DNA from: Tubiluchus corallicola
Lineage: Eukaryota; Animalia; Priapulida
DNA length: 64,000 nucleotides
Assembly (NCBI GenBank): GCA_030141605.1
Contig: JAQGDQ010000365.1
Coordinates: 17,950 to 81,949, forward strand
Direction of reading: 5' to 3'
Part shown: positions 1 through 64,000 of the stretch, piece after piece
How the letters are laid out: each line of letters starts with the position of its first letter
Numbering within the stretch: position 1 is the first letter of the stretch
Program-made: the position numbers and the translations under genes
The notes under the pieces: generated by a model
What the model was told of the DNA's origin: nothing
What the model saw: only the letters and a program-made list of their open reading frames with translations
Database searches by the model: none

Positions 1-19
1 AATAGTACACTTCTTAGAC

Positions 20-2197
20 CTAGTGTCCCATTTCGGAGAGAAATTTTATGCGTACCAGCCTAACCTCCTCCTCACTATATTTGTACTCCAGTTCTTCAAC
101 CGCCTTTTCTATCGAATCAGACTCGGCATCCTCACGAAAATAGAGGAAAATATCTTCAACTTGATCATCGTCCATCATACTGCGAAGGTAGTAGCTTATA
201 TCCAATCTCGTTCCTGAATTTATTATAGCCTCTATCTCCGTTAATAAAGTATCCATTTCAATATCCTTTGCAGAAGCAATCTCTTCAAGAGGGAGCTTTC
301 TATCAATGCTCTGTATAATGTACACCTTGTTCTTTGACTTATTCGCCACTGTTCTTACAACTAGATCCTGCATACGCTCTATTCCCTTCTCCCTAACATA
401 CTTTTTGATCAGCTCAACAAAAGGAGCTCCATAACGATTTGCCTTCCCTTGCCCTACCCCTACAATACTCTGAAGCTCTTCCAGGGTGGTAGGATACTGT
501 ATGGACATGTCAGACAGAGAGGGATCCTGAAAAATAACAAATGGAGGCAACCCATGCTTTTTTGCTATCTCTCCCCTAAGCTCCTTTAAAATAGCAAACA
601 GTTCGGGGTCACCAACAGATGAGCCCGTTTGCGTGGGTACAGCATTCTCCTCAACCTCGTAATCATTATTCTTAACAATAAAAAATGAGTGAGGGCTATC
701 TTTAAAACTCCTCCCCTTATCTGTTATTTTCAATATGCCATAGTTTTCAATATCCTTTTGTAAAAATCCAGCAATAATACATTGGCGAAATACTGCGTTC
801 CAAAGTTTGGGATCATGCTCTCCCCCCTCTCCAAAAATAGACAGGCTATCGTGCCTGAATGACTTTACCGCAGCACTCGCTTTGCCAGTAAGTATATTGA
901 CTATATGCTCGCTTTTAAATTGCTCTTTAACAACAAGAACAGAGTTAAGAGCCATAAGCACCATCTCTTTGCCCTCTATTTGCTCCTTTGGGTTTTGACA
1001 ATTATCACATGAATCACAACAGTCCTTTTCATACTTTTCTCCAAAATAGTGAAGTAAAGTAATACGGCGACAGAGAGATGACTCGGCATAAGCAACAGTG
1101 TCTAGCAATAATTGCTGCCCTACCTCCTGCTCTGCGACAGGCTTCCCCTGCATAAACTTTTCAAGCTTCTGTATATCCTTATAACTATAAAAGACAATAC
1201 ACCGTCCCTCACCACCATCACGCCCGGCTCTCCCTGTTTCCTGATAGTAGCTTTCGAGAGACTTAGGTATGTCGTAATGTATAACAAATCGTACATCAGG
1301 CTTGTCTATTCCCATCCCAAATGCAATAGTGGCAACAATTACATCCACTTCCTCCGTTAAAAACTTATCCTGATTGTGCGAGCGCGTTGCAGAGTCCATT
1401 CCTGCATGGTAGGGAAGTGCGCTAACACCATTAACTTGTAGCTTCTCTGCTATCTCTTCAACCCTCTTTCTACTAAGACAATATATAATCCCGGACTTCC
1501 CTTTATTATTATTTATATACCTTATAATGCTTTCACCAACATCTTTTTTGGGCCTTACCTCATAAAACAGGTTTGGCCGATTAAATGATGACTTAAAAAC
1601 TTTGGCATCCTGCATCCCCAAATTTTTCTGAATATCATGCTGAACTTTTGGAGTTGCAGTTGCAGTAAGTGCAATAATTGGGGCAGCCCCAATATCATTG
1701 ACAATCGACCTTATACGTCGATATTCAGGCCTGAAATCATGCCCCCACTCAGATATACAATGTGCCTCATCTATTGCAAAAAAAGAGACCTGCGCGCTGG
1801 ATAGAAAATCTATATTTTTCTGCTTAGTAAGAGACTCCGGAGCAACATAAAGAAGTTTTGTCCTGCCGTCCAAAACATTACTCTTCACTTTCTGTATTGC
1901 CGCTTTGGATAAAGATGAATTTAAAAAATGAGCCACTCTGTCATCAGTACAAAAACCACGTATTGCATCAACCTGATTTTTCATTAAGGCAATAAGAGGT
2001 GATATAATTACAGCTGTACCATCCTGAATAAGTGCAGGCAACTGGTAGCATAAAGACTTACCTCCCCCTGTCGGCATCAGCACAAAGGTATCATTCCCGG
2101 CAAGTACACTTTTTATTACCTGCTCCTGCTTGCCCTTAAACCTATCAAAACCGAAATATTTTTTAAGCTCTACTAATAATGAACTCTTTTCTTTCAT
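20..2197 (-). CDS. recQ: ATP-dependent DNA helicase RecQ
   Basis: Walker A MPTGGGKS, DEAHCISEWGHDFR, QETGRAGRDG, Cys-rich RQC region and HRDC-like C-terminal part. Confidence 0.97.
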   Translation of the reverse strand: MKEKSSLLVELKKYFGFDRFKGKQEQVIKSVLAGNDTFVLMPTGGGKSLCYQLPALIQDGTAVIISPLIALMKNQVDAIRGFCTDDRVAHFLNSSLSKAAIQKVKSNVLDGRTKLLYVAPESLTKQKNIDFLSSAQVSFFAIDEAHCISEWGHDFRPEYRRIRSIVNDIGAAPIIALTATATPKVQHDIQKNLGMQDAKVFKSSFNRPNLFYEVRPKKDVGESIIRYINNNKGKSGIIYCLSRKRVEEIAEKLQVNGVSALPYHAGMDSATRSHNQDKFLTEEVDVIVATIAFGMGIDKPDVRFVIHYDIPKSLESYYQETGRAGRDGGEGRCIVFYSYKDIQKLEKFMQGKPVAEQEVGQQLLLDTVAYAESSLCRRITLLHYFGEKYEKDCCDSCDNCQNPKEQIEGKEMVLMALNSVLVVKEQFKSEHIVNILTGKASAAVKSFRHDSLSIFGEGGEHDPKLWNAVFRQCIIAGFLQKDIENYGILKITDKGRSFKDSPHSFFIVKNNDYEVEENAVPTQTGSSVGDPELFAILKELRGEIAKKHGLPPFVIFQDPSLSDMSIQYPTTLEELQSIVGVGQGKANRYGAPFVELIKKYVREKGIERMQDLVVRTVANKSKNKVYIIQSIDRKLPLEEIASAKDIEMDTLLTEIEAIINSGTRLDISYYLRSMMDDDQVEDIFLYFREDAESDSIEKAVEELEYKYSEEEVRLVRIKFLSEMGH

Positions 2198-2616
2198 GCC
2201 TCTTCTTCCTGATTAAACCGCTTTAGAGGAAATATGTAGCATCACTAAGATACTAAAATAAAACCTATAGAGCAAACCAACTTATATACAAATTAAATAT
2301 TGAAGTCGAAAAGCTGCGTATTTGCAAAATGGAATACAAATATAAGGTAAAGATTATATATTTATGGTAATTTTTCATATGCTTAGATGTTAAATAACAA
2401 ATATAGTGCCAAGCAACTGGAAGAAATCAAATAAATATCTAATTTCGCAGCTAACCGGAAATAGAAGTAAAAAAAAGAGAAATATAAAACTTGCGTAGAA
2501 ACAAAAAGCTTGGTATAAATGGACAAAAAGCCAGCCCTGCTGTCTCTTTAAACACGCCTTAACAACTATAAATGTTCGAAATTAAAGCTATTCAGTAATA
2601 TATTAAATAAAAATAT

Positions 2617-2745
2617 GAGACCTTTGCAAGGCAGAATATTTTGCTTCAGACTGAGGAAGAGTTCAAGGAAAAGTTGCAACTTGCCGGCGAAAACAAAGAT
2701 TTTTACGCAAATATTAATAAAAAAGTGAACTTTGTAGAAATATGC
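2617..2745 (-). mobile_element. Dispersed ~130 bp TIR repeat (MITE-like), inverted copy
   Basis: Starts GAGACCTTTGCAAGGC; its reverse complement aligns by eye with copies such as 26911 and 63865 (TTTTTATTAATATTT...TTCCTCAGTCTGAAGCAAAA...CCTTGCAAAGGTCTC). Confidence 0.85.
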
Positions 2746-2879
2746 TTTATTAGAATAAAAACTTTTGCAGTACCTGGGAATAGTAATCTTAAAATAAAAC
2801 ATATGGACTTGCGATAATTATTTACTGACAAATACAGGTCAACTATCCATAACACATAAAGCGTAATGTTTTTTTAAAA

Positions 2880-3743
2880 ATGCCAGAGCTCAAAAAATAT
2901 ATTGAACAAAAGAACAGTGGGAAAAGAAAGAGGGAAAAGAGAGAGGGGGAAATGTCTTTTCTAGAGCACCTTGAGATACTTCGGTGGCACCTTGTGCGCT
3001 CTGCTGCAGCTATAGTAATAGGCGCAGCAATTGCTTTTATCAATTATGAAATAATATTTGACACTTTAATACTTAACCCTAAAACCCCTGAATTTGCCAC
3101 TAACAGATTTTTTGCGTGGGTGGCAGAGCTGATTAATATTAAAGCTCTTGCACTGAACACCAAGCCACTGGAAATTATTAATATTAAACTGGCAGGGCAG
3201 TTTGCTACTCATATTAAAGTTTCCCTTATATCGGGGCTCATACTCTCTTTTCCCTATGTGATATGGGAATTCTGGCGATTTTTAAAACCTGCACTATATG
3301 AAAAAGAGAAGAAACATGCTTCCGGTGCTGTTTTTTACAGCTCTTTTTTATTTATCCTGGGTGTCCTATTTGGCTATTACATAATAGTGCCTTTATCAGT
3401 CCATTTTCTTGGCTCATATAATATAAGCGGACATGTAACTAACCAGATAAGCCTTGGCTCATACATTGGCACAGTAGTTTCAATTGTTCTGGCCAGTGGC
3501 ATTATGTTTGAACTACCTATTGTTGTTTATTTTCTTAGCAAGGTAGGATTAATAACTCCTGAGTTTCTTAAAAAATACAGAAAGCATTCGTATATTGCGC
3601 TACTGCTCCTTTCAGCAGTTATAACTCCTCCTGACGTGTTTAGCCAAATACTTGTCTGTTTTCCTCTAGTATTTCTTTACGAAATAGGGATCACTGTTTC
3701 TAAACGGATAACAAAAAGACAGGAGGAAATACTTGAAGCTTAA
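2880..3743 (+). CDS. tatC: Twin-arginine translocase subunit TatC
   Basis: [19 protein letters not shown] and ITPPD motifs; multiple TM segments. Confidence 0.95.
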
Positions 3744-3805
3744 AAAAAAGAGCTTCCTATTTCTATTCCAAAAAACTTTTTTGTCATATATTAATCAATA
3801 AAAAA

Positions 3806-4978
3806 ATGAGACTAAAAGCTAAAAATTTGACAAAAAAATATGGACGCAGAACAGTAGTAAACGGAGTGTCCATAGAAGTAGAACAGGGTGAAATAGTTGG
3901 GCTGTTAGGGCCAAACGGAGCAGGGAAAACCACCTCATTTTACATGATGGTGGGACTGGTGAAGTCAAATGGTGGCAACATCTTCCTGGACGACAAAAAT
4001 ATCACTTCATATCCCGTTTACAAGCGAGCTAAACTTGGCATCGGGTATCTGGCTCAGGAGTCATCAGTGTTCAGGGGAATGAGCGTTGAAGACAACATAT
4101 TATCAGTACTGGAGATGACAAAACTTTCCAGGGCTGAACAGAAAGAGAAGCGAGAATCTCTACTCGACGAATTTGGCCTGCAGCATATAAGAAAAAGCAA
4201 AGGGATACAACTATCGGGAGGAGAGCGTCGCCGGACAGAAATTGCTAGATGCCTAGCTATAAACCCAGCGTTCATACTTCTTGATGAACCTTTTGCTGGC
4301 GTTGACCCCATAGCTGTTGAGGATATACAGCGAATCGTGTATAAGCTTAAAGATAAAAATATTGGGATATTAATAACCGATCATAATGTACATGAAACCC
4401 TTTCTATAACTGATCGTTCATACCTGTTGTACGATGGTGATATACTGCAAAGCGGTACAGCCGAAGAGTTGGCAAATGATGAAGATGTCAGAAGGCTGTA
4501 TCTTGGGCAAAACTTTGAATTGCGACTTCCGGAAGAAAAAAAGGTGTCCGGTGCAGAACAAGATCTTGGAGTAAAATATACTACTAATGAGGAGGCAAAG
4601 GAAAAAGAGGAAGCAGAGAAGAAAGAAGCATCAGGGGAAGGGGTAACGACAGGAAAAAGAGCAACAGTAAAGAAGAAGGCAACAGCAGGGGAAGGAGTAA
4701 CGACAGGAAAAAGAGCAACAGTAAAGAAGAAGGCAATAGCAGGGGAAGGGGTAACGACAGGAAAAAGAGTAGCAGTAAAGAAGAAGGCAACAGCAGGGGA
4801 AGGGGTAACGACAGGAAAAAGAGTAGCAGTAAAGAAGAAGGCAACAGCAGGGGAAGGGGTAACGACAGGAAAAAGAGTAGCAGTAAAGAAGAAGACAACA
4901 GCAGGGGAAGGGGTAACGACAGGAAAAAGAGTAACAGCAAAGAAAAAGGAGGAGACGGAGAAAAAAAAGAAATTGTAG
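3806..4978 (+). CDS. lptB: LPS export ABC transporter ATP-binding protein LptB with ~150-aa charged/repeat C-terminal extension
   Basis: [50 protein letters not shown] end motif at about aa 240, then an extension. Confidence 0.95.
4632..4948 (+). repeat. 54-bp tandem repeat, about 6 copies (18-aa unit GEGVTTGKR(A/V)(T/A)VKKKATA)
   Basis: CAGGGGAAGG(G/A)GTAACGACAGGAAAAAGAG recurs at 4632, 4686, 4740, 4794, 4848, 4902. Confidence 0.97.
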
Positions 4979-5097
4979 CTATAGTCAAATAATAAAATTT
5001 ACGTCTTTTAACTAAGCATTATGCTAATTGAAAATAGACCAATTACCATGCTTATTACACAAAGGCAGAACAACTCAGTATTTAAACTTTAATTTGT

Positions 5098-6420
5098 ATG
5101 AGAGTATTTAAGTTTGGAGGAACCTCTGTTGGTTCACCTGAAAGTATGCACTCCGTAATGAAGCTTATTGCCGACGGTGAAAAAAAACTGATTGTGCTAT
5201 CTGCAATGTCAGGTACAACAAACTGCCTTGTAGAAATATCAAACTATCTTTATAATGGCAATAAAAAATCGGCTCTTGAAGCAATTAACAGTCTGGAAAA
5301 AAGATACTACAACATAATTCCTGAAATATTTAAAAGGGAAAAAAATATAGAACAGGGGAAATTACTGCTTAGGGAGAATTTCGAAACCATAAAATCACAT
5401 GTTGATGGCACATTCTCAGAAAAAGCAGAAAAAGAAGTATTGGCACAAGGGGAAATTATATCTACTAAAATTTTCACACTACTACTACAAGAGAATGGGC
5501 ATAACGCAGTGCTTCTACCTGCTCTCGACTTCATGAAAAAAGACGAAGAATCGGTAGTAGACTACGCCTACATAAGGGAAAAAATTACCAATATGCTCAA
5601 AAAGCATCCTGAAGCCTTCTACTACATAACTCAAGGGTTTATTTGCCGTAATCATAAGGGAGATATCGACAATCTTCAGCGAGGAGGGTCAGACTATACA
5701 GCCACGCTAGTAGGCCAAAGCATTAACTCAAAAGAGGTACAAATATGGACGGATATAGATGGCTTTCACAATAACGATCCTCGCTATGTGAAAAATACGA
5801 AGCGTGTTGATCAGTTATCGTTTGATGAAGCTGCCGAGCTGGCCTATTTTGGAGCAAAAATACTACACCCGCAAACAATACTTCCTGCAAAAGTGAACAA
5901 CATTCCCGTAAGGCTTAAAAACACTAAAAACCCTACTGATCAAGGGACACTAATTACATCCCGTACTAGTGGTACAGGGCTAAAAGCCGTTGCTGCAAAA
6001 GATAACATAACTGCCATAAAAATACGCTCAGGGCGAATGCTAAATGCATATGGCTTTATGAAAAGTATCTTTGCAATATTTGAGCTCTTCAAAACACCTA
6101 TTGACATGATCACCACATCGGAGGTTGCTGTATCTGTCACTATTGACAATCCTAAGAACTTGGATGAAATTGTTGAAAGCATAAAAAAATATGGTGAGGT
6201 AGAGGTTGACAAAAACCAGTCCATAATCTGTATAGTGGGAGACATGATTGCTGGAGAAGATGGATATGCGGCTAAAATATTTACTTCTATAGAGGGAATA
6301 CCGGTGCGTATGATCTCCTACGGTGGAAGTAAAAACAATATCTCTATCCTCGTGAACACAAAAGATAAGCAAAGAGCGCTTCAGGAGCTAAATGACAACT
6401 TATTAAATCCATTCTTCTAG
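5098..6420 (+). CDS. lysC: Aspartate kinase
   Basis: VFKFGGTSVGS, RGGSDYTA, ELAYFGAKILHP, C-terminal ACT domains. Confidence 0.95.
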   Translation: MRVFKFGGTSVGSPESMHSVMKLIADGEKKLIVLSAMSGTTNCLVEISNYLYNGNKKSALEAINSLEKRYYNIIPEIFKREKNIEQGKLLLRENFETIKSHVDGTFSEKAEKEVLAQGEIISTKIFTLLLQENGHNAVLLPALDFMKKDEESVVDYAYIREKITNMLKKHPEAFYYITQGFICRNHKGDIDNLQRGGSDYTATLVGQSINSKEVQIWTDIDGFHNNDPRYVKNTKRVDQLSFDEAAELAYFGAKILHPQTILPAKVNNIPVRLKNTKNPTDQGTLITSRTSGTGLKAVAAKDNITAIKIRSGRMLNAYGFMKSIFAIFELFKTPIDMITTSEVAVSVTIDNPKNLDEIVESIKKYGEVEVDKNQSIICIVGDMIAGEDGYAAKIFTSIEGIPVRMISYGGSKNNISILVNTKDKQRALQELNDNLLNPFF

Positions 6421-6446
6421 CACTATCTCATAAACTGTGTAAATAG

Positions 6447-6478
6447 AAAATGCCGAGGGTTGCAACCCTCGGCATTTT
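6447..6478 (+). terminator. Perfect 32-bp palindrome / intrinsic terminator inside the IS left end
   Basis: AAAATGCCGAGGGTTG-CAACCCTCGGCATTTT followed by more T. Confidence 0.75.
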
Positions 6479-6507
6479 TTTGTTTAATTTTAAAACTTTA
6501 GACAGTA

Positions 6508-7704
6508 ATGAAAAAAGAAGATTTATTAAATGATGATTTCCTTGAACAGTTTAATTCAGGGGAAGAGCTCAATGGTTTTTTACAAGAGCTCCAAAAACGA
6601 GGCATTGAAAAGATGCTTGAAGGAGAACTCGATGGTCATTTAGGCTATGATAAGAATCAAAAATCGGATAATCAGAATGCCCGCAATGGCTATTCAGAGA
6701 AGAGAGTCCGAACCACTCTGGGAGAATCCAACATTCAGGTTCCCCGAGACCGTGATGCTTCGTTTAATCCGATGATTGTACCCAAAGGAGGGAACATGGT
6801 CGATGGCTTAGAGAATATCATTGTTTCGTTTTATGCTAAAGGAATGAGTAATAGCGATATTGAAGAGCAAATTCGGGAGCTATACGGTTTTGAAGTTTCT
6901 ACATCCACCATATCAAGGATTACCGATTCAGTCACCAACGACATTGTAGCGTGGCAGAACCGACCTCTGGAAATTGTATACCTAATTGTTTGGATGGATG
7001 GCATTGTATTTAAAGTGCGGGAGAACTCTAAGGTCGTCAACAAAACCGTTTACATTGCCGTAGGACTTCGCAGAGATGGGAAAAAAGAGGTTCTTGGCTT
7101 ATGGTTGGGCAAGAGTGAGTCCGCTGCCTTTTGGATGAACGTACTTACCGATATGAAAGCCCGTGGAGTTAACGATATTCTGATTACGGCAACAGATAAC
7201 TTGAATGGCTTTACAGATACTATCCGAACTGTTTTCCCTGAATCTAAAACACAAATATGTGTTGTTCATCAAATCCGTAACGCAAGCAGATACGTGGTTT
7301 GGAAAGATAAAAAGGCATTTACAAAAGATATGAAGCAAATCTATAACGCCCCTACAAAAGAGGCTGCAAAAGCAGCTTTAGAAGATTTTGCATCAGCTTG
7401 GGAGGATAAATACTCTTACGCAATTAAAAGCTGGCGAGACAACTGGGAAGACCTAACAGTATTCTTTGAGTTTCCGCTGGAAATCAGAAAGATAATTTAT
7501 ACAACCAACCTGATTGAGAATCTCAACGGAAAAATCAGAAAATACACAAAAAACAAACTTTCATTCCCGTCAGACCAGGCTGTAATGAAATCTGTATTTT
7601 TGGCAACCAGAGAAGCAACTAAAAAATGGTCAATGCCAATCAGAAACTGGGGCATTGTCTTGAATCAGTTCTTAGTTATATTTGAAAAAAGGGTCCAGCT
7701 ATAA
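6508..7704 (+). CDS. IS256 (mutator) family transposase
   Basis: [44 protein letters not shown] motifs; intact 398 aa. Confidence 0.96.
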
Positions 7705-7721
7705 ATAGCCAAACCCTCGGT

Positions 7722-7791
7722 ATTTTTTTAGTTTACACACTTTGTGAAACAGTGTCATTTTTTTAGTTTACACACTTTGTGAAACAGTGTC
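7722..7791. repeat. Perfect 35-bp tandem duplication of the IS256 right end
   Basis: ATTTTTTTAGTTTACACACTTTGTGAAACAGTGTC at 7722-7756 and 7757-7791. Confidence 0.97.
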
Positions 7792-7795
7792 TATA

Positions 7796-8887
7796 TTAAG
7801 CAGATTTCCCTATTCTCTTAAAAAAATGCTTTGAATCTCCCAATTCTCCATACCCTATCTCTTTTTCTGTGAGTGCGATGCGGGCATCAAGGCACCCTTT
7901 ACACTGTTCCGGATTCTCGTCCACACAAGGCTTATTGTCGTACAATGCGTAGTCATTTCTAAAAGTACCGGGTGTAATGTTTGGCATGATAATGTTTGCC
8001 CCGGCTTTTATAGCTTTCTCCCTTCCTAGTGGATCTATGGCCTGCAATGCAGTTGCGGCAGCAATGTTAATATCTTTCATCAGAAGGCGCAGAGATGCAA
8101 TCATTTTTAGTGACGTATCAAATCTTTTTTTAATTGGCCATAGCTTATGCCTGTACTTGTAGAGAGGGGTGCCAGAGTGTTCGATATATGGGCCCATACC
8201 TACCATATCTACATCAAGATTTCTAAAAAAGATCAAGTCTTCTGCAAGGTGCCCGTAGTCCTGAAAAGGTAAGCCAATCATTACCCCTGTACCTGTTTGA
8301 TAGCCGATGCTTTGCAGGTTCTTTATGCAGGCAAGGCGTTCATCAAAACTGTGAAGATTGTCAACAGGGTGTAGCTTTTTATAAAGTTCTTTATTTGATG
8401 TCTCAACTCTCAACAGATACCTGTGGGCACCGGCTTTAAACCATCTTTGATAGGTTTTGTATGGTTGCTCCCCTAATGAAAGAGTTATCCCCAGCGTTCC
8501 ATCACTTAGCTCTTTTACTTTATATATTAATTGCTCAATACGCTTAGTAAATGATTCTCCCGACACCTCCCCCGACTGAATAACCAGTGAACCGTAGCTG
8601 CTATTATATGCAAATCTGGCCGCAGCGAGAACTTCATCGTCAGAGAGAGTGTACCTTTTGATATTTTTATTCTCTTTTCTAATACCGCAATAGTAACAGT
8701 TTTTTTCGCATACGTTTGACATCTCTATTAGTCCCCTGAAATAGACCTTTTTGCCTGTATGCTTCTCCATTTTCAATGAGGCAGCTTTAAACAATGCTTT
8801 TTTGTGATTACCTCCAGACTGAAGCAGGGATATAAGCTCATCTTTAATTGTGTTTTCATCCTGCAATATGTTACTATCTATTGTCAT
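7796..8887 (-). CDS. hydE: [FeFe]-hydrogenase H-cluster radical SAM maturase HydE
   Basis: YFRGLIEMSNVCEKNCYYCGIR (CxxxCxxC), RYLLRVETS, GANIIMPN, YALYDNK C-terminal motif. Confidence 0.9.
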   Translation of the reverse strand: MTIDSNILQDENTIKDELISLLQSGGNHKKALFKAASLKMEKHTGKKVYFRGLIEMSNVCEKNCYYCGIRKENKNIKRYTLSDDEVLAAARFAYNSSYGSLVIQSGEVSGESFTKRIEQLIYKVKELSDGTLGITLSLGEQPYKTYQRWFKAGAHRYLLRVETSNKELYKKLHPVDNLHSFDERLACIKNLQSIGYQTGTGVMIGLPFQDYGHLAEDLIFFRNLDVDMVGMGPYIEHSGTPLYKYRHKLWPIKKRFDTSLKMIASLRLLMKDINIAAATALQAIDPLGREKAIKAGANIIMPNITPGTFRNDYALYDNKPCVDENPEQCKGCLDARIALTEKEIGYGELGDSKHFFKRIGKSA

Positions 8888-8901
8888 TACTTACACTGTG
8901 T

Positions 8902-9025
8902 GAGTCTTTGCAAAACGGGTTTTTATTAAGATTTTTAGTAAAAACTCCTTTATGCTGGTAAACTGTGTTTTTTATATCGAGTTTGTCATCAACCTAACCC
9001 AAACTTTTTTGCTTTATAAGGCCTC
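8902..9025 (+). mobile_element. Dispersed TIR repeat copy
   Basis: GAGTCTTTGCAAAAC...TTTTATTAAGATTTTT...GGTAAACTGTGTTTT...TTTATAAGGCCTC. Confidence 0.8.
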
Positions 9026-9089
9026 ATTTAGTTTTCCAACTGCTTTGTAATACAATTTCGTGCACACCAACAATGAACCCAAATATAAT

Positions 9090-9217
9090 GAGTACTCTGC
9101 AAAACTTATCTTTTTAATAATGTTTTCGTCAAAATCTCCATATATATTGGGAAGCTACGGTTTTTCATTGAATTTTCCCTTAATCTAGACTAAAATCTTT
9201 CACCTTGCAAAGGTGTC
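9090..9217 (+). mobile_element. Dispersed TIR repeat copy
   Basis: GAGTACTCTGCAAAACTTATCTTTTTAATAATGTTTTCGTCAAAATC...CCTTGCAAAGGTGTC. Confidence 0.87.
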
Positions 9218-9315
9218 GTAATTATACGGTAGCTGTAAAATACTGATCTAATCATAACACTTTGGATAGGATATGGTATATATTTGTTATGCTTGTTTAC
9301 AAACTTTGATAATAG

Positions 9316-10335
9316 TTGACAGTGAGAACCGCCTTATTTTATAGGAAGCGTGAAGGCAGGGTAGTTCAGTGTGTATTGTGCCCCCATTTTTGCACAATAG
9401 ATGATGGAGGTAGGGGTGTGTGTAATGTAAGAAAAAATCTGCAAGGCGATCTTTTTACTGAGGTTTTTGAATCTATCTCCTCATATAGCCTCGACCCGAT
9501 TGAGAAAAAACCTTTATACCATTTTTACCCAGGTAGTAAAATATTATCTATTGGTACAATAGGGTGTAATTTAAAATGCATGTTTTGTCAGAATTTTAGT
9601 ATCTCACAGGTATCTCCTGATCAGTTTGATACCGCTCGGCATGTTACCACAGATGAGGTTATACAAATGATGCAAGAATATCAGCCAAATATAGGTGTTG
9701 CTTTTACCTATAACGAGCCGACGGTTTTCTACGAATATATGCTCAACATCTCGAAGAGAGCAAAGGTGTGTAATATGAAAACAGCTATGGTTACTAATGG
9801 CTTTATCAATAAAAGGCCTCTTGAAAAGATTATTCCGCTAATGGATGCTTTTAATGTAGACTTGAAAGCTTTTTCTGAAACGTTCTATGAGAAATATACA
9901 GCTTCAAAATTATCTCCTGTTAAAAACAGTATAAAAATGATTGCCGAAGCGGGGAAACATCTTGAGATAACCACCCTTGTTATACCCGGGCTAAATGATG
10001 ACTGCAGTGAGTTTGAAGAGATGGTGAAGTGGATTTCAGGTGAAATAGGTAGCCACATAGCTTTACACATATCACGCTACTTTCCACATTTTATGAGTTC
10101 TGTAGAGCCCACCTCAATAAAGAAGCTGCTTGAGCTTTATGAAGTGGCATTGAAGCATTTGAAATATGTCTACCTCGGGAATGTTGCCGATTACAATAAA
10201 AATTCTACTTGCTGCTATAGTTGTGGGAATAGTGTTATAATAAGGCAGGCATATAAAACAGAGATAACAGGGCTGGATAAGAAAGGGAACTGCTCTATTT
10301 GTGGTAATCATATTATTGATAATATGCTCTCCTGA
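9316..10335 (+). CDS. amrS: AmmeMemoRadiSam system radical SAM enzyme
   Basis: N-terminal CxxCPHxC, DPIEKKPLYHFYPG, GCNLKCMFCQN, FTYNEP, C-terminal CxxC pairs. Confidence 0.9.
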   Translation: MTVRTALFYRKREGRVVQCVLCPHFCTIDDGGRGVCNVRKNLQGDLFTEVFESISSYSLDPIEKKPLYHFYPGSKILSIGTIGCNLKCMFCQNFSISQVSPDQFDTARHVTTDEVIQMMQEYQPNIGVAFTYNEPTVFYEYMLNISKRAKVCNMKTAMVTNGFINKRPLEKIIPLMDAFNVDLKAFSETFYEKYTASKLSPVKNSIKMIAEAGKHLEITTLVIPGLNDDCSEFEEMVKWISGEIGSHIALHISRYFPHFMSSVEPTSIKKLLELYEVALKHLKYVYLGNVADYNKNSTCCYSCGNSVIIRQAYKTEITGLDKKGNCSICGNHIIDNMLS

Positions 10336-10467
10336 TATACCTTTTTATCCATTTTTGAGCGCTGAACAGAAAAGGGTACCTTTGTACCATCTTCCGTTTT
10401 TTTAATAGATAGCAGGTATAATGCTTAAAGGGATTAGCCGGAGAGCACTGATAAGTCAAAATACTAC

Positions 10468-11649
10468 GTGAAACCCAAGATTGTAATAGGATTATCCGGA
10501 GGTGTTGATTCAAGCGTTGCTGCACATCTTTTACAGAAGCAGGGATATGGTGTTATAGGTCTGTTTATGATCAACTGGAAAGAGAGGGTAGGGAGCCTTA
10601 CCTCTGGCTGTGCATGGGAAGATGATGTAACATTTGCAGAGATGATAGCAAAGAAGCTGGGTATTCCTTTTCATGTTGTTGATTTTTCAGATTATTACCG
10701 AGACAGAGTTATCAACTACATGTTTGAGGAGTATGGCGAGGGACGTACACCCAACCCAGACATCCTGTGTAACAGAGATATTAAGTTTGATATATTTATG
10801 GATAAGGCGCTTGAACTGGGCGCGGAGTGTGTTGCAACAGGGCACTACTGCCGTAAAGAGTCTGTCACAAAGGATGGAGAAAAAATTTATCGCCTTCTTA
10901 CAGGTAGAGATCCAAATAAAGATCAGAGTTATTTTTTATGCCAGCTTAGCCAGAGCCAACTGGCAAGATCACTTTTCCCTATCGGGCACTTGCTGAAGGA
11001 AGAAGTTCGAAAAATAGCCAGGGAGCAGGGCTTTATTACAGCGAAGCGCAAAGATTCTCAAGGTATATGTTTTGTGGGGAAAGTTGACCTTCCCATTTTT
11101 CTTCAGCAAAGACTTGCCCCTAAAAAAGGTAATGTTATTGAGATCCCTGCCGAATTTATTGCAAAAAGGAAAAGGCCTGAGGCAACTAGGGAGAACTTCG
11201 GACTGCATTGCCACACTTTCCCTTATAAGCCATGGAATGGTAAAGTTATAGGTGAGCATAATGGAGCTCATTTTTATACTATCGGACAGCGAAAAGGGCT
11301 AAATATTGGTGGCCATTCCGAACCATTATTTGTTCTGGCTACTGATGTTAAGCGAAATATAGTATATGTAGGAGAGGGGAAAGGGCACCCGGGGCTTTTC
11401 CGCTGGGGGCTTTTTGTTCCTGAAAAAGATATTCATTGGATACGGCCTGATTTGAAACTATCACCAGATAGCAAGAATGATTTTCTTTTTAGAATACGTT
11501 ACAGGCAGTTAATGGAAAGAGGGCAGATGTATATGGAAAAGGAGGGGGCGTATATTTTGTTTGAAAATGAACAGCGGGGTATTGCTTCGGGACAATTTGT
11601 CGTGTGGTATACCGGCGATGAAGAGATAGGTTCCGGGACTATTCAGTAG
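10468..11649 (+). CDS. mnmA: tRNA 2-thiouridine(34) synthase MnmA
   Basis: GLSGGVDSSV, TPNPDILCN, KDQSYFL, DSQGICF, YTIGQRKG. Confidence 0.96.
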   Translation: MKPKIVIGLSGGVDSSVAAHLLQKQGYGVIGLFMINWKERVGSLTSGCAWEDDVTFAEMIAKKLGIPFHVVDFSDYYRDRVINYMFEEYGEGRTPNPDILCNRDIKFDIFMDKALELGAECVATGHYCRKESVTKDGEKIYRLLTGRDPNKDQSYFLCQLSQSQLARSLFPIGHLLKEEVRKIAREQGFITAKRKDSQGICFVGKVDLPIFLQQRLAPKKGNVIEIPAEFIAKRKRPEATRENFGLHCHTFPYKPWNGKVIGEHNGAHFYTIGQRKGLNIGGHSEPLFVLATDVKRNIVYVGEGKGHPGLFRWGLFVPEKDIHWIRPDLKLSPDSKNDFLFRIRYRQLMERGQMYMEKEGAYILFENEQRGIASGQFVVWYTGDEEIGSGTIQ

Positions 11650-11714
11650 CTTAATAATTCAGAAGTGAAGAGATGGTGCACACTCTTTGCTAACTTCTCC
11701 TATGTGTAGGATTC

Positions 11715-11790
11715 AGCTCTTACGGGTGTTTTTATTAAAGCTCTTCTCAAGATTTTCTCACTTGCACCGGGGGGCGGCATCAGGTTTCTC
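11715..11790 (+). mobile_element. Partial/degenerate TIR repeat copy
   Basis: TTAAAGCTCTTCTCAAGATTTTCTCACTTGCAC resembles TTAAAGCTCTTTTCAAAATCCTCACTTGAGC in the copy at 23533. Confidence 0.5.
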
Positions 11791-11804
11791 TCCCACTCTA
11801 CATC

Positions 11805-12449
11805 TCACTTTTCTTTACTTTGATAGACATGTAATTGGCGTGCAATTTTTTGCTCTCGCTCTACAGCCCGTCTACGATACACCTCAAACTCCTCTTCAAC
11901 CTCTTTTAATCTTGTTTTTGTTTTGGAGGTAACGGAGTTACTGTTTTTAAACAGTAGTAAAAGTATTACGGTTAGCACTAAAAGTGAAATCGATATAAAT
12001 ATCATTATTGACTGATATGTTGATTTTTGAATAGATATTCCTAAAAAAGCTATTCCATCTTTTTCTGCCTGTATATGAGTCAACTCTTTACGTTTTTTAC
12101 TGAGTTCGACACCCATTTTCTCAATCTCTTCTTTGTACCTGAGTATTAAATCATCTTTTTCAAGCAACTGCTGATCCGCAAGTCTCAGTGAATCAGTAAT
12201 ATTTTTGTGGAGTTCGTTTAACCATTCTATCCTAGCAAGCCTGTATATTTTGTATTTCTCAGACCTCTTCATTAAATAGTCAAACTGCTCATCAATACTG
12301 CCGCTCTTCAGAAATGAGTTTGACCTGGCCGGGCTACTTGCTGCTTTTGTCGTTTCAGCAGTTTCCACCTGGGAAAATGTAATGAAGGGGGTAAGTGTGA
12401 AAAAAAGAGTTGAAAAGATGATTATTCTGAAAAACATAATATAAAACAC
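11805..12449 (-). CDS. Hypothetical exported protein with coiled coil and C-terminal TM helix
   Basis: Signal peptide, heptad-like charged helix, hydrophobic segment near aa 145-168, basic tail; no catalytic motif seen. Confidence 0.75.
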   Translation of the reverse strand: MFYIMFFRIIIFSTLFFTLTPFITFSQVETAETTKAASSPARSNSFLKSGSIDEQFDYLMKRSEKYKIYRLARIEWLNELHKNITDSLRLADQQLLEKDDLILRYKEEIEKMGVELSKKRKELTHIQAEKDGIAFLGISIQKSTYQSIMIFISISLLVLTVILLLLFKNSNSVTSKTKTRLKEVEEEFEVYRRRAVEREQKIARQLHVYQSKEK

Positions 12450-12555
12450 TATTTAAAATATTGTTTAACAAGTACCCCGCTACGTTGAACAGGGGTTTCG
12501 TCAAAGATAAGTATTTATTATAATATTGCAGTAAGTCGTAGGCAAATTATGACCT

Positions 12556-12693
12556 GGCTCTCATGCAGAACTCACCTTTTTATTGATGCTTTTGTCAGAA
12601 TCTTATTCAAAATCCCGATTACGTTAGTAAATGGCAATTTTTTATCGAGTTTTTCCTCAATTTGAATCAAAACTTTTGCCTTACAAAGGTCTC
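12556..12693 (+). mobile_element. Dispersed TIR repeat copy (long form)
   Basis: ...TGCAGAACTCACCTTTTTATTGATGCTTTTGTCAGAATCTTATTCAAAATCC...GAGTTTTTCCTCAATTTGAATCAAAACTTTTGCCTTACAAAGGTCTC. Confidence 0.87.
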
Positions 12694-12968
12694 TTTCATA
12701 TTACAGATTGTTGCTTGAGCTGTGAGAGGTCAGACAGCCGGCAAAAGATGGGTTTTTTGAATCTGGACTTTTCAGGTCAACCCTAAACTATTTTTAACTA
12801 TTATTATATATTTTTGTTATTATTATATATTTTTAATAAATTACGAGGTGAAATACTGGGGCGATGGGACCAGTTATTTACATGAAGTCCAGTATAGAGC
12901 TGGCATGGGCTATCTATGTCTGTGCACGATCTGTAATTTTGACTATTAACTAACTAAACTTTTAAATA

Positions 12969-15900
12969 ATGGGATGCTATAGACCATTAACTTTTTCCTT
13001 TTTAATTATACTTCTGATATGTGGAAATGCTTTTGCGCAGAATTCAATTACTGTAAAGGGTAAAATTACAAGTAGCATGGGCGAAGCGTTACCCGGTGTG
13101 CATATTGTTGTTGAAGGTACAATAACAGGCACCATTTCAGATATGGATGGGGATTATACATTGGAAGCTTCTGAGGATGCTGTTTTATCATTTAGTATCA
13201 TAGGGTTTTCTTCTGTTAGGGAGAGTGTAAATGGCAAGACACGAATCGATATTATCATGTCGGAGGACATAAATGAGCTTGAAGGAGTGGTTGTAACCGC
13301 TTTAGGCATGGAAAGGGAAAAGCGCTCTCTAGGGTACTCAGTAGGGGAGGTGGATAGTGAAAAGTTGACCGTAACCCCTCAAGAAAATGTACTTGGAGCT
13401 TTGTCGAGTAAGGTAGCGGGTGTACAGATTAGCTCTACAAGCGGCGATCCGGGTGCTTCACAAAGTGTTGTAATACGTGGGCAAACATCTTTGAGTAATG
13501 ACAACCAGCCTCTGTTTGTAATAGACGGAGTCCCTGTTGCAAATTCGCTTTCATCCGGTGTTCAGGGTATGGGAGAAGGTGTTACTGTCGATTTTGGTAA
13601 TCCCATATCGGATATTAGCCCGGATGATATAGAGAGCATATCCGTTTTGAAAGGGCCAAGTGCTGCTGCACTGTATGGTTCAAGAGCGGGGAATGGGGTT
13701 ATTTTGATAACTACAAAGACAGGAGAGGGAGCTAGAAAGGGGTTGGGTATAACCTTTACTACAAGTACTGTTTTTGATATACCATATAAATACTTCACAG
13801 AGACCACATTCCATAATTCTTTTGCTACTGGTCAGGGAGCTGCCGATGAAACATCTCCTTATACGTTTGGTCCAAGATTAGATAAAGGAAATGTGGCTTA
13901 TGCCCCATTTTACGGGGGAGAAATAGAGTTGGAGAGCCATAAATACAACATGAGAAATTTTTTGGATTCATATGCTGTTACATTCACTAATAGCATAGGG
14001 GTGTCGGGAAATTATGATAAAGGGAGTTTTAGAATGTCATTTACAGATATGAGAAATAATGGTATTGAACCAAACACTGATTTGACAAGGCAAACATTTA
14101 CAGTGTCTCCCATCTACAATATTACAGATAAAGTAAAGATTTCTTCCAATATCAATATCACAGAGTCACGCTCCGACAACAGGCCGGCAGGAGGCAGTGG
14201 CTCGGGTAATGTTGCATATGCTGCCATATATGTTCCGATACAGTATAATATTGAAGATTTTAAAGATTACTGGCTGACGGAAGATATATCTCAAAATGCA
14301 ATTTATGATAAAGATGATCAAGTAGTGGTTGACAACCCATATTTTATAGCAAATGAGATTGTAAATGGATTTAGGCGTAACAGGATATATGGTAATATAA
14401 AGCTAGATTACCAAATAACTGATGAGATAAGTGCTTTTGCCCGGATGTCGCTTGATAGGTATGGTGAAAGACGGGAAGGGCGGATATCGCAAGGATATTC
14501 GAAAAACCCGGAAGGCTCTTACATTTTACAGGAAAACGGTTTTAGCGAAACCAATATGGACTTTTTGGTAACTTATAGTAAAAGAGTAAAAGATGTGCAG
14601 TTTTCGGCATCGGCAGGCGCCAACACTATGTACCAATATCGAACTCACCACACCAGCGAGGCGGAAAAGCTATTAGCGCCCGGTTTGTATAGATTATCAA
14701 ATGCATTTAATCAGAGCTTTCTTAAGTCGAGCAACAGCACATATGAAAAAGCCATAAATAGTGTTTACGGGATGGCAACGGTAGGGTATAAGAGTGTGGT
14801 ATTTATAGATATTACAGCGAGAAATGACTGGTCGAGTACATTACCAGAATCCAGTAGGTCATATTTTTATCCTTCCTCCTCCTTAAGCGCTATTATCTCT
14901 GATATGGTGGAGATGCCATCACCTGTATCGTTAATGAAGCTGAGAGGAGGATGGGCACAGGTGGGTAACGATACTGATCCGTATAATCTTTACGCAACAA
15001 CAACTGCAGGTGAATATTGGGGAAACACTTCAGGTGCCAGCACCAGCAGTTTAATATACAATAGCGACTTGTTACCGGAAAAAGCAACTTCTATGGAGGT
15101 GGGGCTTGATTTGTCATTATTGATGAATAGAGTTTCACTAGAGGGCACGTATTATGTAGTAGATAATGAGAATCAAATAATTCAGGTAGAGGCGGCTTCT
15201 TCAACGGGCTATTCCAGTAGGTTCACTAATGCAGGCACTTTAAGGAGCCAGGGTTGGGAAATAGTATTAAACTCAACGCCATACGTAACTGATGATTTTC
15301 AATGGGATTTAGGTTTTAATTATACCAGGAACAGGACAAAAGTGAAAAAGTTGCCCACAGAGCTACTGGGGGAGGGGGGAAGGCTGGAACTATATGATGA
15401 GGGGAGGGTGAAATACTTAGTTGTAGAGGGGGACCAACTGGGAGACATGTGGGTAAAGGATTATGTTAAGGTGGATGACCCATCATCTCCGTATCATGGA
15501 TGGCCATTGTTAACGTCCGGTGATGAAGGTCACCTAACTTATCAAACAGCTGCGACTTATGGGGTAATAGCAGGTAATTACAACAATGATTTTTTATTGG
15601 GCATAACCACAAATTTCAGATATAAGGGCTGGTCTTTGGCAATGGTATTTGACTGGCGACAAGGAGGGCAGTTTTTGTCTCAAACAATGAGGTATTCACA
15701 GTCTGACCTGCTTGTGGCAGAGACTATACAAGGTATTGACGTGGGAGGCAGAGAAGGTGAAGAGCTAGTAGCATATATCAAGGCAAACCCGGACAAAGTT
15801 TTTGGCCCGAATGTTTTTATTGGGGGTGCTGATGAAGATTTTAGAGGATTAGGGCCGCAAAAGAACCAGGCCTTTGTGCCAGGGGTGTATTTAGCAGGGG

Positions 15901-16265
15901 ATGGCACTTATGTAGAGAACCTGGGGGGAGAGGGTACTGATTTTACTCTCCCGGGGTATGCTCCAATTATAAACGCATCGTGGGATTTTCCAATAGTATC
16001 TATTTATGATGCCTCCTATTTTAAGTTGCGGGAGATTTCTTTATCATATCAGTTACCAAGAGAGATATTGCAAAAGGTGTTTTTTCAAGATGCGGCAGTA
16101 TCTGTATTTAGTAGAAACATTGTCTTGTGGACAGCGGCAGGAATAGGGATAGATCCAGAAAATGCTTTTCAGCCTAAGAGTAGTGGTTTTATACAGGGAG
16201 TGGAAAGGTATAATCTTATGCCATGGATGGCACCGATTGGAGCAAAAATATCTTTAAGTTTTTGA
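12969..16265 (+). CDS. SusC/RagA family TonB-dependent outer membrane transporter
   Basis: N-terminal CarboxypepD-like domain, PLFVIDGVP, DIESISVLKGPSAAALYGSRAGNGVILITTK plug signature, terminal Phe. Confidence 0.96.
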   Translation: MGCYRPLTFSFLIILLICGNAFAQNSITVKGKITSSMGEALPGVHIVVEGTITGTISDMDGDYTLEASEDAVLSFSIIGFSSVRESVNGKTRIDIIMSEDINELEGVVVTALGMEREKRSLGYSVGEVDSEKLTVTPQENVLGALSSKVAGVQISSTSGDPGASQSVVIRGQTSLSNDNQPLFVIDGVPVANSLSSGVQGMGEGVTVDFGNPISDISPDDIESISVLKGPSAAALYGSRAGNGVILITTKTGEGARKGLGITFTTSTVFDIPYKYFTETTFHNSFATGQGAADETSPYTFGPRLDKGNVAYAPFYGGEIELESHKYNMRNFLDSYAVTFTNSIGVSGNYDKGSFRMSFTDMRNNGIEPNTDLTRQTFTVSPIYNITDKVKISSNINITESRSDNRPAGGSGSGNVAYAAIYVPIQYNIEDFKDYWLTEDISQNAIYDKDDQVVVDNPYFIANEIVNGFRRNRIYGNIKLDYQITDEISAFARMSLDRYGERREGRISQGYSKNPEGSYILQENGFSETNMDFLVTYSKRVKDVQFSASAGANTMYQYRTHHTSEAEKLLAPGLYRLSNAFNQSFLKSSNSTYEKAINSVYGMATVGYKSVVFIDITARNDWSSTLPESSRSYFYPSSSLSAIISDMVEMPSPVSLMKLRGGWAQVGNDTDPYNLYATTTAGEYWGNTSGASTSSLIYNSDLLPEKATSMEVGLDLSLLMNRVSLEGTYYVVDNENQIIQVEAASSTGYSSRFTNAGTLRSQGWEIVLNSTPYVTDDFQWDLGFNYTRNRTKVKKLPTELLGEGGRLELYDEGRVKYLVVEGDQLGDMWVKDYVKVDDPSSPYHGWPLLTSGDEGHLTYQTAATYGVIAGNYNNDFLLGITTNFRYKGWSLAMVFDWRQGGQFLSQTMRYSQSDLLVAETIQGIDVGGREGEELVAYIKANPDKVFGPNVFIGGADEDFRGLGPQKNQAFVPGVYLAGDGTYVENLGGEGTDFTLPGYAPIINASWDFPIVSIYDASYFKLREISLSYQLPREILQKVFFQDAAVSVFSRNIVLWTAAGIGIDPENAFQPKSSGFIQGVERYNLMPWMAPIGAKISLSF

Positions 16266-16306
16266 AAAAAGAGATAAATAGTAAAAGCATTATAATAAAG
16301 TAAGCT

Positions 16307-18031
16307 ATGAAGCGAAAAATAGATAGTGCAAAGAAAGCAGGAATAGCGGTACTTGCCGTATCAGTGGCAAGTGTGATTTTTTCATGTCATGATTTAACAA
16401 AACTAAATGAAAATCCTAATGGGCTGAGAGATCCGGAGATACGGCAATTATTGGTGAGTGTATTGTATTCTACGGCGGTTTCTTATCATGAGGATGCGTA
16501 TGCGAGCCGTACGGGAACAATGATGCAGTACTTTGTAGTGGATGCGTGGGGTGGAGTTTCCAGAATGGATTTTACAACGGAGGAGTTTGATAAGTTTCTC
16601 AGTAAAAAGCTCAGGAATGCACGAGAGTTAGAGAGACTGGCTGATGAGCAGGAGTTGGATGCATATAAAGGGGTATCCAAAGTAATGCAGGCATTTGTGT
16701 GGGGATATATGACAGATTGTTTTGGGGATATACCATTTTCTGAGTCACTTTCAAAAGATATTTTTACTCCTAAGTATGATGCGCAGAGGGATGTTTATGA
16801 GTCTATTCTGGAAATGCTGGAGGAAGCTAACGATATTTTGGCACAGGCAAACACTAATGAGGTTTCTATCGAGTATGATATTGTGTATAGTGGGGATGTA
16901 AAGAAGTGGCAGAAGTTTGCTAACTCGTTACAGTTGCGTTACTATATGAGGCTTTCTCTGAAACTTCCGGATTTTGCTAAAGAAGGAGTGGAAAAGATAA
17001 TGGGAGATAAGGTTAAGTATCCTGTGTTTGAAACCAATGCAGATGGTGCAAAAGTAGAGTATGTGGGCAATAACTTTACAGATTCATTTCTCGGTGGCAC
17101 TATTAAAGATACTGATGGGTCTTCAGACTATCGAAGGAGAAAAGCGTGTAAAACATTTGTCGATAAGCTTATTGAGTTGAATGACCCAAGGCTTCATGTG
17201 ATTTGGGATCCGGTGGAGACAAGAATAGCAGCAAGCTCTACAGATGATACGGATGAAATAATAGATGACGTGCGGTATGTTGGACAGAATTTATTGGATG
17301 AGTATGCTGTCGATAAGCAAAATCAGGATAAGTTATATTCTGAAGAAAGGTATGTAGGTATTGCGCCTCACCCTGCAGGTTCACTCAATGCATATAACTA
17401 TAATTTTAATTTGGAGAAAGACAAAGATGGTGTATACATGCCTGCTACGGTACAGGATAGTCACTATAATCCGCATGTGTCGCAACTAAATCATGGTATT
17501 TTTCGCCAAAATGCACATGTGTTAAATCCTGCTTATATGATGCAGTACTCGGAAGTTTGTTTCTTGTTAGCAGAGGCAGCCTTGGAAGGCTGGAGTGTTG
17601 GAGGTACACCGGAATCATATTATAATAGCGGAGTAGAGGCGGGGCTGGATAGATTTAGTGAAGCTGGTGGGTATGGAGCTTATATAGCACAGCCGGAAGT
17701 AGCTTGGAATGGTACGAAGGAGCGTTTGGCAGAGCAAAGGTGGCTATCAATGTTTATGATGCCGGAGTCGTGGTTTGTGTGGAGAAAAACAGGATTGCCG
17801 GATATGTTGTCACGAGTAAAACAGGATTCGGACTATGCCGGAGCAGTAATAAGAGTAACAGCAATACGCTATCAGTATGATCCTGAAGAGCCAACTTTAA
17901 ATATGGTTGAGTACAATAAGGCAGTGAATAATGCTGATAACCTAGAGAGTACAGAGTATACTACTACTCCAAGTCCTGACCATATCACATCTAAGATGTG
18001 GGTACTGCAAGACACCGGGAACCCATGGTAA
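16307..18031 (+). CDS. SusD/RagB family lipoprotein
   Basis: Lipobox IFSC, TDCFGDIPFSE, KWQKFANSLQLRYYMRLS; directly downstream of susC. Confidence 0.93.
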   Translation: MKRKIDSAKKAGIAVLAVSVASVIFSCHDLTKLNENPNGLRDPEIRQLLVSVLYSTAVSYHEDAYASRTGTMMQYFVVDAWGGVSRMDFTTEEFDKFLSKKLRNARELERLADEQELDAYKGVSKVMQAFVWGYMTDCFGDIPFSESLSKDIFTPKYDAQRDVYESILEMLEEANDILAQANTNEVSIEYDIVYSGDVKKWQKFANSLQLRYYMRLSLKLPDFAKEGVEKIMGDKVKYPVFETNADGAKVEYVGNNFTDSFLGGTIKDTDGSSDYRRRKACKTFVDKLIELNDPRLHVIWDPVETRIAASSTDDTDEIIDDVRYVGQNLLDEYAVDKQNQDKLYSEERYVGIAPHPAGSLNAYNYNFNLEKDKDGVYMPATVQDSHYNPHVSQLNHGIFRQNAHVLNPAYMMQYSEVCFLLAEAALEGWSVGGTPESYYNSGVEAGLDRFSEAGGYGAYIAQPEVAWNGTKERLAEQRWLSMFMMPESWFVWRKTGLPDMLSRVKQDSDYAGAVIRVTAIRYQYDPEEPTLNMVEYNKAVNNADNLESTEYTTTPSPDHITSKMWVLQDTGNPW

Positions 18032-18072
18032 GAGATACTGGAATAAAGAAGTTACTACTTATCCGCTAAAAA

Positions 18073-18215
18073 AGACTCGTTTAAAAAAATAACTCTAGCT
18101 TGAACCATTTTTTTGCTTAGCAAAGACCCCGGGCTTTTGTTTATCTCGATTAAATTGTGAACTTTCATCAAATTTTTCTTCAATCCGGGTCACGCTCTAT
18201 TTTGTAAAACGCCTC
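18073..18215 (+). mobile_element. Degenerate TIR repeat copy
   Basis: Right half TAAATTGTGAACTTTCATCAAATTTTTCTTCAATCCGGGTCA...TTTTGTAAAACGCCTC matches the family; left boundary uncertain. Confidence 0.6.
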
Positions 18216-18351
18216 AATAACGTGCTTATCCATTATCTTTATAACAACTTTCTTCTCGTTTTATGTTTTTGGTACGATATTTGCTTTTATGATTTTATAG
18301 AGATATCATTTAGGAATGTTTAGCAAAATTAAAATAAAGGGAGGGCAAGCA

Positions 18352-19635
18352 ATGAAATCAATGGTTAAAACGCTTTTCGGACTTTTTGGGGTGTTGTTTA
18401 TAATGAGCGCCTGCTCAACTTCAACTATGATCTCCAGCGGGTATAGTGATGATATATATTATATTCCAGGAGATACTCCACCAGTAGTTGCTGTCAGTAG
18501 TAAAGAGAAAGCATCATCAACCCAAAAACAGGTTGTTGTTTCCGAAATAGAGCAGACAGAACAGGGAACCGTAGTTGATAACTATGTATTGGCCAATACC
18601 GGGAATAGTGATGGTTATATTGAAAAACAGCAGTTCGGTAGTACCCCTACCCAGTCTGATACAGTTTTTTCTTATGTGGATGGCTCGGAGAAATATGAGA
18701 TAAATAATTACTATGATCCCGAAGATGTAAGCTATGTTTCACGTATCAATCGTTTCTACGATCCATATTATTACGACCCATATTGGAACTTATACTCATA
18801 TCCACATTACGGTTTTTCGTGGAGTATGAGTTGGGGATATTCTAGCTACTACTACGGGTGTGGATACCCTGGCTATGGATGGGGCTACCCGTACCACTAT
18901 TCGTATTACTACCCCTATTACGGATACGGATGGGGTCATCACTACTACCCTCATTATCATTATCCTCATTATTCATCCTACAACACCTATTATGGGAAAA
19001 ATAATTATAGGGGTAGCTCGGTCTCTTCCCGTAAGGTAGGCAGTAGCAGTAGTAGCACCTATGTTGGAAGCCAGTCTGGAGTGCGGAGCAGTCGTACAGT
19101 CTCTGGTACCTCTTCATCTACCTCATCTACCTCATCTACCTCATCTACCAGGAGGAGTGTTACTCCCTCTGCACAAAATAAGCCTGCTACAACGGAAAAT
19201 CAGAGTGTAAGCACCAGGAGTGGAGTGGCTTATAGAAACCTTAACCGCTCAGGTAGCTCTTCTTCTTCCTCTTCTTCCTCTGGTAGCACCAGGAGTAAAA
19301 CTGGGGAGTACTACACTCCCAGTTATTCAAAGCCAAGAACAAATACACGGGCAACATATAATAGTTCATCACAGCAGGGTAACTATTCCCGCTCCTCTTC
19401 ATCATCATCAAGAAGCTATGGCACCAAAAATAGCAGTTCTTCCAGTCGTACAAGCAGCACATATAAGCGTCGTTCCAGTTCAAGTACAAATAACAGCTAT
19501 AGTAATTCTTCTTCAAATAGCAGAAGTACTTACAGGTCGGCTCCAAGCAGCAGTTCGTCAAGCAGCCCAAGAAGTTCAAGTAGCTCAGGACGTTCTTCAG
19601 GTAGTAGCGGCAGCAGTAGTGGTCGCACAAGGTAA
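18352..19635 (+). CDS. Lipoprotein with Tyr/Gly/Pro-rich middle and Ser/Arg-rich low-complexity tail
   Basis: Signal peptide ending MSAC, DDIYY motif, low-complexity tail; start chosen at MKSMVK (alternative 18316). Confidence 0.8.
   Translation: MKSMVKTLFGLFGVLFIMSACSTSTMISSGYSDDIYYIPGDTPPVVAVSSKEKASSTQKQVVVSEIEQTEQGTVVDNYVLANTGNSDGYIEKQQFGSTPTQSDTVFSYVDGSEKYEINNYYDPEDVSYVSRINRFYDPYYYDPYWNLYSYPHYGFSWSMSWGYSSYYYGCGYPGYGWGYPYHYSYYYPYYGYGWGHHYYPHYHYPHYSSYNTYYGKNNYRGSSVSSRKVGSSSSSTYVGSQSGVRSSRTVSGTSSSTSSTSSTSSTRRSVTPSAQNKPATTENQSVSTRSGVAYRNLNRSGSSSSSSSSSGSTRSKTGEYYTPSYSKPRTNTRATYNSSSQQGNYSRSSSSSSRSYGTKNSSSSSRTSSTYKRRSSSSTNNSYSNSSSNSRSTYRSAPSSSSSSSPRSSSSSGRSSGSSGSSSGRTR
19114..19149 (+). repeat. 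9-bp tandem repeat x4 (TCATCTACC, SST)
   Basis: Read directly in the sequence, in frame. Confidence 0.9.
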
Positions 19636-19717
19636 TCTACATATAATATTCACTAAATATGTAGTGATTGAGTAAATTGTATTAAACTTAAAAATTACGA
19701 CAAATAAAAATACTAGA

Positions 19718-21253
19718 ATGATGAAAAGAGTTTTCTTCGTATTAGCAGTTCTGATCGGAATAGCAGCATCTTCGCATGCTCAATATGTAGACCAGGCACT
19801 GACTTTATCCCAGCACTATTATGGTTCAACTGCACGCTCAAAAGCTATGGGGAGCGCGTTTGGCGCACTTGGAGGAGATATATCTTCACTAAGTATCAAC
19901 CCTGCCGGAATTGCTGTGTATCAGAATTCAGAGTTTGGCTTCACACTAACGGGATTACGCCTGAACGTGACAGATGCGTTATACCAGAAAACCACAGTTG
20001 ATGATTCAAAATATAATTTTAATATTAGAAATTTTGGATATATAGGATCGTATCATTATGATAAACAGGAGAGCAGTGTAGTTTCTTATAGTTTTGGGTT
20101 TGGGATGAATCGCCTTAATAATTTTCATCAGAATATTATTGTAAATTCTCCCAACTCGCCCCATTCATACATAGATGCATTTGTAGAAACCACAAATGGA
20201 ATACCATCTAGCAGCTTAACCAGCGAAGATGCATTTAATATTGGGATACCGTGGGTTAGTAAGCTGGCATGGGAAAATTATCTGATTGATGTTCGAAATC
20301 CCGACAGCGAGGGAAATGGCGATCAATATGTAACATCTCTTCTTGCTGAAGGCGAGTCTATTAATCAAACACGAGCAATAAGAAAAGCAGGCTACCTTAA
20401 TGAATATTTTCTTTCTTTAGGTGCAAATTTTAATCATAAAGTTTATTTTGGAGCAACATTTGGTATTCAGGACCTTTTTTTTACAGAGTCCTCGACCCAT
20501 AGGGAAAGCGCTGATTTTGGGTCATTTGACTACTATAACTACACAAGATTATCAGGAGTGGGGCTTAATTTAAAGTTAGGTCTGATATTACGCCCTATAC
20601 AGTACTTGAGAGTTGGCTTTTCATTTCATACTCCCACATTTTATGATATAAATGAGAGCTATGATGCAGCTATGAGTTCAACGCATACATCTTCTCCCGA
20701 CCCTGAAGATGGCCAGACAAAATTCTACACCAGCACTCCATACGGAGAGTATAATTTTGGACTGGATTCTCCCTACAGGCTTGTTGCCAGTGGGGCGTAC
20801 CAGTTTGACAAAAAGGGTATGGTATCTGTAGATTATGAGTATGTAGACTATAGTAAAGCCAAGCTTAGCCATAAGGGAAGCAGTAGTGATAATTTTATAC
20901 AAGAAAATAATGAGATACGCAGTAAGTACCGGGGTTCAAATATTGTACGGGTTGGTGGTGAATACTGGCTCACAGGCTATGCGGGGATTCGCGCAGGATA
21001 TGAATATTACAGCAACCCTTACGAAGAAGAGATGAATGGGTATTATCAACCTAATGCCAATTATAAAAATTCAGCTTACACAGGTGGGCTCGGCTTTCGG
21101 TTTGCTAACAATTCATATTTTGATATTGCTTACAGCCTGTCTTCCCAAACCGAGTATTCATTTATGTACCAGCTTAATGATGTCAGTGTGGAGCCTGTAC
21201 AGTTTGATTCAAATGTTCACGAGTTGATTTTTACTTTAGGGTTCCGCTTTTAG
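19718..21253 (+). CDS. OmpP1/FadL-like outer membrane beta-barrel protein
   Basis: Signal peptide, GSTARSKAMGSAFGALGGDISSLSINPAG hatch motif, C-terminal LGFRF. Confidence 0.85.
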   Translation: MMKRVFFVLAVLIGIAASSHAQYVDQALTLSQHYYGSTARSKAMGSAFGALGGDISSLSINPAGIAVYQNSEFGFTLTGLRLNVTDALYQKTTVDDSKYNFNIRNFGYIGSYHYDKQESSVVSYSFGFGMNRLNNFHQNIIVNSPNSPHSYIDAFVETTNGIPSSSLTSEDAFNIGIPWVSKLAWENYLIDVRNPDSEGNGDQYVTSLLAEGESINQTRAIRKAGYLNEYFLSLGANFNHKVYFGATFGIQDLFFTESSTHRESADFGSFDYYNYTRLSGVGLNLKLGLILRPIQYLRVGFSFHTPTFYDINESYDAAMSSTHTSSPDPEDGQTKFYTSTPYGEYNFGLDSPYRLVASGAYQFDKKGMVSVDYEYVDYSKAKLSHKGSSSDNFIQENNEIRSKYRGSNIVRVGGEYWLTGYAGIRAGYEYYSNPYEEEMNGYYQPNANYKNSAYTGGLGFRFANNSYFDIAYSLSSQTEYSFMYQLNDVSVEPVQFDSNVHELIFTLGFRF

Positions 21254-21272
21254 ATGATGTGGTGTGTATCTG

Positions 21273-22544
21273 CTATATGATCATACCTGCTCCCACAGTA
21301 TTATTGGTCGCCTCATCTATTAAGATAAGGCTGCCCGTAATACGATTTACGGAGTATGAATCATAGAATATAGGTTTGGTTGTTTTAATTTTTATTCTCG
21401 CTATATCGTTCATCTTTACACTATTATTGTCAAAATCATTTTCCAGTGTATTGATGTTTACTTTATGCACTACATCTGTAATAATACACTTAAGGGCATT
21501 TGAGGTGTGTTTCAATGAATATTTTCCATGCAGTGCCATAGGTTCTTGTCCCAGCCAGCAGATCATTATTTCCATCTCCTGTCCCATTTTGGGTTGATTT
21601 GTTGCATCAACAATCATAGAGCCACGACTAATATCTATATCATCTTCAAGGCATATAGTTGCTGATTGCGGAGGGAAAGCTTTGTCTATGCCGGGGTATG
21701 CAAAATCAATTCTTGATATTTTGGACTTTAATCCTGATGGCAATACCGCCACCTCTTGTCCTACTGTAAATGTTCCTCCCCCTACACGGCCTGCATAACC
21801 TCTGTAATCATGAAATTCGTTCGATCCGGGGCGAATGATATATTGTACAGGGAAGCGGAGGTCTTTTAAGTTGTGATCGTGTACTATCGACATGTTTTCA
21901 AGCAGGCTTAAGAGGGTTTCCCCGCTATACCACGGTGTATTTGCAGACCTGTCAACGACATTATCACCATTTTTTGCACTTACCGGAATAAAATGGACTT
22001 CATGACTCCCCAGTTTTTTTGCAACATTGGTAAAGTCCGACTTTATTTTTTCGTAAACTTCCTGACTAAACCCTACCAGGTCCATCTTGTTAATGCATAC
22101 TACCACATGGGGTATCTGGAGTAGTGCAGCAATGTATGCGTGCCGGCGTGTTTGCTCAATGATACCATTTCTTGCATCGACAAGGATTACCGCGGCATTT
22201 GATGTGGAAGCTCCTGTTACCATGTTGCGTGTATACTGAACATGCCCCGGAGTGTCGGCTATAATAAACTTCCGCTTTGGTGTGGCAAAATAGCGATATG
22301 CTACATCTATGGTGATACCCTGCTCTCTTTCGGCACGCAGCCCATCGGTAAGAAGCGCTAAGTTAACCCCATCGTCACCATTTTTAACACTGGCTCTCTC
22401 AACAGCTTCCATCTGGTCCTCAAAGATAGCTTTACTATCATATAATAGTCTGCCTATAAGTGTACTTTTGCCATTATCCACACTACCTGCGGTAGTAAAT
22501 CGCAAAAGATCCATATCAAGGTAACCATTCTTTTTGCTTGGCAT
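21273..22544 (-). CDS. cysN: Sulfate adenylyltransferase subunit 1 (no APS kinase fusion)
   Basis: TAGSVDNGKSTLIGRLLYD, EREQGITIDVAYRYF, DTPGHVQYTRNM. Confidence 0.95.
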   Translation of the reverse strand: MPSKKNGYLDMDLLRFTTAGSVDNGKSTLIGRLLYDSKAIFEDQMEAVERASVKNGDDGVNLALLTDGLRAEREQGITIDVAYRYFATPKRKFIIADTPGHVQYTRNMVTGASTSNAAVILVDARNGIIEQTRRHAYIAALLQIPHVVVCINKMDLVGFSQEVYEKIKSDFTNVAKKLGSHEVHFIPVSAKNGDNVVDRSANTPWYSGETLLSLLENMSIVHDHNLKDLRFPVQYIIRPGSNEFHDYRGYAGRVGGGTFTVGQEVAVLPSGLKSKISRIDFAYPGIDKAFPPQSATICLEDDIDISRGSMIVDATNQPKMGQEMEIMICWLGQEPMALHGKYSLKHTSNALKCIITDVVHKVNINTLENDFDNNSVKMNDIARIKIKTTKPIFYDSYSVNRITGSLILIDEATNNTVGAGMII

Positions 22545-22571
22545 ATCTACAATTGCATTATTTTAAACCTA

Positions 22572-23477
22572 CTAAAAATAGCCCTCTTTTTTCCTGTCCT
22601 CCATTGCTGATTCAGATCGCTTATCATCAGCGCGTCCCCCGCGCTCGGTTACGCGTGTTGAAGCAACTTCCTGTATAATATCCTCCAGTGTATTTGCTTT
22701 TGACAATGTAACACCTGTACAGGTGATATCGCCTATGGTACGGCATCTTACGTTTTTTTCTTCAGTTTTTTCACCTGGCTTCAGTTTCATAAATGGTGCC
22801 ATTGCCAACCAAGTACCATCACGCTTAAATACCTTCCTTTTATGCGTAAAGTAAAGATTTGGTATTTTAATACTTTCAAGTAGAATATACTGCCACACAT
22901 CCATCTCTGTCCAGTTACTAATTGGGAAAACCCTGAAATGCTCCCCAACGTGCTTCTTTCCGTTAAAAAGATTCCATAGCTCAGGGCGTTGGTTCTTGGG
23001 GTCCCACTGACCAAATTCATCACGATGGGAGAAAAAACGCTCTTTAGATCTTGCCTTTTCTTCATCTCGACGCCCCCCACCCATTGCACAATCAAATTTT
23101 AACTGTCCTATTGAGTCGAGAAGAGTTGTGGTTTGTAACAGGTTGCGACTGGCATCAAGGCCTGTCTCTTCAGCAACTCTTCCCTTGTCAATACTGTCTT
23201 GAACGTAACGTACTATCATGCGAGCACCCGTAGTGTGCGCAAGTTCATCTCTGAACTTAATAGTTTCATCGAAGTTGTGGCCTGTATCTATGTGCATCAG
23301 GGGGAAAGGCACTTTACCAGGGTAAAATGCTTTTTTTGCTAAATGGAACATAACAATAGAGTCTTTCCCTCCGGAAAATAACATAACAGGTTTTTCAAAC
23401 TGAGCTACAACTTCTCGTAATACAAATATTGATTCTGCTTCAAGCTCCCGTAAATGATTGACTGTATATCGTTCCAT
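22572..23477 (-). CDS. cysD: Sulfate adenylyltransferase subunit 2
   Basis: LFSGGKDS, GGRRDEEKARSKER, WDPKNQRPELW, MEDRKKEGYF. Confidence 0.97.
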   Translation of the reverse strand: MERYTVNHLRELEAESIFVLREVVAQFEKPVMLFSGGKDSIVMFHLAKKAFYPGKVPFPLMHIDTGHNFDETIKFRDELAHTTGARMIVRYVQDSIDKGRVAEETGLDASRNLLQTTTLLDSIGQLKFDCAMGGGRRDEEKARSKERFFSHRDEFGQWDPKNQRPELWNLFNGKKHVGEHFRVFPISNWTEMDVWQYILLESIKIPNLYFTHKRKVFKRDGTWLAMAPFMKLKPGEKTEEKNVRCRTIGDITCTGVTLSKANTLEDIIQEVASTRVTERGGRADDKRSESAMEDRKKEGYF

Positions 23478-23532
23478 TACAATAAATAGTTTGTCAAGCC
23501 TGCTATTCTATACAAGGATTTAGACATAACAT

Positions 23533-23672
23533 GAGACTTTTGCAAAACTCATTTTTTTCATTAAATACTTTCGTTAAAGCTCTTTTCAAAATCCTCACTT
23601 GAGCTAGCAAACCGTGAATTTTATAGAACTCTCTCTCAACCTAAGCCAAAATTTTCGTCTTGCAAAGACCTA
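23533..23672 (+). mobile_element. Dispersed TIR repeat copy (long form)
   Basis: GAGACTTTTGCAAAACTC...TTCAAAATCCTCACTT...CAACCTAAGCCAAAATTTTCGTCTTGCAAAGACCT. Confidence 0.88.
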
Positions 23673-23945
23673 AACATATAAATAAAATATGCAGTAGGAC
23701 ACAAAAATATACAATATAAAATAAGGACAAAAATATAGGGAGACAATTAGTCGTTATGACATTATTAGGCCGGGCTCTACGCTGTTTGGCAAATTTTACC
23801 TGTGTGATTTTTTTGCAAAATAGATCTTCATTTTATAATAAATTGCGGTGTGGTTGCCCGCTTTTTATATACTAAGATCTTCTTAGAACTCTCGGGTTAG
23901 TGTATTTACTATCATTAAGCTACCTTTGTGCAAATAGTTTGAACT

Positions 23946-24662
23946 ATGGGTAGTATATATTTAATTCCTGCTCCTATCGGGGATGGAACGGAGGAGTGTG
24001 TTCTGTCCTCGCCAATAAGTAGCATCGTAAGCAATATTCGCTTTTTTATAGTTGAAAACGTGCGCACTGCAAGGCGTTACCTTAAAAGGCTTAACAAGAG
24101 TATTGATATTGATAGCCTCAGCTTTGTAGAGTTGAATAAGTCTACTGACTATACAGATACAGAATCATTTCTTGCTCCTGCTCTGGAGGGGAAAGATATT
24201 GGAGTTATTTCAGAAGCCGGTTGTCCCGGAGTTGCTGATCCGGGAGCGGAGATTGTGAAGCTAGCCCATACATTAAATATCAGGGTCATACCTTTGGTGG
24301 GGCCTTCCTCTATCCTTCTTGCTCTGATGGCTTCGGGGATGAATGGGCAAAATTTTGCGTTTATTGGTTACCTCCCCATAAAAAAGCAGAGCCGCATAAA
24401 GTCAATACAGAGTGTTGAAAAAAGATCTTTTTTGGAAAACCAGACTCAGGTGTTTATTGAGACACCTTACAGAAATATGAACATGCTCAAAGATTTGCTG
24501 GCGACCTGTAATTGCAATACTCTTCTGTGCATAGCCTGCGATATAACTATGAAAACAGAATATATTAAAACAAAAACTGTTAAGGAGTGGAAGAATGCGT
24601 TACCTGACATTCACAAGCGTCCAACCATTTTTTTGTTGCAAAGGCCTCACATAATGCATTAA
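23946..24662 (+). CDS. SAM-dependent methyltransferase, tetrapyrrole methylase/RsmI-like family
   Basis: IYLIPAPIG, SEAGCPGVADPG, VGPSSILLALMASG, FIETPYRN. Confidence 0.88.
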   Translation: MGSIYLIPAPIGDGTEECVLSSPISSIVSNIRFFIVENVRTARRYLKRLNKSIDIDSLSFVELNKSTDYTDTESFLAPALEGKDIGVISEAGCPGVADPGAEIVKLAHTLNIRVIPLVGPSSILLALMASGMNGQNFAFIGYLPIKKQSRIKSIQSVEKRSFLENQTQVFIETPYRNMNMLKDLLATCNCNTLLCIACDITMKTEYIKTKTVKEWKNALPDIHKRPTIFLLQRPHIMH

Positions 24663-24701
24663 AAATATTCAGGTTTTATGTGTGAGGCGGCGTACCCTCT
24701 T

Positions 24702-26819
24702 TTATTGCATAATCAGCTCCATCTCATCAAGCAGATACCCCGCGCCGGCAAATTTATCTATAATAAATAGTGCATAGCGTATATCTATCATGATATTGCG
24801 GCAGCGTTCCGGGTCAAACATGATATCACTCATTGTCCCCTCCCAACAGCGATCAAAGTTAACCCCTATCAGGGCTCCCTCCGCATTAATTATCGGGCTT
24901 CCTGAATTGCCTCCCGTGGTGTGGTTCGAAGCTGTAAAGCATACAGGCATAGTTCCATCGGCATTTTTGTATATTCCATAATCCTTATTATAGAAAAGTT
25001 TTCTCAGTTTTTCCGGCACGTCATAATCATAAATGTTGGGGTTATCTTTTTCCATTATGCCCTCAAGGGTAGTATAATGGATATACCTCACTCCGTCGCG
25101 CGGAAAGTATCCTTCTACTTTGCCATAGCCTACACGTAATGTAAGGTTTGCATCAGCCATTATCATCTTTTCGCTATTCATTTCAAGGATAGCTTTCATG
25201 TAAAGTTTCTGATTTTCGCTTATTCGTTCGCGAAGCTTTCTAGTATTTGCTGACACAGTGGCGGTGAAATGATCTTGTAATGAGACATATAGGCTAAGCA
25301 TGGGATCCTTGTCCAGCTTCTTCAACTGCTTGTCACTAAAGTTGTCAAGCAGCTGGTATAGCTTATTCTCATCTGTCAATATAGATTTTCTATAGTACTT
25401 TTGCACAAACTTGCCGGAGTTTATATCCTTCATTATTTGTGAGGACCCAGCAGGCAGGAAATCAGCAGAAAGCTCCGTAAGATACTTGCCAAGTAAACTT
25501 TCACAAACCTTTTCATCAACAGCCTGGCTGTAATCTTTAAAATAGTTTTTAATGTATTTTTTCAGATTATCAATATTTGATAATGAGCGCATTCTGGATG
25601 CCAGTGTAAAAATATCCGTGCCTCGGCCTACGATCTCGGTATAATAGTCGTTAGCGCTTAAGTATTTACTGTACTCTTTATATAACTTCTCGAAGTTGTC
25701 CAGTATGTGAGAGTACTTCTCTTTTCGTGAGTTATTTGCGTTCACCCACTCTGTAAAAGCTTTCTCCTCCTCTTGTTTGACCTCTATTGCCTTTAGTCTT
25801 TTCAGCCCTTTTATTTCACCTTGCCATTTTTTCCACGCATTTGAGGTTCTCGCATACTTAGAGGCATATTGAATTCGTACTTTTCTGTCTGCCTCCATCT
25901 CCTTCGAAAGAATATTGAGTTTTGCTGTGCGTATCGCTATTTTCTCAGGGTTACTCTGTTTCATAATGAGCTCTACAGCCTGAGAAGGCAGATACTGCTG
26001 TGTTGTTCCGGGGTATCCGAAAATCATAGTAAAGTCACCTTCTTCTACTCCCTTCATAGAGATAGGGAAGTATTTGCGGGGAGTATATGGCACATTGTCC
26101 GGAGAGTATGGTGCAGGCTTATTGTCCTTATCGGCATAAATCCTAAAAATGGCAAAGTCGCCTGTATGGCGCGGCCACATCCAGTTGTCAGTATCACCCC
26201 CAAATTTACCTATTGCCGATGGAGGAGCACCAACGAGTCTCACATCTTTAAACTCTTCATAGATGTATACAAAATACTGATTGCCGTAAAAAAGAGGTTT
26301 TACAGTTGATATATAGTGTGTCCCTTCTACTGATTGCTCTTCAACTGCTTTGATATTTTGATGGATAAGGTCTTTTTTCACCTCCTTGTCCATATCATCG
26401 GTAGTGCCTTTAAATATTTGCTCCGTAACATCCTCCATCCTGATAAGAAATCTGACTTTAAGGTTCTCATTAGAGAGCTCTTCCTCACGACTCATGGCCC
26501 AAAAACCGTCAGTCAGGTAGTCATTATTTATTGAGCTGTGTGATTGTATTGCTTCATATCCGCAGTGGTGGTTGGTGATCATTAACCCTTCAGGTGATAT
26601 AACTTCGCCGGTGCAACCTCCTGCAAACAGAACTACTGCATCCTTAAGGCTTGCATTATTGATACTGTAAACGTCTTCTGCAGAAAGCTTGAACCCCATT
26701 TGCTGCATCTCCTCAATATTGTATTTATTTAGTAGGGTTGGTATCCACATCCCCTTTTTTGCAGCTACCTGCAGTATAGAGAAGCAGAAAAAAATCAATA
26801 TTAAAAAGGCTCTTTTCAT
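24702..26819 (-). CDS. S46 family dipeptidyl peptidase, DPP11-like
   Basis: GMWIP start, TNHHC, DNWMWPRHTGDF, catalytic TGGNSGSP, NFDR downstream. Confidence 0.93.
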   Translation of the reverse strand: MKRAFLILIFFCFSILQVAAKKGMWIPTLLNKYNIEEMQQMGFKLSAEDVYSINNASLKDAVVLFAGGCTGEVISPEGLMITNHHCGYEAIQSHSSINNDYLTDGFWAMSREEELSNENLKVRFLIRMEDVTEQIFKGTTDDMDKEVKKDLIHQNIKAVEEQSVEGTHYISTVKPLFYGNQYFVYIYEEFKDVRLVGAPPSAIGKFGGDTDNWMWPRHTGDFAIFRIYADKDNKPAPYSPDNVPYTPRKYFPISMKGVEEGDFTMIFGYPGTTQQYLPSQAVELIMKQSNPEKIAIRTAKLNILSKEMEADRKVRIQYASKYARTSNAWKKWQGEIKGLKRLKAIEVKQEEEKAFTEWVNANNSRKEKYSHILDNFEKLYKEYSKYLSANDYYTEIVGRGTDIFTLASRMRSLSNIDNLKKYIKNYFKDYSQAVDEKVCESLLGKYLTELSADFLPAGSSQIMKDINSGKFVQKYYRKSILTDENKLYQLLDNFSDKQLKKLDKDPMLSLYVSLQDHFTATVSANTRKLRERISENQKLYMKAILEMNSEKMIMADANLTLRVGYGKVEGYFPRDGVRYIHYTTLEGIMEKDNPNIYDYDVPEKLRKLFYNKDYGIYKNADGTMPVCFTASNHTTGGNSGSPIINAEGALIGVNFDRCWEGTMSDIMFDPERCRNIMIDIRYALFIIDKFAGAGYLLDEMELIMQ

Positions 26820-26910
26820 AAAAATGCGGATTTAAGGTTATAATTAAATTAATTCAGGGATGTTGTTAATTACGTTAATTGAATATTAGCCAGACAAAGA
26901 TATAAATTAT

Positions 26911-27035
26911 GAGACCTTTACAAAATTTATCTTTTGTTAATATTTTCGTCAAAATCCTCATTTACATTGGTAAATTGTGGATTTTCACCGTACTCCCCCT
27001 TAACTTGAGCCAAAACTGGACCTTATTATTCTGTA
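26911..27035 (+). mobile_element. Dispersed TIR repeat copy, right end decayed
   Basis: GAGACCTTTACAAAATTTATCTTTTGTTAATATTTTCGTCAAAATCCTCATTTACATTGGTAAATTGTGGATTTTCACCG. Confidence 0.88.
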
Positions 27036-27120
27036 CATTGATTAATCATAAATGTTTATGGGTTACTTTTAATGGTATTCAGTGTAAGCCTTAGCTACGC
27101 TTTTGTAGTCTAATTTTTTG

Positions 27121-27248
27121 TAGTCCTTGCAAAACACATTTTTTTATTAACTATTTTTGTCAGAATTATCTTTAAAACCCTTGTTTATGCTAGTGGACTG
27201 TGATTTTTTATCATGATATGCCGTTTTTTATAGTTTGCATAGGGTGTC
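27121..27248 (+). mobile_element. Dispersed TIR repeat copy
   Basis: TAGTCCTTGCAAAACACATTTTTTTATTAACTATTTTTGTCAGAA...TTTGCATAGGGTGTC. Confidence 0.75.
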
Positions 27249-27281
27249 ATCTTAATGTCCTGTAAAAATAATTTAATGTGT

Positions 27282-28541
27282 ATGAATAACTTCAAACTTA
27301 ATACAATAGAGGAAGCTATTAAGGATGTTCGCGAGGGCAGATTCATTATAGTGGTTGACGATAAGGATCGCGAAAATGAAGGGGATTTTATTGCTGCGGC
27401 TGAAAAAATCACTCCTGAGATGGTTAATTTTATGGCTAAAGAGGGGAGGGGGCTGATGTGTGTCCCTTTGACAGAAGATAGGTGTGAGGAGCTTGAGCTA
27501 AAAATGATGACGGATGAGAATACTTCGCTACATGAAACCCCTTTCACTGTTTCGGTTGATGCTGTGGGGAGTGATGTTTCAACCGGTATATCTGCTCACG
27601 ACCGCGCTGTTACGATAAGGAAGCTTGCAGACCCTGATACGAAGCCTGAAGAGTTGGGGCGTCCAGGCCATATATTTCCCCTCAGGGCCAGGTCGAGAGG
27701 AGTATTACGCCGTGCGGGACATACAGAAGCGGCAGTTGATATTTCTAGGCTTGCGGGGTTAAACCCTGTCGCGGTGCTTATTGAGATAATGAACTCTGAC
27801 GGAACGATGGCCAGGTTACCTGAGTTAATAAGAATAGCTGAGAAGTTTGATTTAAAAATAATAAGTATTGCAGATCTGATTGCGTACAGGCTAAAGACAG
27901 AGAGCCTTATTGAGCGAGGGGAAGAGGTTCAGCTTCCCACTTCACATGGAAATTTCAAGTTGATACCTTTTCTTCAGAAATCTACGGGTGTGGAGCACAT
28001 GGCTCTAATAAAGGGAGAGTGGAGCAGCGATGAAGCGGTTTTGGTACGTGTACACTCTTCATGTGCAACTGGCGATATATTTGGCTCTATGCGATGTGAA
28101 TGTGGTGAGCAGCTGCGTAAAGCGATGGAGCTTATAGAGGAGAAGGGTAAAGGTGTGATTGTGTACATGCAGCAGGAAGGGCGTGGGATTGGACTGATGA
28201 ATAAAATAAAGGCATACAAACTACAGGAAGAGGGGTTAGATACGGTGGAGGCAAATGTACACCTTGGGTTTGAGCCTGATGAAAGGGATTATGGGGTTGG
28301 TGCTCAGATTTTATGCAGCCTGGGGGTAAAGAAGATGCAACTCCTGACAAATAACCCTGTAAAGCGTGTTGGGCTTGAGGGATATGGATTGCATATTGAG
28401 GGTTCAATACCTATTGAGGTGCAACCCAATGTGTTTAATAAGTTTTATATGAAAACCAAGCGCGACAAAATGGGGCACTCTCTCGAAAGTTTTAAGTACA
28501 ATGAGAAAAGTAACCCCAAGCCGGATATTAAATCTGACTGA
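27282..28541 (+). CDS. ribBA: Bifunctional DHBP synthase / GTP cyclohydrolase II
   Basis: [41 protein letters not shown]; start chosen at MNNFKL. Confidence 0.96.
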
Positions 28542-28570
28542 CCTTTAGTTCTCTGAAAGCAAGTCAATAA

Positions 28571-29548
28571 ATGAAAGAGAAAGATATTCGTATTGTCTTT
28601 ATGGGCACGCCTGAGTTTGCTGTTGCTAGCCTTAAAGTTCTTGTTGAAGAAGGGCATAATATTGTAGCAGTGGTTACTGCTGTAGATAAACCTGCAGGCA
28701 GAGGGGGTAAGTTGAGACAGTCGGCTGTTAAAGCTTATGCCGAACAACAAGGTCTAAGTGTCCTCCAGCCAAAGAACCTGAAAGCTCCCGAATTTATAGA
28801 TGAGTTGAGAGAGTTAAATGCCCATTTGCAAATAGTGGTGGCATTTCGTATGCTCCCCGAAATAGTCTGGGACATGCCACCTATGGGGACGTTTAATTTA
28901 CACGCTTCACTTCTTCCACAATACAGGGGGGCTGCTCCGTTAAACAGGGTAATAATGAATGGAGAAAAGGAGTCTGGCGTTACAACATTCATGTTGTGTC
29001 ATGAGATTGATACGGGAAATATTCTTTTTAGAGAGCGGGTTGATATTGCTCCGGATGAAAATGTGGGGCAATTACACGATAAACTTATGAGTATTGGAGC
29101 AGGCCTGATAGTAAAAACCATTCATGCTATTGTCAATGGACTTGTCACCCCAATATCCCAAAATGAACTTCTGAAAGGGAGCTCGGAGATAAAATATGCG
29201 CCTAAGATATATAGAGGCGACTGCAAGATAAAGTGGGACAGAGAAGGTGAAGCTATATATAACCACATAAGAGGGTTAAGCCCTTACCCGGGCTCGTGGA
29301 CAACATTAGTTTCTGAAGAAGAGTGCAAAAGCGTGGATATGAAAATATTCAACTCTTCGTTTGTAAGGCATAGCCACAGTCTTGCTCCCGGCACCATTGT
29401 TAATGATCATAAAGATGTGCTAAAGATCATGTGCTTAGATGGTTATTTGGAAATAAAAGACTTGCAGATTACCGGAAAGAAACGCATGAAGGCCGGTGAG
29501 TTTATGCGGGGGTTTCATAAGATATGCAATTATAATGCAATAACATAA
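28571..29548 (+). CDS. fmt: Methionyl-tRNA formyltransferase
   Basis: IVFMGTPEFA, NLHASLLPQYRGAAP, IRGLSPYPG. Confidence 0.97.
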   Translation: MKEKDIRIVFMGTPEFAVASLKVLVEEGHNIVAVVTAVDKPAGRGGKLRQSAVKAYAEQQGLSVLQPKNLKAPEFIDELRELNAHLQIVVAFRMLPEIVWDMPPMGTFNLHASLLPQYRGAAPLNRVIMNGEKESGVTTFMLCHEIDTGNILFRERVDIAPDENVGQLHDKLMSIGAGLIVKTIHAIVNGLVTPISQNELLKGSSEIKYAPKIYRGDCKIKWDREGEAIYNHIRGLSPYPGSWTTLVSEEECKSVDMKIFNSSFVRHSHSLAPGTIVNDHKDVLKIMCLDGYLEIKDLQITGKKRMKAGEFMRGFHKICNYNAIT

Positions 29549-29591
29549 ACAAAAAGTGCTTGAAATACTTGCGCTTAAGAGAAAAACAGTC

Positions 29592-29599
29592 TATATTTG
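29592..29599 (+). promoter_or_regulatory. Bacteroidota sigma-A -7 box TATATTTG
   Basis: Matches TAnnTTTG about 33 bp before the ATG at 29632. Confidence 0.55.
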
Positions 29600-29631
29600 T
29601 AAATAATAAGATTTATAATTTATTTAGCCTG

Positions 29632-29859
29632 ATGGAGATTATTAAATTAGTTTTGATTGCAATAGCACTGATATCAGTATCTGTTTTCTTCTTAACCATA
29701 CGTACTATTTTAAAAAAAGATGGTAAGTTTCCTGAAACACACGTAGGTAGGAATAAAGCATTGAGAAAATTAGGTATCGTGTGTGTAAAGTCTTTCGACG
29801 AGGCAGAGCAGCAAAAGGCGGCTAAAGAAAAAGAGCTAAAGAATCTAAGAATAGAATAG
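29632..29859 (+). CDS. Small single-TM hypothetical protein
   Basis: Hydrophobic N-terminus then KKDGKFPETHVGRNKALRKLGIVC; upstream -7 box. Confidence 0.75.
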   Translation: MEIIKLVLIAIALISVSVFFLTIRTILKKDGKFPETHVGRNKALRKLGIVCVKSFDEAEQQKAAKEKELKNLRIE

Positions 29860-30047
29860 GAAAGTAGCTTTTCACACGCTATAAGCACCGCCTTCGCTAA
29901 AGGTTTTGTTATAATTCCAAACTCCTCGTTATTGGGTACGCCGTTTCTGTGCCAAATATATTTTTCCATAATCTAGCAAGTTTAATTTCTCTTATTGATT
30001 TTATTGGTATATTCTCATTTTTTCTTGAATAGCAAAATAATATTGGA

Positions 30048-31358
30048 GTGAATAGAGAGATTCTGAGGCTTGCGATTCCTAATATAGTAACCAGCATTAC
30101 AGTCCCGTTACTTAGCCTTGTTGATATGGCACTGATGGGGCATCTGGACTCCGAGGTTTATATAGGGGCTATCGCGCTTGGCGGGGTGGTATTTAACTTT
30201 TTATACTGGATGTTCAGTTTCTTGCGGATGGGGGCAAGCGGCTTTACTGCGCAGGCGTATGGGCAAAACAACAGAGAGGAGATACGTCTTCTGCTGGGAC
30301 GCTCAATGTGCATTGCTGTGCTTTCGGGAATTTTGTTGATTATTCTTCAGCACCCTATCGCCTGGGTTGCATTTACACTTCTTGAAGGGAGCCCAGAGGT
30401 AAAAGCTCTTGCCGGAGAATATTTTTTTGTCAGGATATGGGCTGCACCTGCTACAATAGGGCTATATAGCTTAACAGGATGGCTTATTGGTATGCAGAAT
30501 GCCAAGATTCCTATGGCGATCGCACTCATTGTAAATGTTATAAATATAGTACTTAGCATGCTATTTGTCCTTGTTTTTAATATGCAGTCGGCAGGGGTTG
30601 CATTGAGTACCGTAATATCACAGTATGCAGGATTGTTTATAGGCATTGTATTTCTGGTGAAGCGCTTTAGAAAAGATCTTCCTCAGTCACTGCTTCAAAG
30701 CCTTTTAGACATTAAAGGGCTTAAGCGGTTTCTGTCCGTTAATGGCGATATTTTTATACGTACTCTCTGTATTATAGGCGTTTTTACATTTTTCACTTCA
30801 AAGTCTGCCGGGACAGGAGACATTACCCTTGCAGTGAATTCCATATTGTTACAGTTTTTGATGTTTTTTTCTTTTTTTATGGATGGCTTTGCACATGCGG
30901 GAGAGGCTATTACCGGCAAATATTTTGGTGCTTTAAACAGAGGGCGGCTTATTCATCTTATAAAAAACCTGTTTGGGTGGGGAGTATTTCTTGCTGTAGC
31001 CTACTCTACAGCTTACTTTTTTGCTGGAAATGTAATAGTGTCGCTACTGACTGATAGTGCTCAGATTAAAGATCATATTTTGCCATTTCTGTGGTGGGCT
31101 GCTATAATTCCGCTAACCAGCTTTACTGCTTTTATATGGGATGGTATTTTTATTGGAGCTATAGCATCAAAAGGCATGCGAAATAGTATGCTGATAGCTA
31201 CATTCCTATTGTTTATTCCCATCTATTACCTGCTACATGAGCGTTTGGGTAATCATGCCCTGTGGCTTGCTATAAATATCTTCTTTTTTGGCAGAGGGGT
31301 GCTTCAAACGCTAATGGCCCGAACACATATATACAATAGGTTACCTTTAAAGGGGTAA
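30048..31358 (+). CDS. MATE family efflux transporter (DinF-like)
   Basis: LAIPNIVTSITVPLLSLVD, FLRMG, two repeats of about 6 TM helices. Confidence 0.92.
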   Translation: MNREILRLAIPNIVTSITVPLLSLVDMALMGHLDSEVYIGAIALGGVVFNFLYWMFSFLRMGASGFTAQAYGQNNREEIRLLLGRSMCIAVLSGILLIILQHPIAWVAFTLLEGSPEVKALAGEYFFVRIWAAPATIGLYSLTGWLIGMQNAKIPMAIALIVNVINIVLSMLFVLVFNMQSAGVALSTVISQYAGLFIGIVFLVKRFRKDLPQSLLQSLLDIKGLKRFLSVNGDIFIRTLCIIGVFTFFTSKSAGTGDITLAVNSILLQFLMFFSFFMDGFAHAGEAITGKYFGALNRGRLIHLIKNLFGWGVFLAVAYSTAYFFAGNVIVSLLTDSAQIKDHILPFLWWAAIIPLTSFTAFIWDGIFIGAIASKGMRNSMLIATFLLFIPIYYLLHERLGNHALWLAINIFFFGRGVLQTLMARTHIYNRLPLKG

Positions 31359-31425
31359 ATTCAGTAATTATCCTGTTTTGACGTCAACCCGCAGAGTATG
31401 AGCCCTTTGCTGGAAGGTGCATTTT

Positions 31426-31552
31426 GAAACACTTGCAACCCCCATCTTTCTATTAATGCTTTGTCAAAACCTTCATTTATGTCGGTAAGCTGCGGTTTTC
31501 ACTAAAGCTTTTCCTCAATTTGAGTCAATTTACTTTGTTTTGCAAAGGCTTC
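31426..31552 (+). mobile_element. Dispersed TIR repeat copy
   Basis: GAAACACTTGCAACC...TATTAATGCTTTGTCAAAACCTTCATTTATGTCGGTAAGCTGCGGTTTTCAC...TTCCTCAATTTGAGTCAA...TTTGCAAAGGCTTC. Confidence 0.87.
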
Positions 31553-31640
31553 ATCATATGCCAATTATGATGTTTAGACACTTTCTTGAAATCTGGGAAA
31601 AAGGTACTTGTTAAAGGACAAGAGTGTTATATTTTTTTAG

Positions 31641-31648
31641 TAGCTTTG
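31641..31648 (+). promoter_or_regulatory. Sigma-A -7 box TAGCTTTG upstream of ssb
   Basis: TAnnTTTG consensus about 54 bp before the ssb ATG. Confidence 0.55.
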
Positions 31649-31701
31649 ACACAGCACAATTGATGTTTTATTATTTCTGGAAACTAAATAATTTATTTGT
31701 T

Positions 31702-32154
31702 ATGGCAGTGAACAAAGCAATCTTACTAGGGAATGTTGGTAAAGATCCTGAGATCCGGCATCTTGACAACGGTGTTTCTGTTGCTAATTTCACATTGGCA
31801 ACATCAGAAACGTACACAAATAAAAGTGGAGAAAGAGTAACGAATACTGAGTGGCATAACATTGTGTGCTGGAGGGGGCTGGCAACGTTAGCAGAAAACT
31901 ATATAAAGAAGGGACGCCAGCTTTATGTTGAGGGTAGGCTTAGAACCCGCTCGTATGATGGCCAGGACGGCTCAAAAAGATATGTGACAGAAGTTTTTGC
32001 AGATGTTGTCCGGCTTTTAGGACGCAAAGATGGTGATACATCTATTGACCAGGGTAGTAATACAGGTAAGAGCGAGACCGACAATTTACGAGAGGAAGAA
32101 GAGCAGTATCAGCAAGTGGATCCTGGCAATAATGGAGATGACTTGCCTTTTTGA
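31702..32154 (+). CDS. ssb: Single-stranded DNA-binding protein
   Basis: VNKAILLGNVGKDPE, TEWHNIV, C-terminal DDLPF; start at MAVNK. Confidence 0.97.
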   Translation: MAVNKAILLGNVGKDPEIRHLDNGVSVANFTLATSETYTNKSGERVTNTEWHNIVCWRGLATLAENYIKKGRQLYVEGRLRTRSYDGQDGSKRYVTEVFADVVRLLGRKDGDTSIDQGSNTGKSETDNLREEEEQYQQVDPGNNGDDLPF

Positions 32155-32172
32155 TAATTTAATTTTACAAAT

Positions 32173-33531
32173 TTGGACGTAGGTTTGGGTTTTATATCGG
32201 GAGCCTTGGGGAACATAGATATATACCCTTTTTCAGTGAAAGTCTTTGTCGGACTTTTGGTGTTGATAATTCTCATAATTTTCTCTGCGCTGATTTCTGG
32301 CTCAGAGGTGGCATTTTTCTCTCTTGAGCCCGGAGATATACATGAACTTAAGAAGAGTAAAAGAAGTTCTGCCGGCAGAGTATTAAAGCTATTGTCTATA
32401 CCAGAGAGGTTGTTGGCTACAATATTGATAAGTAATAACTTCATCAATATCTCTATTGTTATTATTGCATCATATATTGCAAACTCTATTGTCGATTTAA
32501 GTCAGACACCTACAGTTGAGTTTGTCTTGAAGACTATTGTCATCACTTTTTTACTACTGCTTTTTGGTGAAATTATTCCGAAAGTTTATGCTACACACTA
32601 CTCTAAGCTGTTTGCAACAAAAATGTCAGGCTTTCTTATTGCAACAGAGAGAGTATTTAGGCCAGTCAATCATATCTTGATTGCTTTTACATCGTTTTCA
32701 AACAGGCGGTTACAAAAGTACCAAAAGAATATCTCTGTTGATGATTTATCGAAAGCCCTTAAGCTCACGGATCAGTCTGAGATATATGAAGATAAGGAGA
32801 TACTGGAGGGCATTGTAAAGTTTGGGAACAAGAGTGTGAATGAGATAATGTGTTCGCGTATTGATGTTATGGCTCTTGAGATACAATCGGACTTTGCAAC
32901 TGTACTTAAGCTGATTAATAAAACCGGTTATTCAAGAATACCTGTGTACACCAAAACTTTTGATAATGTGGAGGGTATACTGTACATAAAAGATTTGCTT
33001 CCTCATATAAACAAGAAAGGTTCATTCAGATGGCAGGCCTTGATACGTTCTCCATTTTTTGTTCCAGAGACAAAAAAGATAGACGATTTGCTGGAAGAGT
33101 TTCAAAAGTCAAAAATACATATGGCAGTTGTGGTGGATGAGTATGGTGGGACATCAGGTATAGTAACGCTGGAGGATGTTCTCGAAGAGGTTGTAGGGGA
33201 TATTGCAGACGAGTTTGATTATGATAAGCAGGAATTTTATACAAAGATCGGGAATAATGAGTTTATTTTTGACGGGAAAACAATGCTCAATGATTTCTAT
33301 AAAGTTGTAGGCTGTAGTGATAATGTATTTGATGAGGTAAAGGGTGATGCAGATACTTTAGCCGGTCTTATTCTTGAGATGAAGGGGGAGATTCCCAAGC
33401 GAAATGAAAGGATAGAGCACAAGAATTTTAAGTTCCGTGTAGAGGGTGTCGATTCCAGAAGGATAACAAAAATAAGAGTTCTGGTAAGGAATTGGCAAAA
33501 AATGGAACAAAAGCAGAGTAGGAAAGGATAA
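32173..33531 (+). CDS. gldE: Gliding motility-associated GldE (CNNM/CBS/CorC)
   Basis: SGSEVAFFSL, FGEIIPK, YSRIPV, VVDEYGGTSGIVTLED; upstream of gldD. Confidence 0.88.
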   Translation: MDVGLGFISGALGNIDIYPFSVKVFVGLLVLIILIIFSALISGSEVAFFSLEPGDIHELKKSKRSSAGRVLKLLSIPERLLATILISNNFINISIVIIASYIANSIVDLSQTPTVEFVLKTIVITFLLLLFGEIIPKVYATHYSKLFATKMSGFLIATERVFRPVNHILIAFTSFSNRRLQKYQKNISVDDLSKALKLTDQSEIYEDKEILEGIVKFGNKSVNEIMCSRIDVMALEIQSDFATVLKLINKTGYSRIPVYTKTFDNVEGILYIKDLLPHINKKGSFRWQALIRSPFFVPETKKIDDLLEEFQKSKIHMAVVVDEYGGTSGIVTLEDVLEEVVGDIADEFDYDKQEFYTKIGNNEFIFDGKTMLNDFYKVVGCSDNVFDEVKGDADTLAGLILEMKGEIPKRNERIEHKNFKFRVEGVDSRRITKIRVLVRNWQKMEQKQSRKG

Positions 33532-33536
33532 GAAGA

Positions 33537-34124
33537 ATGACATTTAGGGATAAAGTTTTTTACATCATTATAATATTTCCTGCGCTGATGCTTATGTGTG
33601 CGTGTGAAAGGAACTACACTCCAAAGCCACGTGCATTTTACAGGATTACTTTTCCTGAGAAAAGCTACAAGAATCTCAATTACGAGCTCCCGTACTCTTT
33701 TGATATACCTGTATATTCATATGTAGAGCATGTAGATGGATACCACTCTGAGCCGTTTTGGCTAACAGTGAAAATACCGGATAATAAGGCGGAGATACAT
33801 ATTAGTTACAAGGAGGTTGATAATAATTTGGCTGTGCTAACAGAGGAGTCCAGGTCGTTGGTGTACAAACACTCAGCAAAGTCCAGTGCGATTGGCGAGC
33901 GAATTTTCATTAATGACAGCGAAAAAGTATACGGTATTTTGTATACCATTAAAGGTAACGCTGCGTCATTGATGCAGTTTTATCTTACCGATAGTGTCAG
34001 GCATTTTTTACGTGGGGCATTGTATATAAGAGCAATTCCAAATATTGACAGTTTAAGGCCTGTTATCAGCTTCTTAGAAGAAGATATGATCAGAATGATG
34101 GAGACGGTTGAATGGAAAAACTAG
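33537..34124 (+). CDS. gldD: Gliding motility lipoprotein GldD
   Basis: Lipobox CAC, YTPKPRAFYRI, GNAAS..QFYLTDS..HFLRGALY. Confidence 0.9.
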   Translation: MTFRDKVFYIIIIFPALMLMCACERNYTPKPRAFYRITFPEKSYKNLNYELPYSFDIPVYSYVEHVDGYHSEPFWLTVKIPDNKAEIHISYKEVDNNLAVLTEESRSLVYKHSAKSSAIGERIFINDSEKVYGILYTIKGNAASLMQFYLTDSVRHFLRGALYIRAIPNIDSLRPVISFLEEDMIRMMETVEWKN

Positions 34125-34127
34125 ATA

Positions 34128-34775
34128 ATGCCTTTAAGCTATATTAAGAAGATAGATAGCGGGTTTATTGGTGTATGGAAAATAGGTGAGAGTCTTGATG
34201 AGCTTCTCCGCTTGGCTGATCTTACATTTAAAGATGAAGAGAAGCTTTCTAAGATAACCAATATACAGCGCAAGCGCGAATGGCTGGCTTCTCGCGTTCT
34301 ATTGGATAGAGTGTTGGGGATGAAAGTGGTGATAGGGTATAAGTCCAATGGCTCTCCTTTTCTTCAAAACGCCTCTTTTAATATTAGTATTTCCCATTCT
34401 GCGGATTTTGCTGCGATAGTGCTACATAAAAAATACATTCCAGGCTTAGATATAGAAAGAGTTACCCGCCCGGTCGGGAATATTGCTTCCCGCTTTATGT
34501 CTCAATATGAGTTGGCTTCATATGAGTTGGATGAGAAAAAGCAGGATGTTAATAAACTGCTTATTTACTGGTGTGCTAAGGAGGCTGTGTTTAAGATGCT
34601 CCATCGTTTGGAAGTAAATTTTTCAGAGCAAATAGAGGTGCTCCCTTTTAAAGTAGAGGGGAATAATGGGAGTTTGAGAGCTTTTTACAAAAGAGGGAAT
34701 TCCAGGTATGAAGTTGAGCTTCATTATAGTTTTGTTGAGGATAACATTATGGTTTGGGGAGTGAGATGCTTCTAA
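34128..34775 (+). CDS. 4'-phosphopantetheinyl transferase family protein
   Basis: ISISHS, GLDIE, WCAKEAVFK. Confidence 0.88.
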   Translation: MPLSYIKKIDSGFIGVWKIGESLDELLRLADLTFKDEEKLSKITNIQRKREWLASRVLLDRVLGMKVVIGYKSNGSPFLQNASFNISISHSADFAAIVLHKKYIPGLDIERVTRPVGNIASRFMSQYELASYELDEKKQDVNKLLIYWCAKEAVFKMLHRLEVNFSEQIEVLPFKVEGNNGSLRAFYKRGNSRYEVELHYSFVEDNIMVWGVRCF

Positions 34776-34948
34776 AATGTTATTATACAGGTAGAGCTCT
34801 TTCAGTACAGATATTTTATGGTGTTTTATGCAGATAAAGTAGCGGATTGGCTGCTGAGGTTTTCGCAAGGTGTTATATTTTACCCCAGATTGAGCATAAT
34901 TCTTTACTTTTGTGGTTCTTGTTTAAAGAGATATACATTTTATCGCAG

Positions 34949-36319
34949 ATGATACAAAAACTTTCAATTCCAAAAGGGACTCGGGACTTTTCTCCTGTTG
35001 AAATGGTGAACAGGAACTATATATTTAATACTATTAAAGATGTTTTTTCCATGTATGGTTTTCAGCCAATTGAAACACCTGCGATGGAGAACCTTTCAAC
35101 GCTGATGGGGAAGTATGGGGAGGAGGGGGACAGGCTTCTTTTCAGGATTCTCAATTCCGGAGATTTTATGTCCAAGGTGGGAGAAGAGGAGCTGTGTGAG
35201 TGCAATTCAGCAAAACTGGCAGGCAAAATCTCTGAAAAGGGGTTGAGGTATGACCTTACAGTGCCTTTTGCCCGGTATGTGGCTCAGCATCGCAATGACA
35301 TTGTGTTTCCGTTCAGGCGCTATCAGATACAACCTGTATGGAGAGCTGATCGCCCACAGAAGGGGCGTTATCGCGAGTTTTACCAGTGTGATGTTGATAT
35401 TATTGGCTCCAACTCACTTCTGAATGAGGTAGAGCTTATACAAGTTGCGGGTGAGGTTTTTAGAAGGCTGAAGTTAGATGTGGCGATAAAGCTGAACAAT
35501 AGAAAGATACTTACAGGGATTGTTGAAACAATTGGTGAAGAGAGTCGAATTACGGATATTATTGTAGCGATAGATAAGTTGCCAAAGATAGGGATTGAGA
35601 AGGTTAAGGAAGAGCTTGCGGCAAAGAGTATATCCAAGGCGGGCATTGAGAAGCTGCAGCCTATACTCAATATAGGCGGGACAAATGAGGAGAGGTTACG
35701 AGATATTGAGAAGGCTATTTCTGGCTCAAAAATAGGAGCCCAGGGGGTGAGTGAGGTAAGGGGTATTTTAGAATATGTTGATAACCTACCTGTTGGTTCA
35801 AGTCTGGAGGTTGACTTTACATTGGCCCGTGGGCTTAATTATTATACGGGGGCTATTTTTGAGGTCGTTTCTAAAGATGTTGAGATAGGTTCTATCACCG
35901 GAGGCGGGCGCTACGATAATCTGACTGGTATATTCGGGCTCCCGGATGTTTCAGGAGTTGGAATATCGTTTGGAGCAGATCGCATATATGATGTTATGAG
36001 CCAACTTGATATTTTTACGAAAGAGAGTGTAGTTGCAAGCAGGGTGATGTTTGTGAACTTTGGTGCAGAGGAAGAGAAATACTGCCTTTCTGTTCTTTCT
36101 AAGTTACGTGCTGCGGGGATAAGTGGGGAGCTGTATCCTGAGGCGGCAAAGATGAAAAAGCAGATGAGTTATGCCAATCGGAAAGGAGTTCTTTTTGTAG
36201 CTCTTGCAGGCAGCTCTGAGATGGAGGAGGACACTGTTACTTTAAAAAATATGAAAACAGGCGAGCAGTTAAAAGTTACACCTGACGAGATTGTGCATGC
36301 CATAATGAAGCATGCGTAA
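34949..36319 (+). CDS. hisS: Histidine--tRNA ligase
   Basis: [51 protein letters not shown]; start at MIQKLS. Confidence 0.97.
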
Positions 36320-36346
36320 GCTTTAGGGTGAATCTTTCTTGTGCTT

Positions 36347-36808
36347 CTACTGCTTTTTCTCCCGCCCTCTGTACTCTTTCACAAGGTGCGACCTGAATTT
36401 ACCCTCAATGATATGAATAAGAGCAGCTTTGTAGGGAGTCAGTATCTCTTTAAACTTTTTGTTATAAGATATCACTAATTCCGCCTCTTTCATCTGCAGG
36501 TTGGCTAGATGATCAGGAATATCCAATAACTCTTTTTCATTCAGTTTTTTAATATTATCACCACTACATTTTTCCCACAACTCCCTTCTCTCTTTGTGGA
36601 GCTCAATTCTCTCTTTTTCCAGTTGATTATACACTGGCCAGAACTTTTCTGCCTCCTCAGGCGTCAGGTCCATTTTTTCTGTTATGAACGCTATTTTTTT
36701 AGATTTATACAAATCCATGTCCAGCCGTCCCTTTTTTGTGTGCTGGGCAAAAGAGTAATGGCTTACAAGCAATAGGGTGATCGATATAAAGCATTTAAAC
36801 ATAGTCAC
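36347..36808 (-). CDS. Periplasmic helical protein (Spy/CpxP-like) in ECF sigma cassette
   Basis: Signal peptide, KIAFITEKMDLTPEEAEKFWPVYN, two LTP motifs. Confidence 0.75.
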   Translation of the reverse strand: MTMFKCFISITLLLVSHYSFAQHTKKGRLDMDLYKSKKIAFITEKMDLTPEEAEKFWPVYNQLEKERIELHKERRELWEKCSGDNIKKLNEKELLDIPDHLANLQMKEAELVISYNKKFKEILTPYKAALIHIIEGKFRSHLVKEYRGREKKQ

Positions 36809-36829
36809 TAAAATTAAGCTATTTTGTTA

Positions 36830-37315
36830 TTATTCCCAAATAATTTCATAGTCAGAAAAGTTTAAAGAGATGTATTTCTCAAGATCGGCTGAGGCAAATT
36901 CCTGCTGTTGTGTTCTCCATTCGTCCATTATCGCCAAGAACTGGCATTCGGAGAGCATCTCTTTGCAATATTCTGCATACAGGTTGTTGTGGAGTGTGTC
37001 GGGAACAGGAGTGCCTGCGTAGTAGTATCTGTTATAAGTTTGACCAAAAGGCAGGCTGAGGATTGTAATAAAGCTGGAGAGCATGATGAAAATGATAAGA
37101 GCACGCCCAAGGTTAGCGGTTTTCCACTTTAGCCAGGAAGGCGTTAAATGTACCAACCAATCCAGCAGTCCTGTTTTGGCCCTGGTGCTGTGTTCTTCTC
37201 TAACGCGATCTTTCAATACTTCAGAGAAAGAATCAAAATACCCTTCCGGCACCTGAAATGGGGCCTCTTTTTTAATGTCGGAGAGAGTAACTCTTTTTTT
37301 GTTATGTGTCATCAC
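36830..37315 (-). CDS. Putative membrane anti-sigma factor
   Basis: PFQVPEGYFD motif, one TM helix, directly downstream of the ECF sigma. Confidence 0.7.
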   Translation of the reverse strand: MMTHNKKRVTLSDIKKEAPFQVPEGYFDSFSEVLKDRVREEHSTRAKTGLLDWLVHLTPSWLKWKTANLGRALIIFIMLSSFITILSLPFGQTYNRYYYAGTPVPDTLHNNLYAEYCKEMLSECQFLAIMDEWRTQQQEFASADLEKYISLNFSDYEIIWE

Positions 37316-37349
37316 TAATAAGTCTTTACGAGTAGTTAGTTGATTATTT

Positions 37350-37374
37350 GACTATTTACAGCTCTATAGGTTTA
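37350..37374 (-). promoter_or_regulatory. Putative ECF promoter TAAACC-N15-AGTC overlapping the sigma stop codon
   Basis: Minus strand TAAACC TATAGAGCTGTAAAT AGTC; same motif and spacing as 38082-38106. Confidence 0.7.
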
Positions 37375-37917
37375 AACTTCATTAAGATATTTCTCAATTT
37401 TTTTTACTGCATGGTGATATGATGCCTTAAGTGCACCTATAGATGTGTCAAGTGCTGCTGCCATATCTTCATATTTTATATTATCAAAGTATTTCATGTT
37501 AAAAACCACTCTCTGCTTGTCAGGCAGCTTCAGTATTGCCTGCTGCAACTTCACTTGTATTTCGTCTCCAGAAAAATACTCATCACTTTTGAGTGTGCCC
37601 GCGAGGTGCTCGCTGGTGTCATTTATAGGCAAAAATGCCTTTTTTTTTCGATGTTGTAAAAGGCTTAATGCTTCATTGGTGGCGATACGGTAGAGCCAGG
37701 TAAAGAGAGAGGAGTCCTCCCTGAAGCTGTTTATGTTTTTCCATACTTTTACGAATGTGTTTTGCAGGGCGTCGTCTGCGTCTTCATGAATAATCACAAT
37801 TTTCCGTATATGCCAATAGAGGCGTTCCTGATATGTTTTCACCAGTATGTGAAAGGCGAGATCTTTTTTCCCCTCTGTTTTTAAATCTTTAATTAAGTTT
37901 TTTTCGTTAGCCTGCAT
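37372..37917 (-). CDS. ECF-type RNA polymerase sigma factor
   Basis: DADDALQNTFVKVW, FTWLYRIATNE (region 2), LPDKQRVVF...KASYHHA (region 4). Confidence 0.95.
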   Translation of the reverse strand: MQANEKNLIKDLKTEGKKDLAFHILVKTYQERLYWHIRKIVIIHEDADDALQNTFVKVWKNINSFREDSSLFTWLYRIATNEALSLLQHRKKKAFLPINDTSEHLAGTLKSDEYFSGDEIQVKLQQAILKLPDKQRVVFNMKYFDNIKYEDMAAALDTSIGALKASYHHAVKKIEKYLNEV

Positions 37918-37940
37918 ATTTTTGCTTACGTACAGATATC

Positions 37941-38060
37941 AAGATCTTTGCAAAATTCATCTTTTTATTAATATTTCTGTCAAAATCCTCATTTATATTA
38001 TATAAGCAAACTGTGTTTTTCCTCAGTCTGAACCAAAGTCTATTGTTTTGCAAAGATCCC
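37941..38060 (+). mobile_element. Dispersed TIR repeat copy with perfect 13-bp TIR
   Basis: GATCTTTGCAAAA (37943-37955) and TTTTGCAAAGATC (38046-38058); internal TTTTTATTAATATTTCTGTCAAAATCCTCATTT. Confidence 0.9.
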
Positions 38061-38081
38061 GTGCTACTTACTATCTTATCT

Positions 38082-38106
38082 GACTGCATGTTTTATAAAA
38101 GGTTTA
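38082..38106 (-). promoter_or_regulatory. Putative autoregulatory ECF promoter TAAACC-N15-AGTC
   Basis: Minus strand TAAACC TTTTATAAAACATGC AGTC upstream of the ECF sigma gene. Confidence 0.7.
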
Positions 38107-38251
38107 AAGAAGGAGATAAGTAAGTTCAGTTAAAGCATAGCGTTTGCCTGTCTGGGGAGGTATTGATGCCGCTAAGTTTAAGATAAGGGAGCGTAACATT
38201 AAAAAATATGGTGAATATTTCTACTTGTGGTGTTTCAAACGCTGAAAGTAG

Positions 38252-38259
38252 TAAATTTG
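38252..38259 (+). promoter_or_regulatory. Sigma-A -7 box TAAATTTG upstream of ychF
   Basis: TAnnTTTG about 28 bp before the ATG at 38287. Confidence 0.55.
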
Positions 38260-38286
38260 CCCACGTTTTTAAAATTACAAGGAGTC

Positions 38287-39387
38287 ATGGCGCTACAATG
38301 TGGAATTGTTGGTCTGCCTAATGTAGGTAAGTCAACTATATTTAACTGTTTATCAAATGCTAGGGCGCAGTCTGCAAATTTCCCTTTTTGCACTATTGAG
38401 CCTAATGTGGGGGTTATTACGGTACCGGACAAGCGATTGATAGAGCTTGAGAGGATTGATAAGCCGAAGAGGGTTGTTCCCACTACAATTGAGATAGTAG
38501 ATATTGCGGGTCTTGTGAAAGGAGCCAGCAAAGGAGAAGGCTTAGGGAATCAGTTTCTAGCAAATATTCGTGAGGTTGATGCTATTATCCATGTTCTTCG
38601 CTGTTTTGAAGATGATAATGTTGCTCATGTAGATGGTTCGGTAGACCCTGCAAGGGATAAGGGTATTATTGATACAGAGCTTCAGCTCAAGGATCTTGAA
38701 ACGGTGGAAAGCAGGATTATAAAGCTCACAAAGCAGGTAAAGGCGGGGAGTGACAAGGAGTCGCAGAGGGCACTTGGTGTTGCAGAGAGGATAAAAGAGT
38801 CGTTGGAGTCAGGTATGTCTGTGAGGGCTATTGAGTTTTCTGAAAGCGAGCAAAAAGTAGCAGACAGCTTTTTTTTGCTGACGAGTAAGCCTATTTTGTA
38901 TGTGTGTAATGTTGACGAGCCCAATGCTGTGCTGGGTAATGAGTTTTCAAAAAAGGTTATAGAGCTTGTAAAAGATGAGCAGGCAGAGGTTATGGTAATT
39001 GCTGCTGCTGCCGAGGCTGAAATAGCGGAGCTGGAGACTTTTGAAGAGAAGCAAATGTTTCTTAAAGACATTGGGCTTGATGAGCCTGGAGCCAATCGAC
39101 TTATACATTCAGCATATAAGCTACTTAAGCTCGAAACATATTTTACTACCGGAGCTGACGAGAGTCGTGCGTGGACTTTTGTTAAGGGGACAAAAGCTCC
39201 TCAGGCAGCCGGGATAATCCATACTGATTTTGAAAAAGGGTTTATTAGGGCTGAGGTCATTAAATTTGATGATTATGTAAGCTTGGGTTCAGAGGCTGCA
39301 TGTCGTGATGTCGGAAAAGTTTCTGTAGAGGGGAAAGAGTATGTGGTTCAGGATGGAGATATTATGCATTTTCGGTTCAATGTATAA
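38287..39387 (+). CDS. ychF: Redox-regulated ATPase YchF
   Basis: GIVGLPNVGKST, NFPFCTIEPN, DIAGLVKGAS.GEGLGN, EGKEYVVQDGD; start at MALQCG. Confidence 0.97.
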   Translation: MALQCGIVGLPNVGKSTIFNCLSNARAQSANFPFCTIEPNVGVITVPDKRLIELERIDKPKRVVPTTIEIVDIAGLVKGASKGEGLGNQFLANIREVDAIIHVLRCFEDDNVAHVDGSVDPARDKGIIDTELQLKDLETVESRIIKLTKQVKAGSDKESQRALGVAERIKESLESGMSVRAIEFSESEQKVADSFFLLTSKPILYVCNVDEPNAVLGNEFSKKVIELVKDEQAEVMVIAAAAEAEIAELETFEEKQMFLKDIGLDEPGANRLIHSAYKLLKLETYFTTGADESRAWTFVKGTKAPQAAGIIHTDFEKGFIRAEVIKFDDYVSLGSEAACRDVGKVSVEGKEYVVQDGDIMHFRFNV

Positions 39388-39441
39388 TTGTTTTGGTTCT
39401 AGTCTTTGGTCTATCAACGGCTTTTTATTAAATATATGGAT

Positions 39442-39569
39442 GCCTCTTTGCAAGGCAGTAGTATTTTTGTCAAGATCCTTTTCAAAATCTTTGCTTGTGC
39501 TGATAAAGGAGTGGTTTTCATCGAATTTTACCCAACCCAAGTCCAAATCTTTCGCTTTGTAAAAGTCTT
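39442..39569 (+). mobile_element. Dispersed TIR repeat copy
   Basis: CTCTTTGCAAGG...TATTTTTGTCAAGATCCTTTTCAAAATC...GTGGTTTTCATCGAATTTT...TTCGCTTTGTAAAAGTCTT. Confidence 0.8.
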
Positions 39570-39838
39570 GCTGGCTAAAGCTTTCAAGAGCCTTTTTTGA
39601 AGATGCTGTGCTTAATTGTTTGTGCCGTAGGAGTCTTGCCTGTAACTACCAGGTTTTTTAGGGTGTTATTGCCTATTACGCTCTCATTTTTCAATCGCAA
39701 GGTAAAAAACAACATGAATTTTGTTCTAAGACTTTTTTTTTGTATCTTACTCTCAATTCTAATACGTGTATTTTTAAGCTGACTAACTTCTCTAACTGAC
39801 TGTTGAAAATTGAGTTATAAACTAATAAAATTACAGTT

Positions 39839-40222
39839 ATGATGAAAAAGTTACTTTTTATTTATGCGTTTGCATTATGCAGTGTTGCGGGATATGCTCA
39901 ATATTCCGGCCCAGCGGCTAATTTGGACAGGATGACTGTAGAGCAGGTAAAAAGAAGTGCTGCTTCGCTTGACAGAAAAGATGCAATAGTTAAGTTAACC
40001 GGACACATTACATCTCAAATCACAGATGAAGAGTATTGGTTTGAAGATGCTACAGGAAAGGTTGTTGTTGAAATAGACAGAGAGGTATGGGCTCTTGTCG
40101 GAGCAATTGACAACTCAACCAGGGTAGCTATTATTGGTGATGTTGATTATGAGGTCTTTGCAACTACAACTACCAGGGTTAAGGTAGATGTTAAGAAGAT
40201 TCTTCCTGTCGTAGAAGAGTAG
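39839..40222 (+). CDS. Periplasmic OB-fold (BOF, YgiW/YdeI-like) protein
   Basis: Signal peptide, QYSGP, VKLTGHI, YWFEDATGKVVVEID. Confidence 0.85.
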   Translation: MMKKLLFIYAFALCSVAGYAQYSGPAANLDRMTVEQVKRSAASLDRKDAIVKLTGHITSQITDEEYWFEDATGKVVVEIDREVWALVGAIDNSTRVAIIGDVDYEVFATTTTRVKVDVKKILPVVEE

Positions 40223-40365
40223 CGCAGGTAGCCAGTGGGCTTGCTATTGCAGGTAGTAAGTCTAACACGAAGTTTTGTGTGCGCTACATGGATAGTGCTG
40301 TTGAGTTTTTGATTAATAGCGTACACGTACATTTTTAAATATAAGGGGTGTCTACTTTTCAAAGA

Positions 40366-41085
40366 TTAAGCTTGGCGGAGACACTCTTTATATTTAATAA
40401 TTGTTGACTCCAATCCCATGTATATTGAATCTGCAATAAGTGCGTGCCCTATTGACACCTCTTTTAAGTAGGGAATATTTTTTATAAAGAAAGCCAGATT
40501 CTCCAGATTCAGGTCATGTCCGGCATTCAGACCTAGGTCATTTTTTGTCGCTATCTTGGCTGCCTCTATATATGGCAGAACAGCCTTTTTAGAGTCGGAA
40601 TGGAACATTGATGCGTAAGGCTCGGTGTATAGTTCTACACGATCAGAGCCTACTATGGCTGCTCCTTCTATGAATGGAGCTTCAGTATCTACAAAGATGG
40701 ATGTTCTGATATCTGCACGTCTGAATTCGCTTACAACTTCCTTAAGTGCTCCTCTGTGCTTTATTGTGTCCCACCCTGAATTGGATGTTATGGCATTGTG
40801 AGCATCAGGGACAAGTGTTACCTGGTGTGGAGTTACACTTAGCACCATGTCTATGAATTTTTTTGACGGATACCCCTCAATGTTGAATTCTGTTGTTACA
40901 ACCGGCCTTATTTCATATACATCAGAGTACCTGATATGTCTTTCGTCCGGGCGCGGATGTACAGTAATGCCTTCAGCCCCAAATTTTTCACAGTTTACTG
41001 CAGCATCAAGCACATTTGGAATATTTCCCCCTCTTGAATTTCGTAGTGTTGCTATTTTATTTATATTTACGCTTAAGCGAACCAT
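40366..41085 (-). CDS. pdxJ: Pyridoxine 5'-phosphate synthase
   Basis: LSVNINKIATLRN.RG, GITVHPRPDERHI, NAGHDLN, EVSIGHALI. Confidence 0.96.
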   Translation of the reverse strand: MVRLSVNINKIATLRNSRGGNIPNVLDAAVNCEKFGAEGITVHPRPDERHIRYSDVYEIRPVVTTEFNIEGYPSKKFIDMVLSVTPHQVTLVPDAHNAITSNSGWDTIKHRGALKEVVSEFRRADIRTSIFVDTEAPFIEGAAIVGSDRVELYTEPYASMFHSDSKKAVLPYIEAAKIATKNDLGLNAGHDLNLENLAFFIKNIPYLKEVSIGHALIADSIYMGLESTIIKYKECLRQA

Positions 41086-41170
41086 TGTTTAGTTTTGCAA
41101 AGGATTTCAATGTGCAAGTTACAATTAAGATTTGAATCGGAGGTTAAGCATTATTTAATTTAATTAATTT

Positions 41171-41842
41171 GTGGAAGCAGGAAGTTTAATATCAGATAAT
41201 ACTATTCCGTCAGTAAGCCTTAATGATACGGGCTTAAAGGCTATGAGCCTTATGGACGTGTTTAAAACCTTTCATTTGCCTGTTGTTAGTGATGAGAAGT
41301 ATTGGGGCATAATATCTGATACGGACATTTACGATGCGGGCAATCTTGATGATAAAATAGGCGAGTATGTTATAAAACTTCCTCGCCCTTACGTGCATAA
41401 GAACCAGCATTTGTATGAGATACTTCTTGTTGCAAAAAGATATGGAATCAGTGTTGTACCTATACTTGATCTTGAGTATTCCTACATTGGTACAGTAAGG
41501 CGGTCTGACGTTGCCTTAAAGTTGGCAGATATAGCAGCTATTGGTGAGCCGGGAGGCATTATTGTACTTGACATGTGTGAGGCAGATATATCCTTATCGC
41601 AGGTAGCGCAGATTATTGAGAGCAATGATGCTAAGGTTTTAAGCCTTTTTTTGTCGCATCCCTCGAGGTCTTCAAAAAAAGTTGATGTTACAATAAAGGT
41701 TAATAAGGTTGATGTTTCCAGCATAATTCAGACATTTGAGCGATTCGATTATTTGATAAAAGCGAGTTTCATGGACGAATCGCAGATTGATGGTCTTTAT
41801 GACGATCGTTACGATCAGTTTATGAGGTTTATTAATATCTGA
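41171..41842 (+). CDS. CBS domain-containing protein
   Basis: Two CBS repeats plus an ACT-like C-terminal part; upstream of nadK. Confidence 0.85.
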   Translation: MEAGSLISDNTIPSVSLNDTGLKAMSLMDVFKTFHLPVVSDEKYWGIISDTDIYDAGNLDDKIGEYVIKLPRPYVHKNQHLYEILLVAKRYGISVVPILDLEYSYIGTVRRSDVALKLADIAAIGEPGGIIVLDMCEADISLSQVAQIIESNDAKVLSLFLSHPSRSSKKVDVTIKVNKVDVSSIIQTFERFDYLIKASFMDESQIDGLYDDRYDQFMRFINI

Positions 41843-41855
41843 CACCCATGAAAGC

Positions 41856-42737
41856 ATGAGAATTGCCGTATTTGGTAGAACGATAAGTCCTGTTTTTCAC
41901 AAAAGTTTGAAGCGGCTATTTGATTTTTTGCATCATGAGGGGGCGGATGTGGTTATTTATAAGCCGTTTGCAAAGTATCTGGATGGAGCAATAGGCTATA
42001 GTCCAAGACATTCTGGAGTTTTTGTATCTCATACGGAGTTGGTGGGGAAGGTCGATTTTTTGTGTAGCATTGGTGGTGACGGGACATTTTTGGAGGCAGT
42101 AAGATTGGTTCGTGATTCGGGAATTCCAATTGCGGGCATTAATAGCGGAAGCCTTGGTTTTCTTGCTGATATAGCCAGAGAAGAGTTGGAGAGCGCTCTG
42201 AAGGATATGATTAATGGGAGGTATCGGCTGGAGTTGCGCTCTTTGATAAAGCTGGAAGGGGAGTCGGGATTGTTTGCTGATTTTCCTTATGCTCTTAATG
42301 AGTTTACCGTTCATAAGCAGGATACCTCGCAGATGATAACAGTGTGTACCAAGGTGGGAGGTGAGTTTCTTAATTCGTATCGGTCGGATGGGTTAATTGT
42401 GGCAACTCCAACTGGCTCTACTGCGTACTCATTGAGTGTAGGAGGCCCGATAATACCCCCTGAGGCAGCAAATTTTATTATTTGCCCCATTGCTCCGCAC
42501 AATCTTACGATAAGGCCTGTTGTAGTTCCTGATAGACAAGAGGTTTTGTTAAGAGTTGAGGGGCGTGGAGACAGGTTTATGGCTTCATTGGACTCCTGTT
42601 CTGTTGTTATGAGAACCGGTTCGACAATAAGGCTGGTGAAGGCAGGTTTTAAGATATGTGTATTGAAATTGGAAAGTCATAGTTTTTACAGCACGCTGAG
42701 GAGTAAACTAATGTGGGGTGTAGATTGCAGGAACTGA
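41856..42737 (+). CDS. nadK: NAD kinase
   Basis: GGDGTFL, GINSGSLGFL, ALNE, DGLIVATPTGSTAYSLSVGGP. Confidence 0.96.
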   Translation: MRIAVFGRTISPVFHKSLKRLFDFLHHEGADVVIYKPFAKYLDGAIGYSPRHSGVFVSHTELVGKVDFLCSIGGDGTFLEAVRLVRDSGIPIAGINSGSLGFLADIAREELESALKDMINGRYRLELRSLIKLEGESGLFADFPYALNEFTVHKQDTSQMITVCTKVGGEFLNSYRSDGLIVATPTGSTAYSLSVGGPIIPPEAANFIICPIAPHNLTIRPVVVPDRQEVLLRVEGRGDRFMASLDSCSVVMRTGSTIRLVKAGFKICVLKLESHSFYSTLRSKLMWGVDCRN

Positions 42738-42768
42738 TTTTTCTCATTTGTATAATTTTAGGTAATTT

Positions 42769-42792
42769 CCCCCAAGAGAGTGGGGGTTTTTT
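42769..42792 (+). terminator. Intrinsic terminator after nadK
   Basis: CCCCCA-AGAGAG-TGGGGG followed by T6. Confidence 0.6.
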
Positions 42793-42901
42793 ATTATCCG
42801 AACTAAGAGTAACCCAGGTGCGCTTGTATGCTGAGCTGCTCTTGTTCACTTTTAATTTTATGGTCGTTGTGATAAAGGGGTCTTTATTGTATATTTTTGC
42901 A

Positions 42902-43789
42902 ATGTTTAGGAAAAATTTACGGATTAATATAAGGCTTGCTTTAGTTATTATATTACTTTTTTGTGTTTTTATTGCCAGGTCTCAAAAGTCTAATATTGAG
43001 GGTGGTGTGCAATTTGGAGTAGGGTTCTATTTTGGTGATGTGGAGGATATGGATGTACTGAAATCGGCTTCATTTGTAACGGGAGCCGTTTTTAAATGGA
43101 ACATTGATAAAAGAGTATCTGTTGGCACCCTTTTGTCTGTAGGGGATATAAAGGCAGAGGGCAAGTATGCAGGTGTATATTTAGGCCAGCCGAGTGATTA
43201 TAGCGATGGCGGGACTTATGCGCGAGATATGACACAGGGTTATCGCTTTGATAAGTTTTTTCAAAGTGTTGAAGCCAAGGTTGAATATAATTTTACAGAT
43301 TATGTGATAGGTAGCACAAAAGATGCTTTTACTACATTTTTATCTTTGGGTGTAGGGTTGTTTTATGCTCAGGCAAATGGACGGGGTACTATTATTTTGG
43401 ATCCTACACCTGTAGGAGGCGGAGATTACTACTATCCATACATATCTGATTCGGGGAAGAGTTCTGTAGAGAGTGATGTTCTTACTCCAATTATTCCGGT
43501 TGGGATGGGTATAAAATGGAATTTTTTTGATAATTGGGTGTTAAATTTTGAAGTGTCGATCAAAAAGACATTTACAGACATTATTGATAATCTGGATGAT
43601 CCAAAGAGGTTTAGGACATTTGATTTATCTGATACTGGAACAAAGGAGAGTGAGGCAATATATGAGGATAGTTTTGCAAACAGCCTCATTCATAATACTG
43701 ATTGGCACTCTACCATCTCTTTTTCGCTAACTTACAAGTTTTGGCAAAAGAGAAAAAAGTGCATGTCCTTATCTCATGTAAAGTATTGA
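42902..43789 (+). CDS. DUF6089/PorG-like outer membrane beta-barrel protein
   Basis: Signal peptide, G..YFGD, IPVGMGIKW, TFTD.ID motifs; upstream of uppS-bamA-ompH as in other Bacteroidota; start uncertain. Confidence 0.75.
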   Translation: MFRKNLRINIRLALVIILLFCVFIARSQKSNIEGGVQFGVGFYFGDVEDMDVLKSASFVTGAVFKWNIDKRVSVGTLLSVGDIKAEGKYAGVYLGQPSDYSDGGTYARDMTQGYRFDKFFQSVEAKVEYNFTDYVIGSTKDAFTTFLSLGVGLFYAQANGRGTIILDPTPVGGGDYYYPYISDSGKSSVESDVLTPIIPVGMGIKWNFFDNWVLNFEVSIKKTFTDIIDNLDDPKRFRTFDLSDTGTKESEAIYEDSFANSLIHNTDWHSTISFSLTYKFWQKRKKCMSLSHVKY

Positions 43790-43792
43790 ATT

Positions 43793-44521
43793 ATGAGCGA
43801 AATTAATTTAGACAAAAACGGTGATATAAAGCATGTTGCTATAATAATGGACGGAAATGGCAGGTGGGCTTGTGAGCGCGGTGTAGAGAGATTTATAGGG
43901 CATAAGCATGGGGTGAAAGCAGTTCGATCAGTAGTGGAGGGGGCTATAGATATAGGGTTAGAGTACCTTACCCTTTATGTATTTTCTATTGAAAACTGGA
44001 GCAGGCCTAAAGAAGAGACAGATGCTCTGATGGCGCTATTTATTCGAGTAATGGTAGAAGAAATTAATAAGCTAAATAAGCAAAATGTCAAGGTTATAAT
44101 GGTTGGTAGAGAGGACTTATTACCTGATGGTGTGTACGAGAAATTAAGAAAAGTTGTTGACAAAACTACAGGAAATACGGGATTAAATCTTATTTTAGCG
44201 CTCAGTTATTCTGGCCGTTGGGAAATTTTAGAGGCGGTGAAGAAGATGGTTCAGGATTCAGAAGATAAATCTTTTGATATTCAGGACATTGACGAGCCGT
44301 TTTTTGAGCGCTACATGTCCACAGCAGGGGTTCCTGATCCGGAGTTATTGATAAGGACTAGTAGCGAATACAGGTTAAGCAATTTTCTTTTATGGCAGAT
44401 AGCTTATACGGAGCTCTATTTTTCACCGAAACTTTGGCCAGATTTTCGTAAAGAAGATCTTTTTGAGGCTATTGAAGATTTTCGCTGCAGAGAACGGCGA
44501 TTTGGAGGAATTGGTGGATAA
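43793..44521 (+). CDS. uppS: Isoprenyl transferase (undecaprenyl diphosphate synthase)
   Basis: HVAIIMDGNGRWA, FSIENWSRP, PELLIRTS.EYRLSNFLLWQ. Confidence 0.96.
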   Translation: MSEINLDKNGDIKHVAIIMDGNGRWACERGVERFIGHKHGVKAVRSVVEGAIDIGLEYLTLYVFSIENWSRPKEETDALMALFIRVMVEEINKLNKQNVKVIMVGREDLLPDGVYEKLRKVVDKTTGNTGLNLILALSYSGRWEILEAVKKMVQDSEDKSFDIQDIDEPFFERYMSTAGVPDPELLIRTSSEYRLSNFLLWQIAYTELYFSPKLWPDFRKEDLFEAIEDFRCRERRFGGIGG

Positions 44522-44536
44522 GTCAGTGAGCAGATT

Positions 44537-47086
44537 ATGAGTAGGAAATCGATATTGTTGTGTTTTTGTATTTTTTATGGCGCTGCTGTTTGTGGGCAGG
44601 TTGTAGTAGATAGTACCAACTTTTCAATATACTATGATAGTCCACAGACGTATACGATTGCGGGTATTGAGGTTAGTGGGATTCGGTTTCTTGATAAAAC
44701 AGTCCTTAAGCAGCTATCAGGCCTTAATGAGGGGGATGAGATTACAGTTCCTGGGGATGAGATTACTGCAGCAATAAAAAAGTACTGGAGGCAGGAGTTA
44801 TTTTCTGATGTAAAAATATCTGCGGTAAAAATTATTGGTGACAGTATATGGCTCGATATTTTTTTACAGGAGCGTCCCCGGTTGGCTGATGTTCATTACC
44901 ATGGAGTGTCTAAAGGGGAGCGGGGAGATATAGAGAAAAAGGTATTATTGTTGAAAGGGGGGCAGGTTACTGACAATTTGCTCAATACTGCTGAACGTCA
45001 AATACTGGGAATATTTCATGAAAAAGGTTTTTTGGAGACGAGCGTAAATGTAGTACAGCGTGACGATACTGAGAAGGCCAACCACGTAGTTCTCGATATT
45101 TACGTGGACAAAAAGGAGAAGGTTAAGGTAAGTGAGGTTGAGTTTGTGGGCAACCAGGCATTGACCAACGCACAGTTGGAAAAGGCAATGAAAAAGACGA
45201 AAGCTAAAAAGCTGAAGCATTTCTTTCGTTCTAAGAAGTTTCTTAAAGACAAGTATGAGGAGGATAAAAAGAACCTTATAAGCAAGTATAATGAAAGAGG
45301 TTATCGCGATGCTGTTATTCTTGCGGATTCGGTTTATAAGGATGAAAATAAGAGCAGCCACGTTAAGGTTGTATTGTGGGTGGAGGAGGGTGATAAGTAC
45401 TACTTCCGGAATATAAAATGGGCAGGAAATACTATCTACTCATCGACTCAGCTAGATCATTTTCTGGGTATAAAGGAGGGCGATATTTTTGATCAGAGAT
45501 TATTGGACAAACGCCTGCATGAGGATGATGATGCGGTTAGCAACCTTTATCTTAATAATGGTTATCTGTTTTTTAACCTGAACCCTGTTGAGGTGAATGT
45601 TGAAAATGATTCTATTGATTTTGAGATGCGAATAGTGGAGGGTACGCAAGCTACTATTAACAATATAATTATATCAGGAAATACTAAAACTCACGAGCAT
45701 GTTGCCAGGCGTGAGATTAGGACCAAGCCAGGGCAGTTGTTCAGTAGAGATGCGATAATTCGTTCTATCAGGGAACTGGCACAGCTGGGGCACTTTAACC
45801 CTGAAACTATGCAGCCTGATATTCGTCCCCGTATAGAGGATGGGACTGTTGATATCGAGTATAACCTGGAGGAGAGGGCAAACGATCAGATTGAGCTTTC
45901 TGGGGGATGGGGTGCGGGAATGTTTGTGGGAACAATTGGGTTGAAGTTCTCTAATTTTTCTATCCGAAATATTCCAAATAAAAAAGCGTGGCGACCGCTT
46001 CCTACTGGGGATGGGCAGACATTGAGCTTAAGGGCACAGACAAATGGCTCATATTATCAGTCGTATAATTTTACTTTTGTAGAGCCATGGCTAGGGGGCA
46101 AAAACAGAAATTCATTTACCTTTTCCACCTATTATTCGAAGCAGACCAGCGGAAGCAGCGATTATTATTATGGGGGGGGGGGATATGGGTATGATCCGTA
46201 TGGCTCTGGAAGTTATGGTGGAACTTATTACGATTATGAAATAACGGAAAGAATGTCTGTATTTGGTGTTGCCACGGGGTTGGGCTACCGTGTTAACTGG
46301 CCGGATGATTTCTTCACATTATATCATGAGCTTGCTTATCAATTGTATAATCTTGATAACTGGCAGTATTATCTTTTTAAGACCGGTGTGTCTCATAATT
46401 TCAGTTTGAAAACTGCTTTTGGGCGCAACTCTATAGATAATCCATTGTATTCACGAAGGGGCTCCAATATTTCATTAGCACTACAGTTAACTCCTCCATA
46501 TTCATTATTTACAGATAAGGATTTTAGCGACCCTGAGATGCCTGATTCTGAAAGGTATAGAATGATAGAGTATCATAAGTGGACATTTAAAGGAGATGTT
46601 TATTCTCCTCTCTCCAAGAATGATAAACTGGTATTGCGAACCAGGTTTGAGGCAGGGTTTTTAGGATATTATGATAAAAACCGGCGCTCCCCGTTTGAGC
46701 AGTACCGTATTGGTGGAGATGGAATGTCGGGATATAGTATGTATGGTAGTGATGTTATCGGGCTAAGGGGGTATGAAAATAATTCACTTACACCATCTTT
46801 AGGTGGAAATATATATCAGAGGCTGACACTGGAAGTCAGATATCCTATTACGCTAGGTGATGCGGCAACTATTTACGGTTTGACATTTCTGGAGGCAGGA
46901 AACGGCTGGTACGATTTCTCTGATTACAATCCATTTGATATGAAGAGGTCTGCAGGACTGGGTGTAAGAATTTTTCTACCTATGTTTGGGTTGATGGGAT
47001 TTGATTGGGGGTATGGTCTGGATGAGGGGTACAGAGCTAATTCAGGTGGAAGTAACTTTCATTTTATTATTGGACAACAGTTTTAG
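44537..47086 (+). CDS. bamA: Outer membrane protein assembly factor BamA
   Basis: POTRA repeats, GNTKT, IGLRGY lid motif, C-terminal FHFIIGQQF. Confidence 0.96.
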   Translation: MSRKSILLCFCIFYGAAVCGQVVVDSTNFSIYYDSPQTYTIAGIEVSGIRFLDKTVLKQLSGLNEGDEITVPGDEITAAIKKYWRQELFSDVKISAVKIIGDSIWLDIFLQERPRLADVHYHGVSKGERGDIEKKVLLLKGGQVTDNLLNTAERQILGIFHEKGFLETSVNVVQRDDTEKANHVVLDIYVDKKEKVKVSEVEFVGNQALTNAQLEKAMKKTKAKKLKHFFRSKKFLKDKYEEDKKNLISKYNERGYRDAVILADSVYKDENKSSHVKVVLWVEEGDKYYFRNIKWAGNTIYSSTQLDHFLGIKEGDIFDQRLLDKRLHEDDDAVSNLYLNNGYLFFNLNPVEVNVENDSIDFEMRIVEGTQATINNIIISGNTKTHEHVARREIRTKPGQLFSRDAIIRSIRELAQLGHFNPETMQPDIRPRIEDGTVDIEYNLEERANDQIELSGGWGAGMFVGTIGLKFSNFSIRNIPNKKAWRPLPTGDGQTLSLRAQTNGSYYQSYNFTFVEPWLGGKNRNSFTFSTYYSKQTSGSSDYYYGGGGYGYDPYGSGSYGGTYYDYEITERMSVFGVATGLGYRVNWPDDFFTLYHELAYQLYNLDNWQYYLFKTGVSHNFSLKTAFGRNSIDNPLYSRRGSNISLALQLTPPYSLFTDKDFSDPEMPDSERYRMIEYHKWTFKGDVYSPLSKNDKLVLRTRFEAGFLGYYDKNRRSPFEQYRIGGDGMSGYSMYGSDVIGLRGYENNSLTPSLGGNIYQRLTLEVRYPITLGDAATIYGLTFLEAGNGWYDFSDYNPFDMKRSAGLGVRIFLPMFGLMGFDWGYGLDEGYRANSGGSNFHFIIGQQF

Positions 47087-47140
47087 TGTGTGAACCGGGA
47101 CTGATTTTATTTCTTTTAAAAATTAAAAATAAAAACAGAG

Positions 47141-47659
47141 ATGAAAAAGGTTATTTTTGTACTATTATTAGTACTTACTGGTGTTTTATCGCAGTTGAAA
47201 GCCCAGAAGTATGCGTATATTGATACGGATTATATTCTTAGCAATATTCCTGCTTTTCAGTCGGCACAGGAACAGTTGGAGCAGATATCTCAGCAGTATC
47301 AAAAAGAGCTTGAAATGATTCATACAGAGCTTGACCAGATGTTTAAGGATTTTCAGGCTGAGGCTGTTTTGCTATCCAATGAGATGAAGCAACGCAGGGA
47401 GGATGTTATTGTAAGCAAAGAGAGAGAGTACAAGAAATTACAACGGCAGTATTTTGCGCCGGAAGGTGATCTTTTTCAGAAGCGCCAAGCACTGATCAAA
47501 CCAATACAGGATGACCTGTTTAATGCGGTTAAAGATATTGCAGAGCAGGGAGGTTACGCTGTAATTTTTGATAAGGCTGGGAGTGTCTCAATGCTTTATA
47601 CAAATCCGAGATATGATTTGAGTGATCAGGTTTTACGAAAGCTTGGATATAAGAATTAA
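47141..47659 (+). CDS. OmpH/Skp family chaperone
   Basis: AQKYAYIDTDYIL, coiled coil, YDLSDQVL. Confidence 0.92.
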   Translation: MKKVIFVLLLVLTGVLSQLKAQKYAYIDTDYILSNIPAFQSAQEQLEQISQQYQKELEMIHTELDQMFKDFQAEAVLLSNEMKQRREDVIVSKEREYKKLQRQYFAPEGDLFQKRQALIKPIQDDLFNAVKDIAEQGGYAVIFDKAGSVSMLYTNPRYDLSDQVLRKLGYKN

Positions 47660-47728
47660 TATTACCACATTTGCGGTATAATGATATAAGTTTTGGGGCA
47701 GTTATAGATAAAACTAAATTTTATAAGT

Positions 47729-48247
47729 ATGAAAAATCTATTGAAGGGAGTCGGAGTCATAGCCATAGTGTCTATGTTTGTATTTTCGGGAGGTTTGTTT
47801 GCACAAGGATATAAGTTTGGGCATATTAATTTCCAACAGCTGATACAGGTTATGCCTGAAAGCACGGCAGCGCAGGAGTCTTTACAGAAACATGGCAGTG
47901 AGTTGGAGGATCAGTTAAGGATAATGCAACAGGAGCTGCAGAGCAAATCAAGGGAATATATGGAGCAGCTTGATGCAATGACTAATGCTGTGAAAGCAGC
48001 GAAGGAGAGTGATTTGCAAGATCTTAATCAGCGCATACAGGATTTTCAGCAGATGGCACAGCAAGATTTGCAGAAAAAGGAGCAGGATGTTTTGCAGCCT
48101 ATCCTAGAGAGAGCCCGTGAAGCTATTAGTGAGGTTGCAAAAGAGAATCAACTCCTATATGTGTTTGAGGTAAATAGCTTGTTGTATAATGGGAGTGAGT
48201 CTGTTGATCTATTGCCACTTGTAAAGACCAAGTTGGGTATCCAATAG
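47729..48247 (+). CDS. OmpH/Skp family chaperone (second paralogue)
   Basis: KFGHINFQQL..MPE, Gln-rich coiled coil, VKTKLGI. Confidence 0.92.
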   Translation: MKNLLKGVGVIAIVSMFVFSGGLFAQGYKFGHINFQQLIQVMPESTAAQESLQKHGSELEDQLRIMQQELQSKSREYMEQLDAMTNAVKAAKESDLQDLNQRIQDFQQMAQQDLQKKEQDVLQPILERAREAISEVAKENQLLYVFEVNSLLYNGSESVDLLPLVKTKLGIQ

Positions 48248-48845
48248 TAAAGAGGTGCTATGTAAGAGATGGAACAGGTGGTGCTTTGCAGCATCTTTTG
48301 TTTTTCTCTGATGAAGTTCGTTCTTGTAGGTTTATCTTTGCAGTTATAAGTCTAGGTAGTAGATTGTAATGTTTTCTACTGTTGTAGTAGTTTTGCCTCT
48401 TTAAAAATTTATCAAGCTTCTTGAGAAAGCAGTGAAAGCACAAAGTCGTATGGGCTGCTGATTTTTTCGCAGTAAAGATTGCTTTAAGTGAGCATATAGA
48501 GTTTTCCCGTTTTTACAATAAGTGTAACATGCCTTCTGTATCGTGCTAAGTTGATTTAGGGTTATTTGTCTGCTACGCAATGTTAGTATAGCTTGTTTCG
48601 ACAATTTTTTTGACAGAGTAGTGTAATATGGCTTAGCGTGAGTTCCATTTTTTTGTTTTTTGGCTCTGACGCAGATGTGCAGAGTAGCATTTAGTAGTTT
48701 AAGTGACATAAACGCAGGCTGTTTGAGACTATGCTAATCTTCAGTCTGAGAAAGTGTAGTTGAAAAAGAGTAGCCCCATCACTGGCGAGAGGTTTGTTTT
48801 ATTGGTTATGATGCTAAAGTAATAGTAACAGATAGTTATGAAGAT

Positions 48846-50126
48846 ATGAAGACAAAAGCAGTACGATTATATGGAGAGAGAGAACTTCGTATGGAAGAGT
48901 TTGATTTGCCGGTAATTAAAGATGATGAGGTGCTTGCAAAGGTGGTGTGCGATAGTATTTGTATGTCTTCTTATAAAGCAGCTAGCCAGGGCATAGCTCA
49001 TAAGCGCATTCCTGATAATGTTGCAGAGAAGCCTGTTATTATAGGGCATGAGTTTGCAGGTGTGATAGTTGAGGTAGGTTCAAAATGGAGAGCCCGGTTT
49101 AAGAGTGGGAGTAAGTTTTCAATACAGCCGGCGTTGAATTATGAGAATGGGCCTATAGGTATATTGAGTGCTCCTGGCTACTCATATCAGTTTATTGGAG
49201 GTAATGCTACTTATGTGGTTATTCCCAATGAGGTAATGGAGCTGGGGTGTTTGTTGACATATGAAGGTGAAGGCTTTTATCCCGCTTCTTTATCAGAGCC
49301 TCTTTCATGTGTTATTGGTGCGATGCATGCCAATTATCATGTCAGGCCGGGGTCATATGTTCATAATATGGAGATTGTTGATGGGGGGAGGATGGCTATA
49401 TTAGCCGGTGTTGGGCCAATGGGGTTGGCGGCAATTAGTTATGTTTTAAGAAGGGAAGATCGTAGGCCATCATTGCTTGTGGTAACTGATATTGATCAGG
49501 CGAGGCTAGATCGAGTAGCGGGTTTGTGTACCGTTGAGTTTGCAAAGTCACGAGGTATTGACTTGAAGTATGTCAATACCGGCAGTATGGATAATCCGGT
49601 TGAGGTTTTAAGAGAAATATCGGGTGGTGCAGGTTATAATGATGTGTTTGTGTTTGCGCCCGTTGCATCGGTAGTGGAGCAAGGCGATGCTATTCTGGCT
49701 TTTGACGGGTGTCTGAATTTTTTTGCTGGGCCATCGAACAGCGAGTTTAAAGCTTCGATGAATTTTTATAATGTGCATTATGCTTGTACTCATATAGTGG
49801 GTACAAGTGGAGGGAATACTGATGATATGAAAGAGGCTTTGGAGATAATGAGTAAGGGGCTGGATCCTGCGGGTTTGATTACGCATATTGGTGGCTTGAA
49901 TGCAGTGGTTGATACTACTTTGAATCTCCCCAATATACCGGGGGGGAAAAAGCTTATTTACAATCATGCTGATATGCCATTAACGGCAATTGCTGATTTT
50001 GAGGAGATAGGGCAACGTAATCCTGTGTATGCTCATTTAGCTGTGCTCTGTGATAAGTATAATGGGTTATGGAGTGTAGAGGCTGAAGAGTATCTCTTAG
50101 CTAGTTTGCACAAGTTAAGTTATTAG
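48846..50126 (+). CDS. Zinc-binding dehydrogenase, L-sorbose-1-phosphate reductase-like
   Basis: MKTKAVRLYG, DSICMSSYK, IIGHEFAG, LSEPLSC, GPMG, GTSGG, ITHIGGL. Confidence 0.8.
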   Translation: MKTKAVRLYGERELRMEEFDLPVIKDDEVLAKVVCDSICMSSYKAASQGIAHKRIPDNVAEKPVIIGHEFAGVIVEVGSKWRARFKSGSKFSIQPALNYENGPIGILSAPGYSYQFIGGNATYVVIPNEVMELGCLLTYEGEGFYPASLSEPLSCVIGAMHANYHVRPGSYVHNMEIVDGGRMAILAGVGPMGLAAISYVLRREDRRPSLLVVTDIDQARLDRVAGLCTVEFAKSRGIDLKYVNTGSMDNPVEVLREISGGAGYNDVFVFAPVASVVEQGDAILAFDGCLNFFAGPSNSEFKASMNFYNVHYACTHIVGTSGGNTDDMKEALEIMSKGLDPAGLITHIGGLNAVVDTTLNLPNIPGGKKLIYNHADMPLTAIADFEEIGQRNPVYAHLAVLCDKYNGLWSVEAEEYLLASLHKLSY

Positions 50127-50135
50127 TTTTAAGTT

Positions 50136-50801
50136 ATGTATTATTTAGCCGATACAGCCAGTGTTGATGAGTTAAAGAAGTTGTTTTACTATTTTCCACT
50201 TGAGGGAGTAACAACTAATCCAACGATTATTGCACATACACGGAAGCCTATGTCAGTGGTTTTGCCTGAGCTAATAGATATTATTGGTGATAAAATGCTG
50301 CATGTGCAAGTGATAAGTGGTAAGGCGGAGGATATGTTGAGAGAGGCAAAAGCTTATAAGGCCAGGTATGGGTTGGGGGATAATTATTTTGCTAAGATAC
50401 CTGTTACGGCAGAGGGATACAGAGCGATGCAGATGATAAAAGATGCGGGGATAGGTGTTACAGCTACGGCTGTTTTTACTCAGCAACAAGCGTTAGTAGC
50501 AGCACGCGCCGGAGCTGATTGGGTAGCGCCTTATGTTAATCGTTTAGATAATATTTCATCGCACGGTATTGAAGTAGTGGGTAATATTGTTGAGAATATT
50601 GAGCGCTTTAGCTTAAAAGCGAAGGTGCTTGCGGCCAGTTTTAAGACTGTAGACCAGGTGCATCGGGTTAGCATGACAGGCAGTCATGCAGCAACTATCA
50701 GCTTTGAGATACTGGAGCGCCTTAGAAGCCATCCTATGACAGATATGAGCCTGGAGTGGTTTAAAAAAGATGCAAATGGCTTATATGATATTGACTTCTG
50801 A
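50136..50801 (+). CDS. Transaldolase-family protein, fructose-6-phosphate aldolase type
   Basis: ADTA, GVTTNPTI, catalytic KIP, APYVNR, LAASFK. Confidence 0.88.
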   Translation: MYYLADTASVDELKKLFYYFPLEGVTTNPTIIAHTRKPMSVVLPELIDIIGDKMLHVQVISGKAEDMLREAKAYKARYGLGDNYFAKIPVTAEGYRAMQMIKDAGIGVTATAVFTQQQALVAARAGADWVAPYVNRLDNISSHGIEVVGNIVENIERFSLKAKVLAASFKTVDQVHRVSMTGSHAATISFEILERLRSHPMTDMSLEWFKKDANGLYDIDF

Positions 50802-51001
50802 TTTATAAGCAAGGGCAGGCTGGTTTTCTAATACATGTGGTTTATTTGAGGGAGTCATCATTTAGCAGGTCTTTTTTCACCTATTGAGATGCAGAGTTAT
50901 TATTGATGTAGTGCATATTTGTTTTGTCTGGGTTGGTTTTCATTTTTATATGGTATGGCTAATGGCAGGTACACATGTCTACTTGCTTAATGCGATATTT
51001 T

Positions 51002-52294
51002 TTACAATATTTTGTTTTCAGATGAGGGTAGCTCTTCCACTTTTTTCAGTTTGGAAAGCATCAGACGCGTACGGGTACCGACAAGGTTATCTAATTCTTT
51101 GTTGGCTTCAGTTATTTTTTTCTGTGCTTTTTCCAGCACATCGCCAAATTTGCTAAATTCGGTTTTTACTGCTCCAAGTATTTGCCAAACTTCACTACTG
51201 CGTTTTTGAATAGCGAGAGTTTTAAAGCCCATCTGTAGGCTGTTAAGCATTGCGGCCAGTGTTGTTGGTCCGGTTATGATTATCTTATATTCACGTTGCA
51301 GCATGGCTACAATTTCGGGTTGGCGTACTATTTCGGCAAATAAGCCTTCTATCGGTAAAAACATAATTCCAAAGTCGGTTGTGTATGGCGGGTCAATGTA
51401 TTTATCCCGGATATCTTTTGCAAATTTTTTAATGGATTGTACTAGTGCCTTATTGGCGGTGTCGATATTTGCGATGTCACCTTCGTCATAAGCTGTTTGG
51501 AGCCGTACATAGTCTTCTTGTGGGAACTTTGCATCAATAGGGAGGTACACTTCTTTACCGTTGTCATCTTTGCCAGGAAGTTTAATGGCAAACTCTACAT
51601 GGTCATTAGAGCCTTGTTTTGTTTTTACATTAGCGTCGTACTGCTCGGGAGCCATAATTTGCTCCAGGATATTTTCTAATTGAATTTCACCCAGTATACC
51701 GCGGGTTTTTACATTGCTTAATACTTTTTTCAGATCGCCCACACCACTGGCCAGGTTCTGCATTTCTCCCAAGCCTTTTTGTACGGCTTCCAGTTGCTTA
51801 CTTACTATCCTGAATGACTGCCCAAGTCTTTCTTCAAGTGTTTTATGGAGTTTTTCATCTACCGTTTTACGCATCTCTTCCAGTTTAAGTTCAGTGGATT
51901 TGACCAGCTCATCCTGTTTGCCCGCCATAGCATCGAATTTCTGTTTTTGCAGGTCGTTAAACTCTTTTACATTTCTAGTGAAGACTTCGCTAAAATCTTT
52001 TAGAGACTTGGTTAGTTCATCTCGGTTGTTTTTGGCATTTTTATTCAAGCCTTCGCTGATAATGGTTAGTTTTTCTTCTAGTTTTTGAGTGAGTTTGTCC
52101 AAGCCGTTGGATAGCTCCTCCCTGTTATCTTTTAGTGCAGCCGATAGTTCTATACGGTTTTCTTTTAACTCTTTTTGCATTAGTTGGCGAACTGCCTCGA
52201 TAATTGGAGTAGCATTGTTTTTGCTGTTTTTCAGTAGTAAAATAGCGAGGAGCACAAGGCACAAGGCAGAGATAATAATTGTAGTAATTTCCAT
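51002..52294 (-). CDS. rmuC: DNA recombination protein RmuC
   Basis: N-terminal TM and coiled coil, VKTRGILGE, PIDAKFP, TTDFGIMFLP.EGL, LQMGFKTLAIQKRSSEVW. Confidence 0.94.
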   Translation of the reverse strand: MEITTIIISALCLVLLAILLLKNSKNNATPIIEAVRQLMQKELKENRIELSAALKDNREELSNGLDKLTQKLEEKLTIISEGLNKNAKNNRDELTKSLKDFSEVFTRNVKEFNDLQKQKFDAMAGKQDELVKSTELKLEEMRKTVDEKLHKTLEERLGQSFRIVSKQLEAVQKGLGEMQNLASGVGDLKKVLSNVKTRGILGEIQLENILEQIMAPEQYDANVKTKQGSNDHVEFAIKLPGKDDNGKEVYLPIDAKFPQEDYVRLQTAYDEGDIANIDTANKALVQSIKKFAKDIRDKYIDPPYTTDFGIMFLPIEGLFAEIVRQPEIVAMLQREYKIIITGPTTLAAMLNSLQMGFKTLAIQKRSSEVWQILGAVKTEFSKFGDVLEKAQKKITEANKELDNLVGTRTRLMLSKLKKVEELPSSENKIL

Positions 52295-52590
52295 AACTAG
52301 TATATGATATTTTACGATAAAGTCCTGTTGGCGAGTTGCCGAATAGCATCAAAAGTATAGAAAATATACTTAGCTTTTTGTGAAAGTGAAAGTTTCATAA
52401 AGATTTGCTGGAGAGGAAAGGTTTTTTCATTATTGCCATGTGGTACTAAAGTTCTGAGAGCCTTCGCCAGATGGTCTTTTTTTTCATATCTTTAGGGGCT
52501 GTTTATTTTTAAATAGTAAAGTGAGCGTAAGTGAAAAGATTTGGTAGCCCAAGTGGTGTGTGAGAGGATTCTGTTAGCCAAGCGATTGTT

Positions 52591-53283
52591 ATGAAAAGAA
52601 TTAGTTTTATAAAGAGTAATATACGTAAGTACGCTAAGGCCAAGGGTATCACACTTGCGGAGGTGTATAAGCGCACGGGCATTACTGATGGTACGTTTAG
52701 TAATGCAAGCAGTTTGTCGGAGGATAGCTTGCTGAAATTTCTCAATGAGTATATCGAGGTGAGTCCTTGTTGGCTTTTGACAGGGGAAGGTCCCATGGTT
52801 AGGGTTTATAGTGATCCGGCTACTCCTGGTGATCTATTAAGTGAGCCTGGTGGAGAGGAAGGTTCCGAGGTGGCACAAGTAAGGGTTCCTTTTATTGATA
52901 TGTCGGATATTGGGAAAGAGGACAATAGTTGTTTCCCTTTGGAGAAGGTAGGGGGGAGTACGGGGTATTATGTGATTCCCAAACTGGGAAGTAGTAGGAT
53001 TGATTTCATGACAGAGGTCTCCGGGAGTAGTATATACCACAAGTATTGTAGAGGGGATGTTGTGGCCTGTACCGTGATTAGAAACAGCACTTTTCTGCAA
53101 TGGAGGAGGGTACATCTTATTGTTACACGCGAGCAGGGGGTGATTATAGGCCGAATTGATAGTTCAGATATTAGTGACGGCATTAGGGTTGTTAGCGAGG
53201 ATGGCAGTTGTTGTTCATTTGATATTCCCAGGAGTGAGGTTGTGGGAATTGCTATGGTAGTGGGAGCTATGCGTTTTGAGTAG
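52591..53283 (+). CDS. XRE-HTH / S24 (LexA/CI-like) transcriptional regulator
   Basis: N-terminal HTH ending WLLTGEGPM; S24-like domain VSGSSI...GDVVAC. Confidence 0.8.
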   Translation: MKRISFIKSNIRKYAKAKGITLAEVYKRTGITDGTFSNASSLSEDSLLKFLNEYIEVSPCWLLTGEGPMVRVYSDPATPGDLLSEPGGEEGSEVAQVRVPFIDMSDIGKEDNSCFPLEKVGGSTGYYVIPKLGSSRIDFMTEVSGSSIYHKYCRGDVVACTVIRNSTFLQWRRVHLIVTREQGVIIGRIDSSDISDGIRVVSEDGSCCSFDIPRSEVVGIAMVVGAMRFE

Positions 53284-53316
53284 CTTGATGTTTTTAGTAA
53301 AGTGTGTTTTTTGTTT

Positions 53317-53453
53317 GAGCTTTTTGTAAAGCTCATCTTCTTGCTGTTATTTTTGTTAAAACATTTTTCATAGTAGCCATTTACATTGATAAATTGCGGT
53401 TTCTCACCGTACTGTTTTCGGCTTGGCCCAGGTTTTCATATAGTAAAGATTTC
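53317..53453 (+). mobile_element. Dispersed TIR repeat copy
   Basis: GAGCTTTTTGTAAAGCTCATCTTC...CATTTACATTGATAAATTGCGGTTTCTCACCGTAC...GTAAAGATTTC. Confidence 0.75.
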
Positions 53454-53464
53454 AAGATATTATT

Positions 53465-53592
53465 TATTGCTAAGTGCCCCTTTTTGCCAAAGATTCCCTT
53501 CGAATGCCTTCATTTGTGCCGGCAAGGTACAGCTTGTCAATGAGTTTTCTTTTTTTGATCCGGGTTAAAGTTTTTTGATTTGCAGAGGCCTT
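53465..53592 (+). mobile_element. Degenerate TIR repeat copy
   Basis: TTTTTGCCAAAGATTCCCTTCGAATGCCTTCATTTGTGCCGGCAAG...GAGTTTTC...TTTGCAGAGGCCTT; left end uncertain. Confidence 0.62.
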
Positions 53593-53634
53593 TTTGTGTG
53601 GCTTGGTATGCGTATTCTGTACAGGTGTAGTTTT

Positions 53635-54321
53635 TTACAGGTAGTTGTGGTTTATTAGTAACATGATCACTCCCATTGTTATGGTAATGGTAAATATTCC
53701 AGTAAAGATGATTTTACATGCATTGTCCATGCTGAGTTTTTTATTTTGAATCGATGAGATAGAGTAAATCATTGGCTCTGTAAATAAAATCAGTCTGAAA
53801 GCAGCCCATCCTATTAAAGCTCCCAATATTCCGCCACAAATTATGTCGGCTGGGTAGTGCACACCTAGGTAAACACGTGTGTATGCTATTAATAAAGCCC
53901 ACGTCAGTATAAATATAGAGTAAAGGGTATTGCGAAATAGTAGAAGGGAAAAGATTGCAAATCCGAAAGCGTTGGAGGCGTGAGCAGATACAAAACCGTA
54001 CATGCCACCCTTGTTAAAGAAGTTATGAGAAATTGGTGCAACAGCCGGATCTTGTGATGGACGGAGGCGCTCTACGGATCGTTTAAATACGCCTGCTCCT
54101 TGGTCAGCAAGTGTGATAATAAGTATTAAGGCTAAGAGTATAAGTATCGACTTAAGCTTGTATTTGTTGATGATGATGAAAAGTATAACAGCATATAGTA
54201 GTAGCCAAGTATGGGTGGTGGTAAATATTGCCATACAGTAATCCCAAAATGTATTGTGAAAGCTATTTAGGTGTAGGAAAAGGTTTATGTCCCACTGTTC
54301 TATTTTTCTAATTAAGTTCAT
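53635..54321 (-). CDS. PAP2 family membrane phosphatase
   Basis: KxxxxxxRP (KRSVERLRP), FVSAH, RVYLGVHYPAD. Confidence 0.92.
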   Translation of the reverse strand: MNLIRKIEQWDINLFLHLNSFHNTFWDYCMAIFTTTHTWLLLYAVILFIIINKYKLKSILILLALILIITLADQGAGVFKRSVERLRPSQDPAVAPISHNFFNKGGMYGFVSAHASNAFGFAIFSLLLFRNTLYSIFILTWALLIAYTRVYLGVHYPADIICGGILGALIGWAAFRLILFTEPMIYSISSIQNKKLSMDNACKIIFTGIFTITITMGVIMLLINHNYL

Positions 54322-54421
54322 AGTCCAACTTTTTGCTAGGCTTTCCCTCTTTAAAATGAGTAGCCAAGCTTAACTGACAGATCAAGTTTAATAACCAACG
54401 AAGGTGATAATTTTTTGTTTT

Positions 54422-55426
54422 TTATGCAACAGGTTTGTCTTCGGTTAGTGCGTTCCAGATGCTATCTTTTAATGTAGATAGTCCTGTGTTTGTAATGGAG
54501 GATATGAACAGGTGGGGTATCTCTTTTAGCTCTTTACTGATCTCTTTCATCAATACTGCATCCAGCATATCGCTTTTAGAGATGGTAAGTAGTTTTTGCT
54601 TATCAAGTAGTTCAGGGTTGTATTTTTCTAGTTCATTTATTAAGGTTAAGTATTCTTTTTTGTGACAGTTGCTGTCTGCTGGGACCATGAGTAGTAGTAT
54701 TGAGTTTCTTTCTATGTGTCTTAGGAATCTTAATCCCAGGCCTTTGCCTTCATGTGCTCCCTCTATGATTCCCGGTATATCGGCCATTATAAACGATCGA
54801 TCGTTTCGATAGCTTACAATTCCCAGGCTCGGGACCAGTGTTGTGAAGGGGTAATCGGCAATTTTAGGCTTTGCAGCCGATATTGTAGAGAGGAGTGTTG
54901 ATTTTCCGGCATTGGGAAGTCCTACCAGGCCTACGTCTGCAAGTATTTTTAGCTCTAGTACCCGCCATCCTTCCTGAGCATTTTCTCCAGGCTGGGCATA
55001 CCGTGGGGTTTGGTTGGTTGCCGATTTGAAGTGAGTATTTCCAAGCCCCCCTTTCCCCCCTTTTGCCAATATTCCAGTATCTCCATCATTAAGAATTTCA
55101 AAAAGCAATTTTCCTGTTTCCGCATCTTTTACAACTGTTCCCAGGGGAACATCAAGAACGACATCGTTACCATCTTTACCACTACTACATTGCTTTCCTC
55201 CTGCTTCACCATTGCCTGCGAAAATATGTTTGCGATATTTTAAATGTAAGAGTGTCCACATCTGTTTGTTTCCCCTCACTGTTACGTGCCCTCCACGTCC
55301 TCCATCTCCTCCGTCAGGCCCCCCTTTCGGAGCATACTTTTCACGCCTCAAGTGCGCAGAGCCTGCTCCACCTTTGCCCGAGCGACAAAATATTTTTATG
55401 TAGTCGATAAAATTATTTTCAGCCAT
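54422..55426 (-). CDS. obgE: GTPase ObgE
   Basis: [51 protein letters not shown]. Confidence 0.97.
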
Positions 55427-55446
55427 CTCAGCGTATCTATAAATTA

Positions 55447-55588
55447 TAAAATTTTTGCAAGGTTTATTTTTTTGTTGGTGCTTTCTCCAAAGTTCTCTTC
55501 AAAACCCTTATTTGTATTGCTAAGGAGTGATTTTTTTCCTCGATTTTTTTCTTAATTTGAGTTAAGCTCTTTTGCTTTACGAGGATCA
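55447..55588 (+). mobile_element. Dispersed TIR repeat copy (long form, degenerate)
   Basis: TTTTTGCAAGGTTTATTTTT...CTCTTCAAAACCCTTATTTG...TTTTCTTAATTTGAGTTAAG...TTTACGAGGATC. Confidence 0.7.
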
Positions 55589-55645
55589 CATTACAGTAGA
55601 GCAGCCTGCTTTTTTTATTTGAATATAAAGTCAGCTGTGCAAGAG

Positions 55646-56224
55646 CTATAGGGTCAGGCTTTTTACAACAGCTTTTATTCTTTCGGCAATTTCATTTATT
55701 GTGCCCATCCCACTAATGGGAATATATTTTCCCTTTTTTTTATAGTACCGGATAAGAGGCGCGGTTTTATTATTGTATATGTTTATGCGGTTTTCTATAG
55801 TTTTTTCATCCTGGTCATCTGCGCGCTCAGATGTAATCCCCCTGTTTAACAGCCTTGCTACAAGTTCTGTTTTCGTAACTTCCAGGCAAAGCATTCCTGC
55901 AATTGACATTTTATTTTTATCAAGTAGATTCTCAAGAGATTCTGCTTGCGCAACAGTACGTGGGAATCCATCAAAGATAAAACCATTAGAGGTGGAATTG
56001 CTTTTCAGCCGTAGTTTTATCATTTCTGTAACGACTGAATCTGGAGCAAGTTCCCCTTTTTCTATAAGTTTTTGTGCTTTTAATCCCAATTCTGTCTTCG
56101 CAGCAATTTCTTTGCGCAACAACTCACCTGTGCTTAAGTGAGTAAGGTTGAATGCTTCGGCCAGGTACATGGCTTGCGTCCCTTTTCCTGCGCCGGGTGG
56201 ACCAAATAATACTAAATTGAGCAT
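55646..56224 (-). CDS. adk: Adenylate kinase (short LID)
   Basis: LFGPPGAGKGTQA, HLSTGELLR, FIFDGFPRT, RADD. Confidence 0.97.
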   Translation of the reverse strand: MLNLVLFGPPGAGKGTQAMYLAEAFNLTHLSTGELLRKEIAAKTELGLKAQKLIEKGELAPDSVVTEMIKLRLKSNSTSNGFIFDGFPRTVAQAESLENLLDKNKMSIAGMLCLEVTKTELVARLLNRGITSERADDQDEKTIENRINIYNNKTAPLIRYYKKKGKYIPISGMGTINEIAERIKAVVKSLTL

Positions 56225-56272
56225 AATAAGTCTTGTATAATTAGATTATAGGCATTTATATCTTTCATTATA

Positions 56273-56396
56273 AAAATCATTATAAGGTTTGTCTTTTTGC
56301 TGGAATTTTCGTTAAAATCCTTGTTTACGCCAGTAGACTGCAATTCTTCAATGAGTTTTTCTCAACATGAACCAGAGTTTCCTGCCCAGCGGTGGC
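56273..56396 (+). mobile_element. Dispersed TIR repeat copy (ends decayed)
   Basis: TTTTCGTTAAAATCCTTGTTTACGCCAGTAGACTGCAATTCTTCAATGAGTTTTTCTCAACATGAACCAGAG. Confidence 0.75.
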
Positions 56397-56499
56397 AGTG
56401 GCTTTATCTTGTTCTGTATTGTAGAAATATGGTGCAAAGATAAAAATATTGATTCAGTTTTCTATCCAGGTTTTTTGGAGCAATTGTGTTTTACCCGCA

Positions 56500-56623
56500 G
56501 AGACCTTTGCATGATTCGTCTTTTTATTAATATTTTCATCAGAATCTCTGATTCTGTTAGTAAGTTGTGAGCTCCATCAATTTCCCCCAAAGTATAGTTA
56601 AGAGTTTTATGTCGTAAGGCACT
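56500..56623 (+). mobile_element. Dispersed TIR repeat copy
   Basis: GAGACCTTTGCATGATTCGTCTTTTTATTAATATTTTCATCAGAATC... Confidence 0.82.
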
Positions 56624-56789
56624 GGGAATATTTTAAGAGTGAGTTTCCTATAATTATTTTTTTAAAGGTGATTGTTAAGTTTGCAATAATTATTTCCGGC
56701 TCTTTATGTTCTACCAAATTGAAATATTATCAGTAGCTTTGGAAGCAAGTTAAATTTTTGGTCTCAGTACCGTGAAAGATTAAAAAGAG

Positions 56790-57296
56790 ATGAAGTCTGA
56801 AGTAAGTATTATTATGGGTAGTACCTCTGATTTGCCTGTTATGGAGGCGGCAGCGGAGATACTTAATGATTTTGAGATACCTTTTGAGATGAATGCTCTT
56901 TCAGCACACCGCACCCCGGGTGAGGTTGAAGAGTTTGCCAAAGGGGCAAGTGATAGGGGGATAAAAGTGATAATTGCTGCTGCGGGAATGGCTGCTCATC
57001 TTCCTGGTGTTATTGCTGCGATGTCTCCTGTTCCTGTCATAGGCGTTCCTATAAAAGCTTCTTTTGATGGGTGGGATTCTATGTTGTCGATATTGCAGAT
57101 GCCCCCTGGAATTCCGGTTGCAACAGTAGCTGTTAATGGAGCACGGAATGCAGCAATTCTTGCAGTTCAGATAATGTCTGTCGGAGATGAGGATCTGAGA
57201 AAGAGATTTATTAGCTTTAAGAAAAGATTAAAGGACAAAATAGTAAAGGCAAATAATGATCTTGCAGAAGTGAAGTTTAGATATAAAACTAATTGA
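56790..57296 (+). CDS. purE: N5-carboxyaminoimidazole ribonucleotide mutase
   Basis: IIMGSTSDL, SAHRTP, AGMAAHLPG, QMPPGIPVATV. Confidence 0.97.
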   Translation: MKSEVSIIMGSTSDLPVMEAAAEILNDFEIPFEMNALSAHRTPGEVEEFAKGASDRGIKVIIAAAGMAAHLPGVIAAMSPVPVIGVPIKASFDGWDSMLSILQMPPGIPVATVAVNGARNAAILAVQIMSVGDEDLRKRFISFKKRLKDKIVKANNDLAEVKFRYKTN

Positions 57297-57418
57297 ACGT
57301 AGAGTAAAAGGTTTCCCAATTTTTTTATATTTTGTCTGAAATGGAATTTGTTTTACAAATTCTTCTTCAGGGTTTTAAATTTATATGATTTTGTTATTTC
57401 TGTAATAACTAGTCTGTT

Positions 57419-58258
57419 TTGGGAAAAAATGTGTCATATCCTATCCGGTATTGTTTGCTGCTGTTAGCTTTTTTTTCTCTTCCGATAAAATCTTTAGCCG
57501 GAGGTTCTTTCTCTGGAGTAGGCGCACGCTCTTCTGCTTTGGCGGGGTTGTCTGTTGTTCTGCCTGATGTGTTTGCTACACTTAATAACCAGGCGGGGCT
57601 CTCTTTTCTTGAGGGGGTTGAGATAGGTGTTGGCTACAGGCAGAATTATATGATGAGTGGCTATTCCGATGTGGGGATGGTAGCATGTGTTCCTCTTCTT
57701 ACTGGAGTATTTGGTGTTAGTTTTTTTCAAACTGGAGTAACGGGATATAGTGAGAATAGGGCAGGGCTCTCTTTTGCAAAGCTGCTATTCCCTTCCTTTT
57801 CCGTTGGAATGCAGTTCAATTATTTTATGATTGGCTCTTCTGAGGATGGTTCTTCGCGAGGGGTATTTGTTTATGAGATCGGGGCGATGCATCGAAGTAA
57901 TAAAGGCTTTACGGCAGGGGTACATTTGTTTAACCTTACAGATAGCAGCATAGGAATGATGGTGTTGCAAAAGAAGATACCAGTTGTGTTTTGTGCCGGA
58001 GTAGGTGCTGATCTGGGCGAGTCATTAAAAGTTATGACAGAGTTAACATATAATAGTATATCACCTACAACTGTTGCGCTGGGACTTGAGTATATTATTT
58101 ACGATGAAATAGTGTTGCGTGGAGGCGTTTTAGGCAAACCTTTTAATCATTCGGTGGGACTAGGTTATAGATGGAGATTTTCATATATAGACTTTGCATT
58201 TTCCTCTCACCATGTATTGGGATATTCGCCCTCATTATCAGTTTTATTTAAACCGTAG
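57419..58258 (+). CDS. Outer membrane beta-barrel protein (PorV/PorQ/FadL-like)
   Basis: Signal peptide, GARSSALAG...NNQAGL hatch-like motif, amphipathic strands. Confidence 0.7.
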   Translation: MGKNVSYPIRYCLLLLAFFSLPIKSLAGGSFSGVGARSSALAGLSVVLPDVFATLNNQAGLSFLEGVEIGVGYRQNYMMSGYSDVGMVACVPLLTGVFGVSFFQTGVTGYSENRAGLSFAKLLFPSFSVGMQFNYFMIGSSEDGSSRGVFVYEIGAMHRSNKGFTAGVHLFNLTDSSIGMMVLQKKIPVVFCAGVGADLGESLKVMTELTYNSISPTTVALGLEYIIYDEIVLRGGVLGKPFNHSVGLGYRWRFSYIDFAFSSHHVLGYSPSLSVLFKP

Positions 58259-58337
58259 CGGGGTGGTTTAATAGCTAAAGTTGTATGTCAATTGACATGA
58301 GTGCTTGTTGCTGTATAAGTGTTTAAGGGTTATAAAG

Positions 58338-60386
58338 ATGAAGAAGCTGTACTGTCTGCTAATACTACTGTTTTTAAGTGGCTTATATATGGATGTGTGT
58401 GCGCAATATCCTGGGGTAGATAGAGATAGAAAGGTGGAGAAGTTGCTGGAGTCGATGTTAGAGTCTGCCGGAAACGAGGTGGAGAGTTCTGATATTCTTG
58501 AGACCCTTATATATCTGGCAGAAAATCCTATAAGTGTGAATACTGCTTCTTTTGAGGATTTTCAACAGTTGCATTTACTCAATCTTGGGCAGATACAGAG
58601 CTTAATAAGCTACCGTGAAAAGTATGGTGATATATTATCGGCTTATGAGTTATATGTTGTTGATGGTTTTGACAGAGAGCTGGTTGAAAAAGTTGAGATG
58701 TTTCTTGTTTTTGGGGATGACGCGTCTGATATAAGAGAACAAAAGGTGCGCTCCCGTCAGTCATTACTGGGGAAAGTGCAGATGTCATATCCCCTGCCTG
58801 CAGGTTTTGATGTGTCGCCTGATACAGGGGATAGAGCATACCCCGGTCCTCCTGTGGGGATGTATTTGCGCTATAGTTTTGATATATCTCGTAAGATAAG
58901 GGTGGGAGTTACCATGGAAAGTGATAAAGGAGAGGAGTTGTTTACCGGGAGTAATCCGTGGGGGCCTGATTTTTTTTCAGGATTTTTTTCATGGAAAGGG
59001 AGTGGGACTGTCAGCCAGGTACATGTTGGTGATTATCATCTTCGTTTTGGACAGGGTGTAAATGTCTGGTCAGGAATGACAACCGGGAAGTCTGTAAATG
59101 TATTGGATGTGATGAGGTCAGGGCAGGGTGTTCATCCATATACTTCTGTTGATGAAAATATGTTTTTCAGAGGGGGTGCAGTGAAGTTAGAAGAGGGGGC
59201 CGTCTCTTTATCGTTGTTTGGTTCTGCAAAGAAGATTGATGCTAATAGAAAGGTAGATGAGGATGGGAACTATTATTACAGCTCTTTTCAAACATCGGGC
59301 TTACACCGTACGCCTAATGAGATCGAAGATGAGAAGGTACTGGATGAGCGTATCGCAGGTTTTTATGGTGAGGTGAATATGACAAGCTTAAGGGTAGGAA
59401 CGGTATTTTTATGGCAACAGTTTGGGGGTGATGTCCAGTTTGGAGACAATGTGTACAAGCAGTATTATTTTAGCGGCAGCGAGAATATAAACGTAGGTGT
59501 CGACTATCAGTTTCTTCTGCCTGGTGTACAGCTTTTCGGGGAGGTCGGTTTAAGTAAGAATATGGGCATCGGAGGAGTACAGGGAGTACTTTGGAGGCCT
59601 CATCCTCAGCTTGGCCTATCAATGCTGTATCGCTATTTTGAACCCGGATTTCACTCTCTTTACGGAAGTGCTTTTTCTGAGACATCAGGAAACAGGAATG
59701 AAAATGGGTTGTACATAGGAGCTGAAATATTGCCAATGTCAAAAGTTAAGTTATTTGTGTATGCTGATATTTTTCATTTTCCCTGGTTGCGCTCTAATAC
59801 GTTGTCTCCTGGGCAGGGCAGCGAAGTATTTTGCCAGTTGGAGTACACTCCTGTTAAGGGGATAGAGGTTTATTTACGTGGTGCTTCAAAGTCGAAGCCT
59901 GAGAAAGAGAGTAGAGAGTTGGGTGTTCCAGTAGATGTGGAGGAGCTTGTTAATAAATACCGGTTAAATGTAACGTGGGAGCTCAATGAAAGCTTTATGC
60001 TTAGAGGCAGAGTTGCTTATACCGATTATAGGAAGGGAGCGGGTAGAGAGGCTGGGTTTCTTGCTTACCAGGATATTGTGTGCACATTAAAAGGATGGAA
60101 CACTACTGTGTGGACAAGGTATGCTTGGTTTGATACCGATAGTTATAATTCAAGGATTTATACATATGAGAACGATTTACTGTATAGTTTTTACACCCCT
60201 TCTTATTATGGAAAGGGGCACAGGGTGTATTTTACAGCGAAGTGGCAGCCAGGGAAGAGAGTTACTGCTTATATAAAGTGTGGCCGTACGATTAGGGGTG
60301 GAATAGAGTACTGGGGAACAGGAAATGATCGTACAGAGGGCAATGTCAGGACTGAGCTGAAAGCGCAGGTCAGGGTAAAGTTTTAG
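58338..60386 (+). CDS. Helix-hairpin-helix (ComEA-like) domain protein with C-terminal beta-barrel
   Basis: PISVNTASFEDFQQL...YREKYG...ELYVVDGF HhH; RIYTYENDLLY; ends VRVKF; start at MKKLYC. Confidence 0.82.
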   Translation: MKKLYCLLILLFLSGLYMDVCAQYPGVDRDRKVEKLLESMLESAGNEVESSDILETLIYLAENPISVNTASFEDFQQLHLLNLGQIQSLISYREKYGDILSAYELYVVDGFDRELVEKVEMFLVFGDDASDIREQKVRSRQSLLGKVQMSYPLPAGFDVSPDTGDRAYPGPPVGMYLRYSFDISRKIRVGVTMESDKGEELFTGSNPWGPDFFSGFFSWKGSGTVSQVHVGDYHLRFGQGVNVWSGMTTGKSVNVLDVMRSGQGVHPYTSVDENMFFRGGAVKLEEGAVSLSLFGSAKKIDANRKVDEDGNYYYSSFQTSGLHRTPNEIEDEKVLDERIAGFYGEVNMTSLRVGTVFLWQQFGGDVQFGDNVYKQYYFSGSENINVGVDYQFLLPGVQLFGEVGLSKNMGIGGVQGVLWRPHPQLGLSMLYRYFEPGFHSLYGSAFSETSGNRNENGLYIGAEILPMSKVKLFVYADIFHFPWLRSNTLSPGQGSEVFCQLEYTPVKGIEVYLRGASKSKPEKESRELGVPVDVEELVNKYRLNVTWELNESFMLRGRVAYTDYRKGAGREAGFLAYQDIVCTLKGWNTTVWTRYAWFDTDSYNSRIYTYENDLLYSFYTPSYYGKGHRVYFTAKWQPGKRVTAYIKCGRTIRGGIEYWGTGNDRTEGNVRTELKAQVRVKF

Positions 60387-60490
60387 TAGTGTGGGATTAA
60401 GCATTTTACTCTACTTTTTATCACCCCAGGTGCCCTGCTTTTTAGTGCAGTGGCAAGAAGTTTCTATAAAGGAGTTGTGCAACTTTTTTA

Positions 60491-60498
60491 TATATTTG
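60491..60498 (+). promoter_or_regulatory. Sigma-A -7 box TATATTTG
   Basis: TAnnTTTG about 33 bp before the ATG at 60531. Confidence 0.55.
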
Positions 60499-60530
60499 CT
60501 GTATATGAGGTTAATAGATTAAGATCTGAC

Positions 60531-61685
60531 ATGCAATTTGACCAAGAGTTTGATGAACTAAGGCCTTACAGAGATGAGGAGGTAGCCGGTATCGCGAAGC
60601 GCTTAGCAGATGATCCGGTGTTTCATAAAGTGTTGATGAACTTCTATAAGGAGCCAGAGAAAGCAGAAGATATAAAGTCGTTATTAAGACAGACAACAAC
60701 TATTGAGGGCTTTCAAGATACTTTTGTTGTTTCGTTTCTTGATGGTATAATTACTTCGAGCACCAGAGGACTATATGCAGGAGGACTGGAATCTATTGAT
60801 AAGGATAAGAGTTATTTATTTATCTCCAATCACCGTGATATTATTCTAGATTCGGCATTAATGAATTATGAGTTGCGTCGAAATGGGCTGAAGAGTACGG
60901 AAATTGCAATAGGGAGCAATTTGCTTATCCATCAGTGGATTACCGATTTAGTAAAACTTAACAGAGCTTTTGTAGTAAAGCGTAACATTCCTGTAAGGCA
61001 AATGCTAGATGCATCTAGGTTACTGTCGCGATACATAAGAAGTATTATTAAGGCCAATGGAGATTCTATCTGGCTAGCACAGCGGGAGGGGCGTACTAAG
61101 GATGGGATGGATGAAACACAGGTTGCTGTACTTAAAATGCTAAACATGTCAAGCGAGAAGGGGTTTAAGGATGGGTTTAAGGAATTAAACATAGTGCCTC
61201 TTTCTATTTCGTATGAGATTGAGCCCTGTGGGAATGAGAAGGTTGCAGAGTTGCTTGCCCGGCAGGAGAATCCCGAGATTAAGAAATCGGAGCGAGATGA
61301 TTTGTGGAGCATGGTGAGTGGCCTAAAGAGGCAGAAGGGACGTGTTCACTTTCATTACGGAAAGCCTATTCAGGCAGACATAGAAGAGATTACTGGCAGC
61401 GATAGTAACGTAAATTCTGCACTGGAAAGGTTGGCGAAGTTTATTGATAAGCAAATACATATGAATTTTAAGCTATGGCCTAACAATTTTATTGCTTACG
61501 ATGAGTATAACAAAACAGATAAGTATAGTAACAGGTACACTGCAAAAGAGCGAGAGGAGTTTATTTTACTGACGCATAAGCGACTTAGGTTGGTGAATGC
61601 TGACCGTGATGATGCGATGAAGCTTTGGCTTAAAATGTACTCTACCCCTGTAGCGAACATTGAGAGCTATGAGGGCAAAGATTAG
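60531..61685 (+). CDS. Glycerolipid acyltransferase (PlsB/PlsC family)
   Basis: FDELRPY, SNHRDIILD (HxxxxD), WLAQREGRTKDG, VPLSISYE; start at MQFDQ. Confidence 0.88.
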   Translation: MQFDQEFDELRPYRDEEVAGIAKRLADDPVFHKVLMNFYKEPEKAEDIKSLLRQTTTIEGFQDTFVVSFLDGIITSSTRGLYAGGLESIDKDKSYLFISNHRDIILDSALMNYELRRNGLKSTEIAIGSNLLIHQWITDLVKLNRAFVVKRNIPVRQMLDASRLLSRYIRSIIKANGDSIWLAQREGRTKDGMDETQVAVLKMLNMSSEKGFKDGFKELNIVPLSISYEIEPCGNEKVAELLARQENPEIKKSERDDLWSMVSGLKRQKGRVHFHYGKPIQADIEEITGSDSNVNSALERLAKFIDKQIHMNFKLWPNNFIAYDEYNKTDKYSNRYTAKEREEFILLTHKRLRLVNADRDDAMKLWLKMYSTPVANIESYEGKD

Positions 61686-61722
61686 AAAGTTTTGCAAAAT
61701 ATGGACACGATCTCAAACCTCA

Positions 61723-62418
61723 TCAAACAAATTTGTAGCCAATGCCCTTGAGCGTTATAATGCGTTCACTGCCTACCTTTTCTCTTAATTTTCTTATATG
61801 CACATCAATTGTTCTGTCTCCTACTATTATATTTTCTCCCCACACAGTGTCATATATCTCTTTTCGTGTAAATACTTTCTCCGGTTTTGAAACCAAAAGG
61901 GACAGTAGTTCAAACTCCTTTCGTGGTAACACCATCTCTTTTTTGCCAACTTTTAAAAGAAAGCGCTCTTTGTCTATTATCAGGTTCCCGGCAGATATGA
62001 CTTTTCTTTTCTTTTCTGTATTTTCTACTACTCCTGTACGTTTTAAAAGGGCTTTTATTCTGCTTAGCAGCACCTTAGGGCGAACGGGTTTTGTAATATA
62101 GTCATCGGCTCCAGCTTCGAACCCGGCTATTTGAGAGTAGTCTTCGCCTCTGGCAGTTAGAAATGCAATAACTGTATTTTTGCATGTTGGAATTTTACGT
62201 ATCTCTTCGCAAGCTGCTATACCGTCCATTTCGGGCATCATTACATCCAGAATAATCAGGTCAGGCCTTTTTTTACGAGCCAATTTTATGGCTTCTACAC
62301 CATTGTGTGCAGTATAGACAATAAAGCCTTCTTTTTCAAGATTATAGCTAATGAATTCAAGAATGTCTTTCTCATCGTCAACGAGCAGTATTTTATGTTT
62401 ATTTTCCAGTTTTGTCAT
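61723..62418 (-). CDS. OmpR/PhoB family response regulator
   Basis: ILLVDDE, LDVMMP, FLTA, GADDYITKP, RTIDVHIRKLR. Confidence 0.95.
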   Translation of the reverse strand: MTKLENKHKILLVDDEKDILEFISYNLEKEGFIVYTAHNGVEAIKLARKKRPDLIILDVMMPEMDGIAACEEIRKIPTCKNTVIAFLTARGEDYSQIAGFEAGADDYITKPVRPKVLLSRIKALLKRTGVVENTEKKRKVISAGNLIIDKERFLLKVGKKEMVLPRKEFELLSLLVSKPEKVFTRKEIYDTVWGENIIVGDRTIDVHIRKLREKVGSERIITLKGIGYKFV

Positions 62419-62505
62419 TATAATATAAGTAATGTTGTTGAGTTAAAAAAAAGAGTAGGTATTTTGTTTTTACATAATTTTTTGGTGAGCGAGTATATAA
62501 AAGTT

Positions 62506-62631
62506 GAGACCTTTGTAAGTTCCATCTTCTTATTAACATTTTTGTCAAGGTCCTCATTCATATCAGTAGACTGTGTTTTTATAGAGTTTTTCTTCATACT
62601 TGTTCAAAATCTTTTGCCATGCAGATATTCC
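62506..62631 (+). mobile_element. Dispersed TIR repeat copy (followed by a possible partial right half to about 62684)
   Basis: GAGACCTTTGTAAGTTCCATCTTCTTATTAACATTTTTGTCAAGGTCCTCATTCATATCAGTAGACTGTG... Confidence 0.87.
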
Positions 62632-62768
62632 AAGCTATTTTCTTCTCAATTAAGTCTAAGTTTTCTATTAGTATAAGCGATCTCAGTGATATTCACCAGT
62701 ATTTTCAGGGTACTTCCAAAGTGTTAAAGTTAAGCAGATTTTGATATATTCTTCACCTTCTTTTTATC

Positions 62769-63806
62769 TTAATTTTTATAGTTTGTGCTTTTCATTAGGG
62801 TAAATACAAAAGAGGTGCCTTTTTCCGGTGTACTTTTGACCCGTATTGATTCTTCGTGTGCCTCTATAATATGTTTTACTATTGCCAGTCCAAGGCCTGT
62901 TCCTCCCTGTTCGCGAGAGCGACTTTTATCTACACGATAGAAGCGTTCAAATATACGGGGTAGATATTTTTCCTCTATTCCAATGCCATTATCACTGATT
63001 TTTAACAATATACGTTTTCCTGTATCGGTAATTTTGACTTTTACATAACCACCCTTATGCCCATATTTTAATGCGTTTACAACAAGATTGCTTACGACTT
63101 CAAAGATTCTGTTTTTATCGGCATGTACTATTATTTTCGATTGGTCGGGATTTGATGATAGGCTTAAGGCTATTTTACGCTTTTGCGCCTCCATTAGCTC
63201 CATTTCAAACACCTCTTTTACCAGGTTAACTATATTGAAGTTGCTATGATTCAGCTTGAGTTCTCCTGATTCAAGTTTTGTAATTGACTCCAGATCTTCT
63301 ATTACTCCTATTATTCGGTCAACACTTTTTTCTGCACGTTCCAAGTAAAGCCTATTTATTTCCGGATCATCTATTCCTCCATCAAGCAGAGTCAATATAA
63401 ACCCTTGTATATTAAATATTGGTGTTTTCAGTTCGTGAGAGACATTTCCCAAAAAGTCCTTTCGATATCTTTCAAGGTCTCTTAGCCTTGTGATTTCTGC
63501 CATACTATCTATTGGCCTTTCTTCATCTGTCTCTTTAGTCAATATGGTAGTATCACTTCCGCTATCCCTTTTATGTTGATAGGGGCTATTTTCTTCACGA
63601 GGAATTGATTTATAGTCGTTTTTAGTGTATGTTTTATTATTTATATATTTTATAAGTAAGAATGAAAGCACAAAGAACAGGAGAGCAAAAAACAGTATCC
63701 ATATTTTCCCTTTGTCGGGATAGGCCACGACGCTCATAAGACAAAACAGGAGGGTTAGCAGGCTCGATAGCAGTAATAGACTATTTTTTGGTGAGTAGGT
63801 TGCCAT
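62769..63806 (-). CDS. PhoR-like sensor histidine kinase
   Basis: Two TM helices, FLGNVSHELKTP, NLVVNALKY, DNGIG, FERFYRVDKSRSR..GGTGLGL. Confidence 0.94.
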   Translation of the reverse strand: MATYSPKNSLLLLSSLLTLLFCLMSVVAYPDKGKIWILFFALLFFVLSFLLIKYINNKTYTKNDYKSIPREENSPYQHKRDSGSDTTILTKETDEERPIDSMAEITRLRDLERYRKDFLGNVSHELKTPIFNIQGFILTLLDGGIDDPEINRLYLERAEKSVDRIIGVIEDLESITKLESGELKLNHSNFNIVNLVKEVFEMELMEAQKRKIALSLSSNPDQSKIIVHADKNRIFEVVSNLVVNALKYGHKGGYVKVKITDTGKRILLKISDNGIGIEEKYLPRIFERFYRVDKSRSREQGGTGLGLAIVKHIIEAHEESIRVKSTPEKGTSFVFTLMKSTNYKN

Positions 63807-63864
63807 TATTAGGTGTGGTATTAAGTGTTAAAGTATACTTATCACAGATCCATCATGATATTAC

Positions 63865-63994
63865 GAGGCCCTTATAAAGTTTATTTTTCTATTAGCTTTT
63901 TGTTTAAATTCTCTGAAGAGGCCTTATTTACACTGGGTTTTCCATCAAGTTTTTCTTCAATATGAGTCAAAGTCTTTCGCCTTGCAAAGGTCTC
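63865..63994 (+). mobile_element. Dispersed TIR repeat copy
   Basis: GAGGCCCTTATAAAG...AAGTTTTTCTTCAATATGAGTCAAAGTCTTTCGCCTTGCAAAGGTCTC. Confidence 0.87.
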
Positions 63995-64000
63995 ATTATT

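Follow-up and report, generated by a model that had tools for sequence, protein, structure and literature searches.

The locus studied here raises the question of why a repeat of about 128-130 bp, lying in the gaps between genes, points the same way almost throughout. According to the original prediction its orientation follows the replichore and not transcription, with 18 copies right of an IS256 element carrying the T-rich strand on + and a sole inverted copy at about 2617. In the window, by which we mean the whole 64-kb stretch of DNA analysed, repeat copies were sought with an iterated nhmmer scan and an unfiltered two-strand cmsearch. Both scans agreed on 18 clear copies (27-89 bits in cmsearch). 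Of these, 17 lie right of the IS256 and have their T-rich strand on +; with a weak fragment at 11726 they make up the predicted 18. The remaining one, on -, lies on the left at 2616-2745, and no other clear inverted copy was returned. The weak fragment (E 6e-4 in cmsearch) reached 13.3 bits in later scoring, a value that 105 kb of unrelated intergenic DNA never attained. The copies are 120-142 bp long, mostly full length, and occupy 14 intergenic gaps at a density of about 18 copies per 64 kb. The features are as follows.

1..6418, no strand: left segment (recQ, tatC, lptB, lysC), - strand leading-like by codon classifier and intergenic GC skew
2616..2745, T-rich strand on -: inverted repeat copy between recQ (-) and tatC (+); 87 bits, cmsearch
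6419..7791, +: IS256 at the polarity switch (NF033543)
7792..64000, no strand: right segment, + strand leading-like by GC skew and codon classifier
8901..9025, T-rich strand on +: repeat copy, hydE/amrS, first of a pair; nhmmer, cmsearch
9089..9218, T-rich strand on +: repeat copy, hydE/amrS, second; flanks match at 4/5 bases; cmsearch
11726..11820, T-rich strand on +: weak partial copy, mnmA/hypothetical, convergent; E 6e-4, 13.3 bits
12558..12694, T-rich strand on +: repeat copy, hypothetical/susC; cmsearch, family model R2 E 5e-4
18086..18216, T-rich strand on +: strongly decayed repeat copy, +/+ context; 45 bits, cmsearch
23532..23673, T-rich strand on +: repeat copy, cysD/methyltransferase, with a perfect 5-bp flanking duplication; cmsearch
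26910..27035, T-rich strand on +: repeat copy, S46 peptidase/ribBA; R2 E 1.4e-7, metagenome HMM E 3e-9
27119..27239, T-rich strand on +: partial repeat copy, S46 peptidase/ribBA, second; 27.5 bits, cmsearch
31425..31553, T-rich strand on +: repeat copy, MATE/ssb, +/+; cmsearch, R2 scan
34857..34960, -: possible inverted remnant upstream of hisS, at chance level and not counted; nhmmer, cmsearch
37940..38061, T-rich strand on +: repeat copy, ECF sigma/ychF; cmsearch
39440..39570, T-rich strand on +: repeat copy, ychF/OB-fold protein, +/+; cmsearch
53316..53454, T-rich strand on +: repeat copy, convergent pair before a PAP2-like gene, first; cmsearch
53465..53593, T-rich strand on +: repeat copy, same gap before the PAP2-like gene, second; cmsearch
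55447..55590, T-rich strand on +: repeat copy, obgE/adk, -/-; flanks match at 4/5 bases; cmsearch
56272..56402, T-rich strand on +: repeat copy, adk/purE, first; cmsearch
56499..56625, T-rich strand on +: repeat copy, adk/purE, second; cmsearch
62505..62632, T-rich strand on +: repeat copy, regulator/kinase, -/-; flanks match at 4/5 bases; cmsearch
63864..63995, T-rich strand on +: repeat copy upstream of the kinase; flanks match at 4/5 bases; cmsearch

In leave-one-out scoring 17 copies reached 20-78 bits on the strand given above and no more than 3 bits on the other, and simulated inverted copies were all found at more than 20 bits (60 of 60 for either of the two mutation spectra used). The two-strand scans also served as the check for inverted copies overlooked by eye, and brought up only the remnant at 34857-34960 (8.2 bits in nhmmer, 12.6 bits in cmsearch); hence at most one inverted remnant, at chance level, was present across the 13 gaps scanned.

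Replication polarity was called by a third-position codon classifier trained on the right-segment genes, 43 of 46 of which it placed correctly (leave-one-out); strand bias in the window is strong. In the left segment recQ (-) was leading-like, lysC and lptB (+) were lagging-like and tatC was neutral, giving a ln LR of 16.3 for opposite replication polarity. The opposite skew ascribed to this segment by eye is thus borne out by codon usage, and intergenic GC skew is -0.09 there and +0.18 in the right segment, but raw GC skew is negative over recQ only and unconvincing alone. Repeat orientation agreed with the inferred polarity in 18/18 clear copies (p 8e-6) and at 14/14 sites (p 1.2e-4); adding the weak copy and the possible inverted remnant gives 15/16 sites (p 5e-4). 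Gene contexts, assigned from ORFs and gene names within the window, were mixed as originally described: seven sites are divergent, one is convergent (two with the weak copy), three are +/+, two are -/- and one has an unknown right neighbour, and in the tandem contexts the T-rich strand is sense in three and antisense in two. The hairpin-core (A-rich) strand of all 18 clear copies is the C-rich, lagging-type strand. An HMM built without window sequence placed the core on - in 13 of the 17 right-hand copies (four unscored) and scored the copy at 2616 on + only (2.3 bits), and the R2 family model matched five window copies, all on -. Hence we conclude that within the window the orientation of the repeat tracks replication polarity, not transcription.

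The polarity switch itself is seen through one copy and an unbridged junction. The IS256 has a 35-bp duplicated right end and no matching target duplication, and is multi-copy in the genome (read depth 1,600-3,400 versus 63). A 55,892-bp unitig of a run that is possibly the source of the window DNA starts at 7763 and showed no differences over the stretches compared (to 28000); no contig of that run bridges the IS256. In lysC neighbourhoods, compared to see whether the IS256 junction is native, a lysA-like gene follows in two of five genomes, a split that favours neither answer. The genes of the window are of Bacteroidales type, and no close relative of the host turned up, the best adk match being 68% among 8,000 scored candidates.

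The repeat carries terminal inverted repeats (TIRs) of the IS5 subgroup (ISNme1/ISPg1-type): its consensus ends match the ISNme1 TIR, as given in Table 2 of PMC4596501, at 15/15 bases on the left and 14/15 on the right. The same TIR flanks IS5 transposases at two outside loci (L398, L344; NF033581 above cutoff) and, with perfect 5-bp duplications, three short elements (L370, L371, L446). In ten metagenome relatives with IS5-type ends the 5-bp duplication was perfect in two and 4/5 in two. The flanks of the window copies match best at 5 bp (36/80 versus 27.8 shuffled, p 0.023, seven lengths tried), a signal that is weak after multiple testing. The repeat is short, non-coding, multi-copy and intergenic, like MITEs (miniature inverted-repeat transposable elements), and no cognate transposase was found in the window. 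Although an open frame runs through the consensus, we reject a coding role, as the copies carry stops and their conservation lacks codon periodicity. IS200/IS605-type (HUH) elements have no terminal inverted repeats and make no target duplication, and this class was rejected on the IS5-type ends. Rfam gave 0 matches at the gathering score in the window and none relevant in 17 loci carrying relatives (E 0.01), the tRNA and sigma-70 scans returned nothing, and phage records held no match to the repeat.

The copies are strongly decayed. Their identity to the consensus is 58-79%, and the substitution spectrum, with 251 transitions versus 78 transversions, is nearly strand-symmetric (C>T 0.275, G>A 0.247). 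The copies have a mean folding z of -0.7, where their consensus reaches -5.6 and relatives from two other genomes about -7, a drop that points to decay without compensation. Most host copies have no hairpin and no consensus structure was found among them; the copy at 26910..27035 still has its central hairpin intact and is the best match to the outside hairpin family among the window copies. In the alignment two columns are invariant and six near-invariant, all but one of them T, and conservation largely tracks AT-biased mutation, with consensus A and T columns overdispersed (P 0.001 and 0.0002). Paired copies have similarities of 0.63, 0.46 and 0.48, against a median of 0.57 over other pairs; since for the most part they do not resemble each other more closely than that, the members of a pair may have inserted separately, and the number of sites would then be higher.

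The inside of the repeat belongs to a covarying hairpin family found in 43 of 151 Bacteroidales genomes. Across Bacteroidales and Pseudomonadota its core is framed by differing IS-like ends, and three Bacteroidales family consensus sequences have ends other than those of the repeat. The family may also resemble Rickettsia RPE-1. The host-specific model R1 found matches in 1/5, 2/151 and 1/5 genomes, singly and weakly, and 80 ychF loci from one of 64 parts of the genome collection held no repeat copy. The exact core pattern was rare as well, in 22/335 genomes of the family of G001 (at most two matches), 3/251 of the family of G336, 1/5 and 0/5 of ten further Bacteroidota or other genomes and 9/401 of a Pseudomonadota sample. 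Outside the host the family is unpolarised. In all, 109 of 206 copies from six other genomes and metagenome loci were oriented as in the host, versus 14/14 host sites (Fisher p 3e-4), with 33/68 in G829, 22/40 in G682, 7/11 for E. coli ERIC, 10/18 in G1087, 8/20 in G1096 and 13/26 in G1063. G1013, with two family copies in 400 kb, was left out of these counts. Same-contig pairs in G1087 (20 loci) look polarised, ten same and three opposite (p 0.09); polarity there was rejected, as codon polarity, scored with the host-trained classifier because an unsupervised one was too weak, gives ten lagging and eight leading.

Known systems share single features with the repeat. Neisseria ATR (parent ISNme1/IS1106) and Porphyromonas gingivalis BrickBuilt (ISPg1/ISPg9-type TIRs) have the same TIR and are likewise non-coding, intergenic and multi-copy, with a 5-bp target duplication for this class of ends; their inside, however, is a 23-nt minisatellite or AT-rich filler instead of an ERIC-like hairpin core, and that comparison counts 19 copies per genome, against about 18 strongly decayed copies per 64 kb here (PMC4596501). 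The available text of that paper mentions no replichore orientation. The enterobacterial, 127-bp ERIC/IRU probably shares the length, the long imperfect hairpin and the central stem with a four-base loop and flanking motifs (PMC3184786, PMC2229807, PMC10969869), but has TA ends and a 7-bp TIR (PMC2229807 Table 1), whereas our repeat has IS5-type ends amid Bacteroidales-type genes; moreover, E. coli ERIC cores are unpolarised and the host repeat is polarised in the window. The E. coli aceF-lpd ERIC aligned almost gap-free to the relatives L201 and L089 (z 7.7 and 6.2; 0/300 shuffles). Window copies gave no direct alignment with ERIC (z 0.8 and -0.2) and the R2 model misses E. coli ERIC; the probable tie of the repeat to the ERIC hairpin runs through L201/L089 and the family covariation. 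For coding IS, Gomez et al. (2014; PMC3971601) describe IS5a bias in 11% of chromosomes, in either direction (10/88 IS5a rows at P < 0.05 in their Table S4, sorted by P), and offer beta-clamp binding by IS5a peptides as a link to replichore bias; for Bacteroidetes they give no phylum-level bias (112 elements, P 0.775). In such chromosomes, as for the repeat, orientation goes with GC skew instead of with the direction of the genes. That study covers transposase-coding IS and its available text leaves MITEs unmentioned, whereas the repeat is old, cannot move by itself and is present in far greater numbers. No replichore-oriented MITE, ERIC or RPE turned up in the openly readable literature searched.

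How, then, did the polarity arise? The repeat may have inserted both ways, copies whose stronger-folding strand was the lagging template being later deleted or selected against. Hairpins drive deletion on the lagging template, and in intact members DNA folding is more stable for the core strand than for its complement (-35 versus -29 kcal/mol in L201, a mean of -31 versus -27 in G1096, and -29 versus -24 in G1063); the core strand serves as leading-strand template in the window, which is the direction predicted. Host copies are also older than the ones measured in unpolarised genomes, where identity to consensus has medians of 80-92%, and metagenome loci lean the same way as the host (16 to 7, p 0.09). 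Yet the two strands differ by only about 3-9 kcal/mol and purging would need to have been near complete, lower-scoring copies in G829 (15/29) and G682 (16/29) are no more biased, and inverted remnants in the window stay at the chance level given above. We regard selective loss as unlikely, though foremost among the alternatives. A chance cluster in a host that is unbiased or mildly biased genome-wide, like its relatives, comes next and is likewise improbable: the 14 independent sites were picked post hoc among about 250,000 windows and all other genomes tested lie near 50:50, but three single-contig genomes have same-strand runs of at most 5, 5 and 6, against 17 in the window, the lone copy on the side of opposite polarity is inverted, as predicted, and separate insertion of the pairs would raise the site count.

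The other mechanism of the original prediction, a polar role like that of KOPS, Chi or Ter, is poorly supported. All three are short, fixed motifs that relatives conserve and for which a binding protein is known. The repeat resembles them in that its strand follows the replichore (18/18, in the window only), and full-length copies in 14 gaps despite high divergence, overdispersed A/T columns and complete polarity would suit a domesticated A/T-tract site for a translocase, SMC or nucleoid protein, kept full length by selection. It is, however, a degenerate 128-bp element with transposon ends, its conservation largely follows mutation, and relatives are unpolarised; host copies without a hairpin and without an invariant motif argue against a KOPS/Ter-like site. 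Domestication is accordingly quite improbable, and it is a long shot that an ERIC-like, IS5-ended MITE became a genome-wide polar landmark in one Bacteroidales lineage, with about a thousand full-length replichore-aligned copies, one or two to most of the large gaps between genes, as a selected direction signal for a chromosome-organising protein. That the polarity is a mirage, produced by strand-biased mutation of a near-palindrome or by a majority-trained model hiding inverted copies, is hardly credible. The element is a long hairpin, host strand bias is strong and two of four outside models give copy 12558 a marginally better score on the wrong strand; against this stand the strand calls of the outside HMM and R2, the nearly symmetric spectrum and the recovery of simulated inverted copies, and outside models and simulations have largely refuted it.

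We favour a fossil MITE inserted in fixed orientation at the replication fork by an IS5-subgroup transposase, an origin that we hold with about half confidence. Of the two mechanisms offered, we infer fork-coupled insertion to be the better. The expectation that symmetric ends lead to insertion both ways is not strict, IS5a orientation being 0:10 in Thioalkalivibrio and 1:9 in N. meningitidis G2136 (PMC3971601 Table S4). An IS1106/ISPg1-like transposase of the host lineage would have spread the repeat in one old burst that reached most large intergenic gaps; the transpososome, asymmetric through the non-symmetric inside of the element, may have docked on an asymmetric fork structure, the sliding clamp or the lagging-strand template. 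Inserted copies would then have drifted, mainly by transitions, and the left copy would have flipped along with its segment through rearrangement or misjoin at the multi-copy IS256. Sitting less easily with such a burst are the full length of most copies at about 25-40% divergence and the A/T column overdispersion, both less expected under neutral decay, as well as the lack of a transposase in the window, of IS5a bias in Bacteroidetes (PMC3971601) and of family polarity elsewhere. A lineage-specific, fork-coupled IS5 transposition burst is nonetheless the best reading, at roughly even credence.

Replichore-biased insertion is already known for coding IS, where it is usually partial, involves copies in the tens and did not show up in Bacteroidetes, and one-way IS5a orientation in single chromosomes has been reported (PMC3971601). 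Extrapolating from about 18 copies per 64 kb at an assumed genome size, the host likely holds around a thousand oriented insertions. If so, they would form an unusually large natural record of a DDE transposase meeting the fork, and the oriented copies would be a marker with which to date and map inversions. ERIC-like hairpins extend beyond enterobacteria, and since one covarying core occurs with different IS-like ends in both Bacteroidales and Pseudomonadota, its IS5-ended members make the question of what mobilises ERIC-type repeats testable.

Two-strand scans detected 18 clear copies of the ~128-bp repeat in the window. Seventeen lie right of the IS256 element with the T-rich strand on the plus strand; the original prediction had counted 18 there, and its eighteenth is a weak fragment. 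The clear copies occupy 14 intergenic sites representing all gene contexts, including three +/+ and two -/- pairs, and therefore orientation is not set by transcription, just as had been proposed. It had been feared that inverted copies were missed by eye, but the scans yielded only a possible remnant at chance level, and simulated inverted copies were always recovered. The individual features are:

2616-2745, minus strand: the single clear inverted copy
11726: weak repeat fragment, besides the 18 clear copies
34857-34960: match upstream of hisS, at chance level, that may be a remnant of an inverted copy

The remnant overlaps a stretch resembling TAnnTTTG, which is the promoter motif of Bacteroidetes. 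Outside models, built without window sequence and read on the A-rich hairpin-core strand, agreed on the orientation: they placed 13 of the 17 right-hand copies on the minus strand and left four unscored; copy 2616 scored on plus only, and copy 12558 was marginally reversed under two other outside models. R2, a model of the wider hairpin family, matched five window copies, every one on minus.

Raw GC skew alone demonstrated no flip for the left segment, where opposite skew had been claimed. The claim held with a classifier of third-position codons trained on 46 right-hand genes (43 correct, leave-one-out), which assigned the left segment opposite polarity with a ln LR of 16.3. Scores per 100 codons were +8.5 for recQ (-), -9.6 for lysC (+), -4.4 for lptB (+) and +0.4 for tatC (+); right-hand means were +7.6 for plus genes and -7.3 for minus genes. 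Because the classifier reverses the left segment, the A-rich strand lies on the C-rich, lagging-type strand in 18/18 copies (p 8e-6; by site, p 1.2e-4 for 14 sites). Within the window, orientation thus follows replication polarity, as predicted; counting the remnant and the weak fragment, the by-site result is 15/16 (p 5e-4). Strand bias also steps near 34 kb and rises rightward, the signed codon score per 100 codons being 3.7 over 7796-34124 (18 genes) versus 10.0 over 34128-63806 (28 genes); p is 2e-6 for a break point that was picked by eye. This step is possibly an older rearrangement, partly re-equilibrated.

The polarity switch coincides with the IS256 (6419-7791), which has a 35-bp duplicated right end and lacks a target duplication. 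The element is present in tens of genomic copies (sequencing depth about 25-55 times genome depth), and no contig spanning its junction was found among the run contigs. A 55.9-kb unitig begins just right of it and agrees with the window over the stretches compared. The switch is an inversion or a misjoin, the two being indistinguishable here; either way the segments differ in polarity. The joints suggest that IS256 ends adjoin other genomic copies of the repeat.

Judged from its genes for SusC, GldD/E and the T9SS protein PorG, the window host is a Bacteroidales-type bacterium. No close relative was found, the best adk match being at most 68% and the named matches Prolixibacter and kin; lysC reaches 58-65%. 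A host-associated lifestyle would fit the strong replication skew and IS256 expansion of the window as a whole. In lptB, a 54-bp tandem array (4548-4979) lengthens the C-terminus by a low-complexity stretch of some 150 residues. At 4907-4961 the run contigs disagree with the window.

The consensus ends of the repeat are identical to the terminal inverted repeats (TIRs) of ISNme1 at 15/15 and 14/15 bases and are also near those of ISPg1 and of BrickBuilt, a Porphyromonas gingivalis MITE (PMC4596501, Table 2). In viral-contig loci, the same TIR borders IS5 transposases and also short elements with perfect 5-bp duplications. Window flanks agree best, though weakly, at 5 bp (36/80 vs 27.8 when shuffled; p 0.023, seven lengths having been compared). 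The interior contains a central stem capped by a 4-base loop. The host copies are old, as seen from their 58-79% identity to consensus, a transition:transversion ratio of 251:78 and a folding z of -0.7, whereas the consensus has -5.6 and relatives have about -7.

The core pattern was found in 129 metagenome stretches (8/64 parts of the collection searched). These relatives, ~130-140 bp long, share a single conserved core; several kinds of ends occur among them, some identical to those of the window repeat. The hairpin shows covariation among 42 diverse members: both sides change in 15/22 pairs, and 89.7% of cells are paired vs 71.6% when shuffled and 34-47% when slid; the central stem was fixed by the search pattern, yet covaries in a separate analysis. 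R2 matches 43/151 Bacteroidales genomes and three single-contig Pseudomonadota genomes (17-68 copies), and no Rfam family covers the repeat in the window or in 17 loci carrying relatives. The family is a cross-phylum hairpin of this length whose core is fixed and whose IS-like ends are of several kinds; some members form tandem arrays of 133-147 bp (L084-L209, L210-L216, R2-matching Bacteroidales genomes). The E. coli aceF-lpd repeat, which contains the string that 168 papers are listed as giving with ERIC2, aligns to family members L201 (z 7.7) and L089 (z 6.2). Window copies align to L201 (z 4.7-6.7), partly through common ends, but did not align with ERIC itself; the link to ERIC runs through these family members.

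Polarity is not a trait of the hairpin family as a whole. The core strand was lagging-type in 33/68 and 22/40 copies of genomes G829 and G682 (replichores derived from 20 skew samples each), and in 10/18, 8/20 and 13/26 copies of G1087, G1096 and G1063 (parts of each genome, scored with the host-trained classifier and counting loci whose |z| was 0.8 or more). E. coli ERIC cores gave 7/11, the replichores being set by the positions of oriC and dif. Metagenome loci leaned mildly (16 of 23 called, 11 uncalled; p 0.09). Pooled outside the host, 109/206 were lagging-type (p 0.44), which differs from the host at p 3e-4. A boundary-free test concurs (p 0.18, 0.15, 0.33). Neighbouring copies point both ways relative to each other (16 same:11 opposite and 6:9). 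G1087 same-contig pairs provide a second mild lean (10:3, p 0.09). On G1087 draft contigs, 24 family copies lie on plus and 53 on minus (p 0.001); no explanation was found.

Selective loss of one orientation would agree with the stronger-folding strand avoiding the lagging template; older copies in other places, however, show no bias, and we consider this explanation unlikely. A chance cluster selected out of many windows is slightly less probable still. The polarity claim is based on 64 kb from a single genome. A domesticated polar chromosome site would account for retention of copies at full length; the lack of a fixed motif speaks against it, and we think it improbable. That the pattern is a mutational mirage is hardly credible.

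Replichore-biased transposition and IS5-ended MITEs are already known; a MITE this strongly polarised in Bacteroidales was found neither in the open literature nor in the accessible parts of the reviews PMC3184786, PMC10969869 and PMC2229807. According to Gomez et al. (PMC3971601), 11% of chromosomes have a biased IS5a orientation, which can go either way; Thioalkalivibrio has counts of 0:10 and N. meningitidis G2136 of 1:9, but Bacteroidetes show no phylum-level bias (P 0.775). In the same study, IS5a peptides bind the beta sliding clamp. We favour, at roughly even chances, one-way orientation arising from fork-coupled insertion by the lineage's IS5-subgroup transposase. What is observed directly is the ends, the homology, the decay and the polarity in the window. 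The lineage's own transposase would have spread the repeat in a burst of transposition, and insertion would have been coupled to the replication fork.
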